This document shows positions 1 to 64,000 of a stretch of 64,000 nucleotides of DNA, piece by piece (the first letter of the stretch is position 1; every line of letters begins with the position of its first letter). The stretch is from an uncultured candidate division Zixibacteria bacterium (GTDB lineage Bacteria > Zixibacteria > MSB-5A5 > UBA10806), in contig CAWDFP010000007.1 in NCBI GenBank assembly GCA_963801605.1, positions 224,001-288,000 of the forward strand. Reading direction: 5' to 3'. The notes under the pieces were generated by a model, which had not been told where the DNA came from, did not search any database, and saw only the letters and a list, made by a program, of their open reading frames with translations. Position numbers and translations under genes: made by a program.

Positions 1-3000
1 TGATCCAGGCGGCTGACGGTGAGAAGGCGACCGTAAGGGTAGCAGATCCTATATTTTTCACTTTAACATCAAACGGGGCCGTCAAGCCAGCCTGTAGCGT
101 ATCGGTGAAACTTGCAGGGGTTTGCTGAATTTGAGGAGTACCCGCGCTGCCGACAGTAAAGCTGACGGGGATATCGATCGAACTTTCATCAGGATCGTTG
201 GAATCAAGATCGAAATGACCGGTGTAAGTTCCTGGAAATAAACCTGTGGCATCAAAAGATACCGCCGCCGATGTATCATTGCCGACGGTAAGATATCCAC
301 TGTGAATAGTGGAATTTAGCCAATTCGCAGGCATATAGAAAGCGATTCCCAGATTGCTATGCAAATAATCAGCATTGTAAACCACCTGCAGGCCGTCCGT
401 TCCCGATGAATTTTCTATTCCTATAGTGCAGGAATTAAGTCCCCTGGTACCACCATCTACGGTGCCATATTCCAAACGAACTCTTCCAGACGGAAAGAGA
501 ATGGCCTCAAAATTCAACTCTCCACCGCCTGAAAAGAATTCAATATTTGTGAAGCTCACGATAAAACGGTTGTTTGACGCATCATAATAATACATCACCG
601 AACCATGCCGTTGAGGACTTAGATCATCCCAAAGCATAGCTATAAAATCGTTCGGTGCATTAGAGCTGGGGATAAGCGTATTTGAATACGATGCAGTTCC
701 CGCCCCGAACGTCAGGATACCGTTTGAGTTTACATAGATTGAGTTGTAGGTGTTTCCATAGAATGGGAAATCTATTCCCATATTAAATGGTCCCATTGAT
801 TGGTCGTCCTCAGTAAAAGTAACGGGAGTACCAACGCTGCCGATATCAACCCATTCATACGCCGGGGCTCCAGGATTATCTGAATCTACCCACAGGTTTC
901 CGAAGACATCCGGGCCACCGTGATTCAGAATAACAGGCGGATAAAGCGGTTCCCTTTCACTTCCGGCCTTTGCTCCAGCCACGTCCATATAACCGATCGG
1001 TTTCGTTACTGATTGAATTATTGGATTGGAGCCGCTGTTATTGTCTAGGATTCTACCGTAATCTGTATATTCGTTTAAAGTAAACGAAAGAAGCCCGCCG
1101 CTGACATTTGAGATAGTTAGGGTATCGTAAATTATCTGACCAACGTCGGCTGACTTAATGAATGACGTAGGATCGTACGAAATATCAGGAGGAACTTGCA
1201 TCCCAACCGCCGTAGTAACCTTGATCGCCCGACCCGCCTGAAGAACCGCGGCCCCAGGATTGTAAAGATTATCATAAGTATACTGAAGACCGTCGCTATT
1301 TGTCAGATTCTGAATTCCCACGGTGCTGAAAAGCCCGGGAGCTTCGCCATAATCCCAACCATCATAATCGTCATTGACTACAGTTTGGTATTGGAATACC
1401 AATTCGCAATCGCCGGTCGGAGTAGGATAATACGTATTATCGTAAATTATCAGTTCGAAAGTCTCGCTCGAGCCTGAGCGCGGGTGTGTGCATCCCTTCC
1501 ACTCAATTATAAGCCGGTGATTGGCCGAGTCATAGTAGCGGAAGACGCCGTTTGGAGCAGTATATTCCAGGTCATCCCAGAATGGCGCAATGATTCCATC
1601 CGGAGCGCTTGGTTCCGGAATTTGACCGTTATCGAATGCGCTCCAATGATGGCCCTGCATATCGTATCTGGTGGTATCGAAAGCAATGAATCCATTGATC
1701 GATACCAGCGCATAATTAAAGGCATGGCCATAGTATTGCAAATTAAAAGGCAAAGAAATGACTTCCGCATCATCGTCCGTACCGAATGGAAAAGTGATTC
1801 GAGTCCCGATTGTGGAAATCTCCTGCCAGTCGTAAATAGGGCATGCCAAATAAGCGCCGTCGGTGTTATCATATAGATAGTAACCGTAAGAATCGGGGCC
1901 AACGGGATCAAATGTATTGACATTCCCTACTACCAATGAGAATGGCCTGGTCGTGACAGAGCCGTTGCTTGATGTCAGCTCAAGATTAAAGCTGATATTG
2001 CGTCCGTTATAGGTGCCCGCTCTGGCTTGAATGCTGAACGGCGATGAGCTATTGGAGCCAGTTGCTCCGATGCCAATATTGCCGAAACTGGCAGTGCCAT
2101 TTACGATGGCGATACTGGTATCGACTGTAGTTAAAATCCCGCTAATAGATGTTCCTGCCAGGCCGCCAAGATTTTGAAGGCTAACCACTAATTGCGAAGT
2201 TTCCCCGGGATCAAGTCTATTATTGGAATTGCCCGGGTAAGTCAATCCTGTTTCCCGAAACATCATATTACTTACATCCACCGGTACGGCGGCCGTCCAG
2301 TTTCCTTGATCGGATGTGATATTTAATTGAAGAACATAACGTTCTCCATGTGAAATATCAGGAGTTAAAAGAGCCGCAAATTTGTTCGACGTAGCTGTGG
2401 CACCCGGATCTATTGAGCCATATGATTGGGTGGGAACGCTGATAAAAATATCCGGGCTTGGGCTTGTCAGGGTTGCTGAGACATTAGTGGCAGTTGTGGC
2501 ATTCCCAAAGTTACGCAGAGTAACATCGAGTTCAATAGTTTCCGATGGATTAGCATTACCATCGGAATTGCCCTGCGAATTTCCCGAATTATCATCGTCT
2601 AATGCAATTGCATTGACGTTAACAGCCACCGGCGAAGCTTGAACTAAAGTTGAGCCAAGATGAGGAATATAATTAACGTCTGTGACTGTCACAAACATTG
2701 TATCAGCGACCGTGGTTGCGAAATTGAGCGTTATATCGCCGTTAGCATCGGTTCTACCGCCGACAAAAACTTCCTCGGTGGTTCTTCCCTTTACCAAATT
2801 GACATAAGCTCCTTTCAACGGGGTCCCGCCTGTGCCCGTTACGTGAACGGTTATTATGCTTGAGCCCACCGGCAATGTAGATGGGTAGGTAACCGTCATT
2901 GTTTTGGGAGTAGTCGTCCTTATATCAAATTCCGGTTCCCCCAAAGTATTGAATGTATGGCAATATCTCTCAACCCAGGATCCGGGGCCATTGGCCCTTG

Positions 3001-4705
3001 GAAAGGTATTATAAAGCTCCATCTTGCCGGCAAAGGCCGCGGTTGCGAAATTATGAATATCCTGTTCGAAAATAGACCAGATATAGCCAAACATGAGTGG
3101 ATTATTGTATTTGGAGTGAGTGCCTGACTCTACTGCGCCATAAAACCCCGGACCGCCCTTCAGTTCGCTTGGCGAGGCTCCGGCCTGAATCCAGACTTCT
3201 CCAAAGCATGCCCCGGATCCACCATAGGCGCCCGTGCCGCATGTAAGAGACGCCAATACCCCGATTTTATTATTGTTAGCCACTGAGGCAAAATCGGAAG
3301 TTAAGTAAACCGGCAATCCAAATCCAGATGGAGACCCCCATCCTCGATAATTTACCAGCGATACGCCGCTGTTAAGGGAGGCGGTAATCTGGCCAGGGCC
3401 GGGGTCACCTCCGGGCTGCCAGCCGAAAGATGTATCAACCCTTGTAAATCCGTGACGCATCATTTGCTCTCGCGCCCAAAGGACATTGAGTCTCGGGCTT
3501 AGAGTCGGAGCCCCTCCGGAATTATAATTTCCGGCGGTACAGAGACCTCTTGTCCAATAGGCGGGATCACCCACGTAGGGAGATTTATCATATATGATAC
3601 TTTTATAAATGGTATTTCTTACAGTAATGTTATCGTTGGCCATTGACATTCTGGTCACCATGACATCCGAAAAATAATCGGAACCATCTACACATGAATA
3701 ATGGTGATCGGACGTATATCCTCCGAAACCATAATCGACGATACCTTCGTTGGTATCGCCTATCAGGCAAACAAATTCTGGAGGAATGGCCCAGGTATTG
3801 TATGCATTCTGAATATAATTGAAAACCGCAGCATTGGAGCCGCCGCCTCCGCCGGGAATATCAGTCGATCGGGTTACTATTACGTTATACCCCTTACGAT
3901 GCTTCCAATTGGCGAGAAGCTGAATAAGTGAATCTGGGAAAGCATTCGGCGTAATGATAAGATAACCGCCTCTGACTGGTTCATAGGACGCCAGCATTTC
4001 ATCGGCGTTGGGTGCAATTGAACGATAGAGTTCCAGGTATGACTCGGAAATATGATTGTCACGCCTGATTTTGATATTACGGTTATCCGTTCCCTCATAC
4101 ACCAGGCGGTAATCGACGCTGGTATAAACTTTAAGCTGTCTGGTAACGGGGTTATATTGAATCGGATTTGCCTCGGCCTGGACCATTCTCAAATCGCGGC
4201 AAATCACCGGCTCGCCAACCTGCACCAGTTCCGACGGATAAAATTCGTTTCTCTGATAAAATCCATTATCCCTGGTGAAGGGAATCGCGTCTTGTGACTC
4301 ACCTTCAATTGGCGATGGCTGCGTAGGATATACGTCGACATTATCAATGATCTGATAGGATGATGATACTATTTCAACTCTGATCCCCGCTTGATCCGGA
4401 ATGGCGACAAACTGAGCAATTACGGGTAGATCGGGAAGGCCGTCCTCGCCGGTTTGCCCGTATTTTTCCGGATTATCGGTAATCGGTGAAATCTCCTGAT
4501 AGGATGTAGTCCCCACAGTTTTTTCCGAAAGATCCACGCCTGCCAGGCGAATCGAAAAGCCCGTTTGAGTAGTTGTTGAAAGCGCTTTTTGAATGGGAAG
4601 CTGTCCCATGTTGGCCTGGTCCAGAACAACCCTTCGATTTGCCTCGGCTCCCATGACCAGCGCCGGCAGTAAAAGCATCATCAACATCCGTGTAACAACA
4701 CGCAT
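1..4705 (-). CDS. Large exported C25 (gingipain-family) cysteine peptidase-like protein with propeptide, Ig-like and NIDO-like modules; 3' end runs off the window (>1,560 aa)
   Basis: Absent from the ORF track, presumably because there is no stop in the window. ATG at 4705 with AAGGAGG RBS, signal peptide MRVVTRMLMMLLLPALVMG, C25 propeptide (GEDGLPDLPVIAQFVAIP; NPIQYNPVTRQLKVY), catalytic-like VSLVNYRGWG and SLTCGTG. Segments translated at ~3116-3350, ~900-1050 and 2-230 are all in the start codon's frame. Confidence 0.9.
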   Translation of the reverse strand, partial: MRVVTRMLMMLLLPALVMGAEANRRVVLDQANMGQLPIQKALSTTTQTGFSIRLAGVDLSEKTVGTTSYQEISPITDNPEKYGQTGEDGLPDLPVIAQFVAIPDQAGIRVEIVSSSYQIIDNVDVYPTQPSPIEGESQDAIPFTRDNGFYQRNEFYPSELVQVGEPVICRDLRMVQAEANPIQYNPVTRQLKVYTSVDYRLVYEGTDNRNIKIRRDNHISESYLELYRSIAPNADEMLASYEPVRGGYLIITPNAFPDSLIQLLANWKHRKGYNVIVTRSTDIPGGGGGSNAAVFNYIQNAYNTWAIPPEFVCLIGDTNEGIVDYGFGGYTSDHHYSCVDGSDYFSDVMVTRMSMANDNITVRNTIYKSIIYDKSPYVGDPAYWTRGLCTAGNYNSGGAPTLSPRLNVLWAREQMMRHGFTRVDTSFGWQPGGDPGPGQITASLNSGVSLVNYRGWGSPSGFGLPVYLTSDFASVANNNKIGVLASLTCGTGAYGGSGACFGEVWIQAGASPSELKGGPGFYGAVESGTHSKYNNPLMFGYIWSIFEQDIHNFATAAFAGKMELYNTFPRANGPGSWVERYCHTFNTLGEPEFDIRTTTPKTMTVTYPSTLPVGSSIITVHVTGTGGTPLKGAYVNLVKGRTTEEVFVGGRTDANGDITLNFATTVADTMFVTVTDVNYIPHLGSTLVQASPVAVNVNAIALDDDNSGNSQGNSDGNANPSETIELDVTLRNFGNATTATNVSATLTSPSPDIFISVPTQSYGSIDPGATATSNKFAALLTPDISHGERYVLQLNITSDQGNWTAAVPVDVSNMMFRETGLTYPGNSNNRLDPGETSQLVVSLQNLGGLAGTSISGILTTVDTSIAIVNGTASFGNIGIGATGSNSSSPFSIQARAGTYNGRNISFNLELTSSNGSVTTRPFSLVVGNVNTFDPVGPDSYGYYLYDNTDGAYLACPIYDWQEISTIGTRITFPFGTDDDAEVISLPFNLQYYGHAFNYALVSINGFIAFDTTRYDMQGHHWSAFDNGQIPEPSAPDGIIAPFWDDLEYTAPNGVFRYYDSANHRLIIEWKGCTHPRSGSSETFELIIYDNTYYPTPTGDCELVFQYQTVVNDDYDGWDYGEAPGLFSTVGIQNLTNSDGLQYTYDNLYNPGAAVLQAGRAIKVTTAVGMQVPPDISYDPTSFIKSADVGQIIYDTLTISNVSGGLLSFTLNEYTDYGRILDNNSGSNPIIQSVTKPIGYMDVAGAKAGSEREPLYPPVILNHGGPDVFGNLWVDSDNPGAPAYEWVDIGSVGTPVTFTEDDQSMGPFNMGIDFPFYGNTYNSIYVNSNGILTFGAGTASYSNTLIPSSNAPNDFIAMLWDDLSPQRHGSVMYYYDASNNRFIVSFTNIEFFSGGGELNFEAILFPSGRVRLEYGTVDGGTRGLNSCTIGIENSSGTDGLQVVYNADYLHSNLGIAFYMPANWLNSTIHSGYLTVGNDTSAAVSFDATGLFPGTYTGHFDLDSNDPDESSIDIPVSFTVGSAGTPQIQQTPASFTDTLQAGLTAPFDVKVKNIGSATLTVAFSPSAAWI

Positions 4706-5114
4706 CTTGCCTCCTTCACGATTTTGATTCAGTTCCAATGGGATTTTATTAATTGCATATGAATAACCTGCGTCAATTGCCGCCTCAAATAATTTATATA
4801 ATTTTGGGAAAATACTTCTCTCAAAGAAGCATCTACATATATGATCTAAAACCCGCCCAACACGCATCGCCTACTACTTTGAATTTTGATCCGCCAACTG
4901 GAAACAATTGATTTATGAATAGGAATAAAACCGATAAGCAGGTAATTTCGCTTATTGCACTATTGTGCAAAGGCAGGCAAATTATCGAGGATTTTAATTT
5001 ATCAGGCTGCGCGTCCAATGATGTCAAGCCATGCTCCGAAAAGTAACCCGAAGACCCAACCAGAAGAATATTTCAACTTAGTATATTACAAATATCATCA
5101 AATACAAACGCCTT

Positions 5115-8093
5115 TTACTGTTCCCCAATCACTTTTTCGTCACTCAATGGATGTAGCAAGAGATCTCCCCCGGGAGGACAATCCGGACAAAAGCGCAGCG
5201 GCTCTCCCCCCTTGAAATAGCTTACCAGAAAAGTAACATCGAGACCGTTCACACTGCAGCTTCCATTGACATCACAAGCTGGCGATATCGCCCCGTTGGG
5301 AGGACAATCCATGGTAAAAGGAGGCGGATCGCCTCCCTTGAAATAATTAACCAAAAATACCACATCCAAGCCGTTAGCCTGGCCGCTGTTATTGACATCT
5401 CCCGAAACATAGGATGTGCCGCGGGAAATATTGAAACTAAAATCTTGCGAACTGCTATCAGCGATAATATCTGTAACCAATACGGTGAAATTTATTACAC
5501 CTGAGTCGCCCGGAATACCCTCAAGTAACCCATCACCGGAGAGCGCTAACCCGCTGCCTGCCAGATCGTTATCCCTATCGATCCAGTGCCTGACCCCGGT
5601 TCCTCCCAAGGCCTGAAGTTGAATTGAATAAGGCCGACCTGCGAATCCGTTGGGAAGCGTCAGCGTCGTTATCGCCAGTATCGGATTGACGGTGAATACG
5701 AAGGGACGCTCATCAGAACCGCCTATTTGATCTTCAACTCGCGCCGTAAATGATATCTGGTTCGCGGCAATTGGAACACCCGAAACAAGCCCGGCGGTGG
5801 AAAGTGTCAGCCCGGTGCCATTAAGACCATCCAGGGGATCGTACCAGATTAGCATACCGCTTCCGCCAATAGCCTCAAGTTGCTGGGAGTAAATATGCCC
5901 AACTGTCCAATCGGGCAGTAAATCGGTCGTAATTTCCAATGACGGCGACGCTGTTGGCGGGAAAACGATATAATCGATCCAGCCGCAATCGCTGCCGCTG
6001 GAGACGCCGCGGTCTTTATAATATCCCCATTTGAAAGTGTGCAGACCGGCGCTGACGCCAAAACTTGCCTGGGTCCAGCCAACCTCACCGGACCACTGGT
6101 TTTGAAGATTATCGTCAATATAAAATTTGAGATAATCGTAATTAAGTTCGGAGGAGACTTTGTAATAAAAAGTGATCGTCCCCGGCGCCGCCACGTTCAT
6201 GGAAATGGAAAGCTCGGATGATTGGTAGTGGGTTATCACTCCCGATCTGGCGCTGTATATCCCCTCATAAGGCAGGCTGGTAGTGGTAATCCAACCGGCA
6301 TTACCGCCCATCTGCCAGGGGAAACTTGTAAAGCCGCCTGACTCAAAATCTTCTACCTGCCGTCCAACTATTACGCTGAAAAAGGCGCTGTCGATATATC
6401 CGCCATTGGCCGTTAGCCCCAAACGGAAATTAATCTGATGATAGGCCGGACAGGAATCGGATATAATAAAATTATATGCCGCCAGCGAAATACCGGCGCC
6501 GGCAGGGGTGATATTCGGATAGCCGGAACTGTCTTGCGCGATAGTAATATAGGAATCTGAACTCGATAAAATCCCGATCGTATTCTGAGCGACGCCTCCG
6601 CCATCATTTCTCAAAGTGATATGCATCGAAACAGTATCACCGGGATCAGGCTCACCGGCGTTATTGGATAAATAGGCTAAATCGGGTGTGGTCGGAATAG
6701 CTTGTAGTTGGACATTCACGTAAGTGGCATGGCGGCTGGTAACGCCGATGCCGCTCACCGTTTGAGTAATATATCCGGGACTGGCAAAGCTGAGATTATA
6801 AGTGCCGTTGGCCAGCATACGATGATAATCGCCAACGTTGGGATCTGTAAATACCCGAGCGCTATCGATATCATGGCCAATAACTGTCACAACTGCCGCT
6901 AATGGATCGCCTGTTGAGGAATCGGTGACAACCCCGCGGATGCCGTAAAGGCTGTTTTCAAGATAATTCAAAAATGATATGCGATTATAATCCCAATGCG
7001 CCGGAAGCTGATTGGCTGGAAGAAGTTTGGTGGCCGATATTTCTATCGTTTCCTCGCGATCTCCCTTGAAGTAGGTCATGTAATCTTGCCGTCCGCCGGT
7101 AACGCGATACCAGGCATATCCATTGGTGATGCCATTATTGAGATCGTCCATATAACCCGATGGGCTATGGGCATGGACGGAATCGGCATAGGCGCGGGAT
7201 ACGTTGATAAACCAGGTATTGTCGGCATGAAGCCTGGACCAGGTATCCCAGGGATAATTGACTACCTCGGCCCCACCGTGAAAATTGGCGGAGATGACGA
7301 AACTATGCGCCGCGGCAAAATTCATCATGGCTATCGTTTCGGGCTGCCAGGCGTTGCCATCGGGATGAGCGCCGGCGGCGGGATCGGGGAAATTACGGTT
7401 GAGATCGACACTGTTGGCGTTATATCTCCAGGCGCCGCTGACAGAGTTATTTCCACCATGATAGGTGCCATCGGGATTAGCCAGAGGATTGATCCAAACC
7501 TCGGTGCTGTCCAGAAGCCGGGTAATCTGCGGATCGGTTCCATAGTTGGTAAGCAGGTAATCGATCAAATGCAGCATTAGAATATAGCCGGTGGTCTCGT
7601 CGCCATGCATGGAGCTGGAATACATCACCTCAGGTTCATTTTCCTGAACGCCGATATTTGTCGATAACTTGGCAAAAAGAAGCTGTCTTCCCTGCACGGT
7701 TGTCCCGATATTTACGATTTGACAGAGATTCGGATAGGTGGTGGCAAATAAATTCATCATATCGAGATAGGCTTGATAGGTTGGATAGGTATCCCAATCG
7801 GTGATGACCCCCTCGACTGTATTTGACATGGGAGGATTAATCAGGCTGCCGGGTGACGGTAGAACCTCATAGCGATATCCTAAAGTGCGAAAATAAGCGA
7901 ACTGCTGATCGGTGGCGTAGGCGTAAACGGTCAGGCCATCGACATTATCTATCGAAATGAGATTGGTCAGCTTATAGACTTCATCATGCGAGCTGATTTG
8001 GAATTTGAAATAATTCTGGCCGGTATCGGCCGATGCGAATGCAGAAAAGATCAGGAGCCATATTACGGCCAGCAACAGAACCTTCGTTTTCAC
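5115..8093 (-). CDS. Exported M14 zinc carboxypeptidase with carboxypeptidase-regulatory-like, Ig-like (He_PIG-type) and C-terminal dockerin-like domains
   Basis: Signal peptide; MHGDE, DLNRNF, NFHGG and EIS M14 motifs; two TTxxLP...Y...L.A.GG Ig repeats; paired GDVNNSG..NGLDV / CDVNGSCSVNGLDV dockerin repeats; GGAGGA RBS before GTG. Confidence 0.92.
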   Translation of the reverse strand: MKTKVLLLAVIWLLIFSAFASADTGQNYFKFQISSHDEVYKLTNLISIDNVDGLTVYAYATDQQFAYFRTLGYRYEVLPSPGSLINPPMSNTVEGVITDWDTYPTYQAYLDMMNLFATTYPNLCQIVNIGTTVQGRQLLFAKLSTNIGVQENEPEVMYSSSMHGDETTGYILMLHLIDYLLTNYGTDPQITRLLDSTEVWINPLANPDGTYHGGNNSVSGAWRYNANSVDLNRNFPDPAAGAHPDGNAWQPETIAMMNFAAAHSFVISANFHGGAEVVNYPWDTWSRLHADNTWFINVSRAYADSVHAHSPSGYMDDLNNGITNGYAWYRVTGGRQDYMTYFKGDREETIEISATKLLPANQLPAHWDYNRISFLNYLENSLYGIRGVVTDSSTGDPLAAVVTVIGHDIDSARVFTDPNVGDYHRMLANGTYNLSFASPGYITQTVSGIGVTSRHATYVNVQLQAIPTTPDLAYLSNNAGEPDPGDTVSMHITLRNDGGGVAQNTIGILSSSDSYITIAQDSSGYPNITPAGAGISLAAYNFIISDSCPAYHQINFRLGLTANGGYIDSAFFSVIVGRQVEDFESGGFTSFPWQMGGNAGWITTTSLPYEGIYSARSGVITHYQSSELSISMNVAAPGTITFYYKVSSELNYDYLKFYIDDNLQNQWSGEVGWTQASFGVSAGLHTFKWGYYKDRGVSSGSDCGWIDYIVFPPTASPSLEITTDLLPDWTVGHIYSQQLEAIGGSGMLIWYDPLDGLNGTGLTLSTAGLVSGVPIAANQISFTARVEDQIGGSDERPFVFTVNPILAITTLTLPNGFAGRPYSIQLQALGGTGVRHWIDRDNDLAGSGLALSGDGLLEGIPGDSGVINFTVLVTDIIADSSSQDFSFNISRGTSYVSGDVNNSGQANGLDVVFLVNYFKGGDPPPFTMDCPPNGAISPACDVNGSCSVNGLDVTFLVSYFKGGEPLRFCPDCPPGGDLLLHPLSDEKVIGEQ

Positions 8094-8246
8094 AAATCCT
8101 CCAGGAAGCGGTCATTAGAAGGTTAACGGCGCCCGCTTTTCACCCTCAAAAGCGGTCGGTAAAAATATATCATATTTGCAGCTATTTACAAGCGGATTTA
8201 TCTATGGTATCGTTGTTGGTTACGATAAGGGCGGTAAAATAAATTG

Positions 8247-9992
8247 TTATAATCTACCTCGCGCTGGCGGGCAGTCCTGGCAGCCCTGGGGAGCCGGTCC
8301 CATACCCTTCAGATAGCTTACGGAGTAGGTGACATCGAGGCCATTGAAAGAGCAAGAACCATTGGCATCGGCCGCGGAGTAGAATCGTCCCCAGACCGGG
8401 CAATTGCATTTAAAGGGAGGCTCGGGGCCAAATCCTTTGAGATAATTCACACTGTAAGATACATCGAGACCATTGAAATCGCGACTGCCGTTGGCATCAC
8501 CGGCCACATAAGGACAGCCAGGCATAAACATGACGCTGTTTGAGACGGTATCGCCGGGAGTAATATCGATATTTGTTAGAGTCGAATCCATGAAACCCGG
8601 ATAAGAAAGGGTCATCGAATAGTTGCCAGGGACTATATCCGAAATAAAATAATAACCATACTGATCAGTAGTATCGCCAATCGAAGTGCCATCGAGACAG
8701 ATAGCGACGCCGGAAATAGCTATCTGGTTTGTATCTATAACTACGCCCATTGCATATCCGGGGAATGTTAAGGTGGCTTCAACGAAAGTAGAACAACTAA
8801 CCTGGTTGCCAAAGCCATCTATTGCAGTTAAGGCGATAATATTAGTGCCCTCATTTGGATTAAAGCAAACCGTGCCTTTATCATAAGCTCCCTGATTTAC
8901 AAAAATTGTATCAAGATCGCCATTGGGATCTGTAGCGCCGAATCCGGTCAAGCAAACGGGCCGAGTATTGATATAGAGAAGAGATGTATCGCCGGGGCAG
9001 GTGACATCGGGAGGAAAATAAGCCAGCAGGTTGATATACTCCGGCCTTCTGCCCGGTTCCATATAGATGAGCTCGTAATCATCGACGGCACGCCAATTCC
9101 CCTGGGTGGAGGTTGGGAAAACCGAGGCTACGGCCGCGTAACCGCTAAGCGAATCATAATATGAATAAAGGGTATTAACGCGGCGAAATGCCCACATATT
9201 GTAGCCGTCGCTGAGGATGAAATTAAGGGATGCGCCGGCGCTATGATCGATCAGATCCACCAAGGCGTACCTCAAACCGAGTGCGTCTGCCAATTGACCT
9301 GTTCGATATTTTTAAGAAGGTATAAAAAGAAAAGCTCGGAGTCTGTTACTCTTGGAGGTGTCAGACGGATCGCATTCCGGCACACCGGAGCCGGTGGGAG
9401 GATTTTGCGAAAGGTACTCCTCCCCTATCAGATCGAGAAGAATTCGCTTGTTGACCGAACCATTATGCACAAAGGTCCAGGTTCGGCCATTTTTGTGACG
9501 CCAGAACGGATGAGGATTGGCAATGCTGTCACATCCGGAGCAACAACAACCCTGCGAGCAGTGCCTGACATGCGCCATCACGATACTGCACGACTCGCTA
9601 TCCAGCGAAAGAACCAGATTATCAAAATCAGGATCATCGGAAGCCCTGATCGGGCTACGGGCCAACAATGGTTCATCCCCCAAATTTCGATATGAGGCGA
9701 CGCCCCAGCCATCCGTATTAAACCATGACGATAGTATTTTCAGCGAATTAGGATAAGTTATTAAATCTTTTATCAGTATACTATCAGGCAAACCGTTCGA
9801 AATAGCTCCCCACAACCGGCAATTATGGTTTGGCTCATCTCCGTCGATACCCGAAATTCCAGTTTCAATTATTTTTGGCGAATCAGCAAAATCCGGAATC
9901 CATACAGTAAACATCACCATCGCAATAGGAACTGCAATTATAGCTGCAATTCTCATGAGTTCTCTTGAAAAATTTTCTTTCATTTTAAACAT
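8247..9992 (-). CDS. Exported class II glutamine amidotransferase-like (Ntn hydrolase, YafJ/EgtC-like) protein fused to a carboxypeptidase-regulatory-like domain and dockerin; split by two compensating indels
   Basis: ORFs 9312..9992 and 8247..9293 share a frame. Motifs CRLWG, NTDGWG, MAHVR, NPHPF, FVHNG, LNFILSDG. The conserved TDSELFFLYLL lies in the +1 frame across ~9345-9295. N-terminal hydrophobic segment; C-terminal GDANGS dockerin pair. Confidence 0.8.
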
Positions 9993-10423
9993 ATTATCGG
10001 ACTTGCTGCTCTATTTCATTAAACGGTGATAATGTGGAATTGAATCGTGCCATCCACAATTCAATATCTCAGGTAATAGAGTATAAATCATTATTAATAT
10101 TCAAGTTACGACACTATCCTGCTATTGGATTAAACAATAGGAAAAATCGTGAATTATTGACATCTATTTTAATCAGGAAAACCAATATAATTTTTTGCGT
10201 TAATACCTCCGTTACGAACGATGGTAGATAAGTTAATCTTACTATAGCAGATAAATAAATATTGTCAAATACAAACTACAAAGTGAATTTGACTTAAAAT
10301 AGAGCTTTAGTATCATAATTAGCTATGGCTTAACGAAATAGGGACGAAATCAATGGAACGGCCAGTGGCATTAATTCTGTTATCAACGTGTGCTTATTTA
10401 CCTTTAAGGACGAAAAATAGGAA

Positions 10424-10451
10424 TTGACAAGTACTTAAAGGCGATTAGCTT
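10424..10451 (+). promoter_or_regulatory. Putative sigma70 promoter for the M1 peptidase
   Basis: TTGACA-16 nt-TAGCTT about 45 nt upstream of the ATG at 10498. Confidence 0.4.
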
Positions 10452-10497
10452 ATGGGTGGCGAGTATTGATATGAATTTACTTAAAGGAAAGGTTAAG

Positions 10498-12774
10498 ATG
10501 CGTGGCAAGATTTTAACATTGATTCTCTGCATTGTTGCGATTCCCCTAACGCTGCTTGCAGAGCAGTTGACTCCACAGGATATTCGGAATATCGAGTGGC
10601 AAATGAAAACTAGTTATTATGACAAATTAAAGGAAAGATTAAACGAACCTACTATTCTGGATCAAAGTGATTTCGATGTTAAATATTGGGATTTAACCCT
10701 GGATGTTACCGATGTCAGTGGTCAGACGATCAGCGGCAAAGTAATCATGACATCGCAAGCGGTTGTCAACAGCCTATCGACCATTGATTATGATTTGAAC
10801 GCATCGATGATCGTAGATTCCGTCAAGGTCGGAGGACAACCGGCAGTTTATAATCATCACGGCAATATTCTTACCATTACATTAGATCGAGCCTATAATA
10901 TCGGTGAGCTATTCACCACTACAGTCACTTATGGTGGGACTCCGGTCGGAGGCGGTTTCGGCTCATTTACCTGGAATACTCACAACGGCCAGCCGATCAT
11001 TTCGAGTTTATCCGAGCCCGAGGGCGCCAGAGAATGGTGGCCATGCAAGGATCAGCCGCACGACAAAGCCGATTCAGCCGATGTCAGAATCATTACACCC
11101 CTGGCATTAACGGGCACATCCAACGGCCTGCTGGTCAGCAATGTCGATAACGGCAACGGTACCAGGACATTTCACTGGCATGTCTCGTACCCCATAACTA
11201 CTTATCTCATTTGTGTCTCGGTTAGCAACTATCGGAGTTTTACAGACTGGTATGTGTACGCCGACGGCGATTCGATGCCGGTCACGCATTACGTCTATCC
11301 TGAACTATACAACTCGGCCGTAATTGATCTCAGCATTACTCCCGCGGCCATCGGGATTTTCGCCAGTATGTTCGGCGAATATCCTTTTATCACTGAGAAA
11401 TATGGGCACTCGCTGTTCCCCTGGAGCGGCGCCATGGAACATCAGGATAACACCAGCTATGGTTCGATGCTTATCACCGGGAATCATTACTATGATATGA
11501 TCCTGGTTCATGAGCTTTCGCATCAATGGTTCGGCGATATGATCACCTGCGATATATGGCCCGATGTCTGGATGAACGAGGGATTTGCGTCTTATTGCGA
11601 GGCGCTCTATACAGAGCGAACCAGCGGTCTGGCTGCCTATCTAAATTATATGCGAATTAATAACGGCGTTAGCGATCCCAGCGGCCCAATTTACAATCCT
11701 AGCGAGCTCTTTGACGGTAATACCGTTTACAGCAAAGGTTCCTGGGTACTGCATATGCTTCGCGGTGTGATGGGAGATTCGTCATTCATGCAGGGATTCC
11801 GCGCCTACGCCAATAACCCCGATCACATGTACGGCACAATCACTACCCGTCAATTCCAGCATCTTATGGAACCATATTACGGCGCCGATTTGGCCTGGTT
11901 CTTCGATGAGTGGGTTTGGGGTCAAAACCGCCCGATCTATCGTTACTCATGGCTGAAACAGGATATCGGCAACGGGCAGTACGAAATCTTCCTGCATGTT
12001 CGTCAGACTCAAGCCTCCCCCGCTCCAAGCGTTTTTACCATGCCGATCAGGATATATCCGAGAATAAATAACGTCGATACTTTGATTACCGTTTGGAATA
12101 ACAGCCGTATCGGTGATTTCCGATTCATTGTCAACGGCAATCCAACTACTCTCGGATTCGATAAAAACAATTGGATTCTGAGAGATGCCACCAGCGAAAC
12201 CTACGGGCTTAATATCGTCACAACGTCACTGCCTGACGGCAACTATCAGTCTGCTTACAACCAGACTATTGAGGCCAGAGGAGGCACGCAGCCTTATCAT
12301 TATGCGGTATTCTCCGGATCGCTTCCTCCCGATTTAAACCTTAATCTCGATACCGGCGTTATCAGCGGTAATTTGACTACAATCGGTACATATACATTTA
12401 CGATCCGATGCACTGATTCATCGAGCCCGGCCAAGAACGATGATCAGGATTACACTATCCACGTGCTCGAGGTCCAGGGCATCTCTGATCAAAACCCGGG
12501 CAACATCCCCACCGATTTTATGGCGATGGGAAACTACCCCAATCCGTTCAACTCCTCGACAGTAATCAAACTCGATCTGCCGGAAGCCGGGAATATTAAA
12601 GTCGATATATATAATATGCTCGGCCAGCATATCGGAACTCTATTCGATGGTTATATGGGCGCCGGTGAAAAAGAGATTGTTTGGAATGGCAATGCGGTTT
12701 CATCGGGAATTTACTTCTACAAAGTGACATCGGGCGACAGAACTGCTACCCGAAAGATGCTCTTGATTAAGTAG
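10498..12774 (+). CDS. Exported M1 family zinc aminopeptidase with Ig-like (He_PIG-type) and NYPNPFN sorting domain
   Basis: GAMEH, HELSHQWFG..WMNEGFA (HExxH-18x-E), YSKG; signal peptide from ATG 10498; C-terminal GNYPNPFN...SSGIYFYK...RKMLLIK. Confidence 0.93.
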   Translation: MRGKILTLILCIVAIPLTLLAEQLTPQDIRNIEWQMKTSYYDKLKERLNEPTILDQSDFDVKYWDLTLDVTDVSGQTISGKVIMTSQAVVNSLSTIDYDLNASMIVDSVKVGGQPAVYNHHGNILTITLDRAYNIGELFTTTVTYGGTPVGGGFGSFTWNTHNGQPIISSLSEPEGAREWWPCKDQPHDKADSADVRIITPLALTGTSNGLLVSNVDNGNGTRTFHWHVSYPITTYLICVSVSNYRSFTDWYVYADGDSMPVTHYVYPELYNSAVIDLSITPAAIGIFASMFGEYPFITEKYGHSLFPWSGAMEHQDNTSYGSMLITGNHYYDMILVHELSHQWFGDMITCDIWPDVWMNEGFASYCEALYTERTSGLAAYLNYMRINNGVSDPSGPIYNPSELFDGNTVYSKGSWVLHMLRGVMGDSSFMQGFRAYANNPDHMYGTITTRQFQHLMEPYYGADLAWFFDEWVWGQNRPIYRYSWLKQDIGNGQYEIFLHVRQTQASPAPSVFTMPIRIYPRINNVDTLITVWNNSRIGDFRFIVNGNPTTLGFDKNNWILRDATSETYGLNIVTTSLPDGNYQSAYNQTIEARGGTQPYHYAVFSGSLPPDLNLNLDTGVISGNLTTIGTYTFTIRCTDSSSPAKNDDQDYTIHVLEVQGISDQNPGNIPTDFMAMGNYPNPFNSSTVIKLDLPEAGNIKVDIYNMLGQHIGTLFDGYMGAGEKEIVWNGNAVSSGIYFYKVTSGDRTATRKMLLIK

Positions 12775-12793
12775 CATTAAAAATAGAAATAAG

Positions 12794-12821
12794 AAAAGCC
12801 CCGCTCGTTAGCGGGGCTTTT
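12794..12821. terminator. Bidirectional intrinsic terminator
   Basis: AAAAGCCCCGC-TCGTTA-GCGGGGCTTTT between convergent genes. Confidence 0.85.
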
Positions 12822-12864
12822 GATTTTCGAGGCATATTTTAGTTATTCCCCACGCCGATTAATC

Positions 12865-13383
12865 TTAATTAGTCTCTCTAAAACGCAGGACGGAAAATGT
12901 CCAAATAATAATCGCCAGGCCCATCAGCGCAGTTAGAAGCACCGGCGATAGAGCAGCCTTGTTTAAATACGAAACTACGGATTCCCTGGTTATACCCATA
13001 GAACTCGAGAAGCCCCAGATTCGATTTAATTCGTCTGCAGTTTTAGCCATGCCGCCGATAATAATTTTTTGGTTGGCCATTGTAAGCGCAATAATGATTA
13101 AATATATCGCTCCCAATAGAGCCAATCGAATTCTGTTAACGATTGCCATTGGGCTGACAATTTTAGCCTCCAGCCTCACCGCCTTCATTACATTTACCGC
13201 TATCGATTCAGGAGCCGAACTCGGTAGAAGCGAGTTAAAAGCGTTTTCGGCGCCAGTTTCAAGCATCCCCAATTTCCGGCATGACTCGCACGATTCGATG
13301 TGAGCCATAAAAGCATTATGATCGTATACGGCATCAAGCGGTGATGCCAGAATTCTTTCAATGTCATCACAACTATACTGCAT
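12865..13383 (-). CDS. Putative zinc-finger membrane anti-sigma factor
   Basis: HIESCESC (HxxxCxxC ZAS motif), two hydrophobic helices, overlaps the 3' end of the ECF sigma gene. Confidence 0.75.
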   Translation of the reverse strand: MQYSCDDIERILASPLDAVYDHNAFMAHIESCESCRKLGMLETGAENAFNSLLPSSAPESIAVNVMKAVRLEAKIVSPMAIVNRIRLALLGAIYLIIIALTMANQKIIIGGMAKTADELNRIWGFSSSMGITRESVVSYLNKAALSPVLLTALMGLAIIIWTFSVLRFRETN

Positions 13384-13981
13384 TATTTCCCCACAATTTC
13401 CTTAATTCGTGTTTAGCTCTGAATAACCTGACCTTTACAGTCCCAATCGGGCAGTTCAGGATTTCGGCAATTTCCTCATACTTAAGGTCATCATAATAAT
13501 GGAAAATGATGACTGCCTTCAATTCCGGATTAAGTTTATCGATCAATTTTCGAAGATAATATTTGGCCGGGTGATGAACAGAATTATGATTCTCAATTTC
13601 CCGAGTATTATCCTCGATAGATTCCATATTATTCGGCATTTTCTTTATATGCGTCATCGACGTATTATAGGCAATTCGGTATAGCCAGGTTTTAAAGCCT
13701 GATTTTCTCTCGAAATGACTCAAGGCTCGGTATGCCCGCAGGAATACCTCCTGGGAAACATCCCTGGCTTCGTCCTCCGACTTAACCAGGCCCCTGGCCA
13801 GAGTAAACACAAAATCCTCATATCTTCTGACCAGGATACTAAAAGCCTCACTATCTCCGTTGGCAACAAAACCGATTATCTCCTCATCGTAATAATAATC
13901 GCTTGAGGCTCTGGCCCTGACGGCGCCAGTGCGTCTTAAAAAGGTTTTTGCCAGCGATGTAACGTAAGCCTCATTGCTCAT
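13373..13981 (-). CDS. ECF-family RNA polymerase sigma factor
   Basis: DVSQEVFLRAY, FKTWLYRIAYN (region 2), YEEIAEILNCPIGTVKVRLFRAK (region 4). Confidence 0.93.
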   Translation of the reverse strand: MSNEAYVTSLAKTFLRRTGAVRARASSDYYYDEEIIGFVANGDSEAFSILVRRYEDFVFTLARGLVKSEDEARDVSQEVFLRAYRALSHFERKSGFKTWLYRIAYNTSMTHIKKMPNNMESIEDNTREIENHNSVHHPAKYYLRKLIDKLNPELKAVIIFHYYDDLKYEEIAEILNCPIGTVKVRLFRAKHELRKLWGNNAV

Positions 13982-14096
13982 TTTTATCCCTTTGACCTTA
14001 TATACGATTAATTTGTTTCAATGGGTGCGCCTTATTTTTTTGAAACAATCCGCGCTATTCCGAGGTCAAAGCGACAAAAGAACGAATGGAGGAATA

Positions 14097-14477
14097 ATGT
14101 GGCAGGGAGACCCAAATATCGGCGTAGTAATGATAATCATGGTCATCTTTTGTTCGATGGCCGCAGTGCCAATTCTAATCGGGCTGCTAATCTTCAACAA
14201 CGCCAAAAAGAAACGCGAAGCGGAATTAATGAAATTATCGGTTGAGAAGGGATTACCAATCCCGATTTTCCCAGAAAAGCATTCCATTTACGGCACTCTT
14301 AAGGCCGGCCTTATTTGGATCGCGGTCGGAATCGGGATAATCCTGATGGTTGCAATTGAAAGTGAAGGCCGTATGGAAGGCGTTTCCCTGGGATTCCTTC
14401 CGATCCTGGTAGGTGTTGCCCTTATAATCAGTTGGAAACTGGAGATTCGTGAAGCCAGGAAAACCTCGTCTGAATAA
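14097..14477 (+). CDS. Small membrane protein (DUF6249-like), divergent from the ECF sigma gene
   Basis: ATG 14097 with GGAGGA RBS; TM-'REAELMKLSVEKG'-'LKAGLIWIAVGIG'-TM pattern. Confidence 0.65.
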   Translation: MWQGDPNIGVVMIIMVIFCSMAAVPILIGLLIFNNAKKKREAELMKLSVEKGLPIPIFPEKHSIYGTLKAGLIWIAVGIGIILMVAIESEGRMEGVSLGFLPILVGVALIISWKLEIREARKTSSE

Positions 14478-14514
14478 ACAGAGCCATCAATTAAAGCTTT
14501 TAGGGCTTAAATCA

Positions 14515-14552
14515 AACCGCCGGATCAATAGCAATCCGGCGGTTACTTTTTT
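14515..14552. terminator. Intrinsic terminator, probably bidirectional
   Basis: AACCGCCGGAT-8 nt-ATCCGGCGGTT followed by a T-run, between convergent genes. Confidence 0.8.
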
Positions 14553-14553
14553 A

Positions 14554-14691
14554 TTAATCGGATTTTTTATCGCTCCCACCGGGAGCCTTAGGGCGAACGC
14601 TTCAGGTTGGGATTCCGAATTTTGGCAGGATATATCGGGATACGGCAAACCAAATTAGGATGATTGCCAATATTTCAAGTAATTCTTTCAT
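14554..14691 (-). CDS. Unannotated small membrane protein: 29 aa if UGA is stop, 45 aa candidate selenoprotein if UGA30 is Sec
   Basis: AGGTGG RBS, MKELLEILAIILIWFAVSRYILPKFGIPT-TGA(14602-14604)-SVRPKAPGGSDKKSD-TAA TAA; hairpin GCTCCC-GGT-GGGAGC begins 15 nt after the UGA. Confidence 0.6.
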
Positions 14692-14738
14692 GCTAACCAC
14701 CTATCTAATTAAATACCATATACTTACGATTGCTCCGT

Positions 14739-15884
14739 TTATTCGATCTCCTTAAGAATATTTCGTGAGATAACCAGCCGCTGAATTTCGGATGTCCCTT
14801 CCCCTATCTCGCAAAGCTTTAAGTCGCGATGCATCCGTTCCACCGGGTAGCGAGAGCCATAGCCCTCAGCCCCTAAGATCATCATTGCCTGGTAGGTAAC
14901 GAAATTTCCTATCTCCGATGCGTATAGTTTGGCCATAGCGGCCTCGTTTGTAAACCTGCGCTTGCCCTCATCTTTGAGGATCGCGGGATGATAAACCAGA
15001 TGACGGGCGGCCTGAAGATAGGTCGCCATATCAGCCAACTTAAAACCAACCGCTTGAAAATCTGCAATTGGCTCTCCGAATTGCTCATGATGTTTAGCAT
15101 ACTTGATAGCTACATCGTACGCACCCTGAGCCAAACCAAGCGCCATTGCCGCAATTGAAATTCGGCCGCCGTCAAGCGTCATCATAAACTGCTTGAAACC
15201 GGAGCCAATATCGCCCATCAAATCACTCGAAGGGATAAAACAATCGTCAAAATGCAATACACGGGTATCGGAGCCCCTAACGCCAAGTTTATTTTCCTTT
15301 TTGCCAATCGAAAAACCCTTAGCTCCCGATTTGATGATAAAGGATGAAATAGCATGAGTGTCTTTGGCGTGCGATGTTCTGGCGGTAAATACAATGGTCG
15401 AGGCTAACCCGCCATTGGTGATCCAGCATTTGGAGCCATTAACCTTGAATCCACCATCGACCTGTTCTGCGAAAGTCCTGGTGCCTCCGGCATCCGAACC
15501 TGCTCCCGGTTCCGATAAACCAAACGCCGCCAACTTACCGCCGGTGGCAATTTCGGGAAGGTATTTGCTCTTTTGATCTTCAGTACCGAAAGCATAGATC
15601 GGCCAGCAACCGAGAGAATTATGCGCCGCCAGGATAATGCCGCTTGATCCGCAGACGCGAGATACCTCTTCAACAGCAATGATATAAGTCAGGGTATCAA
15701 CAAATGTCCCGCCATATTTGGAGGGTACCGTCATACCCAATAGGCCAAGTTCATTCATTTTGCCTATGAGATGTTCGGGGTAATGCTGATCCTCATCCAT
15801 CTTAGCGGCGTAAGGCGCGATTTCACGCTCGGCAAACTCCCTGATTTGAGAGCGAAACTTCTCCTGCTTTTCGGTCGTCCACAT
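14739..15884 (-). CDS. Acyl-CoA dehydrogenase (short/branched-chain type)
   Basis: FGLSEPGAGSDA, NGSKCWITNG, GGRISIAA, EIGEGTSEIQR. Confidence 0.95.
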   Translation of the reverse strand: MWTTEKQEKFRSQIREFAEREIAPYAAKMDEDQHYPEHLIGKMNELGLLGMTVPSKYGGTFVDTLTYIIAVEEVSRVCGSSGIILAAHNSLGCWPIYAFGTEDQKSKYLPEIATGGKLAAFGLSEPGAGSDAGGTRTFAEQVDGGFKVNGSKCWITNGGLASTIVFTARTSHAKDTHAISSFIIKSGAKGFSIGKKENKLGVRGSDTRVLHFDDCFIPSSDLMGDIGSGFKQFMMTLDGGRISIAAMALGLAQGAYDVAIKYAKHHEQFGEPIADFQAVGFKLADMATYLQAARHLVYHPAILKDEGKRRFTNEAAMAKLYASEIGNFVTYQAMMILGAEGYGSRYPVERMHRDLKLCEIGEGTSEIQRLVISRNILKEIE

Positions 15885-15903
15885 CCTGACTAATCCTTTT
15901 CAG

Positions 15904-17049
15904 CTACTTTTTTCCCAGATTACGATAGATAACCATCCTCTGGGCTTCCGATGTCCCCTCGTATATTTCTGTAACGCGAGCATCGCGGAAATAACGCTCA
16001 ACAGGGTACTCCTTGACATAGCCATAGCCGCCGTGAATCTGAACAGCCTGATTGACCACCCAGTTAGCGGCTTCGGAGGCAAATAGCTTCGCCATCGAAC
16101 AATATTTGGATGCCTCTCGTCCAATCCTATCTTTCTTCCAGGCAGCCGAATGAATTAATAAACGAGCCGCCTCAATCTTGAGCGCCATATCGGCCAACTT
16201 GAATTGGATGGCCTGGAAACTGGCAATCGGCTGATCGAACTGCACTCTTTCCTGCGCATACTTATAAGCTTCTTCATAGGCCGCCTGAGCTATGCCCAAT
16301 GCCTGGGCTGCAATCCCAATTCGGCCGCCATCGAGAAGCGATAGGGCAATTTTAAAGCCCTGGTTTTTTTCGCCGATCAGGTTTCCCTTGGGCACAGCGC
16401 AATCGGTAAACATTACCTGACGAGTATCCGATGCCTTCAAGCCCATCTTTTTCTCTTTGGCGCCCAGACTCATCCCCGGCGTATCTTTATCGACTATCAG
16501 ACAGGAAACTCCCTTTGAGCCTTTGGAACGATCTGTAGAGACAAAAACAACATACATCCCGGCTAAACCCGCTGACGTTACCCAGGATTTGGTGCCGTTA
16601 AGTACGAAGTTATCTCCCTTTTCCATCGCTTGACAGGTAAGCGAGCCGGCATCCGTGCCTGAACCAGGCTCAGAAAGACAGTAGGAACCAAACAATTCGC
16701 CCGTCGCCATCCTGGGCAGATATTTATCTTTGAGACAGTCAGCGCCCCATTCGAGAATAGCCTTGCAACACAGGGAATTATGCACTGAAAGCCCAACCAT
16801 TACACCCGCTGATCCCCGAGCCAACTCCTCCATGGCGCAGGCATAGGATAGCGTATCGAGATCGAGGCCGCCGTATTTCTCGGGAAGCAGCATTCCGAAA
16901 TATCCCAGCTTTGCTAACTCACTGTAAATTTCCGGAGGGACTTTTTCCTCTTCATCCATTTTCTCGGCTATCGGCATGAGCTTTTTTTCGGCAAACTCCC
17001 GAGCCGCATCACGCATTAAAATCTGATCTTCGCCTAATTCAAAATCCAT
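15904..17049 (-). CDS. Acyl-CoA (butyryl-CoA-like) dehydrogenase
   Basis: YCLSEPGSGTDA, GGRIGIAAQALG, QIHGGYGY, EIYEGTSEAQR; likely start MDFELG. Confidence 0.95.
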   Translation of the reverse strand: MDFELGEDQILMRDAAREFAEKKLMPIAEKMDEEEKVPPEIYSELAKLGYFGMLLPEKYGGLDLDTLSYACAMEELARGSAGVMVGLSVHNSLCCKAILEWGADCLKDKYLPRMATGELFGSYCLSEPGSGTDAGSLTCQAMEKGDNFVLNGTKSWVTSAGLAGMYVVFVSTDRSKGSKGVSCLIVDKDTPGMSLGAKEKKMGLKASDTRQVMFTDCAVPKGNLIGEKNQGFKIALSLLDGGRIGIAAQALGIAQAAYEEAYKYAQERVQFDQPIASFQAIQFKLADMALKIEAARLLIHSAAWKKDRIGREASKYCSMAKLFASEAANWVVNQAVQIHGGYGYVKEYPVERYFRDARVTEIYEGTSEAQRMVIYRNLGKK

Positions 17050-17060
17050 ATTATTCCCTC

Positions 17061-17915
17061 TCACTTCTCGTATGTATAGAAGCCTCGTCCGGTTTTACGT
17101 CCCAGATAACCGGCCTGTACCATTTTCTTTAGAAGCGGGCACGGACGGTACTTCGAATCCGAATAGCCCTCATAAAGGACATTCATGATATCGAGGCACA
17201 CGTCAAGTCCGATAAAATCGGCCAGAGTCAACGGGCCCATGGGATGATTCATCCCCAGTTTCATGACTGTATCAATCGATTCCTTGGTTGCTACACCTTC
17301 CATCAGGCAGCAAATTGCTTCATTTATCATGGGTATTAACACCCTATTAGAAATGAAACCCGGATAATCGTTGACCTCCACCGGCGTTTTTCCCAACTTT
17401 ATGCAAACATCCTTGATAATTTTCGAGGTTTCATCAGAAGTTGCAATTCCCCGGATAAGCTCAACAAGCTTCATCATCGGGACCGGGTTCATGAAATGCA
17501 TCCCAATAACTTTGTCAGCACGCTTGGTTTTTGCGGCAATCCCGGTTACCGAAAGGGAGGAAGTATTTGATGCCAGAATCGTTTCGGGTCTGCAAATCAC
17601 GTCTAATTTGGAGAATATATCGGTTTTGGCGCTCATATTTTCGAACACGGCCTCGATAACCAGGTCTCCCGCGCAGGCATCTTCAAGCCTAATCGAGGTG
17701 CCAATCCTTCCAATCGTGGCGGCTACATCGCCAGGCTGTATTGTTCCCTTTTGGGCTTGCCGTTCCAGATTTTTCTTGATCGTCCCCAGGGCGCGGTCAA
17801 TAAATTCCTGCTTGATATCGATCAGAAGAACCTCAAACCCGCTCTGGGCACAAACGTGGGCTATCCCGTTTCCCATCGTACCACTGCCAACTACCACCAC
17901 TTTTTTTAATGCCAT
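17061..17915 (-). CDS. hbd: 3-hydroxybutyryl-CoA dehydrogenase
   Basis: [40 protein letters not shown]. Confidence 0.95.
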
Positions 17916-18136
17916 TTCATTAACCTTTCATCAAATGCAATTCAAATCTCATCAATTTATCGGCATCTTTGCATCAATTAAGCCCGTTAACCATCGAAGA
18001 AGTAGACTTAATGGCCGAGCTTGTCACGCGATCAAATTCGCCGCACTAGACCAATGTATCGTGTAATATATAGCTTTAGGAACCCGTTATGTCAATCAAA
18101 CAGGTAGAATTCCTAATAACAAAATTCGGGCTTTTC

Positions 18137-18877
18137 CTATTTTAGATCGAAGGCGCGAAGCGTCATAACTTTGTATCGCCGAAAATTAGCAGGCGCCCCG
18201 ATGCTGTCCAGAGCCGCAAATTCGCCGTAATCGGTGACCGAGGCTATAAGTCCGTCGTTGGAATATGCTTCTTTTACGAGCGTGCTATCCTGCGCGCCCT
18301 CACCAATAGGAGGAAGCCTGTACTCCATGACATCGCACTCGATCGGACCCATGCCGGTATAAGCGATAGCGGTGCCTGTCACTCTCTTTTGGACAATAAA
18401 TTGATCGAAATACGACGTGTTCCATCTTTTGTTTTGAATTAATGGCATATTAAGAAAATTATTGGGTTCATTAAGATAGAATGTATCCGATGGTATACCT
18501 CCAAAAATAGCAAGCGAGCCATATATACCAACAAGCGAGTCTCTTGTCATGATCCAGAATTGCTCTATCAGAGTCCTTCCAAGATAATCGGAATTGAAAG
18601 TCGAATCCACTACCAGGAAAGTTTGAAGCGAATCGCGAAGCATACTGGGGCCAACGACCACCCTATGAATCATCGATACTAGCGAATCGGTGGCATAATT
18701 CCCGCTGGGCGTAACGGTATATAATACTGATTTATAATACCAGCTATTCCCCGCCGTAAGCGGAAAAAAAGCTGTTGGATTTTTGACAATGTTTTCTTGC
18801 GGCGGAGTGGGCTTCTTATGGCAGCCGAATATTAATAATGATATAAGAAGAACGAATACAATTTTAAATCTATTCAT
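18137..18877 (-). CDS. Hypothetical lipoprotein
   Basis: MNRFKIVFVLLISLLIFG-C lipobox; FFPLTAGNSWYY motif. Confidence 0.7.
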   Translation of the reverse strand: MNRFKIVFVLLISLLIFGCHKKPTPPQENIVKNPTAFFPLTAGNSWYYKSVLYTVTPSGNYATDSLVSMIHRVVVGPSMLRDSLQTFLVVDSTFNSDYLGRTLIEQFWIMTRDSLVGIYGSLAIFGGIPSDTFYLNEPNNFLNMPLIQNKRWNTSYFDQFIVQKRVTGTAIAYTGMGPIECDVMEYRLPPIGEGAQDSTLVKEAYSNDGLIASVTDYGEFAALDSIGAPANFRRYKVMTLRAFDLK

Positions 18878-18921
18878 CGCAATTCCCCTGCGTATATCGC
18901 CAACAGAATAAGTGCCGAATA

Positions 18922-19658
18922 TCATGGCCCCAGCTCAATATTAATCAACTCTGTTGTGCTGATGGCCCGAATAGAATCAATAACAATATTTGAATCGTAT
19001 ACAGCTATCGGCCAGTCCTGTCTGACACTCCTAATCCATCCTTCGTTTGAGTACCAATCCCTATAGTCGGATGAATCCGCATTCAAGTCGCCGCCGGCGG
19101 CGTGGCTGCCGACAATATCACAATCAAAGGATTTATTTGCACAAGAGATTGTCTCTTTTCCCAAAACCGAATATTTTATCGAGACAAACGGCATAATATT
19201 GCTCCACCAAATCTTTTCTTCAGTTAGAGGGTAATCAACTAAGACCACCGCCGAATCGTAAAACCAGGGCGGATCCGATCCCCCGCCGGAATGGATATTT
19301 TGATAGCCGTATTCCTTCAACTTGAAATCCCGCAAAGCCCACCAACGTCTTTTACCTCCCCATAGGCTCTCATGACCAGCCTGGAATGATGAGTCAATAA
19401 CAATGGCTGCGACTATGGAGTTATCCAAAGTATCCAATCCTACTACGCGTCTTATCAAAGTGTAAGACGTGGTTTCAGGGCGTCTGAGCCGTATTATACG
19501 GGATTTTTATATAATTCCATCGATACTGCCAGAGATTGCCAACCTGGAGGGGAAATGTCGAGGTATGATTATCGGGCTTGGTTCCCTTGTCGCTACAAGA
19601 ACCAATTAGGCCAGTATTAACCGCGGCGCATCCATAAGACAAAGCGGGAGGCTTTCAT
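18922..19658 (-). CDS. Hypothetical lipoprotein, paralog of 18137..18877; 5' part broken by at least two +1 indels
   Basis: AAGGAG RBS and ATG 19658 (MKASRFVLWM); +1 frame reads LIGS-C-SDKGTKPDNHTSTFPLQVGNLWQY; second shift near 19480 joins ORF 18922..19458. Confidence 0.65.
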
Positions 19659-19746
19659 AGCATCTCCTTTTTTGTTAAGAGTATTTTGCCGTTTGTAGTA
19701 CGTTGGGGCGGATGCTTTATTCCCTATGGAATAATAGCTTAATTCA

Positions 19747-19779
19747 GGCGGCGTCAGGCAACGCATGCCTGACGCCACC
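19747..19779. repeat. GC-rich inverted repeat (REP-like or terminator hairpin)
   Basis: GGCGGCGTCAGGCA-ACGCA-TGCCTGACGCCACC just downstream of thiolase. Confidence 0.6.
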
Positions 19780-19791
19780 ATCAAAAATAGT

Positions 19792-20976
19792 CTATATCAA
19801 CTCAATCGCCAGCGCTACGGCATTACCGCCGCCAAGGCATAAAGTCGCCATACCGGTTTTGAGACCGCGATCCTTCAAGGCATATATCAAAGTAGTCAGG
19901 ATTCTCGCACCGGAGGCGCCAATTGGATGACCCAGTGCAATCGCGCCGCCATTGACATTAACGCGCGAATAATCCCATTTCAACTCATTGCCATCAGCCA
20001 GACATTGGGCCGCAAACGCTTCATTGGCCTCGATCAGGTCCCAATGGTTGATATCGACTTTCATACGATCCATGAGTTTACGAACCGCATATATCGGCGC
20101 GAAAAATAGCTCTTTGGGATCAACACCGGCGGAAACATAATCGACGATTCTGGCCAGCGGTTTGTGGCCATGCTTCTGCGCATACTCCATCGAGGCTACG
20201 ATTACCGCTGATGAACCATCATTGAGGCCCGGCGCGTTGCCCGGAGTGATGATACCGTCCTTTTGGAAAGCCGGTTTCAGTTTGGCAAGTTTTTCCATCG
20301 TGGTATCACCGCGCGGACCTTCATCGGTATCGAATATTTTTGGATCGCCCTTGGGTTGCTTAATCTCGATTGGGAAAATCTCCTTCTTAAATTTGCCCGC
20401 TTTTATTGCCGCGGCCGCCTTTAGCTGCGAATCAACCGAATATTGATCCAGCATCTCACGGGTCAGGCAAGCCTTTTGAGCGGTATATTCGGCAGCGTTT
20501 CCCATGTGGAAATTGTGGAATGAATCCCAAAGGCCATCCAAAATCATAACATCGATAAGCTGCTTGTGTCCGAGCTTGAGACCGGTCTTCGCCCCCGGAA
20601 TTATATATGGCGTATTTGACATCGATTCCTGACCGCCGGCAACAAACAGGTTGCCATCGCCCGCTTTAATCGCCTGAGCAGAAAGCATCACCGCCTTGAG
20701 GCCGCTTCCGCAAACCTTGTTGATTGTTAGAGCCGGCACTTTCGATGGTACTCCGCTATGAATCCCTGCTTGACGAGCCGGAGCCTGCCCGGAGCCGCCT
20801 TGCACCACCTGCCCCATTATCACTTCATCGATATCCTCAGCGTTGATCCCCGCTCGCTTGACCGCCTCGCGGATAGCCAAGGCGCCTAACTGCGGCGCAG
20901 AAAACGACGATAGTGATCCTAGATATGTTCCTATAGCCGATCTGGCGGCCGATAAAATTACTGCTTGATTTGCCAT
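19792..20976 (-). CDS. Acetyl-CoA C-acetyltransferase (thiolase)
   Basis: INKVCGSG, NEAFA, GGAIALGHPIGASG, LCLGGG. Confidence 0.96.
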   Translation of the reverse strand: MANQAVILSAARSAIGTYLGSLSSFSAPQLGALAIREAVKRAGINAEDIDEVIMGQVVQGGSGQAPARQAGIHSGVPSKVPALTINKVCGSGLKAVMLSAQAIKAGDGNLFVAGGQESMSNTPYIIPGAKTGLKLGHKQLIDVMILDGLWDSFHNFHMGNAAEYTAQKACLTREMLDQYSVDSQLKAAAAIKAGKFKKEIFPIEIKQPKGDPKIFDTDEGPRGDTTMEKLAKLKPAFQKDGIITPGNAPGLNDGSSAVIVASMEYAQKHGHKPLARIVDYVSAGVDPKELFFAPIYAVRKLMDRMKVDINHWDLIEANEAFAAQCLADGNELKWDYSRVNVNGGAIALGHPIGASGARILTTLIYALKDRGLKTGMATLCLGGGNAVALAIELI

Positions 20977-21034
20977 TTAGTAATCCTCCATTTATCAATA
21001 ATCTACTAAAAGTTTTATTTCATCCTGAATAGAT

Positions 21035-21803
21035 TTACTTCTGATCTTTTTTCTGCCCTATTATCACCAGCATATCTTTGCATTTGTTAGCCCATTCGCC
21101 CGCAGGCTCCTTTTCGAGATAGCGGTTTATCCAGCCTTCAGCGTCATTATACTTCCCGCTATCGAAGTAAAGCTGTCCAAGCATATAAATCGCCTCTGGC
21201 ATGGAGCCTACCTTGACAGCATCCATGAAACTTGCTTTCGGCCTCGGTGGTATCGCCGGTGATAAAAGCTATCAATCCCAATCCGTAATAGGCGCGCGGA
21301 TAAGTGGCATCGACAGCAATTGCCATATCCCAGTATTTTTTGGCATTGGAATAATCGCCGCGCATATAATAAATGGTTGCCAGATTATTGTAAGACCGAG
21401 GATAAAGATAATCGATCCGGGAAGCCTTATCATACCAATTCAGGGCTTCATCCAGATTTTTAGCGATAAAATAGATATTCCCGATCGACTGGTAAGCATC
21501 CACATCTTTGGGATTAAAAACGATGGCGCCTTCATAGTTGGAAACTGCGGCGGAATCATCACCCACCTGCTGATAGCAAACGGCAATTTCATGATAGGCC
21601 TGGGCAAAATTGGCCTGAATTTTGATAGCTTTCCTATAAAGTGGAATAGCCTTCTTGGGAAGATTTTGTTCAAAGTAGGCATGTGCCTGATTATAATATT
21701 CCAGGTAACGAGGCTGTTGCCCCGGTTTTGGCCCGCAAGAGATAAAACCTGAAAATCCGCTAACTAACACCATAGCGATTGCGAATAATATCATTCTCTT
21801 CAT
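21035..21803 (-). CDS. TPR-repeat lipoprotein; +1 frameshift near 21228
   Basis: FIS-C lipobox and tandem TPR repeats; ORFs 21159..21803 and 21035..21226 join by removing one base. Confidence 0.8.
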
Positions 21804-21881
21804 AAATTTGCTCCGTTTTGCCTCGTTTTAGCGACAAAGGAATATATGATTTGTCGATATAATAATCAATTGATTTTGAGA

Positions 21882-23948
21882 CTACCTCAGGATGGTCAGT
21901 TTATGTGTCTCGCCATATTCCCCGTTAATAATAAACCTGTAAAAATAAATTCCGGACGGTAAATTGAGTCCTTTATCGTCGTGGCTATCCCAGCGAATAT
22001 CATTGTACCCCACTGCATAAATCCGAGGCTCTATGTTTCGAACGAGGCGTCCGCAAATATCATAGATGGCGACTCCTACGTAAGAAGAAACGTCAAGATT
22101 AAGTCGGATACTGGTCCCCGTTCCAAACGGATTAGGGTAGTTGAATACCTGCGACGGATTTTGAGGCGGAACGATTTCATTTGCCACACCGACAATGGTT
22201 TGGTTATCGATAAAAACAAATTTGCCATTGACATTAATAATGATGTCTTCGCTACCGTCACCATCCAAATCTGCCAGTTCGAAATATTGCACAGTCAGGT
22301 CTTGCAGATCGGTTAGCGCGGTCGGCTCAAAAAGAAATGACGGGTTATCGGGTGACCCCACGTTCAGATAAGCGTTCAAATGCCCATTGACTAAAAGCAC
22401 CAGGTCCGGAAGCGAGTCGCGGTTGAGATCGGCGGCGTTGACAAAGTTGGAGCCTAGTTCGAGCCAATTTAGCCAATCGGGCCGTTCTGTCCAAGCGGGA
22501 ATTTGTGTCGTGCCGGTGTTACCAAAGATGGCGAGTTGATGAAGTGAATTATTGTAAACGATCAAATCCAGCCTCCCGTCATCATTGAGATCGACAAGCT
22601 CAGGATAACGAAAACGGGCGGAATCGTTGAGGGAGGCAAAACAAGAAGCTATATCGCCAAACTCTCCAGATGGATTGTTGACACGCAGGCCGAGTCTGTT
22701 GGAATGACTATAAGCAATATCGGGTAATTGGTCACCGTTAAGATCTCCTGATGTCATTCCCGTTTGAACTACCGGCATAAATATATTTTGAAGCCAAGAA
22801 GAACGACTAAAGGATGGCGAGTCATTGCCACCCGTATTTTCATAGCCCGACCAGTCTACATATATATCAAAATGTCCGCCCATAGGATCATATACTGCAT
22901 AAGTAAAGTGCAATGCAAGATCTAGATCCCCATCATTATCCTTGTTAAAAAATGTGAAATCGCGACTGCTTTCGAAATATTGGGGGCCCAATTTTACTAT
23001 TGATGACGGATCGAAATTTGGCGTTGTTGGATTGCCCTCATTGCGGCAAAAAGAAATTACAGGCGAATCGCCCCCGCAGATAAGATCATAATCGCCGTCA
23101 TTATCCAGATCGCCTATCGAAACTGAGCTATTGGACGAGGTACCGGACATAAATTCAAAATCGGGATACAGCCCAAATAATGGTACACCGTTTGTGCCTT
23201 GGTTCAGTAGAACTCCAACATAGTAAGGGCCATCGCATATTATATAAGTAATGGCTAAATCATTGTTCCCATCGGTGTTAAAATCGGCAATATCAATTCC
23301 GCCATAGCCGCAGGGTGTGATATGAAGCTGTAAAGCCGAGGTCTTGCCAATATCGAAAGACCAGTAAGGATTGTCAGGTGTGCCTGTATTAGAATAAAAT
23401 ACATATGAATATTCGCCATTGGATAGGACAATCAGATCGAGGTTTCCATCGCTGTCCCAATCGACAAATCTCTGATCGCAAACCGGCATCTCGATCCGCG
23501 CATGGTCAGTCATATAACCCGAAAGCTCTTGCCAATCGGGAGCATCGAAGCCACCCCTGTTCCTAAAAACTCGCATTGAATCAATCGGGAAGTCTGCATT
23601 CTTGAAGCTAACCACCAATTCCAGTGAGTCATCGTTGTCGATATCCCCTGATGTCGGCACAACAGAATGGGAAAATTGGAATGAGGCAAAATAAGTCGTA
23701 TCTTCTCGCCAGGCGACAACATCTGGAAAGCCGTCATTCAAATAAAGCTTGATCGTGCCATCTCCCTGGCCCACGATGAGATCTAGATCCGAATCCCCAT
23801 CAATATCATAAAGGAATGGCGAACATGTGTCAGCAACATCAATTCGGCTCGGGTTTAACAACGTATTCGACATGTCCCAATGCCAATCTTGGGCATTAGA
23901 AAGGGAAATCCAGATAAAAAAGGTCCCCGCGATTATCAGGGACCTCAA
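21882..23948 (-). CDS. Exported FG-GAP/VCBS-repeat protein with NYPNPF sorting domain
   Basis: Multiple DxDxDGDxDL repeats; signal peptide; C-terminal NYPNPF...SGIYFYR...KLTILR. Confidence 0.88.
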   Translation of the reverse strand: MRSLIIAGTFFIWISLSNAQDWHWDMSNTLLNPSRIDVADTCSPFLYDIDGDSDLDLIVGQGDGTIKLYLNDGFPDVVAWREDTTYFASFQFSHSVVPTSGDIDNDDSLELVVSFKNADFPIDSMRVFRNRGGFDAPDWQELSGYMTDHARIEMPVCDQRFVDWDSDGNLDLIVLSNGEYSYVFYSNTGTPDNPYWSFDIGKTSALQLHITPCGYGGIDIADFNTDGNNDLAITYIICDGPYYVGVLLNQGTNGVPLFGLYPDFEFMSGTSSNSSVSIGDLDNDGDYDLICGGDSPVISFCRNEGNPTTPNFDPSSIVKLGPQYFESSRDFTFFNKDNDGDLDLALHFTYAVYDPMGGHFDIYVDWSGYENTGGNDSPSFSRSSWLQNIFMPVVQTGMTSGDLNGDQLPDIAYSHSNRLGLRVNNPSGEFGDIASCFASLNDSARFRYPELVDLNDDGRLDLIVYNNSLHQLAIFGNTGTTQIPAWTERPDWLNWLELGSNFVNAADLNRDSLPDLVLLVNGHLNAYLNVGSPDNPSFLFEPTALTDLQDLTVQYFELADLDGDGSEDIIINVNGKFVFIDNQTIVGVANEIVPPQNPSQVFNYPNPFGTGTSIRLNLDVSSYVGVAIYDICGRLVRNIEPRIYAVGYNDIRWDSHDDKGLNLPSGIYFYRFIINGEYGETHKLTILR

Positions 23949-23971
23949 TATAACTTTTGACAGATTACCTC

Positions 23972-25474
23972 CTATTTCAGAAGGAGCATCTCTCTACTTA
24001 CGCCGCTGTTACCGTTAATGCTTAGCCTGTAAAAGTATACACCGGATGAAACTGGATGTCCAGCGTAATCGTTACCGTCCCAGATAACGCTGTGCGGGCC
24101 ACTCTCCAATTCGCCATCTTGAAGAATCGCCACCTTCCTGCCAGCAATATCAAAAACGGTAAGCTCGACCGCTGACGGCGAAACCAGATCGAAGTCAATC
24201 CTGGTTTTGCCATTGAATGGATTCGGATAATTTTGTCGAAGCGTAAACTCGCCGGGCATAGCATTATCGCTTATTCCGTTGGGCTCAATCACTAATGTAT
24301 CCCAGGGAGTCTCAACCATAGTTGCACCGTCGGAATAGCGGAAATAATAATAATGCGGACCCTCCCCCGGCCAGGCCAGGGCGTGACCAAAAGTAGCGGT
24401 ATCGCTGTAAGAATGATCCAGCGATCCCATATCGAAAACACCGCGGTCGAAAAATAGTTGTCTGATTACCGGTAAATTATTATCGGCATCGGAATAATCG
24501 CAGCGAACATTGATCCCGATATTGGGCAGCAGGTCAAAGGCGATATTGGATATGACCGGCGCTTGATTACCGGTTGTATTCAGATACTGCGTCTTTGGTA
24601 TAAATATGGATGGATAAGAGTAATCGTTAAATGACGGTGTACCCGTTATGGTCACTGTCGCTGTAAATCCGGCCATCATGATATACCCGGACGCGGGCGG
24701 CCAGGTTGGGAATCCCGGTAAAGTTAATAGATCGCTGATATTACAGGCCATGTGAAGATCGCCGCCCGAAACTTGTGAACTGATAGCGGCGACTCGTTGA
24801 AATGTAGTATCGGCTAAATTGATTGTATAAATTCCCGGTTGAAATAAAAGCGGAACATTGACAGTCACCAAAGCGGTCACAGTCAGGTTAAGCGTATCCG
24901 GATTTAATAGTATCACGCCATAAATAAAGTAAGTCGTGTACTGTTGATTACCCGGCCAGCCGCCGCCGGCGTTGGAAAGACGGACAAATAGCTTGCTATC
25001 GGAATAGGTTGCCGCCGCCCCTGTAAGGTCAAGCCACGGCCCGATCGTTCCTGACAATGTATCTCCAACAGCATCGGGGGCCAGGTCTGCATAAAGAATC
25101 GATGCCGGCGGAAACTGGTTGGATGTATTTTTATAAGACTGGGTTGCAACCAGAGTATCGGCCGCGATTCGCGCATAATACTGAATAGGACCGGCCGGGT
25201 TCGTGAAATGCATCGCTCCCTCAAAGGTCGTCAAATAAAATGGATCAGGCGCCGCGTGGCTCAGGATAATCGTCGAATCGGCAGTTGCTCCCGATGGTCT
25301 GGCTTTGATAATAGCATCATAATACGGCAAGCCATAAGGATCTATAAAATCCAGATTAACGATTGCCGAATCACCGGGCATGAGCGCCGATGATACTACA
25401 TTTTCGATGGGCGCAGCGTAAATGCTTCCGGTAATAATCAGCAAACTGCAGAAAACCATTAGCGATGTTTTCAT
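23972..25474 (-). CDS. Exported hypothetical protein with NYPNPFN sorting domain
   Basis: AGGAG RBS, signal peptide, no catalytic motif recognised, C-terminal QNYPNPFN...SSGVYFYRL...MLLLK. Confidence 0.8.
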   Translation of the reverse strand: MKTSLMVFCSLLIITGSIYAAPIENVVSSALMPGDSAIVNLDFIDPYGLPYYDAIIKARPSGATADSTIILSHAAPDPFYLTTFEGAMHFTNPAGPIQYYARIAADTLVATQSYKNTSNQFPPASILYADLAPDAVGDTLSGTIGPWLDLTGAAATYSDSKLFVRLSNAGGGWPGNQQYTTYFIYGVILLNPDTLNLTVTALVTVNVPLLFQPGIYTINLADTTFQRVAAISSQVSGGDLHMACNISDLLTLPGFPTWPPASGYIMMAGFTATVTITGTPSFNDYSYPSIFIPKTQYLNTTGNQAPVISNIAFDLLPNIGINVRCDYSDADNNLPVIRQLFFDRGVFDMGSLDHSYSDTATFGHALAWPGEGPHYYYFRYSDGATMVETPWDTLVIEPNGISDNAMPGEFTLRQNYPNPFNGKTRIDFDLVSPSAVELTVFDIAGRKVAILQDGELESGPHSVIWDGNDYAGHPVSSGVYFYRLSINGNSGVSREMLLLK

Positions 25475-25483
25475 ATTCAACTC

Positions 25484-25891
25484 CTAAGATTTTACTTCTT
25501 TAAGCTCTATTAAAATGCCCCCGGTGCTATCGGGATGAATAAATGCAATCAAAGAACCTTCGGCCCCTCGCCTTGGCTTCTCGTCAATAAGGTTAATATT
25601 TTTATCCTTAAGTTCCTTCAGCGCCTGTTCGATATCCTCCACTAACAGGCAGATATGATGAATGCCCGGCCCACGCTGCTTGAGATATTTGGAAATGGCA
25701 GTATTCTCGCTAAGCGGCGCGACCAGTTCGAGATTGGTATTGTCAAGGTTGATCAATGATAGGCGCACTTTGCTGACCGTATTTTGCTGAGTTAGTATTT
25801 CCTTAAGTCCGAACAGATCCTCTAAAATAGCGCCGTGCTTTTCCAGATCGTTAGTGACTATCGCCACATGATCCAGTCCCAATATTTTCAT
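25484..25891 (-). CDS. mce: Methylmalonyl-CoA epimerase
   Basis: [29 protein letters not shown]; adjacent to the mutase. Confidence 0.92.
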
Positions 25892-27459
25892 AAGGTCACA
25901 TTCTCCTTATATTCGCCCCAAATCGAGCGTAAAACATCGCAGATCTCGCCCAGCGTTACAAACGATTCCACGCATTCCACCACAACCGGCATGATATTTC
26001 GCCCCTCCTGGGCCGCTTCTCGAAGTAAAGATAACTTATTTGAAATATCACCGCGCTTTTCTTTAATGGAACGCAAAAATTCGATTTGTCTTTTCTCAAG
26101 CTCTGGATCGACCTTAAGAATATTCTCAGGAACTGACGATGCACTTTGATAAGCATTGACTCCAACGATCAGGCGCTTTTGGGATTCGATTTCTTTCTGA
26201 TACTCATAAGCCGAACGCTGGATCTCTTTCTGGAAATAACCTGTCTCAACCGCTCTCATCGCCCCACCCATCTTATCGATCTCATTAATATACTTTTGGA
26301 CATGCTCGATAATTTCGGCGGTTAAGGTTTCAAGATAGTAAGAGCCGGCCAGCGGATCGACCGTTTCGGTCACTCCTGATTCATGGGCGATTATTTGCTG
26401 GGTTCGTAAAGCGACCAGAACGCTTTTTTCAGTCGGAAGAGCCAATGCCTCATCCATGGAATTGGTATGCAGCGATTGTGTGCCGCCCAGTACCGCCGCC
26501 AGAGCCTGAATTGTCACGCGAGCTACATTATTCTCCGGCTGTTGGGCCGTTAGAGTTGCCCCGGCTGTTTGAGTATGAAACCGAAGCATGCAGGATCGAT
26601 CATCCTTTGCCTTGAAACGCTCGCGCATAATCTTGGCCCATAGATATCGGGCGGCGCGAAACTTGGCGATCTCCTCGAACAGATTATTATGAGCATTAAA
26701 GAAAAACGATAAGCGCGGCGCAAAATCATCGATATCGAGACCCGCGGCCAATGCCTGTTCTACATAGCAAATGCCGTCGGCAAGAGTAAATGCCACTTCC
26801 TGCACGGCGGTAGATCCGGCCTCACGAATGTGATATCCGGAAATTGAAATCGTGTTCCACTGCGGCACATTATCTTTGCAATAAACAAAAATATCGGTAA
26901 TGAGCTTGAGCGATGGCTTTGGGGGAAATATATAAGTCCCCCGCGCGATATATTCTTTAAGGATATCATTCTGAATTGTACCACGAAGTTTCTCTGGCGC
27001 TACTCCCTGCCTTTTGGCTACCGCGATATATAACGCCAGCAGTACAAAGGCCGTTGCGTTTATGGTCATCGATGTAGAAACTTTATCAAGCGGAATATCC
27101 TTTAGTAGGATTTCCATATCGGCAATAGTATCAATTGCTACCCCGGTCCTCCCCACCTCGCCGTTGGCAAGGCTATGGTCGCTATTGTATCCAATCTGAG
27201 TGGGAAGATCGAAAGCTACCGAAAGGCCGGTTTGTCCTTGAGAGAGCAGATAGCGAAATCGGGCGTTGGATTGCTCCGCGCTTCCATAGCCCGCATATTG
27301 ACGCATTGTCCAGGGACGGCCCAGATACATGTCCGCGTAGATGCCGCGAGTGAATGGAAATTCGCCAGGCGCGCTTCCAAGCTGCGGCAATCCCGCGACA
27401 TCAGTATTATCGTATACGGGCTTTATCGATATGCCAGATGATAACTTACGTTCTTTCAT
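25888..27459 (-). CDS. Methylmalonyl-CoA mutase, substrate-binding subunit (no B12-binding domain)
   Basis: PFTRG, RQYAG (Tyr specificity residue), [31 protein letters not shown]. Confidence 0.93.
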
Positions 27460-27649
27460 AGCATAGAACCTTCAGACCAATATAATATAAAACCCAAAAA
27501 TTAAAATATAAATATATGGCCCGAGTATCGGTCTATTCCTGTCTGAATCATCCCCAACCGGGATACGGGATAATTTTCGATGGCAAATTGTCATAAAACG
27601 TCCCGTAAGGAAACCGTAGAGGCTAAAAATGAATTCTTAAGCCTGATGA

Positions 27650-29065
<1,416 letters not shown>

Positions 29066-29096
29066 AAATTTATTTTTTAGTGAAATTATTTTAAAC

Positions 29097-30083
29097 TTAG
29101 CGTAACGATACCTCGCCCGCGGCAAAGATGGTAACCCCATTTTTGTCGCGAACCCGCAAGGCGCCGTTTTGATCGAACCCAATCGCCGTAGCCACGATTT
29201 TCTTTTTGCCTAAAGTAATCGTAACCTTCTGTCCTAATACGGCCGAACGCGTAACGAGCTCAGGCCCCAGAAATCGCAGGCCATAGCGATGAAAATTGTG
29301 GTACGATTTTTCAAATTCGTACAGAAATTCGCGAAGCAGGTCCACCCGGTCGATCTTTTTACCGGCCACAATTGCTGCCGATGTTGCCTTCGCTCTTAGA
29401 TTTGATGGAAAATCTTCTGGCTTATGATTAACGTTTATGCCAATACCAAGAATCGCGTAGCTTACGCGGTCAAGCTCGGCTGATAACTCTACCAATATGC
29501 CTGCCGTTTTTTTACCCTTAAGCAGGCAATCATTCGGCCATTTAATTAGCGCCTTCTCCCCCGTATGACGGTCCAGCACCCGACAGACTGAAAGAGCAGC
29601 GACCAACGATAGTGCTGGCATCTTGGAAAAATCAAGTTGAGGACGGAGTACCAGCGAAAAGTAAAGTCCCAGTCCTATTGGTGAATGCCAGCTTCGGCCC
29701 GACCTGCCTCGACCTCGTGTTTGCTTTTCGGATATTATCAGCGTTCCTTCCGGAGCGCCCGATTCGGCTAATCGCTTGGCCAATTCATTTGTCGATGCTA
29801 CGCTTTTATAGCAATGAACCTGGCACCCCATTATGCGGCATTTAAGGCCCGTGTGGAGAAGCGCCGGCAGGATGATTTCGGGTATCGAATGAAGTGCGTA
29901 TCCGTGACTGGCAGTATCGATCTCCACCCCGGAATCTCTGAGATGCTTGATAGCGCTTTTAATGACGCCTTTATCAAGTCCGGTTTTTTGCTCAAGCTCC
30001 TCGTGCGATACGGTCAGACCGAGTGATTCCTTTAGCGCCGATAAAACCAGAGCGTTTATTTTATTTTCTGATGATGTCAGCAA
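29097..30083 (-). CDS. birA: Bifunctional biotin-[acetyl-CoA carboxylase] ligase/repressor
   Basis: N-terminal HTH, STN, QTRGRGRSGRSW, KWPND, KTAGIL. Confidence 0.93.
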   Translation of the reverse strand: MLTSSENKINALVLSALKESLGLTVSHEELEQKTGLDKGVIKSAIKHLRDSGVEIDTASHGYALHSIPEIILPALLHTGLKCRIMGCQVHCYKSVASTNELAKRLAESGAPEGTLIISEKQTRGRGRSGRSWHSPIGLGLYFSLVLRPQLDFSKMPALSLVAALSVCRVLDRHTGEKALIKWPNDCLLKGKKTAGILVELSAELDRVSYAILGIGINVNHKPEDFPSNLRAKATSAAIVAGKKIDRVDLLREFLYEFEKSYHNFHRYGLRFLGPELVTRSAVLGQKVTITLGKKKIVATAIGFDQNGALRVRDKNGVTIFAAGEVSLR

Positions 30084-30086
30084 GAT

Positions 30087-30935
30087 TTATTCAATTACCT
30101 TGAGAGAAAGATCCAGGACGGGAGCCGAATGCGTTATTTTGCCAACCGAAATTCTATCCACTCCAGCCGCCGCAATTCTGTGAACCGTTTCGGGAGATAC
30201 GTTGCCTGATGCCTCAAGAATAACTCCGGGATCGATCCTCTTAGCCAGGCGGACACCCTTTCTAAGCATCGGAATTGTAAAATTATCAAGCAGGATGTAA
30301 TTAGGTTTATATTCAAGCGCCAGCTTTAGCTCATCGAGATTCTTAACCTCAACTTCAATTTTGGCCCTGGTGCGTCTTTGATGAGTTTTCACCAGCCCCA
30401 AAGCTTTCTCCAATCCTCCCGCAGCCTCGATATGATTCTCTTTAATCAGATACATATCGAATAACCCCAGGCGATGGTTGGTGCCTCCGCCATCTTTCAC
30501 CGCTTGCTTTTCCAATCGCCTGAGTCCTGGCATGGTCTTTCGTGTATCGAGGAGCTTAACCGGATAATCCTTTATCGCCTCCACCATCTGCGCTGTCATG
30601 GTAGCTACGCCCGAGAGATGCCCCAGGAAATTCATGGCGGTTCTTTCACCCGTTAGAATCGCGCCCAACGGCCCTTTCAGAAGAAGAACCTCTTCTCCCG
30701 GAACAACGCGGGATGCATTTTGTTTTAGAATATTAAAGGAGATGGCAGGAGAGATTGCCTTGTAGACCCACATGAATGCCGATAAGCCGGAAATAACGCC
30801 AGTTGCTTTAGCAATAACGACAGCTTTGCCTTTTATATTTTTAAGAAGCAAAGCCTGAGTAGTGATATCGCCTTTTCCAATATCTTCAGTCAACGCCAAC
30901 TGAATAATATTCCTGCCTTCGCTGATTTTTTTCAT
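30087..30935 (-). CDS. nadC: Nicotinate-nucleotide pyrophosphorylase (carboxylating)
   Basis: ALTEDIGKGDITT, DTRKTMPG, NHRLGLFD, IEVEV, LLDNF, EASGN. Confidence 0.95.
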   Translation of the reverse strand: MKKISEGRNIIQLALTEDIGKGDITTQALLLKNIKGKAVVIAKATGVISGLSAFMWVYKAISPAISFNILKQNASRVVPGEEVLLLKGPLGAILTGERTAMNFLGHLSGVATMTAQMVEAIKDYPVKLLDTRKTMPGLRRLEKQAVKDGGGTNHRLGLFDMYLIKENHIEAAGGLEKALGLVKTHQRRTRAKIEVEVKNLDELKLALEYKPNYILLDNFTIPMLRKGVRLAKRIDPGVILEASGNVSPETVHRIAAAGVDRISVGKITHSAPVLDLSLKVIE

Positions 30936-31009
30936 GGTGAATATTAAATGGATATGCAGGATGTAAGTCAATGGAAATATCTTGACTTGGCAACTATGAG
31001 GGCCTAGAT

Positions 31010-32658
31010 TTGAAATTGTTCGAAATGATCATTCCCCATCCCGTACCCTGCGGGAAAAAGGGTCACAACGACAAGTTGTGCTGGCTTAGCAAATTGGCTG
31101 ACGGTGATATTAATGCCGCCGCTCAAGAGGATATCCTTGTCTGCAGCGAATGTGAAGCTTTCCGCGAAACCATCAATCGCGGCTTTGGCAGACGCGGCGC
31201 AGATCTGGCCATAGGAACAGCTATTGCCAAACTTCTGGGGCAAGTTTCTGAGCGCAATATCAAGCTCGATGAAGCTCGTCAGGAATTGGAACGGAAGGTC
31301 CGGGAACTGGCCTTAATGAAGATAATCACGGATGCCGTGGTCAGAACCACCGATTTATCCAAAGCGCTAAAAATTATTTTAACCGGAGTAACATCAGGCC
31401 AGGCTTTCGGTTTCAATAGAGCTGGTATTTTTTTGGTCGATCAAAGAAATGAATATTTGGAGGGCAAAGACGCAGTCGGCCCCGAAAATTGGCAGGCCGC
31501 TACGAGAATCTGGGGTGAATTACAGCCATATAGCTTTAAGCAGCTTATCAAAAATATTCTTGAGGCTCAGGATTCGTCAAAGGATTTTCTCCATCGGCTA
31601 ATCGAACATATAAAAATCCCGCTTTCGGATAGCTCCCATTTCCTGATTCAGGCGCTTTGGGCTGAAAAGCCGATCTTCTTCCGAAGAAACGAGATGGATC
31701 GCAGACATGGCCGCTAAGATATTAAGACACACCGAGTTTAATGAATTCGTTGCGGTTCCGCTTCAAGCTGAAGGTTTACCCCTGGGGCTGATGATTGCCG
31801 ATAATTTCTATACGAAAAAGCCCATTACTGAGGCCTCGATGGACGCTCTGGCAACGCTTGGCGAATACCTGCACAAATGTTCTTGAAATCACCCTGCTTC
31901 ACGAACAACTTTCCCGACGTTTGGAGGAGCTTGAACGTGTTAACCAACTGCTGAGAGAAAATCAAAGCTATTTACTGCAGGCGGAGCGATTGGCTGACGT
32001 TGGAAAACTGGCCGCCACTGTGGCGCATGAATTTAAGACTCCGCTTGTAACAATCGGGAGCCACGCTCGTAGAGCCTTAAGGGATGTCAATACAGACAAG
32101 TTCAAGAAAAAAGACCTGGAAATAATATCGTCCGAAATCGAGCGCCTGGAGAGCATTACCTCGGAGCTCCTCGAATACACCAGGCCTTCGAAATTCGACA
32201 TCGAGTCTCGCAGCATGAATCAATTGGTACGGGATTCGCTTGATTTTATGCGTCACAAGCTGACAGCGTCCGGGATAACGGCAGACATCAAATACTCGGA
32301 AATCGATCCCAAGATATTAGTGGATGAAAAAAGATTCAGACAGGTGATGTTGAATATTGTCGACAATGCTCTTGAATCCATGCAGCCGGGGATGACCCTG
32401 CGTGTTGAGACACACAAAACGGAAGATGGCGGCGCGGTGGATATAATCGATTCGGGGACCGGTATTCCCAAAGAGATCAGCGATAAGGTTTTTACGCTGT
32501 TTTTCACCACCAAATCTAAAGGAACCGGATTAGGCCTGACGATCTCGAAAAAGATCGTCGAAGCTCATGGCGGGTTTATCGAATTTGAATCCAATGAGGG
32601 ATGCGGAACCAGATTTTCGATCAATTTTCCCTCGATCGATTTAAATTTGAGTAGATAG
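31010..32658 (+). CDS. Sensor histidine kinase (Cys-rich N-terminus, GAF, HisKA, HATPase); two +1 frameshifts (~31699, ~31859)
   Basis: GFNRAGIFL GAF start; the intervening frame reads FVAVPLQAEGLPLGLMIADN; VAHEFKTPL, NIVDNA, DSGTG, GTGLGL. Confidence 0.85.
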
Positions 32659-32742
32659 CGCTACCTTAGGGGTAAAAACAACAGAGAAGTAACATCAATT
32701 CGCCAATAGGATTTGGCGAAAGAGGTAGTCAAGGGGGTAGAT

Positions 32743-33135
32743 ATGATTCCAATAATGATCGTTGAGGACGAAAAGTATCTGTTGGACATCTATACTGATG
32801 AATTCAAAGATGCTGGATTCGAGGTTCGATCGCTGTCGACCGGAAAGGAAGCCATCGATTGGATCAGGAAAGCGCGTCCCAGCGTAGTCGTACTCGATAT
32901 TAAGCTTGGCGATATCGAGGGGTTGAAAGTCCTCGAGGAAATCAAGGAGTACGATAAAACAATCCCGGTCATACTTAATTCCGCTTATTCAGTTTACAAA
33001 TCGGATTTTGCCAGTTGGATGGCTGACGACTACGTAGTTAAATCATCAAATATCAGCGAGCTGGTCGCCAAGGTTAAGCAGTACGCCAATTTCCCGAACG
33101 GAAAATCAAAAGGTAAATTTGCCTCGACTACCTAA
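32743..33135 (+). CDS. Single-domain response regulator
   Basis: IVEDE, VLDIKL, SAY, YVVKS receiver motifs; follows the kinase. Confidence 0.9.
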   Translation: MIPIMIVEDEKYLLDIYTDEFKDAGFEVRSLSTGKEAIDWIRKARPSVVVLDIKLGDIEGLKVLEEIKEYDKTIPVILNSAYSVYKSDFASWMADDYVVKSSNISELVAKVKQYANFPNGKSKGKFASTT

Positions 33136-33188
33136 CTCTTCTTCGCTACGCTTACGCCAGATGCGCATTTGATTGGGAATTTTCGCGA

Positions 33189-35117
33189 TTATCGAATAAT
33201 AATAAGTTTTCTCTTTGATTCAAGATCGCCGGATTTGAGACGCGCGAAATAGACTCCGCTTGCTGATGCCTGTAAATCATTGTTGCACCCGTCCCAAATA
33301 ATGGTATGACGGCCTGCTTGCTGCTGCTCATCCGCGAGAACCCTTAAGCCCTGTCCCATGATATTATATATTTCCAAAACCACATGAGCGGAAACCGGCA
33401 GCTCATAGGAAATCATTGTTTCGGCGTTAAAAGGATTAGGATAATTCTGTAAAGAAAGATAATCTTCCGGTATTACCGCATAATCCGAATCGATTTCATC
33501 CGGCCCGATTCTATTTCCGCCCGCTATTAAATAAATTTTCCCGCCAATTCCATTGAGCATTTGTTGACCTGCTATTATATCCGGGATGCTATCGCCATTG
33601 ACATCGGGAATTGGACGGATCGTCAGTATCCGGGAATCAGTAGGGGTTGACCAAATCGTCGCCCCGGTCGCGCCGTTTATCAAAATTATATTTCCGCTGA
33701 ATGAACCGGCAATCACCTCAGAGATACTATCACCGGTAACATCAGCCGTTGATCTTATTGCCCAAACATCATCTTCTGCGTTATTTCTCCACAGCTCGTG
33801 GCCATCGGCTCCTGATAAAGCCAGCGCATAATGGCCCCAGGACGCTATCAGTACATCCTCGCGGCCGTCACGATTAAGATCGGGGCACGCCAGCGCCCGG
33901 ACTATAGGCTCACCAACCGGAGCGATCCAAATGGAATGAGTAACCGAGCCACTATCGGGATGGCCCGATAAAGCTATAATTCTGTCTCCGGCGTTCAAAG
34001 TCCCCACGATAACGTCATTGAAACCATCGCCATCCAGATCGGAAATGCGATCCACTGATTGAACGGAAGCATTGGTATGATAGGTCCATAGAACCCTTCC
34101 GGAATCAAGAGGCGCCCCGGAAAGACAGAGGACTCTGTCATCGCCATCCCCCGTACCCAGAATAGCATCCGCAGTACTGTCTCCGTCCACATCATCAAGA
34201 CGGCAGACCGAATAGACCACATCGGAAGCGGTTTTCCTCCAAAGCCTGTTACCATCCGCCCCGTTGAGACAAAAAGCCATATTGGCGTCGGAACCCAAAC
34301 CAGCGAGAATTTCGGGAACGCCGTCATGATTAACATCTCCCATCGAAGCCACACTATAGATCCATCCGCTGGGGGTATGCACATAGGTACTGTACGACCA
34401 GATTGTCTGGCCGCTGCGACTCTCAATTCCGAAGACTGAACGTGATCCCCAGGCGGTACCCAGAACGATATCCTGCGAGCCATTGCCGTTGAGATCGCCA
34501 ACCGGAATCAAACATTGATCTCCGTAGCCGCCGGAATTGGATGGACCTCCGAGAGGTCTGGCGGACCAGATTAACTGCCCTCCGCCCTGCCCGGAACCTG
34601 AGATACACATAAGATTATTGCCAATAACGCCGTTGTTATACGATTCCGCAACTACATCGGGAAAGCCATCATCATTGACATCGCTTGTAGCGGTCACAGA
34701 GACAACATCTGCGATTCCCTGATAAGTCCAGATAATTTCTCCCGGTGTATATGCCCTAACTCCGGATGCCAACAGCGGTAATATAAAATTCGGCGTCACG
34801 AGATCATTCGATTCAATCGTGATAGCCCCGTTATGAACGCTCTCCTCTGAGGGTTTGAATACTATCAGAAAACTGTGACGTTCCCCCAAACGAATTGTAT
34901 CTGGAAGTTGCGGCGATGTCAGTACGAATTCGGAATCGGGCATACTTATTTGGGTAATCACTAATTCCCCATCACCGGCGTTAGCAATCCTCAGATCGCG
35001 CTGGTGGCTGCCCCCGGTTGAAACCATACCAAAACGCAGGGTATCAATGCTGATACCAATTATCGGTTGAGCTAAAGCGCTTGAGACGCTAAGAAGCAAG
35101 TAAATTATGATTTTCAT
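33189..35117 (-). CDS. Exported beta-propeller protein (PQQ-like/FG-GAP repeats) with N-terminal Ig-like domain and NYPNPFN sorting domain
   Basis: Repeats DVNxDGxxD...GxxGxxIW; IANAGDGELVI...ITIESND Ig module; C-terminal sorting domain. Confidence 0.85.
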   Translation of the reverse strand: MKIIIYLLLSVSSALAQPIIGISIDTLRFGMVSTGGSHQRDLRIANAGDGELVITQISMPDSEFVLTSPQLPDTIRLGERHSFLIVFKPSEESVHNGAITIESNDLVTPNFILPLLASGVRAYTPGEIIWTYQGIADVVSVTATSDVNDDGFPDVVAESYNNGVIGNNLMCISGSGQGGGQLIWSARPLGGPSNSGGYGDQCLIPVGDLNGNGSQDIVLGTAWGSRSVFGIESRSGQTIWSYSTYVHTPSGWIYSVASMGDVNHDGVPEILAGLGSDANMAFCLNGADGNRLWRKTASDVVYSVCRLDDVDGDSTADAILGTGDGDDRVLCLSGAPLDSGRVLWTYHTNASVQSVDRISDLDGDGFNDVIVGTLNAGDRIIALSGHPDSGSVTHSIWIAPVGEPIVRALACPDLNRDGREDVLIASWGHYALALSGADGHELWRNNAEDDVWAIRSTADVTGDSISEVIAGSFSGNIILINGATGATIWSTPTDSRILTIRPIPDVNGDSIPDIIAGQQMLNGIGGKIYLIAGGNRIGPDEIDSDYAVIPEDYLSLQNYPNPFNAETMISYELPVSAHVVLEIYNIMGQGLRVLADEQQQAGRHTIIWDGCNNDLQASASGVYFARLKSGDLESKRKLIIIR

Positions 35118-35137
35118 TTCCCGCCGCCGCCATAAAC

Positions 35138-35170
35138 AAAAACCGTCCCGGTTTCGACAGGACAGTTTTT
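35138..35170 (-). terminator. Intrinsic terminator
   Basis: Minus strand AAAAACTGTCCTG-TCGAAAC-CGGGACGGTTTTT. Confidence 0.6.
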
Positions 35171-35215
35171 ATTGCATTATTGTAACAATGTCTCTCCACC
35201 AGGTTTTTGGGGAGG

Positions 35216-37358
35216 TCACCTGAGTAGAATCATCTTATCCGTCAGGATCTTATCCCCTACCATCAAGCGGTAAAAATATACGCCGCTCTTTACTTCGTGT
35301 CCACTATAATCGCGGGCATTCCATATCAATCTTTGCGAGCTGCTGGCGCCTCTCAAATAATAATCCTGCACCAGCCTGCCGCCGATGTCAAAGATATCCA
35401 ACTGCCCGCTTTCACCGGGCGGAACGGTCAGCATTATTGCTGTTTCCATATTGAATGGATTAGGATAGTTATGTTCCAGACTCACAATTTGAGGCAAAGG
35501 GCTGCGATCACCAACACCCTGAGAGCTTAAATCCAATCGAAAAAATCTCAGACTTGAATAAGGTCCCCAAACAGTGCTATCGCCTCCCTTGACTCGCCAG
35601 TAAAAAAGAGAATCGTTTCCCGGCAACCTTGCGGAAAGCGACGTATCAGTCAAAGCGGAATCTATTCGAACTGCATGGTTTAAACTGGAATCGGAATAAA
35701 GCTCGAATAAATATTTGGAAACTAAAGCTTGATTGCGCCAGATAAACGCGGTCGTCGTATCGGTTATGATTGTATCCTGCGGAGGGTAAACAAGCTCGGG
35801 CGCTAGATGGACCCGGAATTAGTCCAAACGCCATTAGTGTAGAAAATGGCCCCCAGCCATAAGTGTTGCCGCCTCTGACTCTCCAGTAATAGTTCGGATT
35901 TGTCACCGGAAATACGGGCGCAACGCTTGAATCTGTAACCATGGTATCTACAAAAGCGATATTTTGGAGCGTTGAATCGGAATATATTTCAAATTGATAT
36001 CTGGTGGCATATACTGATTGATGCCAGCGGAAAATTGGCAGGCCATAGACGGTAGTATCATTTGGAGGATAATAAGGCATCGGAGCAGGCGGACGGGGAT
36101 TAATCGGAGGGAGTAATTTATCTATAACTGTGGGACCCCCGGTACTTCGTACCACAACGCTGGATACGGTTCGCGTTCGGTAGCCGGTTTTTATGAATTG
36201 CAAGGTAAATGTGCCCCCTTCGAGAATACGCCTATAGCGGCCGGTGTCCGGTCTGGAAAGACGAGGCCTGATATCGGCATTGGTTCTCTCCACAACTTTC
36301 ACTTCGGCTTCGATAGGTTCCAGCGTGACTGAATCTCTGATAACACCGGTAATCCCCGGCCCCAGCGCCCGGCTTAGCAGAAAATATTGTCCCGGCAGAT
36401 GATGAGCACAAATGCTGTCGACCAGAACCGGATTTTGAATGGTTGTATCCGAAATTTCTACTGAGAATGATGCTGTTCCAAAATTGGCGTAGAAATATGT
36501 CTTGAAATCACCTTTGTCGACCAATCCTCTCCTGGCTTCATAAGTGGAATCGCGGGCATCATTGAGAATCCGGCTGCAGAATTGACGGCAAATGGTATTC
36601 ATCAGGGCTTCATCCGGAGACATACCGTTTCCTGCCGGCGGATACCAGTACCAATTATAGTATGCTTTTTCCGCCCGTCCATAGGTTGGCGAATGGTAAT
36701 CGAGCGCCACCAGCGGACGGTAATGCCAGGCAAAATCCCTCATGGCGATATTTTCATTTTGACTAAATGGAGCCGTTCCTTTGTACTGCAGGGATTCAGG
36801 GACAATGGCGTCGGGAGCGCTATCGAGTGTCCACCCGAAATCGTAGTTGCGATTATTGTCGACACCGTCGTGAAAATTGAAAATACCGTCGTGGTTGTTG
36901 TCGTATTTATTCTTACGCCAGTCCGTATCGCCATTTTCAACAACAATATGTCCTTCAGGATTGATAAATGGCACACAGAATATCGCCAGGTTATTGATAT
37001 AATTTAATGCCACCGTATCGCCGCTGGCATATCGCGACATTATGTTCTGAATGAATGACATTACGACTTCAACGCCTAACACTTCGTCGGCATGCACTCC
37101 GCCGCAGTAAAATACCGCCGGTTCATCTTCATCGACATTGACGTTATCCGAAATCTTGAAACGCAAAATTGGTATTGAATCGCGTGACGAATAGCCCATC
37201 GTATCCAGGCGGCAAACTTCGGGATAAGTGTTTTGCAGATTACTCAATAACTGCAGCGCCTGGCTATAACGAGTATATCTTTCAGGAAGCTGCGCTTGAG
37301 CGATCCCTATCGCTATGAACAAAATTAATGATACTAAAACCAACCTTCGTAAATGCAT
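35216..37358 (-). CDS. Exported M14 zinc carboxypeptidase with FN3-like repeats and NYPNPFN sorting domain; +1 frameshift near 35805
   Basis: GGVHADE, WRKN, GVDNNRNY, LDYHS; the corrected frame (APELVYPPQDT...FIWRNQ) continues into ORF 35216..35653. Confidence 0.87.
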
Positions 37359-37409
37359 TACTCCTTCTCCTGCTGATAGTTCGCTTATCAAGGCGAATTA
37401 TTCCCATCG

Positions 37410-40400
37410 TTACTTTAGTAGCGTCATTCTCCTCGAAACTACCTTATCTCCCATCGTGAGTCGATAGAAATAAACACCCGAGGCCGAATTTTCGGCATTC
37501 CAGATCACACTATGTGATCCGGCTCCGAAATCGTCGTCGGCCAGGGTCTGTATTTTCTGTCCTAAGACGTTAAATATATCGATTGTCACATGTTCATTTT
37601 GCGGCAAATCAAACTTTATGGCCGTAGAGGCATTAAACGGGTTTGGATAATTTTGTGATAGAGAAAATTCATCAGGCCTGACCGGATCATCGGCGGCAGT
37701 CGAATATAATGAACCGGTCGTAAACTTAATCGCCCGTCCAGCAACTACCGGCGCTGCACCCGGATCGTAACGGCCGTTAAATGAATATCCGATACCATCC
37801 CGCCTGTCCGGCGAACAGATTCCCGCTGACATGGTATTTACGGCTTGAGCTATATTATATTGAATAATAATATCGTTATCGTTGGTTAGTGTTGGCCAGT
37901 TAGTCTCATTTAGAATTATTATCTCAAAAGTTTGTTGACGCGAATTATCTCCATCGTAGGCGTTACGCCAGCCGATAATAAAACTGGCGGTGGTAGTATC
38001 GTAATGATAATAAACGTGCAACGGAACCTGCGTAAAATCGTCCCAGAACGGCGCAACCATTGCTTCGGGATCTTGCGGCGCCGGTATGGGAGCGTTGTAG
38101 AAATTAGCAAACCAGGTCCTGCCGAATGTAATGAAACCGTTGTCACAAATGGTAATGCTATCATAAACCTGACCGTAATATTGGACTTGAAACGGCAAAC
38201 CAATAGTGGCGACTTCGTCGTCACCCAGCGTAACGCTTGGCCAGGCGGTACTGATATCTATCCAGTTGTACGTTGGACGGTCCACATAGCCTGAGTCGGT
38301 ATTATCGAAACAGTAATATCCGTAATTATCGGGTCCGATTGGATCATGGGTGGCAATCGTGCCCACTGTCTTGCTGAAAGATGTGCCGACGATCTGCGGC
38401 CCCTGGCCCTCGAATTGTACCGCGAAATTAAGATGATGACCCACATAAACGCTGTTGTCTACATCGATCATAAAGGGATGAGCGCTATTGCTGCTGGTAT
38501 CACCTGGCATTATTGAGTTTAATGTAACCAGCGAATCAAATATCACAACATGGCTATCTCCGGAACGAAGTACCGCTATCGGATTGATCAGGGGCCTGTT
38601 TCCGACATTTCTGGCATGAACCACCAGCCCAACCATTTCGCCGGGATCGATCTGCCCATTATCATAATCGAGCACTACCGAAACCGAATCGAATGAGATT
38701 TGGGCGGCCTCGATGGGAATTCTGACGATACCCTGCCAGCTATGTCCGGATGAATCGGAGATATCGAACATAAAAGGCACCACCGCCCCATTTGGGATAG
38801 CGGCGCCAATATTTACTATAAACGGTCTGTCGGGGGAACCGGACGACGCTGGAGCTATCGATGCATAATATGCGGTATCCCGTCCCACGGTAATTCCCGG
38901 CATCGGCGATGATATCCTGGCTTTAACGGCAAAAGCGGTATCGCTAAAACCATAATTAGCCAGGGTTAGTCCCAGCTCAATCCGTTCGGACGGATTCATG
39001 ATACCATTGCCGTCACCCAAAGATTCCCCGCTGGAATCGTCGTCAATAGTATATGATTGGCAGCCAACTGCCAACGGACTGGAAACAATGTTAATTGAAT
39101 CTTCAAAAGGAATAAAGCCTCTGTTTGTAACTGTTACTCTCATCTCCCCCGTTGTCGCTGGTTGGATCAAGAATGAATAATTGCCCTCGACACCCGTGTT
39201 GCCGACTGCAAAAATCTCGTTCTGTTTCCACAGACAAACAACGGCCCCTTCAAGCGGATCGCCATGCGTATTTTCCACGAGAACATCAACCCGGTTTTGG
39301 CCAAAGGGAATGGAATCGGCTACAGTCACTACCTGTGCCAAAGGTACGCCGGTCCAGCAATTAACTTCCGGATCACCAAGATCGTTGTAGCTGTTAAAAT
39401 AAAGCTCGACCTCGCCATTGGCGCCTCGATCGCCGGGAAACGCATTGTAAAGCGTCATCTTGCCCATCAACTCGGATTGAGCCAGCGTAGTCACATTTTG
39501 GACGAATAAACCCCAATAGATACCTACATCGATAGCGTTAGTCCAACGCGTATGGGCGTCATGATTGCTGTTTCCGATAAATCCAGGGCCGCCCTTGTTA
39601 TTGGCGCGAATCCAGGTTTCGCCGAAACAAACATCTACGCCGGTATCGGTGTCGTTAAAATCGCCCGTGCCGCAGACCACTGATGTCATAATGGAAAATC
39701 TTTGCGTCGTGGCCAATTGCATTATATTTGACGATGTGTAAGTGGGTGGCACCCAGCCATCCGCGGTGCCATAACCGCGATAATTTACATAGCTCACGCC
39801 ATTATTAATAGAGGCGTTAATCTCTTCAGGGGTAACCTCTCCGGAATAGCTGGAAAAAAACGTATCAACCTCTGTATAGCCGTGCTCCATCATCGTCTCG
39901 CGACACCAGAGCTTGGTCATTCGAGGACTGAGAAATGAATAGCCATCGCTGCCTGCCACCATGGTACCCCTCAAATACCAATCGGTATCGGTCATGTATG
40001 GCGTGCGCTCATATTTAAATAGTTTATTTAAATAGGCGGTAAATTCGCTGGCATAATCAATTGATATTCTTCCTATCAGAACATCGGGGAAATAGTCGTT
40101 GCCGTAAAGAAATGTGAAAAAATTATCGGAGTCAATACTTCCAAAACCGAATGGATTCGAATAAGCCTTGGTAGCGATTCCATAAGCGTTAGGCATGACA
40201 ACATCGCCGATAATTACGATATAATCCGGTTTGATCTGAGCTCTATCGAAACGATTGCGAATCGAATCCCTCATCGGAGTGTAGCTATTCGTTCCCAGCT
40301 CCCTCTTGGAGATAGTCACTACGTCAAATCCCTTGGCCTTTTTCCAATCTACCAGCGGCTGAATATTGGTTCTAAACGTATCGGGGTATATGATCCAGTA

Positions 40401-41076
40401 AGCGCCACGGGTTGCTCTGATCGGATCGAATACCATTGGGTTATCAACCAGTGCACGGTAAACCGGCAAGAACGCTTCCGACAAACTGGTTTTCGAAATT
40501 GGTTATCTGCGTACCGGGATGGCTGACCTCTATCTCTAATTCATTGCAAACCCTAAGCTGATGATTTTGAGGATCATATTGTACGGGCGAAATAGTAATC
40601 GCATAAAGCCTGAGGTCGCGCATCACTCCCGCAACTTCGCCCCGTACCAGATCAGGCTGGGCATTAAGTTCGATATTGCCCTTTTGAGGCGCTAAGGCAT
40701 CGAGTTCCTCCTGGTCGGCAGCTGCCAGGTTGATGTTATCGAGCGTGGAGAAATTCGATGACATCACTCTGATCGCGGGATCGGAGTCAAAAGGGATGGC
40801 AATCAGACGGGTAATCGTGGGAAGCACTGATGACTGGCTCCCAAGAAACGATCCCCGCGATTGGCTGAACTCTTTCGGAAGCGATATCTCGATCTGGCCG
40901 TCCGAACCAGCATTTTCATAATCGAGTTTCCCGATTTTCAGATCGATTACCGTGAGACCGGGCATTTGAACAGTCGCGGTTACTTGCGATACACCATCAT
41001 TAAGCGTAAATGAATTATTCTCCGCACCAAATACCATTACAGGAAGAAAAAAGAGGATTAGCAGCTGCCTAAACAT
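37410..41076 (-). CDS. Exported C25 (gingipain-family) peptidase-like protein with propeptide, NIDO-like module and NYPNPFN sorting domain; +1 frameshift near 40484
   Basis: Propeptide ORF 40444..41076 plus catalytic ORF 37410..40484 (LVDWKKAKG, IIGD, IGRIS, VNYRGYG, VVCGTGDF, YNDLGDPE). Confidence 0.88.
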
Positions 41077-41371
41077 AAAAACCTCCGAAAGGTTATGTCA
41101 TAGGGATAGAATCACCGGCTATCCCGCTAAAAAATCCATTCGATTAACAGATTTACGTTCCCTGGCGTTCCCAAAGTTAGGTTTCCATAAAATTCGCATT
41201 ATAATAATATAATGGCTTTGTTGGCGATAAGGGTAACTTTTTCCATTAAATGATAAATTCTCATTGAAAGTAATTATCATGGATACTTATTGTTATGTTA
41301 ATTCGTTTTAATCAGTTTTATGCTATAATACTTTGCATAGCTGACGGTCATATATTGGGCGCGGTATCCAA

Positions 41372-41402
41372 TAAAAATGGGGATTCAGTAACGAATCCCC
41401 AT
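41372..41402 (-). terminator. Intrinsic terminator after the 5'-nucleotidase
   Basis: ATGGGGATTC/GAATCCCCAT stem with a T-run on the minus strand. Confidence 0.75.
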
Positions 41403-41456
41403 CATTTTATCCGATAAGGCAAAACTGCCTGATTTTATCCTGATTACTCCGAAAAT

Positions 41457-42989
41457 CTAAGGCAGTTTCTTCATTCGCCCGTCGATTTTACTCGCGATCG
41501 TCCCGCCTGCGTTCTGGACCGCTTCGAGAATAAGCTGGGTCAGCCCCAGCTCAGTATCCTTTATATCGGAGACCTCAAATCCGAAATACTTATCCGAATT
41601 GGCTTTAGCCACATAGTCGATAGATGTGGCGCTATAGACCTTATTGGAATCGATTGCAACTCCATTAACTGTTACAGAAACTAACTTCGGTTTACCGGCC
41701 TCATCCTGCCAGCTATAAGATAGTCCGCCTATTTGAAGTGAACCCTGGTAACTGTCTCTTTCCAATCCGATATTGATCTCAGCAATCTTAATCAACTGCC
41801 GCCCGGTGAGAGCGAATGTCACGATTTTATTTTCAAACGGCAGGATTTCATATATATCCATTTTCCTTACGGGTCCGGCATCCAAATTCTTCCTGATTCC
41901 ACCGGAGTTGAGGAAAGCAACGTCGGTTTTCATCCGGTTTTTCATGGCGTCGGCGAACCAGTCTCCAATATTCGATTCAGCGCGATACTGGGTCTCCCAC
42001 TTTTCCTGAAGCTGGGCGATTACTACGGCATATTCATTGTCGATCACTGTTTTGAAGCTGTCCACCAATGCGGCTATTTTGGGATCGGCTGTGATTCCGT
42101 TAACATACATCGGGATTAATTTGCCGTTATAGGCCATAACCGTATCCCCGGCGACCGTCAGATCAACTCGTCCCAGGTTTCTGCAATTGGAACCGGTCTG
42201 CGCGATCAGGACTCCGTTGACCCTCTCGAGCGTATCCAAACGGGTGTGGCTATGCCCCCCCACAATTAGATCAATTTTATTTCCGATCGTTTGGGCCATG
42301 GCGCGATCGCGTTCTATCCCCAGATGAGAAAGCACAATTATAAGATCGGTGGCCGAATCGATCTCGGCGACATACCTGGCTACTGCCGGGATTGGATCTA
42401 TCGATACAAAACCATCTAACTTATCTGGACTGGCCATGCCAACCATCTCGTGGTAGGTAAGACCGATAACTCCCACTCGTAAACCGTCGATTTGATAAAT
42501 ATGATATGGTTCTTTTGCAAATAATAACGGAGCGCCGTTATCGACCATCTTTATGAAATTTGCGCAATAAACCGGAAATTGAGCCATCTTTATCAGGTTG
42601 CGAAGATTATCCGCTCCTTTATCGAAATCATGATTTCCAAAGACCCAACCCTGATAGCCGATCGTATTCATCATATCGATTAAAGCGCCGCCATAGGCCC
42701 CATCATATTTAATATCACATATAAGGGTGCCGGTCATAAGGTCGCCGGCATCCAGAAGAAGGCTTCGCTCTGATTTGCCTCTCTCCTGTTTGACATAATA
42801 ATCAAGCGCTGTAAAGCCCCCGATCATCGGCTTTTCTTTTTCCCAGGTCGCCACGGATGGCAGATAACTGCCATGCATATCATTGGTATGAAGTATGGTA
42901 ATTTTAGTCGGGTTTTGCTGGCTTAAGCATGAACCCCCGATCAAGAGCATAACGATAAATGCGCTAAGCAAGATTACATTTTTTTTCAT
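41457..42989 (-). CDS. Exported 5'-nucleotidase/UDP-sugar hydrolase family metallophosphoesterase
   Basis: ILHTNDMHG, DAGD, GNHDFD, LSHLG, GGHSH, NSGGIR, LPFEN. Confidence 0.93.
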   Translation of the reverse strand: MKKNVILLSAFIVMLLIGGSCLSQQNPTKITILHTNDMHGSYLPSVATWEKEKPMIGGFTALDYYVKQERGKSERSLLLDAGDLMTGTLICDIKYDGAYGGALIDMMNTIGYQGWVFGNHDFDKGADNLRNLIKMAQFPVYCANFIKMVDNGAPLLFAKEPYHIYQIDGLRVGVIGLTYHEMVGMASPDKLDGFVSIDPIPAVARYVAEIDSATDLIIVLSHLGIERDRAMAQTIGNKIDLIVGGHSHTRLDTLERVNGVLIAQTGSNCRNLGRVDLTVAGDTVMAYNGKLIPMYVNGITADPKIAALVDSFKTVIDNEYAVVIAQLQEKWETQYRAESNIGDWFADAMKNRMKTDVAFLNSGGIRKNLDAGPVRKMDIYEILPFENKIVTFALTGRQLIKIAEINIGLERDSYQGSLQIGGLSYSWQDEAGKPKLVSVTVNGVAIDSNKVYSATSIDYVAKANSDKYFGFEVSDIKDTELGLTQLILEAVQNAGGTIASKIDGRMKKLP

Positions 42990-43105
42990 TTCAATCGCCT
43001 CTATTTTTCGAAAATTAGCATTCAAAAAGCAAACAAGCCCCGTCTGTTATAATTCTTCACGAAATACTACATAATTGGTGGCCGATTGTCCAGATGATAA
43101 AAAGT

Positions 43106-43131
43106 AAAGGGCGCGCCGTCGCACGCCCTTT
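43106..43131 (-). terminator. Intrinsic terminator after the malic enzyme
   Basis: AAAGGGCG...CGCCCTTT stem followed by ACTTTTT on the minus strand. Confidence 0.7.
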
Positions 43132-43185
43132 AAGAATCTGTACTTTGGCTGGCAGACGCCCTCATCTGCCGCCTAAACGTTTATA

Positions 43186-44538
43186 TCAGTCGCCGGTCGT
43201 CATATAGCGATGCGGAATTTCGATAAAGCCGGTATCCATCATGGTACGGGTCAGACCGCGGGCGCGGGATATCCGCTCAGCGGCGCTCTTGAAAAGCTCT
43301 TCCTTGGATAGTATCTTCCTGGCTATTCCCTGTTCAATCGCCTTAAGTCCGACAGCCACTGCCTCGCGCGGGAATACTTGCCAATCATCCATAGTTGGCA
43401 GAATATGAGTTTCGGACAAACCATCATCGACCGCCAATTGCGCCAGGGCATACGCCGCGGCGATACACATTTCATCCGTGATCGTCTTGGCTTGAACGTC
43501 GAGCGTACCGCGGAAAATACCCGGGAAACCGAGCGAATTGTTTACCTGATTGGGGAAATCGGAACGGCCCGTCGCTACTACGCGGGCGCCGGCCTCTTTA
43601 GCCTCCCATGGCCATATTTCCGGCGTAGGATTGGCGCAGACAAAAACGATGGCGTTCTTCGCCATGGTCGCGACCCATTCCTTCTTGATGATACCCGGTC
43701 CGGGAGTCGAAAGCGCGATGACGGCATCGGCATCCTTCATCGCTTCGGGAACGCCACCTTTGACCTGATGCTCATTGGTGATCTCGCACATTTCCCATTT
43801 CTCTTTGTATTCTTTCTGGAGTTCGGTTCTATCGTGATTTAAGGTGCCTTTGGAATCGGTCATGATGATATTCTTGGGAATGACTCCGGCCGCAATGAGC
43901 AGCTTGGCAATTCGGTAGTTCGAGGCGCCGGCCCCGACCATGGCGACTTTGACCTTATCAATCTTCTTATCAACAACTCGCAGAGCATTGATGAAGCCCG
44001 CCACGGTTACGGTCGCAGTCCCCTGCTGGTCATCATGCCAGACCGGGATACGAGCTTTCTTGCGAAGCTCATCCAGGATGCGGAAACATTTGGGCTGGGC
44101 AATATCCTCAAGATTGATGCCGCCGAATGCCGGTTGCAGCAACAGCACTGTTTCGATGATCTTGTCGGGGTCCTTGGTATCGAGCGCAATCGGGAATACA
44201 TCGATGCCGCCGAGGTATTTGAAAAGCAGCGCCTTGCCTTCCATAACAGGCAGGCTGGCTTCGGGACCAATATCGCCCAATCCGAGAACGCGGGTGCCAT
44301 CGGTAATTACGGCAATGAGGTTACCTTTGTTGGTATGTTCCCAGACGGTTTCCGGGTTTTTGTTGATATCGAGACAGGGCTTGGCAACACCGGGAGTGTA
44401 CCAGATGGCAAAATCCTGGAAGTCGCGGATACAGCATTTGGGCACAACCTCGATTTTCCCCTTGTAGAAGGGATGAAGTTTCATGGCTTCGACGCCGGGT
44501 TGATCGGCTTTGGCTAACATTTGATCTTTTTTGTCCAT
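43186..44538 (-). CDS. NAD(P)-dependent malic enzyme (small type, no PTA domain)
   Basis: YTPGVA, DGTRVLGLGDIG, PVMEGK, INLEDI, HDDQQGT, FPNQVNN. Confidence 0.95.
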   Translation of the reverse strand: MDKKDQMLAKADQPGVEAMKLHPFYKGKIEVVPKCCIRDFQDFAIWYTPGVAKPCLDINKNPETVWEHTNKGNLIAVITDGTRVLGLGDIGPEASLPVMEGKALLFKYLGGIDVFPIALDTKDPDKIIETVLLLQPAFGGINLEDIAQPKCFRILDELRKKARIPVWHDDQQGTATVTVAGFINALRVVDKKIDKVKVAMVGAGASNYRIAKLLIAAGVIPKNIIMTDSKGTLNHDRTELQKEYKEKWEMCEITNEHQVKGGVPEAMKDADAVIALSTPGPGIIKKEWVATMAKNAIVFVCANPTPEIWPWEAKEAGARVVATGRSDFPNQVNNSLGFPGIFRGTLDVQAKTITDEMCIAAAYALAQLAVDDGLSETHILPTMDDWQVFPREAVAVGLKAIEQGIARKILSKEELFKSAAERISRARGLTRTMMDTGFIEIPHRYMTTGD

Positions 44539-44964
44539 CTATCCTACCTCTCTCAAGATATGAATAACTTTTCAAAGCACCAAATAGCACACACAAGGCT
44601 TGAATAATACATCAGGAAAACCGGGAAAGCAATGCAAATATGGAGGATTGAGGCACGAGGGCCAATGCCGGATTTTGAGGGAATTATAAAGTTTGCTGAA
44701 AATCTTTAAAGTCAAATTACTTGATTAGATGCTCTGGCGTTTCGAAATATTTAAAAACTTGGCGCACTTATAAGATGTCGGATCATCTGCCCATGTGGAA
44801 TGAGTTAAAAATTGATTTCAGCAAGGATTATCTGAAAAACAAAATTTAATTAGGGAGATAAATCATCTTTAAATATTCCCTTCCCTTGATGGCACTTTAT
44901 CCTTATTTTGCTGGTTAAATATTTATCAGGTATTAACGGGAAAATATTTAAAATGGCAGGCGAA

Positions 44965-45975
44965 ATGAATCTACGATTCTTAGGCAACAGTGGTGTCAAG
45001 GTTTCCGAACTTTGTTTCGGCACCATGACTTTCGGTGGACAAGGAACCTGGGAAACGATCGGTAAAGTCGATCAAACAGGAGCCGACATGCTGGTTGGTT
45101 TATGCCTTGATGGTGGCATTAACTTTTTCGATACTGCGGATGTTTACTCACAGGGAAAGGCCGAGGAATTGCTTGGCAAAGCTCTCGGCAGTAGACGCAA
45201 GGACATTATTCTCGCTACCAAAGTGCGCGGCAGAATGGGTCCTGGCCCGAACGATGTCGGCCTGTCGCGGCATCATATTATCGAGGCTTGTAATGCCAGT
45301 CTGCGACGCCTGGGAACTGATTATATCGACCTTTACCAGGTTCATAGCTTTGACCCCGTCACGCCTCTCGAGGAAACACTCGATGCCCTTAACGACCTGG
45401 TACATCAGGGAAAAGTACGTTATATCGGAGTCTCCAATTATACCGGCTGGCAGTTAATGAAAGCTCTTTCGATTTCGGATAATAATGCCTGGGCGCGCTT
45501 CATTACCCTGCAAGCTTACTACTCTCTCGTCTGCCGCGACCTGGAGCTGGAACTCGTGCCATTAACTCAGGATCAACGCCTCGGCATCCTCCCCTGGAGC
45601 CCGTTGGCCGGCGGATTTCTTACCGGCAAATATAGACGAGGCCAGAAGCCTCCGGAGGGCGCCAGAAGAAGCACATCGGAAAACGTATTCTTGAAATTTG
45701 ACGAGAACAAGGGATACGCCATAATTGACGAGCTTGAAAAGATCGCCCAGGCCCATAATACATCGATAACTCAGGCATCGCTAAATTATCTTCTCCGCAA
45801 GCCGGGAGTCAGTTCTGTGATTATCGGGGCGAGAAATATCGAACAATTAGCCGACAATCTTAAAACCGTAGATTGGGAGATGACATCCGAAGAAGTTGCC
45901 CGTTTGGATGAACTCAGCGCGCCCCCCAGAATATATCCATATTGGTTTTTAACAGCCAACCGTCAAACCAGGTAG
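44965..45975 (+). CDS. Aldo/keto reductase
   Basis: GTMTFG, FDTADVY, ATK, DYIDLYQVH, GKVRYIGVSN, PWSPLAGG; start codon uncertain. Confidence 0.93.
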   Translation: MNLRFLGNSGVKVSELCFGTMTFGGQGTWETIGKVDQTGADMLVGLCLDGGINFFDTADVYSQGKAEELLGKALGSRRKDIILATKVRGRMGPGPNDVGLSRHHIIEACNASLRRLGTDYIDLYQVHSFDPVTPLEETLDALNDLVHQGKVRYIGVSNYTGWQLMKALSISDNNAWARFITLQAYYSLVCRDLELELVPLTQDQRLGILPWSPLAGGFLTGKYRRGQKPPEGARRSTSENVFLKFDENKGYAIIDELEKIAQAHNTSITQASLNYLLRKPGVSSVIIGARNIEQLADNLKTVDWEMTSEEVARLDELSAPPRIYPYWFLTANRQTR

Positions 45976-46045
45976 CGAACGTTTGACCTTATGAAAAATT
46001 AAGCGCGTTTAGAACCGATATATCTTTCTACTATTTTGACTGTTC

Positions 46046-47151
46046 TTATTTTTCCGGGGTTTTTACTTTTATTAGGTCGGGCGATCTTTCCGTTCCCATC
46101 AGCATTCCAATCGGCTTGAGCGGTTCGATATGATCAAAAATGATCTTGATTGCGGCCGTTATCGGCACCGCCAGGACAATACCGATCCCGCCCCAGATCC
46201 ATCCCCAGTAGGTTAGCGAAATGAGCGACGTCACCGCATTCAGATCTACCGATGTTGTGGTCAGCTTGGGAGTGATATAGTTTCCCTCAATCGCCTGCAA
46301 CACCAGAAAAAAGAGCGCCACATAAACCATTTGGATGACAGAATTATGCTGAATGCCCGTCACAATTATCGGAGCTACTGCCCCCAGGACTGAACCAATA
46401 TATGGAATTACATTGAGAAGCCCCGCTAACGGCCCCCAGATATAGGCATATTGTACATCGAGTATCAAAAGCCCGATCGTGGTCGCGATAGACAGCCCCA
46501 CAAATACGTAAAATCTTACCTGAAGATATCCCTTAATCTGCGAATTGATTTCCTGAATTATCTTATCGGTTTCCTCAACATGCTCTCCGCCGAAAACCAG
46601 GCGAAATTTCCTCTTAAAAAGATCGGATTCCAATAGCATGAATAATACCAGCGAAAATATAACGATGAGGCTCAGAATAAAGGCCGTAATGGAACTCACG
46701 CCTCTTAACAGAAATCCGCCGACCGATTGCACCTTATCAGCATCTACCGACATATTATTCTGGCTTTTCAGAAATGACGGCAACTTGTCGATCAAATTCT
46801 TTATGGCATTATTCCAGTTCTGTATTTCGGATATAATTTTCTCCTGATATTGAGGCAATGTTGACGCCAAATCCGAAATTTCGCCGATCAATAGAGCCGC
46901 CAGAAGGACAAATATTCCCACTACCGCTATCATCACGACCAGAACCGCCAGCCAGTGAGGCATCTTAAGCTTCTTCAGCAGATTCACTACCGGTAAAAGC
47001 AGATATGTCAGCGTCGCGGCTAATACGATTGGTATCAGCACCGGTCCCGCAAAATAGAAGAACGCCGTCCCCGCCGCTATCACCAGAATCGGCATGGTGA
47101 TAGTTTGCAAAGCCAGCTCTTTGGCCTCTGTTTTTTCAAGCTCGTCCATAA

Positions 47152-47155
<4 letters not shown>
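46046..47155 (-). CDS. AI-2E family transporter
   Basis: Multi-TM; LNVIPYIG, QAIEGNYITPKL, WGWIWGGIGIVLAVPITA. Confidence 0.9.
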
Positions 47156-49613
<2,458 letters not shown>

Positions 49614-49615
49614 TT

Positions 49616-49644
49616 ATAATATCATCATATCATTTTGATGTCAA
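49616..49644 (-). promoter_or_regulatory. sigma70 promoter of ligA
   Basis: TTGACA-17 nt-TATTAT, 7 nt upstream of the ATG. Confidence 0.65.
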
Positions 49645-49707
49645 TTTTATCAAATAGCTTAATTATATTAAAATTGCCATCGAAAAGTCCCAACGGCCGA
49701 TTTTAAC

Positions 49708-50743
49708 TTATTTTTTACGCTTCAATTTCAAATAGTAACTCTTTAAAGATTCATTAGATCGAGAATGCAGTCGCGCCATAGCCGTCAAATGAATCACATC
49801 TTTTCGAGATATTTTCACCGGAGGTCCAACCATAGTCTGCACCGGATTGGCGGCAACTAACGTCAGCGTTTCCCGCGCCAAAAATACTGGCACCGTTAAA
49901 AACATTCTCACGCCCTTCAATCGTTCAGGTAATAAAACTGTATAAGAGATAGCATCGTCAAGATGCTGCCCGGCATTTGCCGCTAAATCACCGACAAATG
50001 CGCTTAACGCTTTCTTTTGCCTGCCATCGCTAAGCGATGATGGCGTAAGACTGTGCTTCTCCATCAAATCTTTTGGCAGGAAAACGACCCCTCTGGCCAT
50101 ATCGCCAGGAACATCCTTAATGGTATTAACCTTCTGCAAACCGAGACCAAATGAGTCGCACAAACGCATCATTTCAAGAGCAATATTCTTTTCCGGGCCA
50201 TATTGAGATATAAATAGATCGGTTAACATTCTTCCAACTGTCCCGGCGACATAATAGCAGTAGCGATCCCACTGGGCGACTGAATCAAGTGCTACTATCC
50301 GGCCCTCCCCAGGCGCCGTAATTTCCGAAAACTCGGCCATCCCGCCGGCCATCACCCCCGCCCAATGATAGATAATGCGCCTCTTATCAAGAGGAAGCTC
50401 TTTCAGTACCTCGAATAATTCCTGGCTTTTGGTTAAAAGCCGATGATCATCTCCTCGCGAGGGAATCAACTGCCAAAAAAAGCGGGGCAATCTCATCTGG
50501 TGCAATTGAATCCCCTTCAGCGCCGGCCATAAGCAGTCTCTTTAAATGCATCAAACGAGCCTGCTTTTCATCAGGTGCAATAAATGGCGAATCCTCGATT
50601 GTGTCGGCTACCCGGCAAAGCAGGTAGGCGGTAAAGACCGTATGCCGAAGCTCCACCGGAAGGAATTTTATCGCCAGGGCAAAAGTCCGGCTTACCCTGG
50701 GGATAAACTCATTGACAAAATGCTCATTTTCCTTTTTAGCCAT
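49708..50743 (-). CDS. Squalene/phytoene synthase family protein; +1 frameshift near 50466
   Basis: VSRTFALAI, YLLCRVADTIED, YCYYVAGTVG, GLGLQKVNTIKD. Confidence 0.87.
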
Positions 50744-50856
50744 TGCATTAATTTATCAAGATGATGCCGATAAATCCATAGTTAATAATGATGAATAATC
50801 AACGATTCGCTCTTAATCAAAGAGCTTTCGGGAGGCCCCTATTCGAGATATCTCAA

Positions 50857-51390
50857 CTAGTTATTATCGTCGATAACAGTAATTTCCATCTCCAGTCCAT
50901 GATCGAAAACATAAACATCAGAGGGATACTTCAATACCCTCAATATAAACCAGAAATCGCCGCCGGCACCCGAAATCCCTATTACGAATATAATGGCCGA
51001 AATGAATTTCAGGTCAGCAGATTGAAATACTGTATGGCCGGCCAATCCGATAACCCCCAGGACAATCGCCGGGGCTAAGGCATAAATTATATAGTGCTTA
51101 CGAAGCAACGGCCCTTGTAAACGGCATTCCCAGGTTAGCAGTCTAATTTTCAATCTCGCCTTGGCATTCCGGGAAAATAGGTTAGCCGCGAGCATATGTA
51201 TTCCTTCATGGGCAAACATCAAAATAATTGCCAGGATAATTAAAAATATTAATCCTCCTCCCCTGGCCCAGGCTGGTACATCTGTTTGCCATAGACCCTT
51301 ATAAACTAAAAGATAAAGTACAATCGCAATTACCAGTGCAACCACATTAACCAATATTGGATTAGCTTTGATTTCGCCGATCTTTTTCAT
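50857..51390 (-). CDS. Membrane zincin-like protein (DUF3267-like)
   Basis: HEGIH motif within a TM region, ALAP, GAGGDFW. Confidence 0.75.
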   Translation of the reverse strand: MKKIGEIKANPILVNVVALVIAIVLYLLVYKGLWQTDVPAWARGGGLIFLIILAIILMFAHEGIHMLAANLFSRNAKARLKIRLLTWECRLQGPLLRKHYIIYALAPAIVLGVIGLAGHTVFQSADLKFISAIIFVIGISGAGGDFWFILRVLKYPSDVYVFDHGLEMEITVIDDNN

Positions 51391-51459
51391 GATTTGCCAA
51401 ATATTCTCGTGGTTAATTTCATGATTAGTTTACTCTACAAACGGCATGGTAGAAGGGAA

Positions 51460-51487
51460 TGGCGTCAGGAAACTCTTCCCGACGCCA
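51460..51487. terminator. Hairpin after the MFS gene (terminator or REP-like)
   Basis: TGGCGTCAGGAA-ACTC-TTCCCGACGCCA. Confidence 0.5.
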
Positions 51488-51523
51488 AAATAATACTAAA
51501 ATCGGTTTGAAACCGATATCTCG

Positions 51524-52996
51524 TTAAGATTTTGAGGCAGGCGCAGTCTGAGGTACCGGAATCGCCTTCCAAATTCTCATCGCCAGATAAAATCCTAAAA
51601 GAGTAAACGGCACCAAAAAGACCGGCCACCAACCCCAATTGTGGGTCGTGATAAATCCAAGCGACAGCGACTGAACGCCGGTCCCCAGATAGACAAATCC
51701 ATCGATCAGCCCGACTGCTGTCCCTGCGCCGCGGCGGCCTCCAAAATCCATGGTCGATGTACCCGAGAGAACACCGTGAGTCCCGATCACGCAGAATGAC
51801 ATCGCCACGGCCGCAATGGCGAGAATTGTTTGGTCACCCATAACCACGAAAATCATTGTCAGAACGCAAAAGAACATGGCGCCATATAAAATCGCCGCCA
51901 CAGGTCCCCGTCTCGATTTGAATAGCCAATCCGAAATCGTTCCGGCAAACATACCGCCGAAAACTCCGGCCAGCATCAGGAGAAGTCCCCAGTTGGCTAC
52001 CATAAATGAATCGCTGGGCGCTTTTATGAAATCTTTTAGGAATATTGGATACCAGTGCATGACTCCGTTGCGAAGAACTCCGGTGCAAAATTCGATGAAA
52101 GCGATTGTTAAGAGAATTTTATTGGTCAATACCTTTTTCAGGATATCCATGAGCTTTATCGGTTTATCTTCGTCGCCGGAGGTGGCATCAGCAGTATATA
52201 TATTGGGGAAACCGGCGCCGCTTGGCATATCCCGAATAATAAGGAAATCAAGAATCGCAAAAATTACCAGAATTCCCGCCGGTACGAAAAAAACCATCCA
52301 GGTTTGATCTATCGGAGTTCCGGCCGATCCCAGCAAACCTCGCAAGAGTGTCTGAATCCAATTGAGATTAACATCCACAACGGCCTTGGTGGCATTGACT
52401 ACTGCCAGACCCCAATCAAACGCAAAAAACAGCCCTAATGAGATCAGGATTCCAAATATCCCTCCAAATGTGCCGCGTTCACGGACATGAAACCAGCCGG
52501 CATTGACCTTGACGATTGCAACTGCGCCAAAGCTCTGGAAATACATATTAAGAGCATATAGCAGCACAAACCAGAATGTAAGATTAACATTCCATTGTTT
52601 TGCCAATTGCCCGTATACCAGGAATCCCATGGCTACATTGGCCAGAGCTGCTCCCAGTGCCGAAACAATAATTGCTCTTTTGCCGCCAAATTTATCGGTT
52701 AGGGGACCGTTGATCAAAAATGAGATGGCATATACAAAAGCTCCGACTCCAAAGATCGTCCCAAAGCTTTCTTTGGACATCAGGCTGCCCAAAGCGTTTT
52801 TCGAAACCGTCAAATTATAACGCGCCATGTAAAGAAATGCGTAAGTAAAACCCAGAGGCAGCCAGTTAATGGCCCGCCGCGTTTTATAGGCGACAGAATG
52901 CTCTACTGCGGGATTCTGCCTGAATATATCCATTAGGATATAAGCCAATACGATGAAAAAAGGCAGATACGATAAAAAGGCGACCAAAAAATTCAT
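51524..52996 (-). CDS. MFS transporter, GlpT/UhpC (organophosphate:Pi antiporter)-like
   Basis: YAFLYMARYN, WFHVRERG, SDWLFKSRRGP, AGTAVGLIDGFVYLG; GGAGGA RBS before ATG 52996. Confidence 0.85.
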   Translation of the reverse strand: MNFLVAFLSYLPFFIVLAYILMDIFRQNPAVEHSVAYKTRRAINWLPLGFTYAFLYMARYNLTVSKNALGSLMSKESFGTIFGVGAFVYAISFLINGPLTDKFGGKRAIIVSALGAALANVAMGFLVYGQLAKQWNVNLTFWFVLLYALNMYFQSFGAVAIVKVNAGWFHVRERGTFGGIFGILISLGLFFAFDWGLAVVNATKAVVDVNLNWIQTLLRGLLGSAGTPIDQTWMVFFVPAGILVIFAILDFLIIRDMPSGAGFPNIYTADATSGDEDKPIKLMDILKKVLTNKILLTIAFIEFCTGVLRNGVMHWYPIFLKDFIKAPSDSFMVANWGLLLMLAGVFGGMFAGTISDWLFKSRRGPVAAILYGAMFFCVLTMIFVVMGDQTILAIAAVAMSFCVIGTHGVLSGTSTMDFGGRRGAGTAVGLIDGFVYLGTGVQSLSLGFITTHNWGWWPVFLVPFTLLGFYLAMRIWKAIPVPQTAPASKS

Positions 52997-53505
52997 AAGA
53001 TCCTCCGGGCGCAATGGGCTTCACATGTCCCGTTTATGCTATCAGCGATTAGGCTGGTGAATTTGTAAAAGAAATAAATATTCAATCCGCTAATTTGATA
53101 TCGTTTGACTAATTTGGCCCCCGATGAATTCTCTTGATTGGCAAGCCTATAGGGCTTGAAGGAATCATTTTGCATAACAAATTAATATACCCTGACTATA
53201 AAGGAGTTTCAAGCGAAAATAGATTTGATATTCTGACTTTTAAATATCTCTTGACTTAATCCGCTATTCTCTTTTCTTATATAAGGGATATAGGCCGTTC
53301 ATTTTGTTTATCATTTAGTATTCAAAGTCTACCTGAATTGGACCGGTTGTTGAACCTGTTGACCAAATACCTCTGTTCTTCGGTAAAAAACGCAAGCTGC
53401 ATTTCGTATTAAAGCAGAATTTAGGTCCGGATTATTTATGTAATCCGAAAAATATGATTATTTACAGCTTATTTCTTTCTTGCAACGGGAGCTAAGGAGT
53501 TGACT

Positions 53506-56500
53506 ATGAAAAACGTTAAGATTTTGTTATTGGTGATAGTTATGGCAGCTGGAGTTCGGGCTGCGACGCCGGGTGGGTCTACTCCAACCCCAAAGGTACT
53601 GGATAACGTTTTATTTGAGGATTTCGAAAATCCGTCGGGTTGGAACGGCGCTAATCCGGCAACGGGCTGGACTGTCATCGATAATGGCCAGGCTGACGGC
53701 GCCTGGGACAGCTATGATTGGTCAAAGTACTCAGCCTGGGGCGGAGGTACTGCCAGGGTGAGCGGGGCGTCTGCCAACCGCTATAACAACGATTGGCTCA
53801 TCTCCCCCGCCGTTGATTTTAGCTCCTCAACCGCTTGCACCCTCTCCTATCGTCACTATTATGATGATTATCTCACTCAGGATGCTGACTCCGCACTGGT
53901 GCTCCTTTCAAACGATAATGGTTCAACCTGGGGCGACACCGTTATGGTATACGCGGGCGCCGATTACGGCAGTGATTCAGTCCCCGATAGCGAATATTTT
54001 AATATTTCGTCATTTGCGGCCGGATATAGCCAGGTTGTAGTCGCATTTCAATATGTCAAACGCCAGGCTGTTGTGACCGGCTCCTGGCGTATTGATGATG
54101 TTAATCTGCGCGCCGATGGCGCTTCCCTATTAATTCAGAATTTCGACTCCGGCTGGGGCCCCTATGGCGACAATCCTCCCGCCAATTGGACGCTTCTCGA
54201 TATCCATGTGGTTAAATGGGATGATAACGATTGGCATCAGGCTAACGTAGCTAACTGGGGGAATATCGCCGATGTCTTCTGGTCTCCTATAGAGCAACAA
54301 AATGAATTTCTTATCAGCCCGGTCGTAGATTTATCCGTGGGTACCATTGATATCCACTTGACGCTCAAACAATGGTACGACGACCAGGCCGGCAACACCG
54401 ATACGGCTTTTATCCTTGGCTCTATCAATGGTGGCAGTACCTGGCCGGAGACTCTCGCCGTTTATGCCGGTTCCGATCGGGGTTCGCTTTCCACTCCAGC
54501 TTACGATACCCTTGAAATGACGAACTGGGCCAATTACGAATCCAACATTAAAATAGGTTTCAAATATGTAGGCAACAACAATGGCCGCTGGTATATCGAT
54601 AGCGTCGGAGTGGATCGAATCGATATGTATACCAACGATGTCAAAGTCGATTCCATCACTAAACCGCCTGAAGTCACAATCACAGGCTATTACTGGCCAA
54701 TCTCGGCGGTCGTGCAGAATGTAGGAGTCTATACCAACACTTTTGAAGTTGTTTATCAGATATTCGATTCCACAGAGGCTCTCGTATATGCGGATTCTCA
54801 ATCGGTAACCGGCTTAACAAGCCTTGAAAGACGGACAATAAACTTTAATCCCTGGCATGCCGCTGAATCAAATTCCCATTCTATTAAATGTTTTACTCGA
54901 ATGTTTATCGATCTGGACCACGCCAACGATACTCTGCTGGCCAATACCATGACTTATCCTCATATCGGCCATGCCGGACCGGCTGAGGGTTGGTCCTACA
55001 ATGATAATATCACCGGCGATGGACCTCTCTTTAACTGGGTTGATATCCGCAGCATTGGAACTGAAATAAACTTTTCCGATCCTGACAACGCCAATTCCGG
55101 CATGATTGATATGGGCATTAATTTTAGCTATTTTGGACAGACTTATTCAAGGATCGCCGTTTCTACCGATGGCTGGTTATCGTTCGAGGATTCGCTTGGT
55201 ATCGATCACACCCCATCCGCCATCCCCGATCCCGATGGCCCTCAGGCGATGATAGCGCTCCTCTGGAATGATCTCCATCTGCGAACCGGCCATGCTTACT
55301 ATCATCAGGATCCCGTTTTATACAGATTCATTGTGCAATTTGATAGCGTTGAGTATGCCGATATCCCCGGCTCGGATATTGGTATGGAGATCATATTCGA
55401 CGCTCCCGCCAATTCAATCAAAATGCAGTATAGCTATTTCGCTGACGGTTCGAATTCTGATGTCTCTATCGGACTTGAAAATCAAGCCCAGGATATCGGC
55501 CTCTCCTATAGTAATGGAGAAATCGGACAATCCCCACAACCGGGTTTGGCGATTACCTATACTTATCTTCCGCCGCATGATGTCAAAGCGCTGGCTATCG
55601 ATCAGCCTGTAGATTTGGTGCGCAATGGCGGGAATTTCGACATCGTTGCCAGAATCCAAAACGTTGGAGCCAACTCCGAAAGTTTCGAGGTTACCGCCAG
55701 CGATAATCATGGTTTTAGTAACACTCAAATCGTCAGCGATCTGGCATCGCTGGCTACCGATACTGTCACGTTCTCCGATTGGCCGATTTCCAGCGAATGT
55801 GAAACATACGCTTTAAGGGTATTCTGCAACCTGGGCGAGGATTCCAATCGTTCCAACGATACCGTTCAAACTCAAATTTATGCAATAGCTGCGGCCAACC
55901 TTTCCTATATTTATGATGACGGCGTTATCCTGGCCCGTGTCATTTCTAACGATACGACTGATGTAATTGCCGCCAAATTTAATAGCGCCTATGAGAATGC
56001 GACTCTCTCCGCAATATCTTATAAATTTCTAAATCAGGATGAGCTGCCTTATCCAACGGGACTTGATTCGGCCAAAGCTTGTATTTTCATCGATGCCGAT
56101 AATGACGGTCTTCCTGATGCCCAACCTATTTATAGCCACCGTCTGGAGGTCGCCAAAACCGGCTGGACAATCTGGGATATTGGTTGTGATACGAATTTGG
56201 TAATTAACTGTAAAAACATTTGGGCCGGATACTCAATCATAGATTCGCCGTATGCCGCTATCGGGGTTGATAGAAACCTCGAATTTCCGGATAATAAATG
56301 GGTTAGAGAGTACGGACAATGGCATCTTCTTGGTGATGCTTACGGAGATTACATGATCAGGGCTTATGTCCTGGCAGATACCTCTACTCAACCCCAGCTT
56401 GCCCTGGCCACCAGGAATATTATCGGAGCGGCCGCGCCTGAAAAGATTGATACTGTCGCATCCTATATTGAAAATATCGGAACCGGATGCGAGCTTGGCT

Positions 56501-57760
56501 ATCATGTCACCATCAATCAAACCAATCAGCGTATATTGGATGAGCCGACTCCCGATATACCTGTTATAACCAGGGAAAACGGGCAAATCGACATCATTAA
56601 TATTCATGATCCTTCCTATGGCAATAATTCGCCTGACCTTCCCCGCACTCTGGCCAACGGCGGTCCCGATAATTACGGTTATACCTGGGTTGATTCCAAT
56701 GATCCGCGCGGCCCTCTCTATCGTTGGATTGATATTTCGGCAATCGGAACTCCTGTCACTTGGAGTAATGGCGACAACGATGATGGCTTTACAAATCCAA
56801 TCCCGATGGGAATGACATTCAACTACTACGGCGCCAACTATGATAGCGTGGTGATTTCCTCCAATGGCTGGATTTCGTTCAGACCGGTTATCGATGATGG
56901 TTTCGCGCACTCGTCCAATGCCGGAATCCCAGCCCCAGGCGAATTTAATACCCTTCTCGCCGTGGAATGGGACAATCTGATTGCCGGCGTTGGCGGCAAC
57001 TGCTATCTTTATCATGATACCGCCGCTGGAGTTTTCATCATCTCATGGCTCAATTGGGCGCATGTGCCGGGTCAGACCGATACCCACAATTTCCAGGCAA
57101 TACTCGATGCCACTCGCGGGACAATCCTTTACCAGTATGGTTTGGGCACATATCCGTCAGATATGACTGTCGGCATTCAGAATTCGGACGGTGCCGATGG
57201 TTTGCAGGTAATTTACAATCAGCCCTATCTGACACAGGATTTGGCAGTCCTTTTCGAGCCGCCGATCTTCTGGCTTTCCACGGACCTGGCTAACGGAATT
57301 CTGCCGGCGGGCAGTGGACAATTTCCATTCAAGGTGTTTATGAACGCCTCCGGCTTGCCGGGTGGCGCTTACAACGGCTCCATAATTATCAGCAGCACCG
57401 ACATCCAGGAGCCGGTAGCCGTAATAAATGTTCAATTCGAGATTGAGGGCGTATGCTCTTATGTTGTTGGTGATGTCAATGGCTCAGGGGCAGGCAACGG
57501 CGTTGATGTGACCTTCATGGTCAGCTATTTCAAAGGCGGTAACACGCCACACGAGGAATGCCCGCCATGCGCAGAATCTGGGCGCCAACATGCTTTATCC
57601 TCAGGGTGATGTTAACGGCTCTTGCAGCTGGAACGGCCTCGATGTGACCTATTTCGTGAGCTATCTCAAAGGGACCGGCCCCGCGCTCCGCTTCTGTGCC
57701 GACTGCCCACCCGGCGCCAGGCTCCTGCCGCCCGCGCCTATCGAGGTGATATCAAAATAA
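53506..57760 (+). CDS. Very large exported modular protein (two cleaved-adhesin/MAM-like domains, CARDB-like Ig, two NIDO-like modules, C-terminal dockerin); +1 frameshift near 57573
   Basis: Signal peptide; FEDFE...WLISP..W.IDDV; GPD..YxWxD modules; the corrected tail reads GDVNGSCSWNGLDVTYFVSYLKG...FCADCPP to TAA at 57760. No catalytic motif recognised. Confidence 0.85.
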
Positions 57761-57790
57761 AAGTGAGAATCAAATAGATGATTTTCATAG

Positions 57791-57819
57791 CCGGGGACCC
57801 CTGCGGTCCCCGGTTTTTT
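57791..57819 (+). terminator. Intrinsic terminator
   Basis: CCGGGGACC-CCTGC-GGTCCCCGG-TTTTTT. Confidence 0.88.
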
Positions 57820-57864
57820 ATGTAGATTTCTTTAAGCGGCCAGTTTATCTGGCCACGATATTAT

Positions 57865-59574
57865 CTATATCCTATCAGGCGGGCAGTCATAACAGAAACG
57901 GAGCCTGCCATAACGACCCTTTAAATAACTTATATAAAATGTGACATCCATACCATTGAAGCAGCAGGAGCCGTTGACATCTCCTGCTGCATAGAAGGGC
58001 CTAATTATTCCCTGACAATCGCAGTCAACAGACAGAGGCGCTCCCCCTCCTTTAAGGTAGTTAACTGCATTGACAACATCTGCGCCGTTTTTAAGACTAT
58101 CACCGTTCAAATCTCCCAACAGATAACTGCATCTTACAGGACCCTCCCGAAATGAAAATTGCTCAATAAGCGGTGTTGTTGGTATTAAGTCAGCCGGTAT
58201 TTTCTGGTAGATAACATAGTTTTGAGTATAACTGCCCTCTTCCTCTTGAGCCACTCCGGCATCCTTATCCAGGATATAGGTGATATGCAGCGTGTCATTT
58301 ACTACATCAAGGAGCGAAGCCTGTATTTCAGAGGAGCAGTCTCCGGGGTGGCAGCGACTGGTGTGGGTATCGGTAATATTAACCCCTGTTGACCAGTTGA
58401 GGCCATTATCAGTTGATACCGTAATCCATAGGTCGGCGACGCCATATCCCAGATAGGATCTTTCATCAGGATAATAGCGCTCATAGAGCATATAAAGGTA
58501 GCTGTTGGCAGGATTTATGGCCATTTGGGGCCTGTTTACGGTGCGGCTGCAATAGCCGAGGATAGCGTTATCGGCAGGATCCCGCAACCAGCCATCGGCA
58601 ACTACAGTGAATGAATCTGTTACCTCGCTCCAGTGCCAGATAAAACACATATTAAATTCCGCTCTATAGCTGTCCGGCTCCGCCCTGTTTATCTTAAGCT
58701 CCAGGTTATTGAAAGCGATATGGATATTATCAGCATAATCAATTATTAAATCGCTGCCATAATAAGGCCGGAAGGGATCGCTTTCGGCACAGTCGGTAAC
58801 ATTAGTTTTGTCCTGGAAATCCCAATTGAGCCCATCAGAAGAGGTGATAAGGTAAATATCCTTGTCATCGAAGGGCCCCGAAGAGCTATGATGAAGAAAG
58901 TCCCTCTGCTTGTTGTAAATAACAGCTACCTTTTCTGTGACAGGCGATGTGGCAATACAATATCCGCCGCTTAAAGTATCGATAGCCTGCCAGCCGGTGA
59001 AAGTGTATGGTTGAAGATTGTAATTGGCATATATAAGCGTATATAAGCTAGGCCATATTTCACCTCTTGCGAGAATATGTACTGCGCCGTCATTAGTTAG
59101 AGCACCGATAGGGGTATTTTCATAAGGAAAACGAATGGTATCAAGCGGGCTAGACTCAAACTGATTTCCATTCCACCAGGAGCGATAGGTCGGAAAGCTG
59201 CCGGAAGCTCCATAGATCATTTCCAAAGCATCTCTGCCCCCTGAGCTGCCTCTAAGTAGCACAGAATGGTCCTCATGATTATAAACCCCGGGAAACATCT
59301 CAAGGCCGCTATCCCCATAAGCCCAACCGGAGTCAGGGTTGTAGAAATTGAAGGCGCTGCCGCCTGTAACCCAATAGTGGTCATACGGGGCGTAGGTCCA
59401 AACGATATAGATATTGCCGGTAACGCTGTCTCTGGCTATTTGAGGACCGGGATTTGCACAGCCAAACTGCTCCTCATGCCAGGTAATGCCAACCGTATCT
59501 ACCTCGCCTATGGGTTCGGACAAGGCAGATGAGAGTGCCAGAAGAGTTAAGAGCATTACTGCGAAAAGGCGCAA
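57865..59574 (-). CDS. Exported Asp-box/BNR beta-propeller-like protein with dockerin
   Basis: Probable start TTG 59574 (GGAGG 8 nt upstream; MRLFAVMLLTLLALSSALS); SSDGLNW and STDNGLNWS Asp-boxes; dockerin pair. Confidence 0.82.
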   Translation of the reverse strand: MRLFAVMLLTLLALSSALSEPIGEVDTVGITWHEEQFGCANPGPQIARDSVTGNIYIVWTYAPYDHYWVTGGSAFNFYNPDSGWAYGDSGLEMFPGVYNHEDHSVLLRGSSGGRDALEMIYGASGSFPTYRSWWNGNQFESSPLDTIRFPYENTPIGALTNDGAVHILARGEIWPSLYTLIYANYNLQPYTFTGWQAIDTLSGGYCIATSPVTEKVAVIYNKQRDFLHHSSSGPFDDKDIYLITSSDGLNWDFQDKTNVTDCAESDPFRPYYGSDLIIDYADNIHIAFNNLELKINRAEPDSYRAEFNMCFIWHWSEVTDSFTVVADGWLRDPADNAILGYCSRTVNRPQMAINPANSYLYMLYERYYPDERSYLGYGVADLWITVSTDNGLNWSTGVNITDTHTSRCHPGDCSSEIQASLLDVVNDTLHITYILDKDAGVAQEEEGSYTQNYVIYQKIPADLIPTTPLIEQFSFREGPVRCSYLLGDLNGDSLKNGADVVNAVNYLKGGGAPLSVDCDCQGIIRPFYAAGDVNGSCCFNGMDVTFYISYLKGRYGRLRFCYDCPPDRI

Positions 59575-59605
59575 TTGTTGTGCCTCCGGTTTTTCATGTT
59601 CTTTA

Positions 59606-59741
59606 TTACCAATATCTCGGAAATGGCGGGCAATCATAGCAGAAGCGAAGTTTCGGCTCTCTCCCCTTCAAGTAACCCACATAGAATGATTGTGGAAATA
59701 CTCATTAGAAACTGGCCAATTCTCAAAGAATAGAATTTCAT
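59606..59741 (-). pseudogene. Collapsed remnant of a third dockerin gene (signal-peptide start joined out of frame to a dockerin tail)
   Basis: GGAGG RBS plus MKFYSLRIGQFLMSISTIIL; 59686..59606 reads FYVGYLKGREPKLRFCYDCPPFPRYW*. Confidence 0.7.
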
Positions 59742-59835
59742 ACATTGTCCTCCGTTTGGATTAAATGTCCATTAAACCAAAAATAACTTCAATTGGGATA
59801 TCGAATTTGCCATTAACATATCTTCTTAAAAAACA

Positions 59836-61584
59836 TTAAAGATAATCCGGCGGGCAATCTGAGCAGAAGAGGAACCTATGAAAGCGGCCCTTTAGATAAC
59901 CAACGTAATATGTGACATCCATGCCATTAAAACTGCAGGAGCCGTTAACGTCCCCTGCTCCATAAAAGGGTGCTTCCTCATTTGGACAACTGCATTCAAC
60001 AGCAGGCAGGCCCCTGCCACCCCTGAAAAAGTTAACCGCATAAACTATATCGCCGCCATTTGTCTGATTATCCCCGTTAATATCCCCCGGCATGTATGAG
60101 CATCTCACTGGCCCGTCCCTGAATGAGAATTGTTCAATAAGGGGAGTTGTGGGAATTTGGTCAGCAGGTATTTTCTGATAGATAACGTAGTTTTGGCTGG
60201 GCCAGCCCTCATGGTCTTGATATATACCGCCATCTTTATCTAATATATAGACAACATGCAGGGTATCATTTGCAATTTCATATAATGAAGCTTGCACCTC
60301 GGAGGCGCATTCTCCCGCACTGCAGTAAGGCGTGTGAGTATCTGTAATATTGGTTCCCAAAGACCAGTTGAGACCGTTATCTGTAGATACTGTGACCCAT
60401 TGATCGGCTACTCCGAAGCCGTTGCCGGAATGCTCCTCCATATAATACCGTTCATAAAGCATATAGAGATAACCATTGATGGGATTTATCGCCATTTGGG
60501 GCTTATCGACAAAACAACTATAATGCCCAAAACCGGACGGGTATGCATTGGGAATCCAGCCACTTGCCGCCACCGTAAAAGAGTCCAGATCTTCGCTCCA
60601 GTGCCACAGAAAGCACATGTTATAGGCAATCCTGGAGCTTTCTGGCTCACTTCTATTTATTTCATACTCAAGCGTCTTGAAGGCGATATGAATATTAGCC
60701 GCATAATCAAATATGGCATCAACGTCCATAAACGGCCTGAAAACATCACTCTCCGCAAAATTGGTGATGTTATTTTTTGCCTGGAGATCCCAATTTATTC
60801 CATCGGGAGAGGAAATGATATATATATCCTGATCAAAATCCAAACCGTACACGCCCGTATCCGAAAACACTCTTTGTCTCAAATAAGAAATTGCTTCCTT
60901 ATGGCTAACAGGCGAAACGGCAATGCAATAAGCCTGATTGGTCGAGGTATCCACACATTGCCAGCCGCTAAAATTATAGGGGTCTAAAACATAACTGCCA
61001 AAATATAGGCGGGAGCACCCTAATCCATCGCTTCCTTCTGCAAGCAATTGAACGCAACCATTATTAAAAATAGCGTATGATGGTACAAATTCATGGGGTG
61101 AATTAACCGTGTCAATCCGCATGGTTGTGAAGCTATCGGCATTCCACTTGGCGCGAACCATGTATGTAATTGGAGATGCTAAAACTATCTCTACATCGTC
61201 CAGGCCGCCGTAATTACCCGGCAAAAGAACTGAGTGGCACTCATTATGATAGGAGCCTGAAAACATCTCTAGGCCGCTATCGCCATAAACCCAGCCTAAA
61301 TTGGGAGTATAATAGTTGAACGCGCTATAAGAACTCCAATAGAATGATTGTGGGGCATAGCTCCAGGCTATATATATATTGCCGCCTATTGTATCCATAG
61401 CCATCATTGAGCCAGCATTGTGGCTGCCCCACTGCTTCTCGCACCAAGTAATGCCCACCGTATCTACCTCGCCTATGGGTTCGGCTATCGCCTCATTGCA
61501 GAAATACGATATAAACAAAGAAAAGACTGCGACCAAGAACCTGGACCTCACACCCAGCATAAAAGCCTCGCTCCTTGCCCCCAA
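59836..61584 (-). CDS. Exported Asp-box/BNR beta-propeller-like protein with dockerin, tandem paralog of 57865..59574
   Basis: Shared EPIGEVDTVGITW, WHWSE, VSTDNGLNWS, YQKIPAD..PTTPLIEQFSFR.GPVRCSY and dockerin. Confidence 0.85.
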   Translation of the reverse strand: MGARSEAFMLGVRSRFLVAVFSLFISYFCNEAIAEPIGEVDTVGITWCEKQWGSHNAGSMMAMDTIGGNIYIAWSYAPQSFYWSSYSAFNYYTPNLGWVYGDSGLEMFSGSYHNECHSVLLPGNYGGLDDVEIVLASPITYMVRAKWNADSFTTMRIDTVNSPHEFVPSYAIFNNGCVQLLAEGSDGLGCSRLYFGSYVLDPYNFSGWQCVDTSTNQAYCIAVSPVSHKEAISYLRQRVFSDTGVYGLDFDQDIYIISSPDGINWDLQAKNNITNFAESDVFRPFMDVDAIFDYAANIHIAFKTLEYEINRSEPESSRIAYNMCFLWHWSEDLDSFTVAASGWIPNAYPSGFGHYSCFVDKPQMAINPINGYLYMLYERYYMEEHSGNGFGVADQWVTVSTDNGLNWSLGTNITDTHTPYCSAGECASEVQASLYEIANDTLHVVYILDKDGGIYQDHEGWPSQNYVIYQKIPADQIPTTPLIEQFSFRDGPVRCSYMPGDINGDNQTNGGDIVYAVNFFRGGRGLPAVECSCPNEEAPFYGAGDVNGSCSFNGMDVTYYVGYLKGRFHRFLFCSDCPPDYL

Positions 61585-61621
61585 CTAAACCACAGCTTGC
61601 AGAATCATTGTATGCCATAAA

Positions 61622-61650
61622 ATAATATTAATCATGTATAAAAAAGTCAA
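61622..61650 (-). promoter_or_regulatory. Putative sigma70 promoter of the dockerin-paralog array
   Basis: TTGACT-17 nt-TATTAT on the minus strand. Confidence 0.55.
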
Positions 61651-61687
61651 GTAAAAATAATGGATTAATTGGCAGTTATAATAACTT

Positions 61688-61717
61688 CAGCCCCCGGTCC
61701 TTATGAACCAGGGGCTG
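61688..61717. terminator. GC-rich hairpin downstream of the LVIVD gene
   Basis: CAGCCCCCGGTCC-TTAT-GAACCAGGGGCTG; weak U-tract. Confidence 0.45.
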
Positions 61718-61857
61718 CTATTCGGAGAACTATGCTGTAATAGCTAATTCAGATGCGCTAACATCGCCGGATGAACATCCGTGAGCTTGCGTTTGAGTAT
61801 CGTGCGTCCCCGCGACAGACGGCTGCTTCGGGCCTCCGGCCTCGTCTGCCCCCGCAA

Positions 61858-63984
61858 TTATTTCATCAGCACCATCTTAATATTCTGGCTCTTCTCCCCC
61901 GCATCGAGACGGGCGAAATAAACACCGGAGGGAAAATCTTTGGCATCCCAAACTATCTGATGCTCTCCCGCCGTCTTAGTTCCCTCAAACAGAGCCGTCA
62001 CCTTCTGACCAAGCAGGTTATAGATTGATATTGTAACGGAGCCAGCATCAGGCAAAGAATAGCTTATGGTTGTTTGGGCGTTGAAGGGGTTGGGATAGTT
62101 TTGAGAGAGGGTTAGCTCATATGGGAGGCTGACGTTTTCTATTAATTTTGTTTCGGGGTCCCTGAATATTATCAAGGAATATGTATCACAATAATATATA
62201 TAGCCACCTGAAGACGATATCGCTGCTGCAAGACCGGGAGTAATAAACCTCGAGGTTAGATGAGGGTGAGCAGGATCCGCTATATCGATTATTATTAGGC
62301 TGCTCTTCTGCTCCTCCTGATACCAGCTATCCGCCATAAAAGCATAATTGCCTAAAATGGTAACGCCCTTGGCATTACCAGGAGTGTCACAGGCCCCAAT
62401 AAATATAGGGGTTGTTGGCTCAGTAATATCCAAGATTAATAATCCATTCGCTCCGTCTGCGATAAATGCATAGTTCCCCGAAACAAACACATCTTGCGCG
62501 TATCCCGAGGTAATATATCTGCTTGTAAATATAGGATTTAAAGGATCGGTGATATTTATAATTAGTAAGGAGCTAACGTCGGCCAAATATGCGTAACCCT
62601 CGGAAACAAATACTTTACAAGTCCACCCGGGGGTGCCGTAGGCCCCTACTGAAATCGGATTCGCCGCATCAGAAATATCTACTATTTCATAACCGTACTC
62701 GCCTTCAGCGACATAAGCATAACTGCCGGAAATAGCCACATTATATGCTTTCGATGTTAGCCGACAAGCGCCTGCAAAAACTGGATTGTGAGGAACCTGC
62801 ACGTTTACTATCAATAAACCAGCTGTATCATCAGCGATGTATGCATATTCAGAAAATTGAGATGTCCCCCAAGCCCCGGCAGGAGTTTTATATGTTCCGA
62901 CCACAATAGGATTGAAGGGATTGGCGATATCTAAAATCTGAAGGCCGCTCCCCCAATTTGCCACATAAGCGTATTCCCCAGTAATTGATACTCCAAGCAC
63001 GTAATCCGGCGTGGAATATCTTCCCACAACTCGGGGCAAACGAGGATTCGCTACGTCGACGATCTGAAGTCCGCCCAAATCGGCGGCAACATAGGCGAGG
63101 CCATTCAGGACAGAAATGCCAATAGAATGGCCCTGAAAATCGCATCCCCCCACAAAAATTGGATTGACGGGATCAGCAACATTAATAACTTGAAGGCCGT
63201 TATCGCCGTCTGCCATGTAAGCATAATCCCTTGAAACTGCAATGTCTTCAGTAAAATCTTGAGTAGCATATGAGCCAACGATGGATGGGAATGTGGGATC
63301 GGATACATCTACTATTTGCATACCCCCTCTCCCGGCAGCGACATATGCATATTCACCCGAGATAATTACTTGATTTGAATAACCATCGTCAGCGGTATTA
63401 CCTACTAGAACGGGGTAATTAGGATTCGAGACATCTACAACTATTAGAGTACTTCCTGAATTGGCCAAATAGGCATAGCTTCCGGATACAAAAACCCCAT
63501 AAATATTTATGGAATTGTTATAATCTCCAATAAACTCGGGATTGGCAGGGTTAGAAATATCCATTATTTGAAGACCGGCCCTATCAGACGCGACATACGC
63601 ATATCGGCCCGATACATAGACATCCCAGGCATATCCGGAAACATAAAGACTCCCAATAAGACTTGGAATCGAAGGATCTGAAATGTCAATTACTTTAAGA
63701 CCGCCTGCGATATCCGCAAAGAAAGCGTAATTACCGGAAATAAATACTCCATAACCGGTTCCCTGCAAAAAAAGCCGGCTTGTAAGCGTTGGTGAGGCTG
63801 AATTTGAGATATCGAAAATCGCCATTCCATCGAAGAAAGCGCAATAAGCGTAATGTCCTGAGATTTTAACATCGTTGACCCCCGTCCAAAGCTCTGAACC
63901 TACATATTCAATATTTTGCGCGCTTGCAGTAAACGAAATGGTAATTAGAAATAAGGATATTGCTATTATCGCCAGCTTTTTCAA
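61858..63984 (-). CDS. Exported LVIVD-repeat protein with NYPNPFN sorting domain
   Basis: About 13 V.VSGxYAYVA...GL.I.D(I/V)S.P..P repeats; signal peptide; AAGGAGG RBS before TTG; C-terminal sorting domain. Confidence 0.92.
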   Translation of the reverse strand: MKKLAIIAISLFLITISFTASAQNIEYVGSELWTGVNDVKISGHYAYCAFFDGMAIFDISNSASPTLTSRLFLQGTGYGVFISGNYAFFADIAGGLKVIDISDPSIPSLIGSLYVSGYAWDVYVSGRYAYVASDRAGLQIMDISNPANPEFIGDYNNSINIYGVFVSGSYAYLANSGSTLIVVDVSNPNYPVLVGNTADDGYSNQVIISGEYAYVAAGRGGMQIVDVSDPTFPSIVGSYATQDFTEDIAVSRDYAYMADGDNGLQVINVADPVNPIFVGGCDFQGHSIGISVLNGLAYVAADLGGLQIVDVANPRLPRVVGRYSTPDYVLGVSITGEYAYVANWGSGLQILDIANPFNPIVVGTYKTPAGAWGTSQFSEYAYIADDTAGLLIVNVQVPHNPVFAGACRLTSKAYNVAISGSYAYVAEGEYGYEIVDISDAANPISVGAYGTPGWTCKVFVSEGYAYLADVSSLLIINITDPLNPIFTSRYITSGYAQDVFVSGNYAFIADGANGLLILDITEPTTPIFIGACDTPGNAKGVTILGNYAFMADSWYQEEQKSSLIIIDIADPAHPHLTSRFITPGLAAAISSSGGYIYYCDTYSLIIFRDPETKLIENVSLPYELTLSQNYPNPFNAQTTISYSLPDAGSVTISIYNLLGQKVTALFEGTKTAGEHQIVWDAKDFPSGVYFARLDAGEKSQNIKMVLMK

Positions 63985-64000
63985 TTTGGGCCTCCTTCGA

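Follow-up and report, generated by a model that had tools for sequence, protein, structure and literature searches.

A predicted two-tier surface display in Zixibacteria, with dockerin and type IX C-terminal tags sharing one slot

In clostridia, the anchoring of OlpA/OlpC is of the Gram-positive SLH type, and a dual binding mode is established for type I dockerins. The closest published case to the system described here is that of Ca. Stygibacter (Cloacimonadota), for which a cellulosome-like structure was predicted in silico (PMC8542988); the 'planctosome' comes next. The core idea, dockerin cargo held on a cohesin that is itself anchored by a type IX C-terminal domain (CTD), is already in print for Cloacimonadota in the account given there (PMC8542988). 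The secretion system called type IX (T9SS) is presented as a Bacteroidota system in the descriptions of PMC10994853 and PMC11611037. Among the main texts of openly available papers, a literature search met none that links Zixibacteria with dockerins or with T9SS, and the strings 'Zixi' and 'T9SS' are absent from the main text of a cellulosome survey (PMC11557425).

The stretch of DNA analysed here, the window, comprises 64,000 nucleotides of a Zixibacteria assembly of 3.06 Mb that is 87% complete (G000:C7:224001-288000). Zixibacteria is also the label carried by the close homologues of the protein at 5115 and by most loci with the same dockerin. Thirteen ORFs in the window bear a C-terminal tag, a dockerin or a T9SS type-A CTD, which places it second among the 81 64-kb windows of the genome (median 3). 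All five genes with a dockerin end and all seven with a CTD end that a preliminary description of this DNA reported are present at the coordinates it gave, with domains confirmed by Pfam, profile and NCBIfam matches. Pfam Por_Secre_tail matches all seven CTDs (E 7e-12 to 1e-4), and the NCBIfam TIGR04183 cut-off is passed by the six of them that were scanned as well as by 10456. The Pfam Dockerin_1 cut-off is passed in the window by the 5115 dockerin only (E 6e-6); a profile built from the window confirms the dockerins of 8247, 57865 and 59836 (E 2e-28 to 2e-36).

The dockerin genes lie on the minus strand except where stated. A gingipain-like C25 protein with NIDO (2..4867), whose catalytic His is replaced by Trp, has its terminal dockerin just beyond the window edge; the full gene spans G000:C7:223102-228870, with the dockerin at residues 1826-1907, and is a sixth dockerin gene that was overlooked earlier with its tag outside the window. 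It is followed by an M14 carboxypeptidase with He_PIG Ig repeats (5115..8093, dockerin 5169-5414) and by a class II glutamine amidotransferase-like protein (8247..9992, dockerin 8262-8513) in two ORFs, 9312-9992 and 8247-9293, whose frame overlap suggests a single split gene. On the plus strand, a choice-of-anchor J/CARDB/NIDO-like protein (53500..57760) ends in a dockerin interrupted by a frameshift, its second repeat continuing in the other frame to about 57760. A likely BNR-like propeller, an assignment that is a lead from a paralogue (57865..59637, dockerin 57874-58128), and its tandem paralogue of 57% identity (59836..61584, dockerin 59845-60099) complete the set. The remnant at about 59606..59689, on the minus strand too, is, as had been proposed, the decayed C-terminal end of a dockerin (73% over 22 aa).

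The CTD genes are likewise on the minus strand, with the exception of an M1 aminopeptidase with an intact HELSH motif and He_PIG repeats (10456..12774, plus strand). They encode an FG-GAP repeat protein (21882..23948), a protein of unknown family whose body is 38% identical to the dockerin-ending paralogue C6:809396 (23972..25480), an Ig and FG-GAP propeller protein (33189..35117), an M14 carboxypeptidase split into two ORFs with the CTD at its end (35216..37391), a split C25 protein with NIDO-like module, catalytic His changed to Tyr and propeptide in 40444-41076 (37410..41076), and an LVIVD beta-propeller that is 31% identical over 602 aa to the dockerin-ending paralogue C7:389397 (61858..64000). 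The nearest paralogues of the M14 protein in this genome (35-52% identity) lie within split genes upstream of dockerins. As the preliminary description held, M14, He_PIG and NIDO-like modules each occur in the window with either tag.

Three genes of the window are split: 9312/8247, 35646/35216 and 40444/37410. Intact paralogues span both pieces of the second, so the 145-aa ORF at 35216 belongs to the 35646 M14 gene as its tail, and intact paralogues likewise span both pieces of the third. Splits also seem present in several housekeeping genes in other parts of the assembly, which favours assembly errors as the source of these splits and frameshifts. Automatic 'next-frame' labels for split genes, which can pick up an adjacent gene instead, were relied on only for loci whose pieces were shown. 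Genes of acyl-CoA and amino-acid catabolism are present in the window between the tagged genes.

Profiles built from the window find the terminal twin-repeat dockerin on 52 ORFs of the genome, or 50 genes once two split domains are merged, and the type-A CTD on 131. No ORF carries both. The same separation is seen in relatives: G028 (98% complete) has 43 dockerin ORFs and 80 CTDs with no reading frame in common when compared by eye, and G037, a single contig, has 70 dockerin places and 23 CTDs with none in common. A CTD is also missing from each of the best 150 of 7,157 representative dockerin proteins. If 400-1000 exported proteins are assumed, independence predicts an overlap of 6.5-16 ORFs against the zero observed (P 7e-4 to 5e-10). 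The stop codon falls within 5 residues of the CTD end in 125 of 131 cases and within about 37 residues of nearly all dockerins; both tags fill the same C-terminal slot, and their exclusivity is therefore largely positional. A second, divergent dockerin behaves differently. It lies inside five proteins of this genome, directly behind a cohesin and ahead of a CTD, which all five possess; in one of them, C6:276036, both Dockerin_1 and Por_Secre_tail passed in Pfam. Among the 29 relatives' loci that were examined, most have this cohesin-dockerin-spacer-CTD cassette as well. The claim that the two tags are mutually exclusive thus holds for the terminal dockerin class only.

The terminal domain has the features of a type I-like dockerin, namely a duplicated Ca-binding loop-helix and a predicted dockerin fold (pLDDT 95). 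In a Foldseek search with an 82-residue query, the best 25 rows were all cellulosome dockerins, at probabilities of 0.47-1.00 and none with E <= 0.001. Both repeats read D-x-N-x-S-x-x-F-N-G-L-D. Across 43 aligned domains, positions 1, 3, 9, 10 and 12 are 91-100% conserved, position 5 of the Ca-binding loop is mostly Ser (67-79%), and most domains contain five or six cysteines. The two repeats are near-identical at the recognition positions, and this symmetry suggests Ca-dependent binding of a cohesin in either of two orientations.

The search for cohesins, scaffoldins and T9SS components that the preliminary description proposed has a mixed outcome: cohesins and the SprA, PorU and PorV genes are present, a long scaffoldin is not. 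The genome (87% complete) encodes 15 cohesin-like ORFs with 19 cohesin-like domains, none with more than three cohesins per protein and no long multi-cohesin scaffoldin among them. Eleven of these ORFs end in a CTD, and five of the eleven consist of signal, cohesin and CTD only, with no dockerin of their own. The cohesin of one such small protein, G000:C7:391894, the one domain folded, is predicted to adopt the jelly-roll cohesin fold (pLDDT 95) and matches the OlpA cohesin (E 7.5e-9, TM 0.75); it has no Pfam cohesin match, and four other proteins pass PF00963. A weak case is the stretch between the two dockerins of C6:1624822, with a cohesin match of E 0.004 on one sequence. The C6:278179 cohesin, used as a homologue-search query, returned 3 proteins only. 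The lone CTD-less cohesin, C6:1732363, was considered as a conserved periplasmic chaperone and rejected, a search with it as query finding nothing in 30 other genomes. Cohesin-like matches occur in all 61 phylum genomes searched.

Mean column identity among these cohesins is 24%, a high divergence next to the uniform dockerin. A tree splits cohesins that precede an internal dockerin from 'free' ones, which comprise N-terminal cohesins and those of small cohesin-CTD proteins. Among the best 150 dockerin representatives, 18 also carry a cohesin, and 16 of these have the order terminal-type dockerin, short linker, cohesin. With a FastTree support of 0.97, the cohesins of these fusion proteins fall beside the small cohesin-CTD anchors found in G000, G028 and G032, apart from the cassette cohesins that these genomes also encode. 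The dockerin-cohesin fusions are new here, and from them we infer that the 'free' class is the candidate cognate partner of the terminal dockerin. In this genome the candidates are C7:391894, C7:392889, C6:446963 and C6:447864, together with the cohesin at the N terminus of C6:1208746.

The core of a type IX system is recognisable in this genome. SprA scores 707 bits (cut-off 200) and PorU, which keeps its catalytic His and Cys, 701 bits (cut-off 420). A PorV-family gene follows PorU, and the Pfam cut-off is exceeded at four more PorV-like places; type-A CTD substrates accompany this translocon, carrier and sortase. SprA is found in 61 of 61 phylum genomes searched. In searches lacking a working positive control, GldM was not recognised in this genome (87% complete), nor GldL and GldN in any of 31 genomes. 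In F. johnsoniae, the account in PMC10994853 has the CTD bind inside the SprA pore and the motor drive release, for which it is needed. Since GldL, GldM and GldN were not found here, export of the CTD proteins is a prediction. T9SS is described as transporting folded proteins in PMC9251779, whose treatment of piggyback transport documents it for peroxisomes and Tat, not for T9SS. Both secretins of the genome score best as PilQ, one of them below its cut-off, and the idea that a dedicated T2SS may serve the dockerin cargo was set aside.

The dockerin proteins show no C-terminal membrane anchor, nor a CTD, and their bodies are varied. Peptidases account for about 12 of the 50 genes (four M14, four C25, two S8, one M28 and one C1), four of these assignments resting on split ORFs joined by position. 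Among the remaining cargo are propellers (of LVIVD, Kelch, Vps10-like and probably BNR-like type), a cupredoxin, a five-haem cytochrome whose sequence has five CxxCH motifs, Ig-repeat giants (2657 aa), two dockerin-only proteins and many that fall into no family. The dockerin proteins scanned, several of them without any family assignment, gave no match to a catalytic glycoside hydrolase family, in line with the preliminary description. Its 'peptidase complex', by contrast, is too narrow a name for a set in which a cytochrome, a cupredoxin, propellers and dockerin-only proteins are tagged too. The catalytic His is lost in six of the seven C25 proteins of the genome, both window ones included, with the Cys kept; neither window protein has the gingipain-type His-Cys dyad.

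The same enzyme families carry different tags in different proteins. For 28 of 43 dockerin-protein bodies, this genome holds a CTD-ending homologue at 28-62% identity, as in a pair of C25 proteins that are 50% identical over 1011 aa. The exchange is also seen in the 120 M14 homologues that best match 5115 (117 of them at 63-90% identity, the set including 5115 itself), which a script labelled as 88 dockerin, 15 IPTL-CTERM, 6 CTD and 11 without a tag; by eye, the 11 are four divergent dockerins, one IPTL, one CTD and five partial sequences. None of the 120 carries two tags. In a quick tree, the branches with good support require the tag to have changed three times or more for IPTL and twice or more for CTD, and an IPTL/dockerin sister pair shares 70% identity over 604 aa. 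One CTD-form M14 comes from a Zixibacteria cluster and another from Caldithrix; IPTL-CTERM itself has no match in G000. This three-way exchange, with repeated switches and never two tags at once, is new here. The 'swappable tags' of the preliminary description are thus borne out on one enzyme family as an evolutionary exchange, not as something switchable, and nothing points to regulated switching. Because the dockerin has been exchanged with two known sorting tags, a role as an address is supported.

The reading we prefer, and consider probable, is a two-tier, genome-wide surface display of Zixibacteria in which dockerin cargo sits on cohesin-CTD anchors exported by a type IX-like pathway. 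CTD proteins, including the 11 with a cohesin, are predicted to exit through SprA/PorV/PorU, and PorU would, as in Bacteroidota, cleave the CTD and anchor the protein on the surface. The roughly 50 proteins ending in a Ca-binding dockerin would then likely clip onto surface cohesins, presumably the 'free' ones of the small cohesin-CTD anchors and of the N terminus of a conserved scaffoldin, while the internal dockerin would pair with the cohesin directly before it. Having between one and three cohesins each, the anchors would resemble the single-cohesin OlpA/OlpC type more than a multi-enzyme cellulosome, and the whole might be a general peg-board on which peptidases, adhesin-like propellers and redox proteins alike are hung. 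Cargo that has no CTD may cross the outer membrane bound to a cohesin-CTD protein or by secretin export. A bolder form of the first route, possible but on balance unlikely, makes the dockerin a hitch-hiking export signal: in the periplasm, cargo lacking a CTD would bind a small cohesin-CTD protein as its adaptor, and the two would pass SprA as one complex, without the known GldLM motor, and lineages would re-route an enzyme among dockerin, CTD and exosortase tag.

Some observations count against the two-tier display. Dockerin genes (~50) outnumber cohesin domains (19), the divergence of the cohesins beside a uniform dockerin is not what a single shared specificity predicts, and the tandem dockerin-cohesin fusions could bind in cis, merely bracing the chain. 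The terminal dockerin could instead be a sorting or anchoring signal read by something else than the cohesin-CTD proteins, be it a receptor in the outer membrane, a secretin route or a polymer of the cell envelope, with the cohesins mainly serving their own internal dockerins. The slot it shares and exchanges with two known sorting tags fits such a role, as do the commonest cohesin architecture among relatives, which carries its own dockerin, and the closed genome G037 with its 70 dockerin places and only 23 CTDs. We nevertheless regard it as unlikely, given a canonical dockerin fold with symmetric recognition helices, five single-cohesin CTD proteins that lack a dockerin and need a partner, and the fusion of the dockerin to the small-anchor cohesin class in 16 representatives.

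The two remaining readings differ in what the cohesin-dockerin pairs would build. A dedicated multi-peptidase complex, with synergy on one scaffold and feeding the adjoining amino-acid and acyl-CoA catabolism, would account for some 12 dockerin peptidases of five families and for the absence of glycoside hydrolase matches, and cohesin-plus-dockerin adaptors could branch it. It seems distinctly improbable when recognised peptidases make up no more than about a quarter of the cargo, most C25 proteins miss the catalytic His and no protein exceeds three cohesins; adjacency to catabolic genes says little, since tagged genes are scattered over the genome. Less probable still is a periplasmic or released protein mesh, a matrix or S-layer-like coat in place of enzyme display. 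The giant Ig-repeat and dockerin-only proteins and the dockerin-cohesin-dockerin chains of relatives could polymerise, but many cargo proteins are intact enzymes with a single dockerin, unable to cross-link.

The Zixibacteria tag system thus appears real and phylum-wide, with binding and export as its predicted properties. If the two-tier display is correct, it would add an entire Gram-negative phylum to the range of cohesin-dockerin assembly, there as a general chemistry of surface display, and would offer a natural Cys-rich cohesin-dockerin pair, perhaps orthogonal to those of clostridia. It also raises the questions of how CTD-less proteins cross the outer membrane and how SprA/PorV/PorU runs where GldL, GldM and GldN are not recognisable.

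A comparison with known systems sets this one apart from cellulosomes: G000 has neither a many-cohesin scaffoldin with CBM nor dockerin-bearing cellulases or glycoside hydrolases, and it is not a cellulosome, lacking both the cargo and the long scaffoldin. The mucinolysome of Limousia, as presented in PMC12997984, is likewise a non-cellulolytic cohesin-dockerin multi-enzyme system predicted from genomes, but belongs to the gut, with mucin-degrading enzymes and with growth and expression data. With the clostridial type I system (OlpA/OlpC; PDB 3UL4, 4DH2) the Zixibacteria system shares both folds, the duplicated Ca-binding repeats, their two-fold symmetry, and a single cohesin joined to a surface anchor. 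The differences are a CTD anchor, Gly-Leu as recognition residues, extra cysteines and no cellulases, and cohesin identity is 17-19%. SprA, the PorV family, a PorU with His and Cys and the type-A CTD are held in common with the Bacteroidota T9SS in the descriptions of PMC10994853 and PMC11611037; the phylum differs, and GldL, GldM and GldN were not recognised in Zixibacteria. The planctosome of Nemodlikiaceae, as outlined in PMC6461901, is also a hypothetical cohesin-dockerin complex with peptidases, M14 included, in a diderm, but with a lamin-tail anchor proposed in place of the CTD, few components and another phylum. Closest of all is Ca. Stygibacter. By the account in PMC8542988, it belongs to a Gram-negative candidate phylum and is described in silico only, with C-terminal dockerins on S8 and C25 peptidases and a cohesin protein whose T9SS-type CTD would serve as surface anchor, a combination found here as well. 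Its scaffoldin is a single protein of 3,755 aa that carries CBMs and tandem cohesins, and it has dockerin-bearing GH18 and GH57 enzymes; neither kind of protein was found here. The Zixibacteria, in contrast, have many anchors of one to three cohesins and about 50 cargo genes with no glycoside hydrolase match, and differ further by a dockerin rich in Cys, by another dockerin class that is internal, and by swaps that involve a third tag.

A conserved cohesin hub lies at positions 258254-282782 of contig C6 of the Zixibacteria assembly G000 (locus L001). It encodes a cohesin-dockerin adaptor, scaffoldins with the cohesin-dockerin-spacer-CTD cassette, a single-cohesin anchor, a giant Ig-dockerin protein and an S8-dockerin protein, and similar clusters occur in the related genomes G028 (contig C7) and G032 (C64). 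Many genes in the G000 assembly are split, housekeeping genes among them, and gene counts for it are approximate.

Some dockerin proteins carry little else. A tandem gene pair (C6:961410-962143, L062) encodes products that are nothing but a dockerin behind a signal peptide, and these could possibly cap cohesins or compete for them. Five others (P0006, P0017, P0025, P0044 and P0129), from the best 150 of 7,157 representative dockerin proteins, consist almost entirely of many tandem dockerin repeats, with neither cohesin nor CTD detected in them. Three small dockerin proteins (C10:5231-5788, C11:59057-59593 and C11:195156-195755) share an N-terminal domain, and two of them weakly match NF058579 PamT. 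Directly upstream of each lies a gene with a coiled-coil-like tail, shown for the C10 neighbour (C10:5715) to include an S74 chaperone domain; the small proteins are perhaps adaptors that dock fibre adhesins.

The dockerin tag is also found on redox proteins: one (C11:1123-2898, L007) is secreted, ends in a dockerin and has five CxxCH haem-binding motifs, and another is a cupredoxin-dockerin protein (L031). Redox proteins that share this tag may be relevant to extracellular electron transfer.

Two further loci may concern export and sorting. A second type IV pilus-like locus (C6:995069-1013174), whose atypical secretin falls below the PilQ and GspD cut-offs and is followed by Ig/invasin-repeat proteins, is a candidate alternative export route. 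The other locus (C7:383447-385478) holds one exosortase, a split gene, next to a gene judged EpsI-like by eye, together with a single PEP-CTERM-like protein; a cohesin cluster lies roughly 4 kb away.

SprA was present in every genome searched of the phylum sample (G000-G030), and searches without a positive control found GldL and GldN in 0 of these 31; this would be a T9SS-like system without the recognised motor. The catalytic His is replaced (RG-W/Y/A/D) and the Cys retained in six of seven C25 paralogues of G000, as at window positions 2-4867 and 37410-41076; these gingipain-fold proteins would be inactive or catalyse differently.

Follow-up and report, generated by a model that had tools for sequence, protein, structure and literature searches.

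A 45-codon gene with an in-frame UGA in a Zixibacteria genome is a cysteine-less variant of a predicted, uncharacterised selenoprotein family

A family of predicted selenoproteins labelled 'Unknown (Geobacter lovleyi)' was counted in 5 organisms out of more than 5,200 genomes in 2016 (PMC5029168, Table S3, a source available in part), and six sequences of the Geobacter lovleyi hypothetical family, including a Geobacter sulfurreducens member, were printed in 2025 (PMC12013277, Data S1); the 2016 label and the 2025 sequences are joined here by their shared name, as the 2016 table prints no sequence. The printed proteins are about 50 residues long, with an N-terminal hydrophobic helix, the motif L-P-[RK]-x-G-[VI]-x-T before the selenocysteine (Sec, U), a short charged tail and, in all six, a U-x4-C arrangement. 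The label is absent from deep-Sep Table S1 and from the accessible part of the main text of a 2022 review (PMC9312934); nor is the family named in the 119-entry Table 1 of the partly accessible 2026 review (PMC13188914) or mentioned in the accessible part of PMC2398784. Table S2 of BSepDB (PMC13326102) or Haft and Tolstoy (2025), both sources available in part, may list it. No functional study of the family was found in the literature.

Single-pass membrane selenoproteins are also found in eukaryotes, where SELENOK and SELENOS bear Sec near the C-terminus in a disordered cytosolic tail and have the SECIS in the 3' UTR. Their likeness to the protein described here, in which Sec lies some 7 residues from the membrane, is an analogy only. 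The FeoB-associated Cys-rich membrane proteins (PF12669), of which we know of no Sec form, likewise consist of a single helix and a short Cys-containing tail. They differ in that the similarity is not significant (PF12669 matched 2 of 50 members of the present family, best E 0.14) and in that no Feo genes occur in the scanned neighbours here.

The gene lies in the window, the whole 64,000-nucleotide stretch of DNA that was analysed, and has the following features and surroundings.

14554-14691, minus strand: 45-codon gene including the first of its two stops; occurs once in the genome and is predicted to encode a selenoprotein of the 'Geobacter lovleyi hypothetical' family
14697-14702, minus strand: ribosome-binding site AGGTGG, separated from the ATG by 5 nt, seen in the sequence
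14626-14682, minus strand: predicted transmembrane helix, residues about 4-22; Kyte-Doolittle peak 2.07, AlphaFold helix 2-24
14605-14625, minus strand: family signature P-x-x-G-x-x-T directly before the TGA, with P23 and G26 invariant
14602-14604, minus strand: in-frame TGA, predicted selenocysteine 30; TGA in 136/136 phylum homologs, Cys in 36 database homologs
14572-14586, minus strand: bacterial SECIS-like hairpin of 6 bp with a GGU loop; the distance from the UGA to the loop G is 21 nt, against 23 nt in most relatives
14557-14601, minus strand: 15-codon charged tail without Cys; Lys at U+5, where most relatives have Cys
14551-14556, minus strand: double stop TAA TAA, seen in the sequence
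14515-14544, strand not assigned: intrinsic-terminator-like hairpin common to this gene and the convergent DUF6249 gene
14739-15884, minus strand: acyl-CoA dehydrogenase gene immediately upstream (context), a neighbour in this bacterial family only
15904-17064, minus strand: second acyl-CoA dehydrogenase gene (context)
17061-17915, minus strand: 3-hydroxyacyl-CoA dehydrogenase gene (context)

Translation of the minus-strand ORF 14691-14554 returned what the earlier note had described, namely 29 residues, a TGA at 14604-14602, 15 further codons and TAA TAA. The ribosome-binding site (14702-14697) and the 47 nt between the acyl-CoA dehydrogenase stop and the ATG were also as claimed. The hairpin at 14586-14572 (GCUCCC-GGU-GGGAGC) does have a perfect 6-bp stem and a GGU loop, with a UGA-to-loop spacing of 21 nt, but it is not all-GC as had been stated, since five pairs are G-C and one is U-A. 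The proposal that a 45-residue single-helix selenoprotein had been overlooked by gene callers is supported, 88 database proteins stopping just before the TGA codon, whereas its description as a new selenoprotein is not, the family being listed already as a predicted selenoprotein in the two supplements cited above.

The terminator-like hairpin was called on the plus strand only; on the minus strand TTTGATTT comes after the G-C stem, so that the terminator is plausibly bidirectional. A plus-strand DUF6249 membrane protein gene (13974-14477) converges on it, and an ECF sigma factor gene (13373-13981) and a probable anti-sigma factor gene (12865-13383), both on the minus strand, are divergent from the DUF6249 gene. 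A role as an attenuator was dropped for this locus because the terminator and the convergent gene come after it.

The gene does not found a new family but is a Cys-less variant of one already predicted, which is uncharacterised and under-counted. In length, hydrophobic helix, motif before U and short charged tail it agrees with the printed entries; it is classed as a variant because the U-x4-C of all six is absent here, neither this protein nor its nine relatives in the same bacterial family having a cysteine at positions +3 to +12. A profile containing this protein gave 55 matches in the Geobacter family (E 2e-19 to 7e-10), and these homologs show the same motif as the printed G. sulfurreducens entry when the two are compared by eye. 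Two further differences from the rest of the family are the SECIS loop at 21 nt, mostly 23 nt elsewhere, and the position of the gene behind an acyl-CoA dehydrogenase gene. No Pfam family, PF12669 included, scored above cut-off, and the weak NCBIfam matches of 16 and 50 members contained no selenoprotein model and none above cut-off. The best Pfam and PDB sequence matches, to a mycobacterial arabinosyltransferase helix, were rejected as chance (single-member E 0.002; PDB E 0.08 or worse). No match to the single ORF came from a word-indexed protein search; a full HMMER scan gave five proteins.

Comparison of homologous sequences makes it very probable that the UGA at codon 30 is read as selenocysteine. 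The seed for this comparison consisted of 16 homologs from 61 related genomes (18 matches, two of them false), and its alignment ended at the residue before the TGA; since the profile built from it stops there, the search of 285 genomes of the phylum could favour no codon at the TGA position. It produced 138 matches in 136 of the 285 genomes. All 138 were examined, and 136 are family members, the other two being second matches without the family motif. TGA is the first in-frame stop after P-x-x-G in every one of the 136 homologs, and TAA or TAG never is. The TGA column is exact in 120 of 130 homologs and shifted by one or two codons in the other 10, and six further homologs also have TGA. At the terminal stops of the same 136 genes the codons vary (TAA 61, TGA 45, TAG 30), after tails of 12-43 codons.

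Other groups were searched with the full-length profile, with stops read through. The phylum of the Polarisedimenticolia-titled record gave 69 matches in 68/221 genomes (64 with TGA inside the match, four with TGA just past it and one doubtful), the family of the Geobacter-titled record gave 55 matches, all with TGA, in 52/61 genomes, and the class of the Spirochaetes-titled record gave 78 matches, 76 with TGA and two with Cys, in 65/122 genomes. None of these 202 matches contains TAA or TAG, a count based on codon-by-codon inspection of 30 to 35 loci in each group and on the number of stops in the remainder. Metagenomes contributed 23 loci, of which 22 have TGA and one is false. Among 126 database homologs, 88 end exactly at the TGA position, 36 have Cys there and one each has Leu and Arg; the 88 shortened proteins and the Planctomycete Cys forms are known from protein records alone. 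Six rows without the family motif were left out (L037, L038, L189, L201, L243 and L244), as was L236, a doubtful, weak match inside a long ORF with TGC. The Arg occurs in a near-identical homolog of a TGA form (P0011, compared with L072) and the Leu in another protein (P0004); each is one base from TGA, and these could be read errors or rare losses.

Genomic Cys-for-Sec forms number two, both TGC. Both retain a hairpin where the SECIS would be, which suggests that Sec gave way to Cys recently. One of the two genomes has selA and tRNA-Sec, and the other showed no selA, tRNA-Sec or selB. Loci L190 and L191 on the one hand and L194 on the other are a closely related Sec/Cys pair whose gene surroundings are the same.

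The consensus SECIS model allows a spacing of 16-37 nt and requires a stem energy of -7.5 kcal/mol or lower (PMC13188914, section 5, a source available in part). The hairpin described here agrees with the bacterial in-ORF model in its 3-nt loop starting with GG, its 6-bp stem, its spacing of 21 nt and its energy of -9.1 kcal/mol, and differs from it in that no lower stem is predicted. Taken alone, its stability is ordinary (z -0.3 to +0.2 against shuffles, for pieces of 40-60 nt). Of the 365 TGA stops that end long ORFs in this genome, only 4 are followed by a stem of at least six Watson-Crick pairs whose G-loop is 16-37 nt away, as are 25 of 1235 stops of all kinds. Among the phylum homologs, a G-loop hairpin follows the TGA in 125/136 genes compared with 19/136 after the terminal stops of the same genes; the loop G is 23 nt from the TGA in 87/136, and spacings of 21 or 24 nt are also seen. 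In a gap-free alignment of 35 sequences, picked by hand for diversity among those with the 23-nt spacing, the loop G is invariant and compensatory changes occur in all six stem pairs, with pairing in 82% of cells as against 39-61% in slid controls. Eleven close relatives show compensatory changes in four of seven hairpin pairs, the covariation counts in both sets being inflated by the relatedness of the sequences. A conserved hairpin downstream of the TGA, which the earlier note had proposed looking for, is therefore present in homologs as a co-varying G-loop structure. In phylum family f13 (L048, L054, a subset of L058-L066, L067 and L087) the SECIS loop lies 35-38 nt after the UGA, at or slightly past the 37-nt limit of the consensus model.

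The open frame beyond the TGA is less informative. Frames open for at least 12 codons follow 161 of the 365 long-ORF TGA stops in this genome, so that a 15-codon open tail alone proves nothing, and the +1 frame is likewise open for at least 12 codons in 100/130 phylum homologs. A cysteine is present at U+5 in 87/130 phylum homologs and in 30/30 Geobacter-family loci, and its retention in the phylum with both codons (TGT 48, TGC 39) argues for selection at the protein level beyond the TGA.

The Sec machinery on which the earlier proposal depends is present in the host genome (G000, 87% complete), with tRNA-Sec, selD, selA and a selB that is frameshifted in this assembly. A cluster at 1293256-1299700 of contig C6 contains tRNA-Sec, a membrane/TPR protein gene, selD, selA and selB (L001, L002, L005, L010 and L013); selA scores over the cut-off, and selD carries an in-frame TGA of its own, followed at 32 nt by the loop of a hairpin. 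A single 1-nt frameshift near C6:1298440 splits selB. The gene is intact in 5/5 relatives (two genomes of the same genus and three of the same family), and a tblastn comparison found frameshifts in 12 of 42 conserved regions of the host assembly (two of the 12 being one site), so that the break is likely to be an assembly error; the findings suggest an unpolished long-read assembly. The window ORFs 9312-9992, 8247-9293 and 21159-21803 may also be split or cut by assembly frameshifts.

In the phylum of the Polarisedimenticolia-titled record selA is present in 174/221 genomes, a tally that counts one genome flagged as unpublished (G312), and in 66 of the 67 genomes with the TGA form, the exception having selB and tRNA-Sec. 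In the phylum of the host nearly every genome has selA (264/285), so that its correlation with the gene is uninformative there; selA was not found in seven of the 136 gene-bearing genomes (81-93% complete), and tRNA-Sec is present in two of the four of these that were checked. A second likely selenoprotein gene of the host lies at C6:3220 on the plus strand; its TGA, in the context K-A-S-U-G-C, precedes 284 open codons and has a hairpin of 7 bp 20 nt downstream. This context is similar to the UGC motif that a table of the 2026 review (PMC13188914, available in part) gives for DUF1573-domain selenoproteins.

Within the bacterial family of the host the signals beyond the TGA are fewer. This protein has Lys at +5 and no cysteine anywhere in its tail; two of the ten family members have Cys at +1 and five have it later or at the tail end. 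The loop is at about 21 nt in this family rather than mostly 23 nt, which puts the hairpin in a different reading frame. Mismatches in codons +1 to +6 are not biased towards synonymous changes (0.50/0.48/0.57 at the three codon positions) and no tail residue is conserved, so that the case for read-through in this branch consists of TGA conservation and the hairpin. The missing protein-level constraint on codons +1 to +6 is the main weakness of read-through in this branch, and it would fit a UGA that is the plain stop of a 29-residue membrane peptide, with the hairpin as a relic, a pause or a terminator element. The frameshifted selB of this assembly and the ordinary stability of the hairpin point the same way. 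However, TGA is kept in 10/10 family members while their terminal stops vary (TAA 4, TAG 1, TGA 5), the tail is open for 12-21 codons in all ten, the stem changes among close relatives are compensatory and selB is intact in the relatives, which leaves a plain stop highly improbable.

In all ten members of this bacterial family the gene is directly behind an acyl-CoA dehydrogenase gene, and the layout makes co-transcription with hbd-acd-acd plausible. The protein might accordingly be a partner of these enzymes, for example as a membrane tether or in the protection of electron flow, and a CoA-binding-domain (YccU-type) gene is upstream in 12/12 f13 and 24/29 f18 loci. Against such a partnership, an acyl-CoA dehydrogenase neighbour was found in 0/126 other phylum members and 0/97 loci of other groups, most of the phylum loci being about 0.9 kb long. 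The host also keeps a trxA-yccU(CoA-binding)-osmC-rhomboid cluster at C6:974654-976824, in which the usual site of the gene is a gap of about 290 nt with a terminator-like hairpin and no gene remnant. With this cluster kept, its usual site empty and a single gene copy in the genome, the acyl-CoA dehydrogenase adjacency is best read as one relocation. The hbd-acd-acd neighbourhood, confined to one bacterial family, says little about function, and the link appears secondary since in most of the phylum the gene is in a thioredoxin-rhomboid cluster; a functional partnership with the upstream enzymes is the least probable of the readings considered.

A thioredoxin gene is adjacent to or near the gene in 64/66 members of phylum family f9, and adjacent in 8/34, 4/22 and further loci elsewhere, in differing gene orders. 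It is upstream in the phylum of the host and in L178, L179 and L185, and downstream in L181 and eight related loci of the phylum of the Polarisedimenticolia-titled record. An adjacent thioredoxin gene was found in 0/30 Geobacter-family loci. A rhomboid protease gene is downstream in 54/66 f9 and 12/12 f13 loci and osmC is downstream in others; OsmC, ArsR, cysteine desulfurase-type and DUF302 genes recur as neighbours. No neighbour is universal across the groups, in which related loci are not independent; the nearest-ORF scans took in 75/112 upstream and 74/119 downstream candidates.

Small accessory subunits of larger membrane proteins, such as KdpF, AcrZ and CydX, offer another analogy, in which Sec would act as a redox switch and selenium supply could be reflected in the proportion of 29-mer to 45-mer. 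The clustering of conserved residues at the helix end (W14, P23, G26 and T29) would suit such a subunit, as would a tail that is free in sequence and even shifts in frame with respect to the hairpin, whose loop G is found at 21, 23 or 24 nt, and the rhomboid protease gene that so often follows in f9 and f13. However, no partner gene accompanies the gene across phyla, the rhomboid adjacency is limited to one phylum and missing in this bacterial family, and the Cys forms yield only the long product. An accessory subunit is therefore quite unlikely, though less so than a plain stop.

The whole explanation that is favoured, with somewhat better than even confidence and on sequence comparison, is a membrane-tethered selenoprotein with Sec at the cytoplasmic face, acting as a redox-active selenol. 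In 121/135 phylum members and in nearly all other homologs, the stretch following the helix is more positively charged than the stretch preceding it. Charge distribution is related to membrane topology by the positive-inside rule, according to which the protein would be oriented N-out/C-in with Sec on the cytoplasmic side. An AlphaFold model consists of one helix (2-24) and coil (pTM 0.42), and Foldseek found no structural match to it; a natural Cys homolog, searched against the ESM Atlas, gave one unnamed cluster at 0.88, which is a lead only.

Given recoding, a redox role is likely, being indicated by the exchange of Sec and Cys and by the U-x4-C pair, and the 2026 review states that most uncharacterised selenoproteins probably have redox functions (PMC13188914, available in part). 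The established biology of bacterial Sec insertion suggests that SelB would bind the hairpin and bring Sec-tRNA to the UGA. The single helix would then anchor the protein, the P-x-x-G kink would set Sec at the membrane surface, and the disordered tail may serve mainly to carry the SECIS. The weakest step is the next, in which the U-x4-C of most relatives would form a selenenyl-sulfide upon oxidation or sulfur uptake, to be re-reduced by thioredoxin. As the partner, thioredoxin is proposed tentatively, at rather less than even confidence. In the branch without the U+5 Cys, an oxidised selenol might be resolved by an outside thiol, such as thioredoxin, CoA or a second copy of the protein.

The same anatomy, a single helix and then a short Cys-bearing tail, would also suit a membrane ligand for a metal or Fe-S cluster, formed by Sec and the nearby Cys where present, as in the FeoB-associated Cys-rich membrane proteins. 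Several Cys forms have C-x4-C-C or additional Cys, and ArsR-type regulators adjoin the gene in several unrelated loci. The match of PF12669 to two of 50 members points in this direction but, at E 0.14, is not significant; all tail Cys are absent in 4/10 members of this bacterial family and 7/66 of f9, leaving a single ligand, and no metal transporter recurs as a same-strand neighbour. A ligand role is thus unlikely, although it is the most probable of the alternatives to the redox-active selenol. A more extended and speculative form of the redox reading, which is doubtful, is that this family, uncatalogued yet among the most widespread of bacterial selenoproteins, provides a minimal membrane selenol coupling cytoplasmic thioredoxin, or a CoA thiol, to sulfur or redox chemistry at the membrane; in the present branch Sec alone would be a one-residue active site on a 45-residue scaffold.

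The gene does not represent a new kind of system. The family is found in 136/285, 67/221, 52/61 and 65/122 genomes of the four bacterial groups, almost always with TGA, and databases carry it mainly as a stub of 29-31 residues. With such stubs, no Pfam or NCBIfam model and no entry in the partly accessible catalogue of the 2026 review, the selenoproteome counts of these lineages are likely to be one short. The question whether the U-x4-C pair is needed can be put to the Cys-less branch, which amounts to a natural mutant. G. sulfurreducens is genetically tractable, and since a printed member of the family is encoded there, its function is directly testable.
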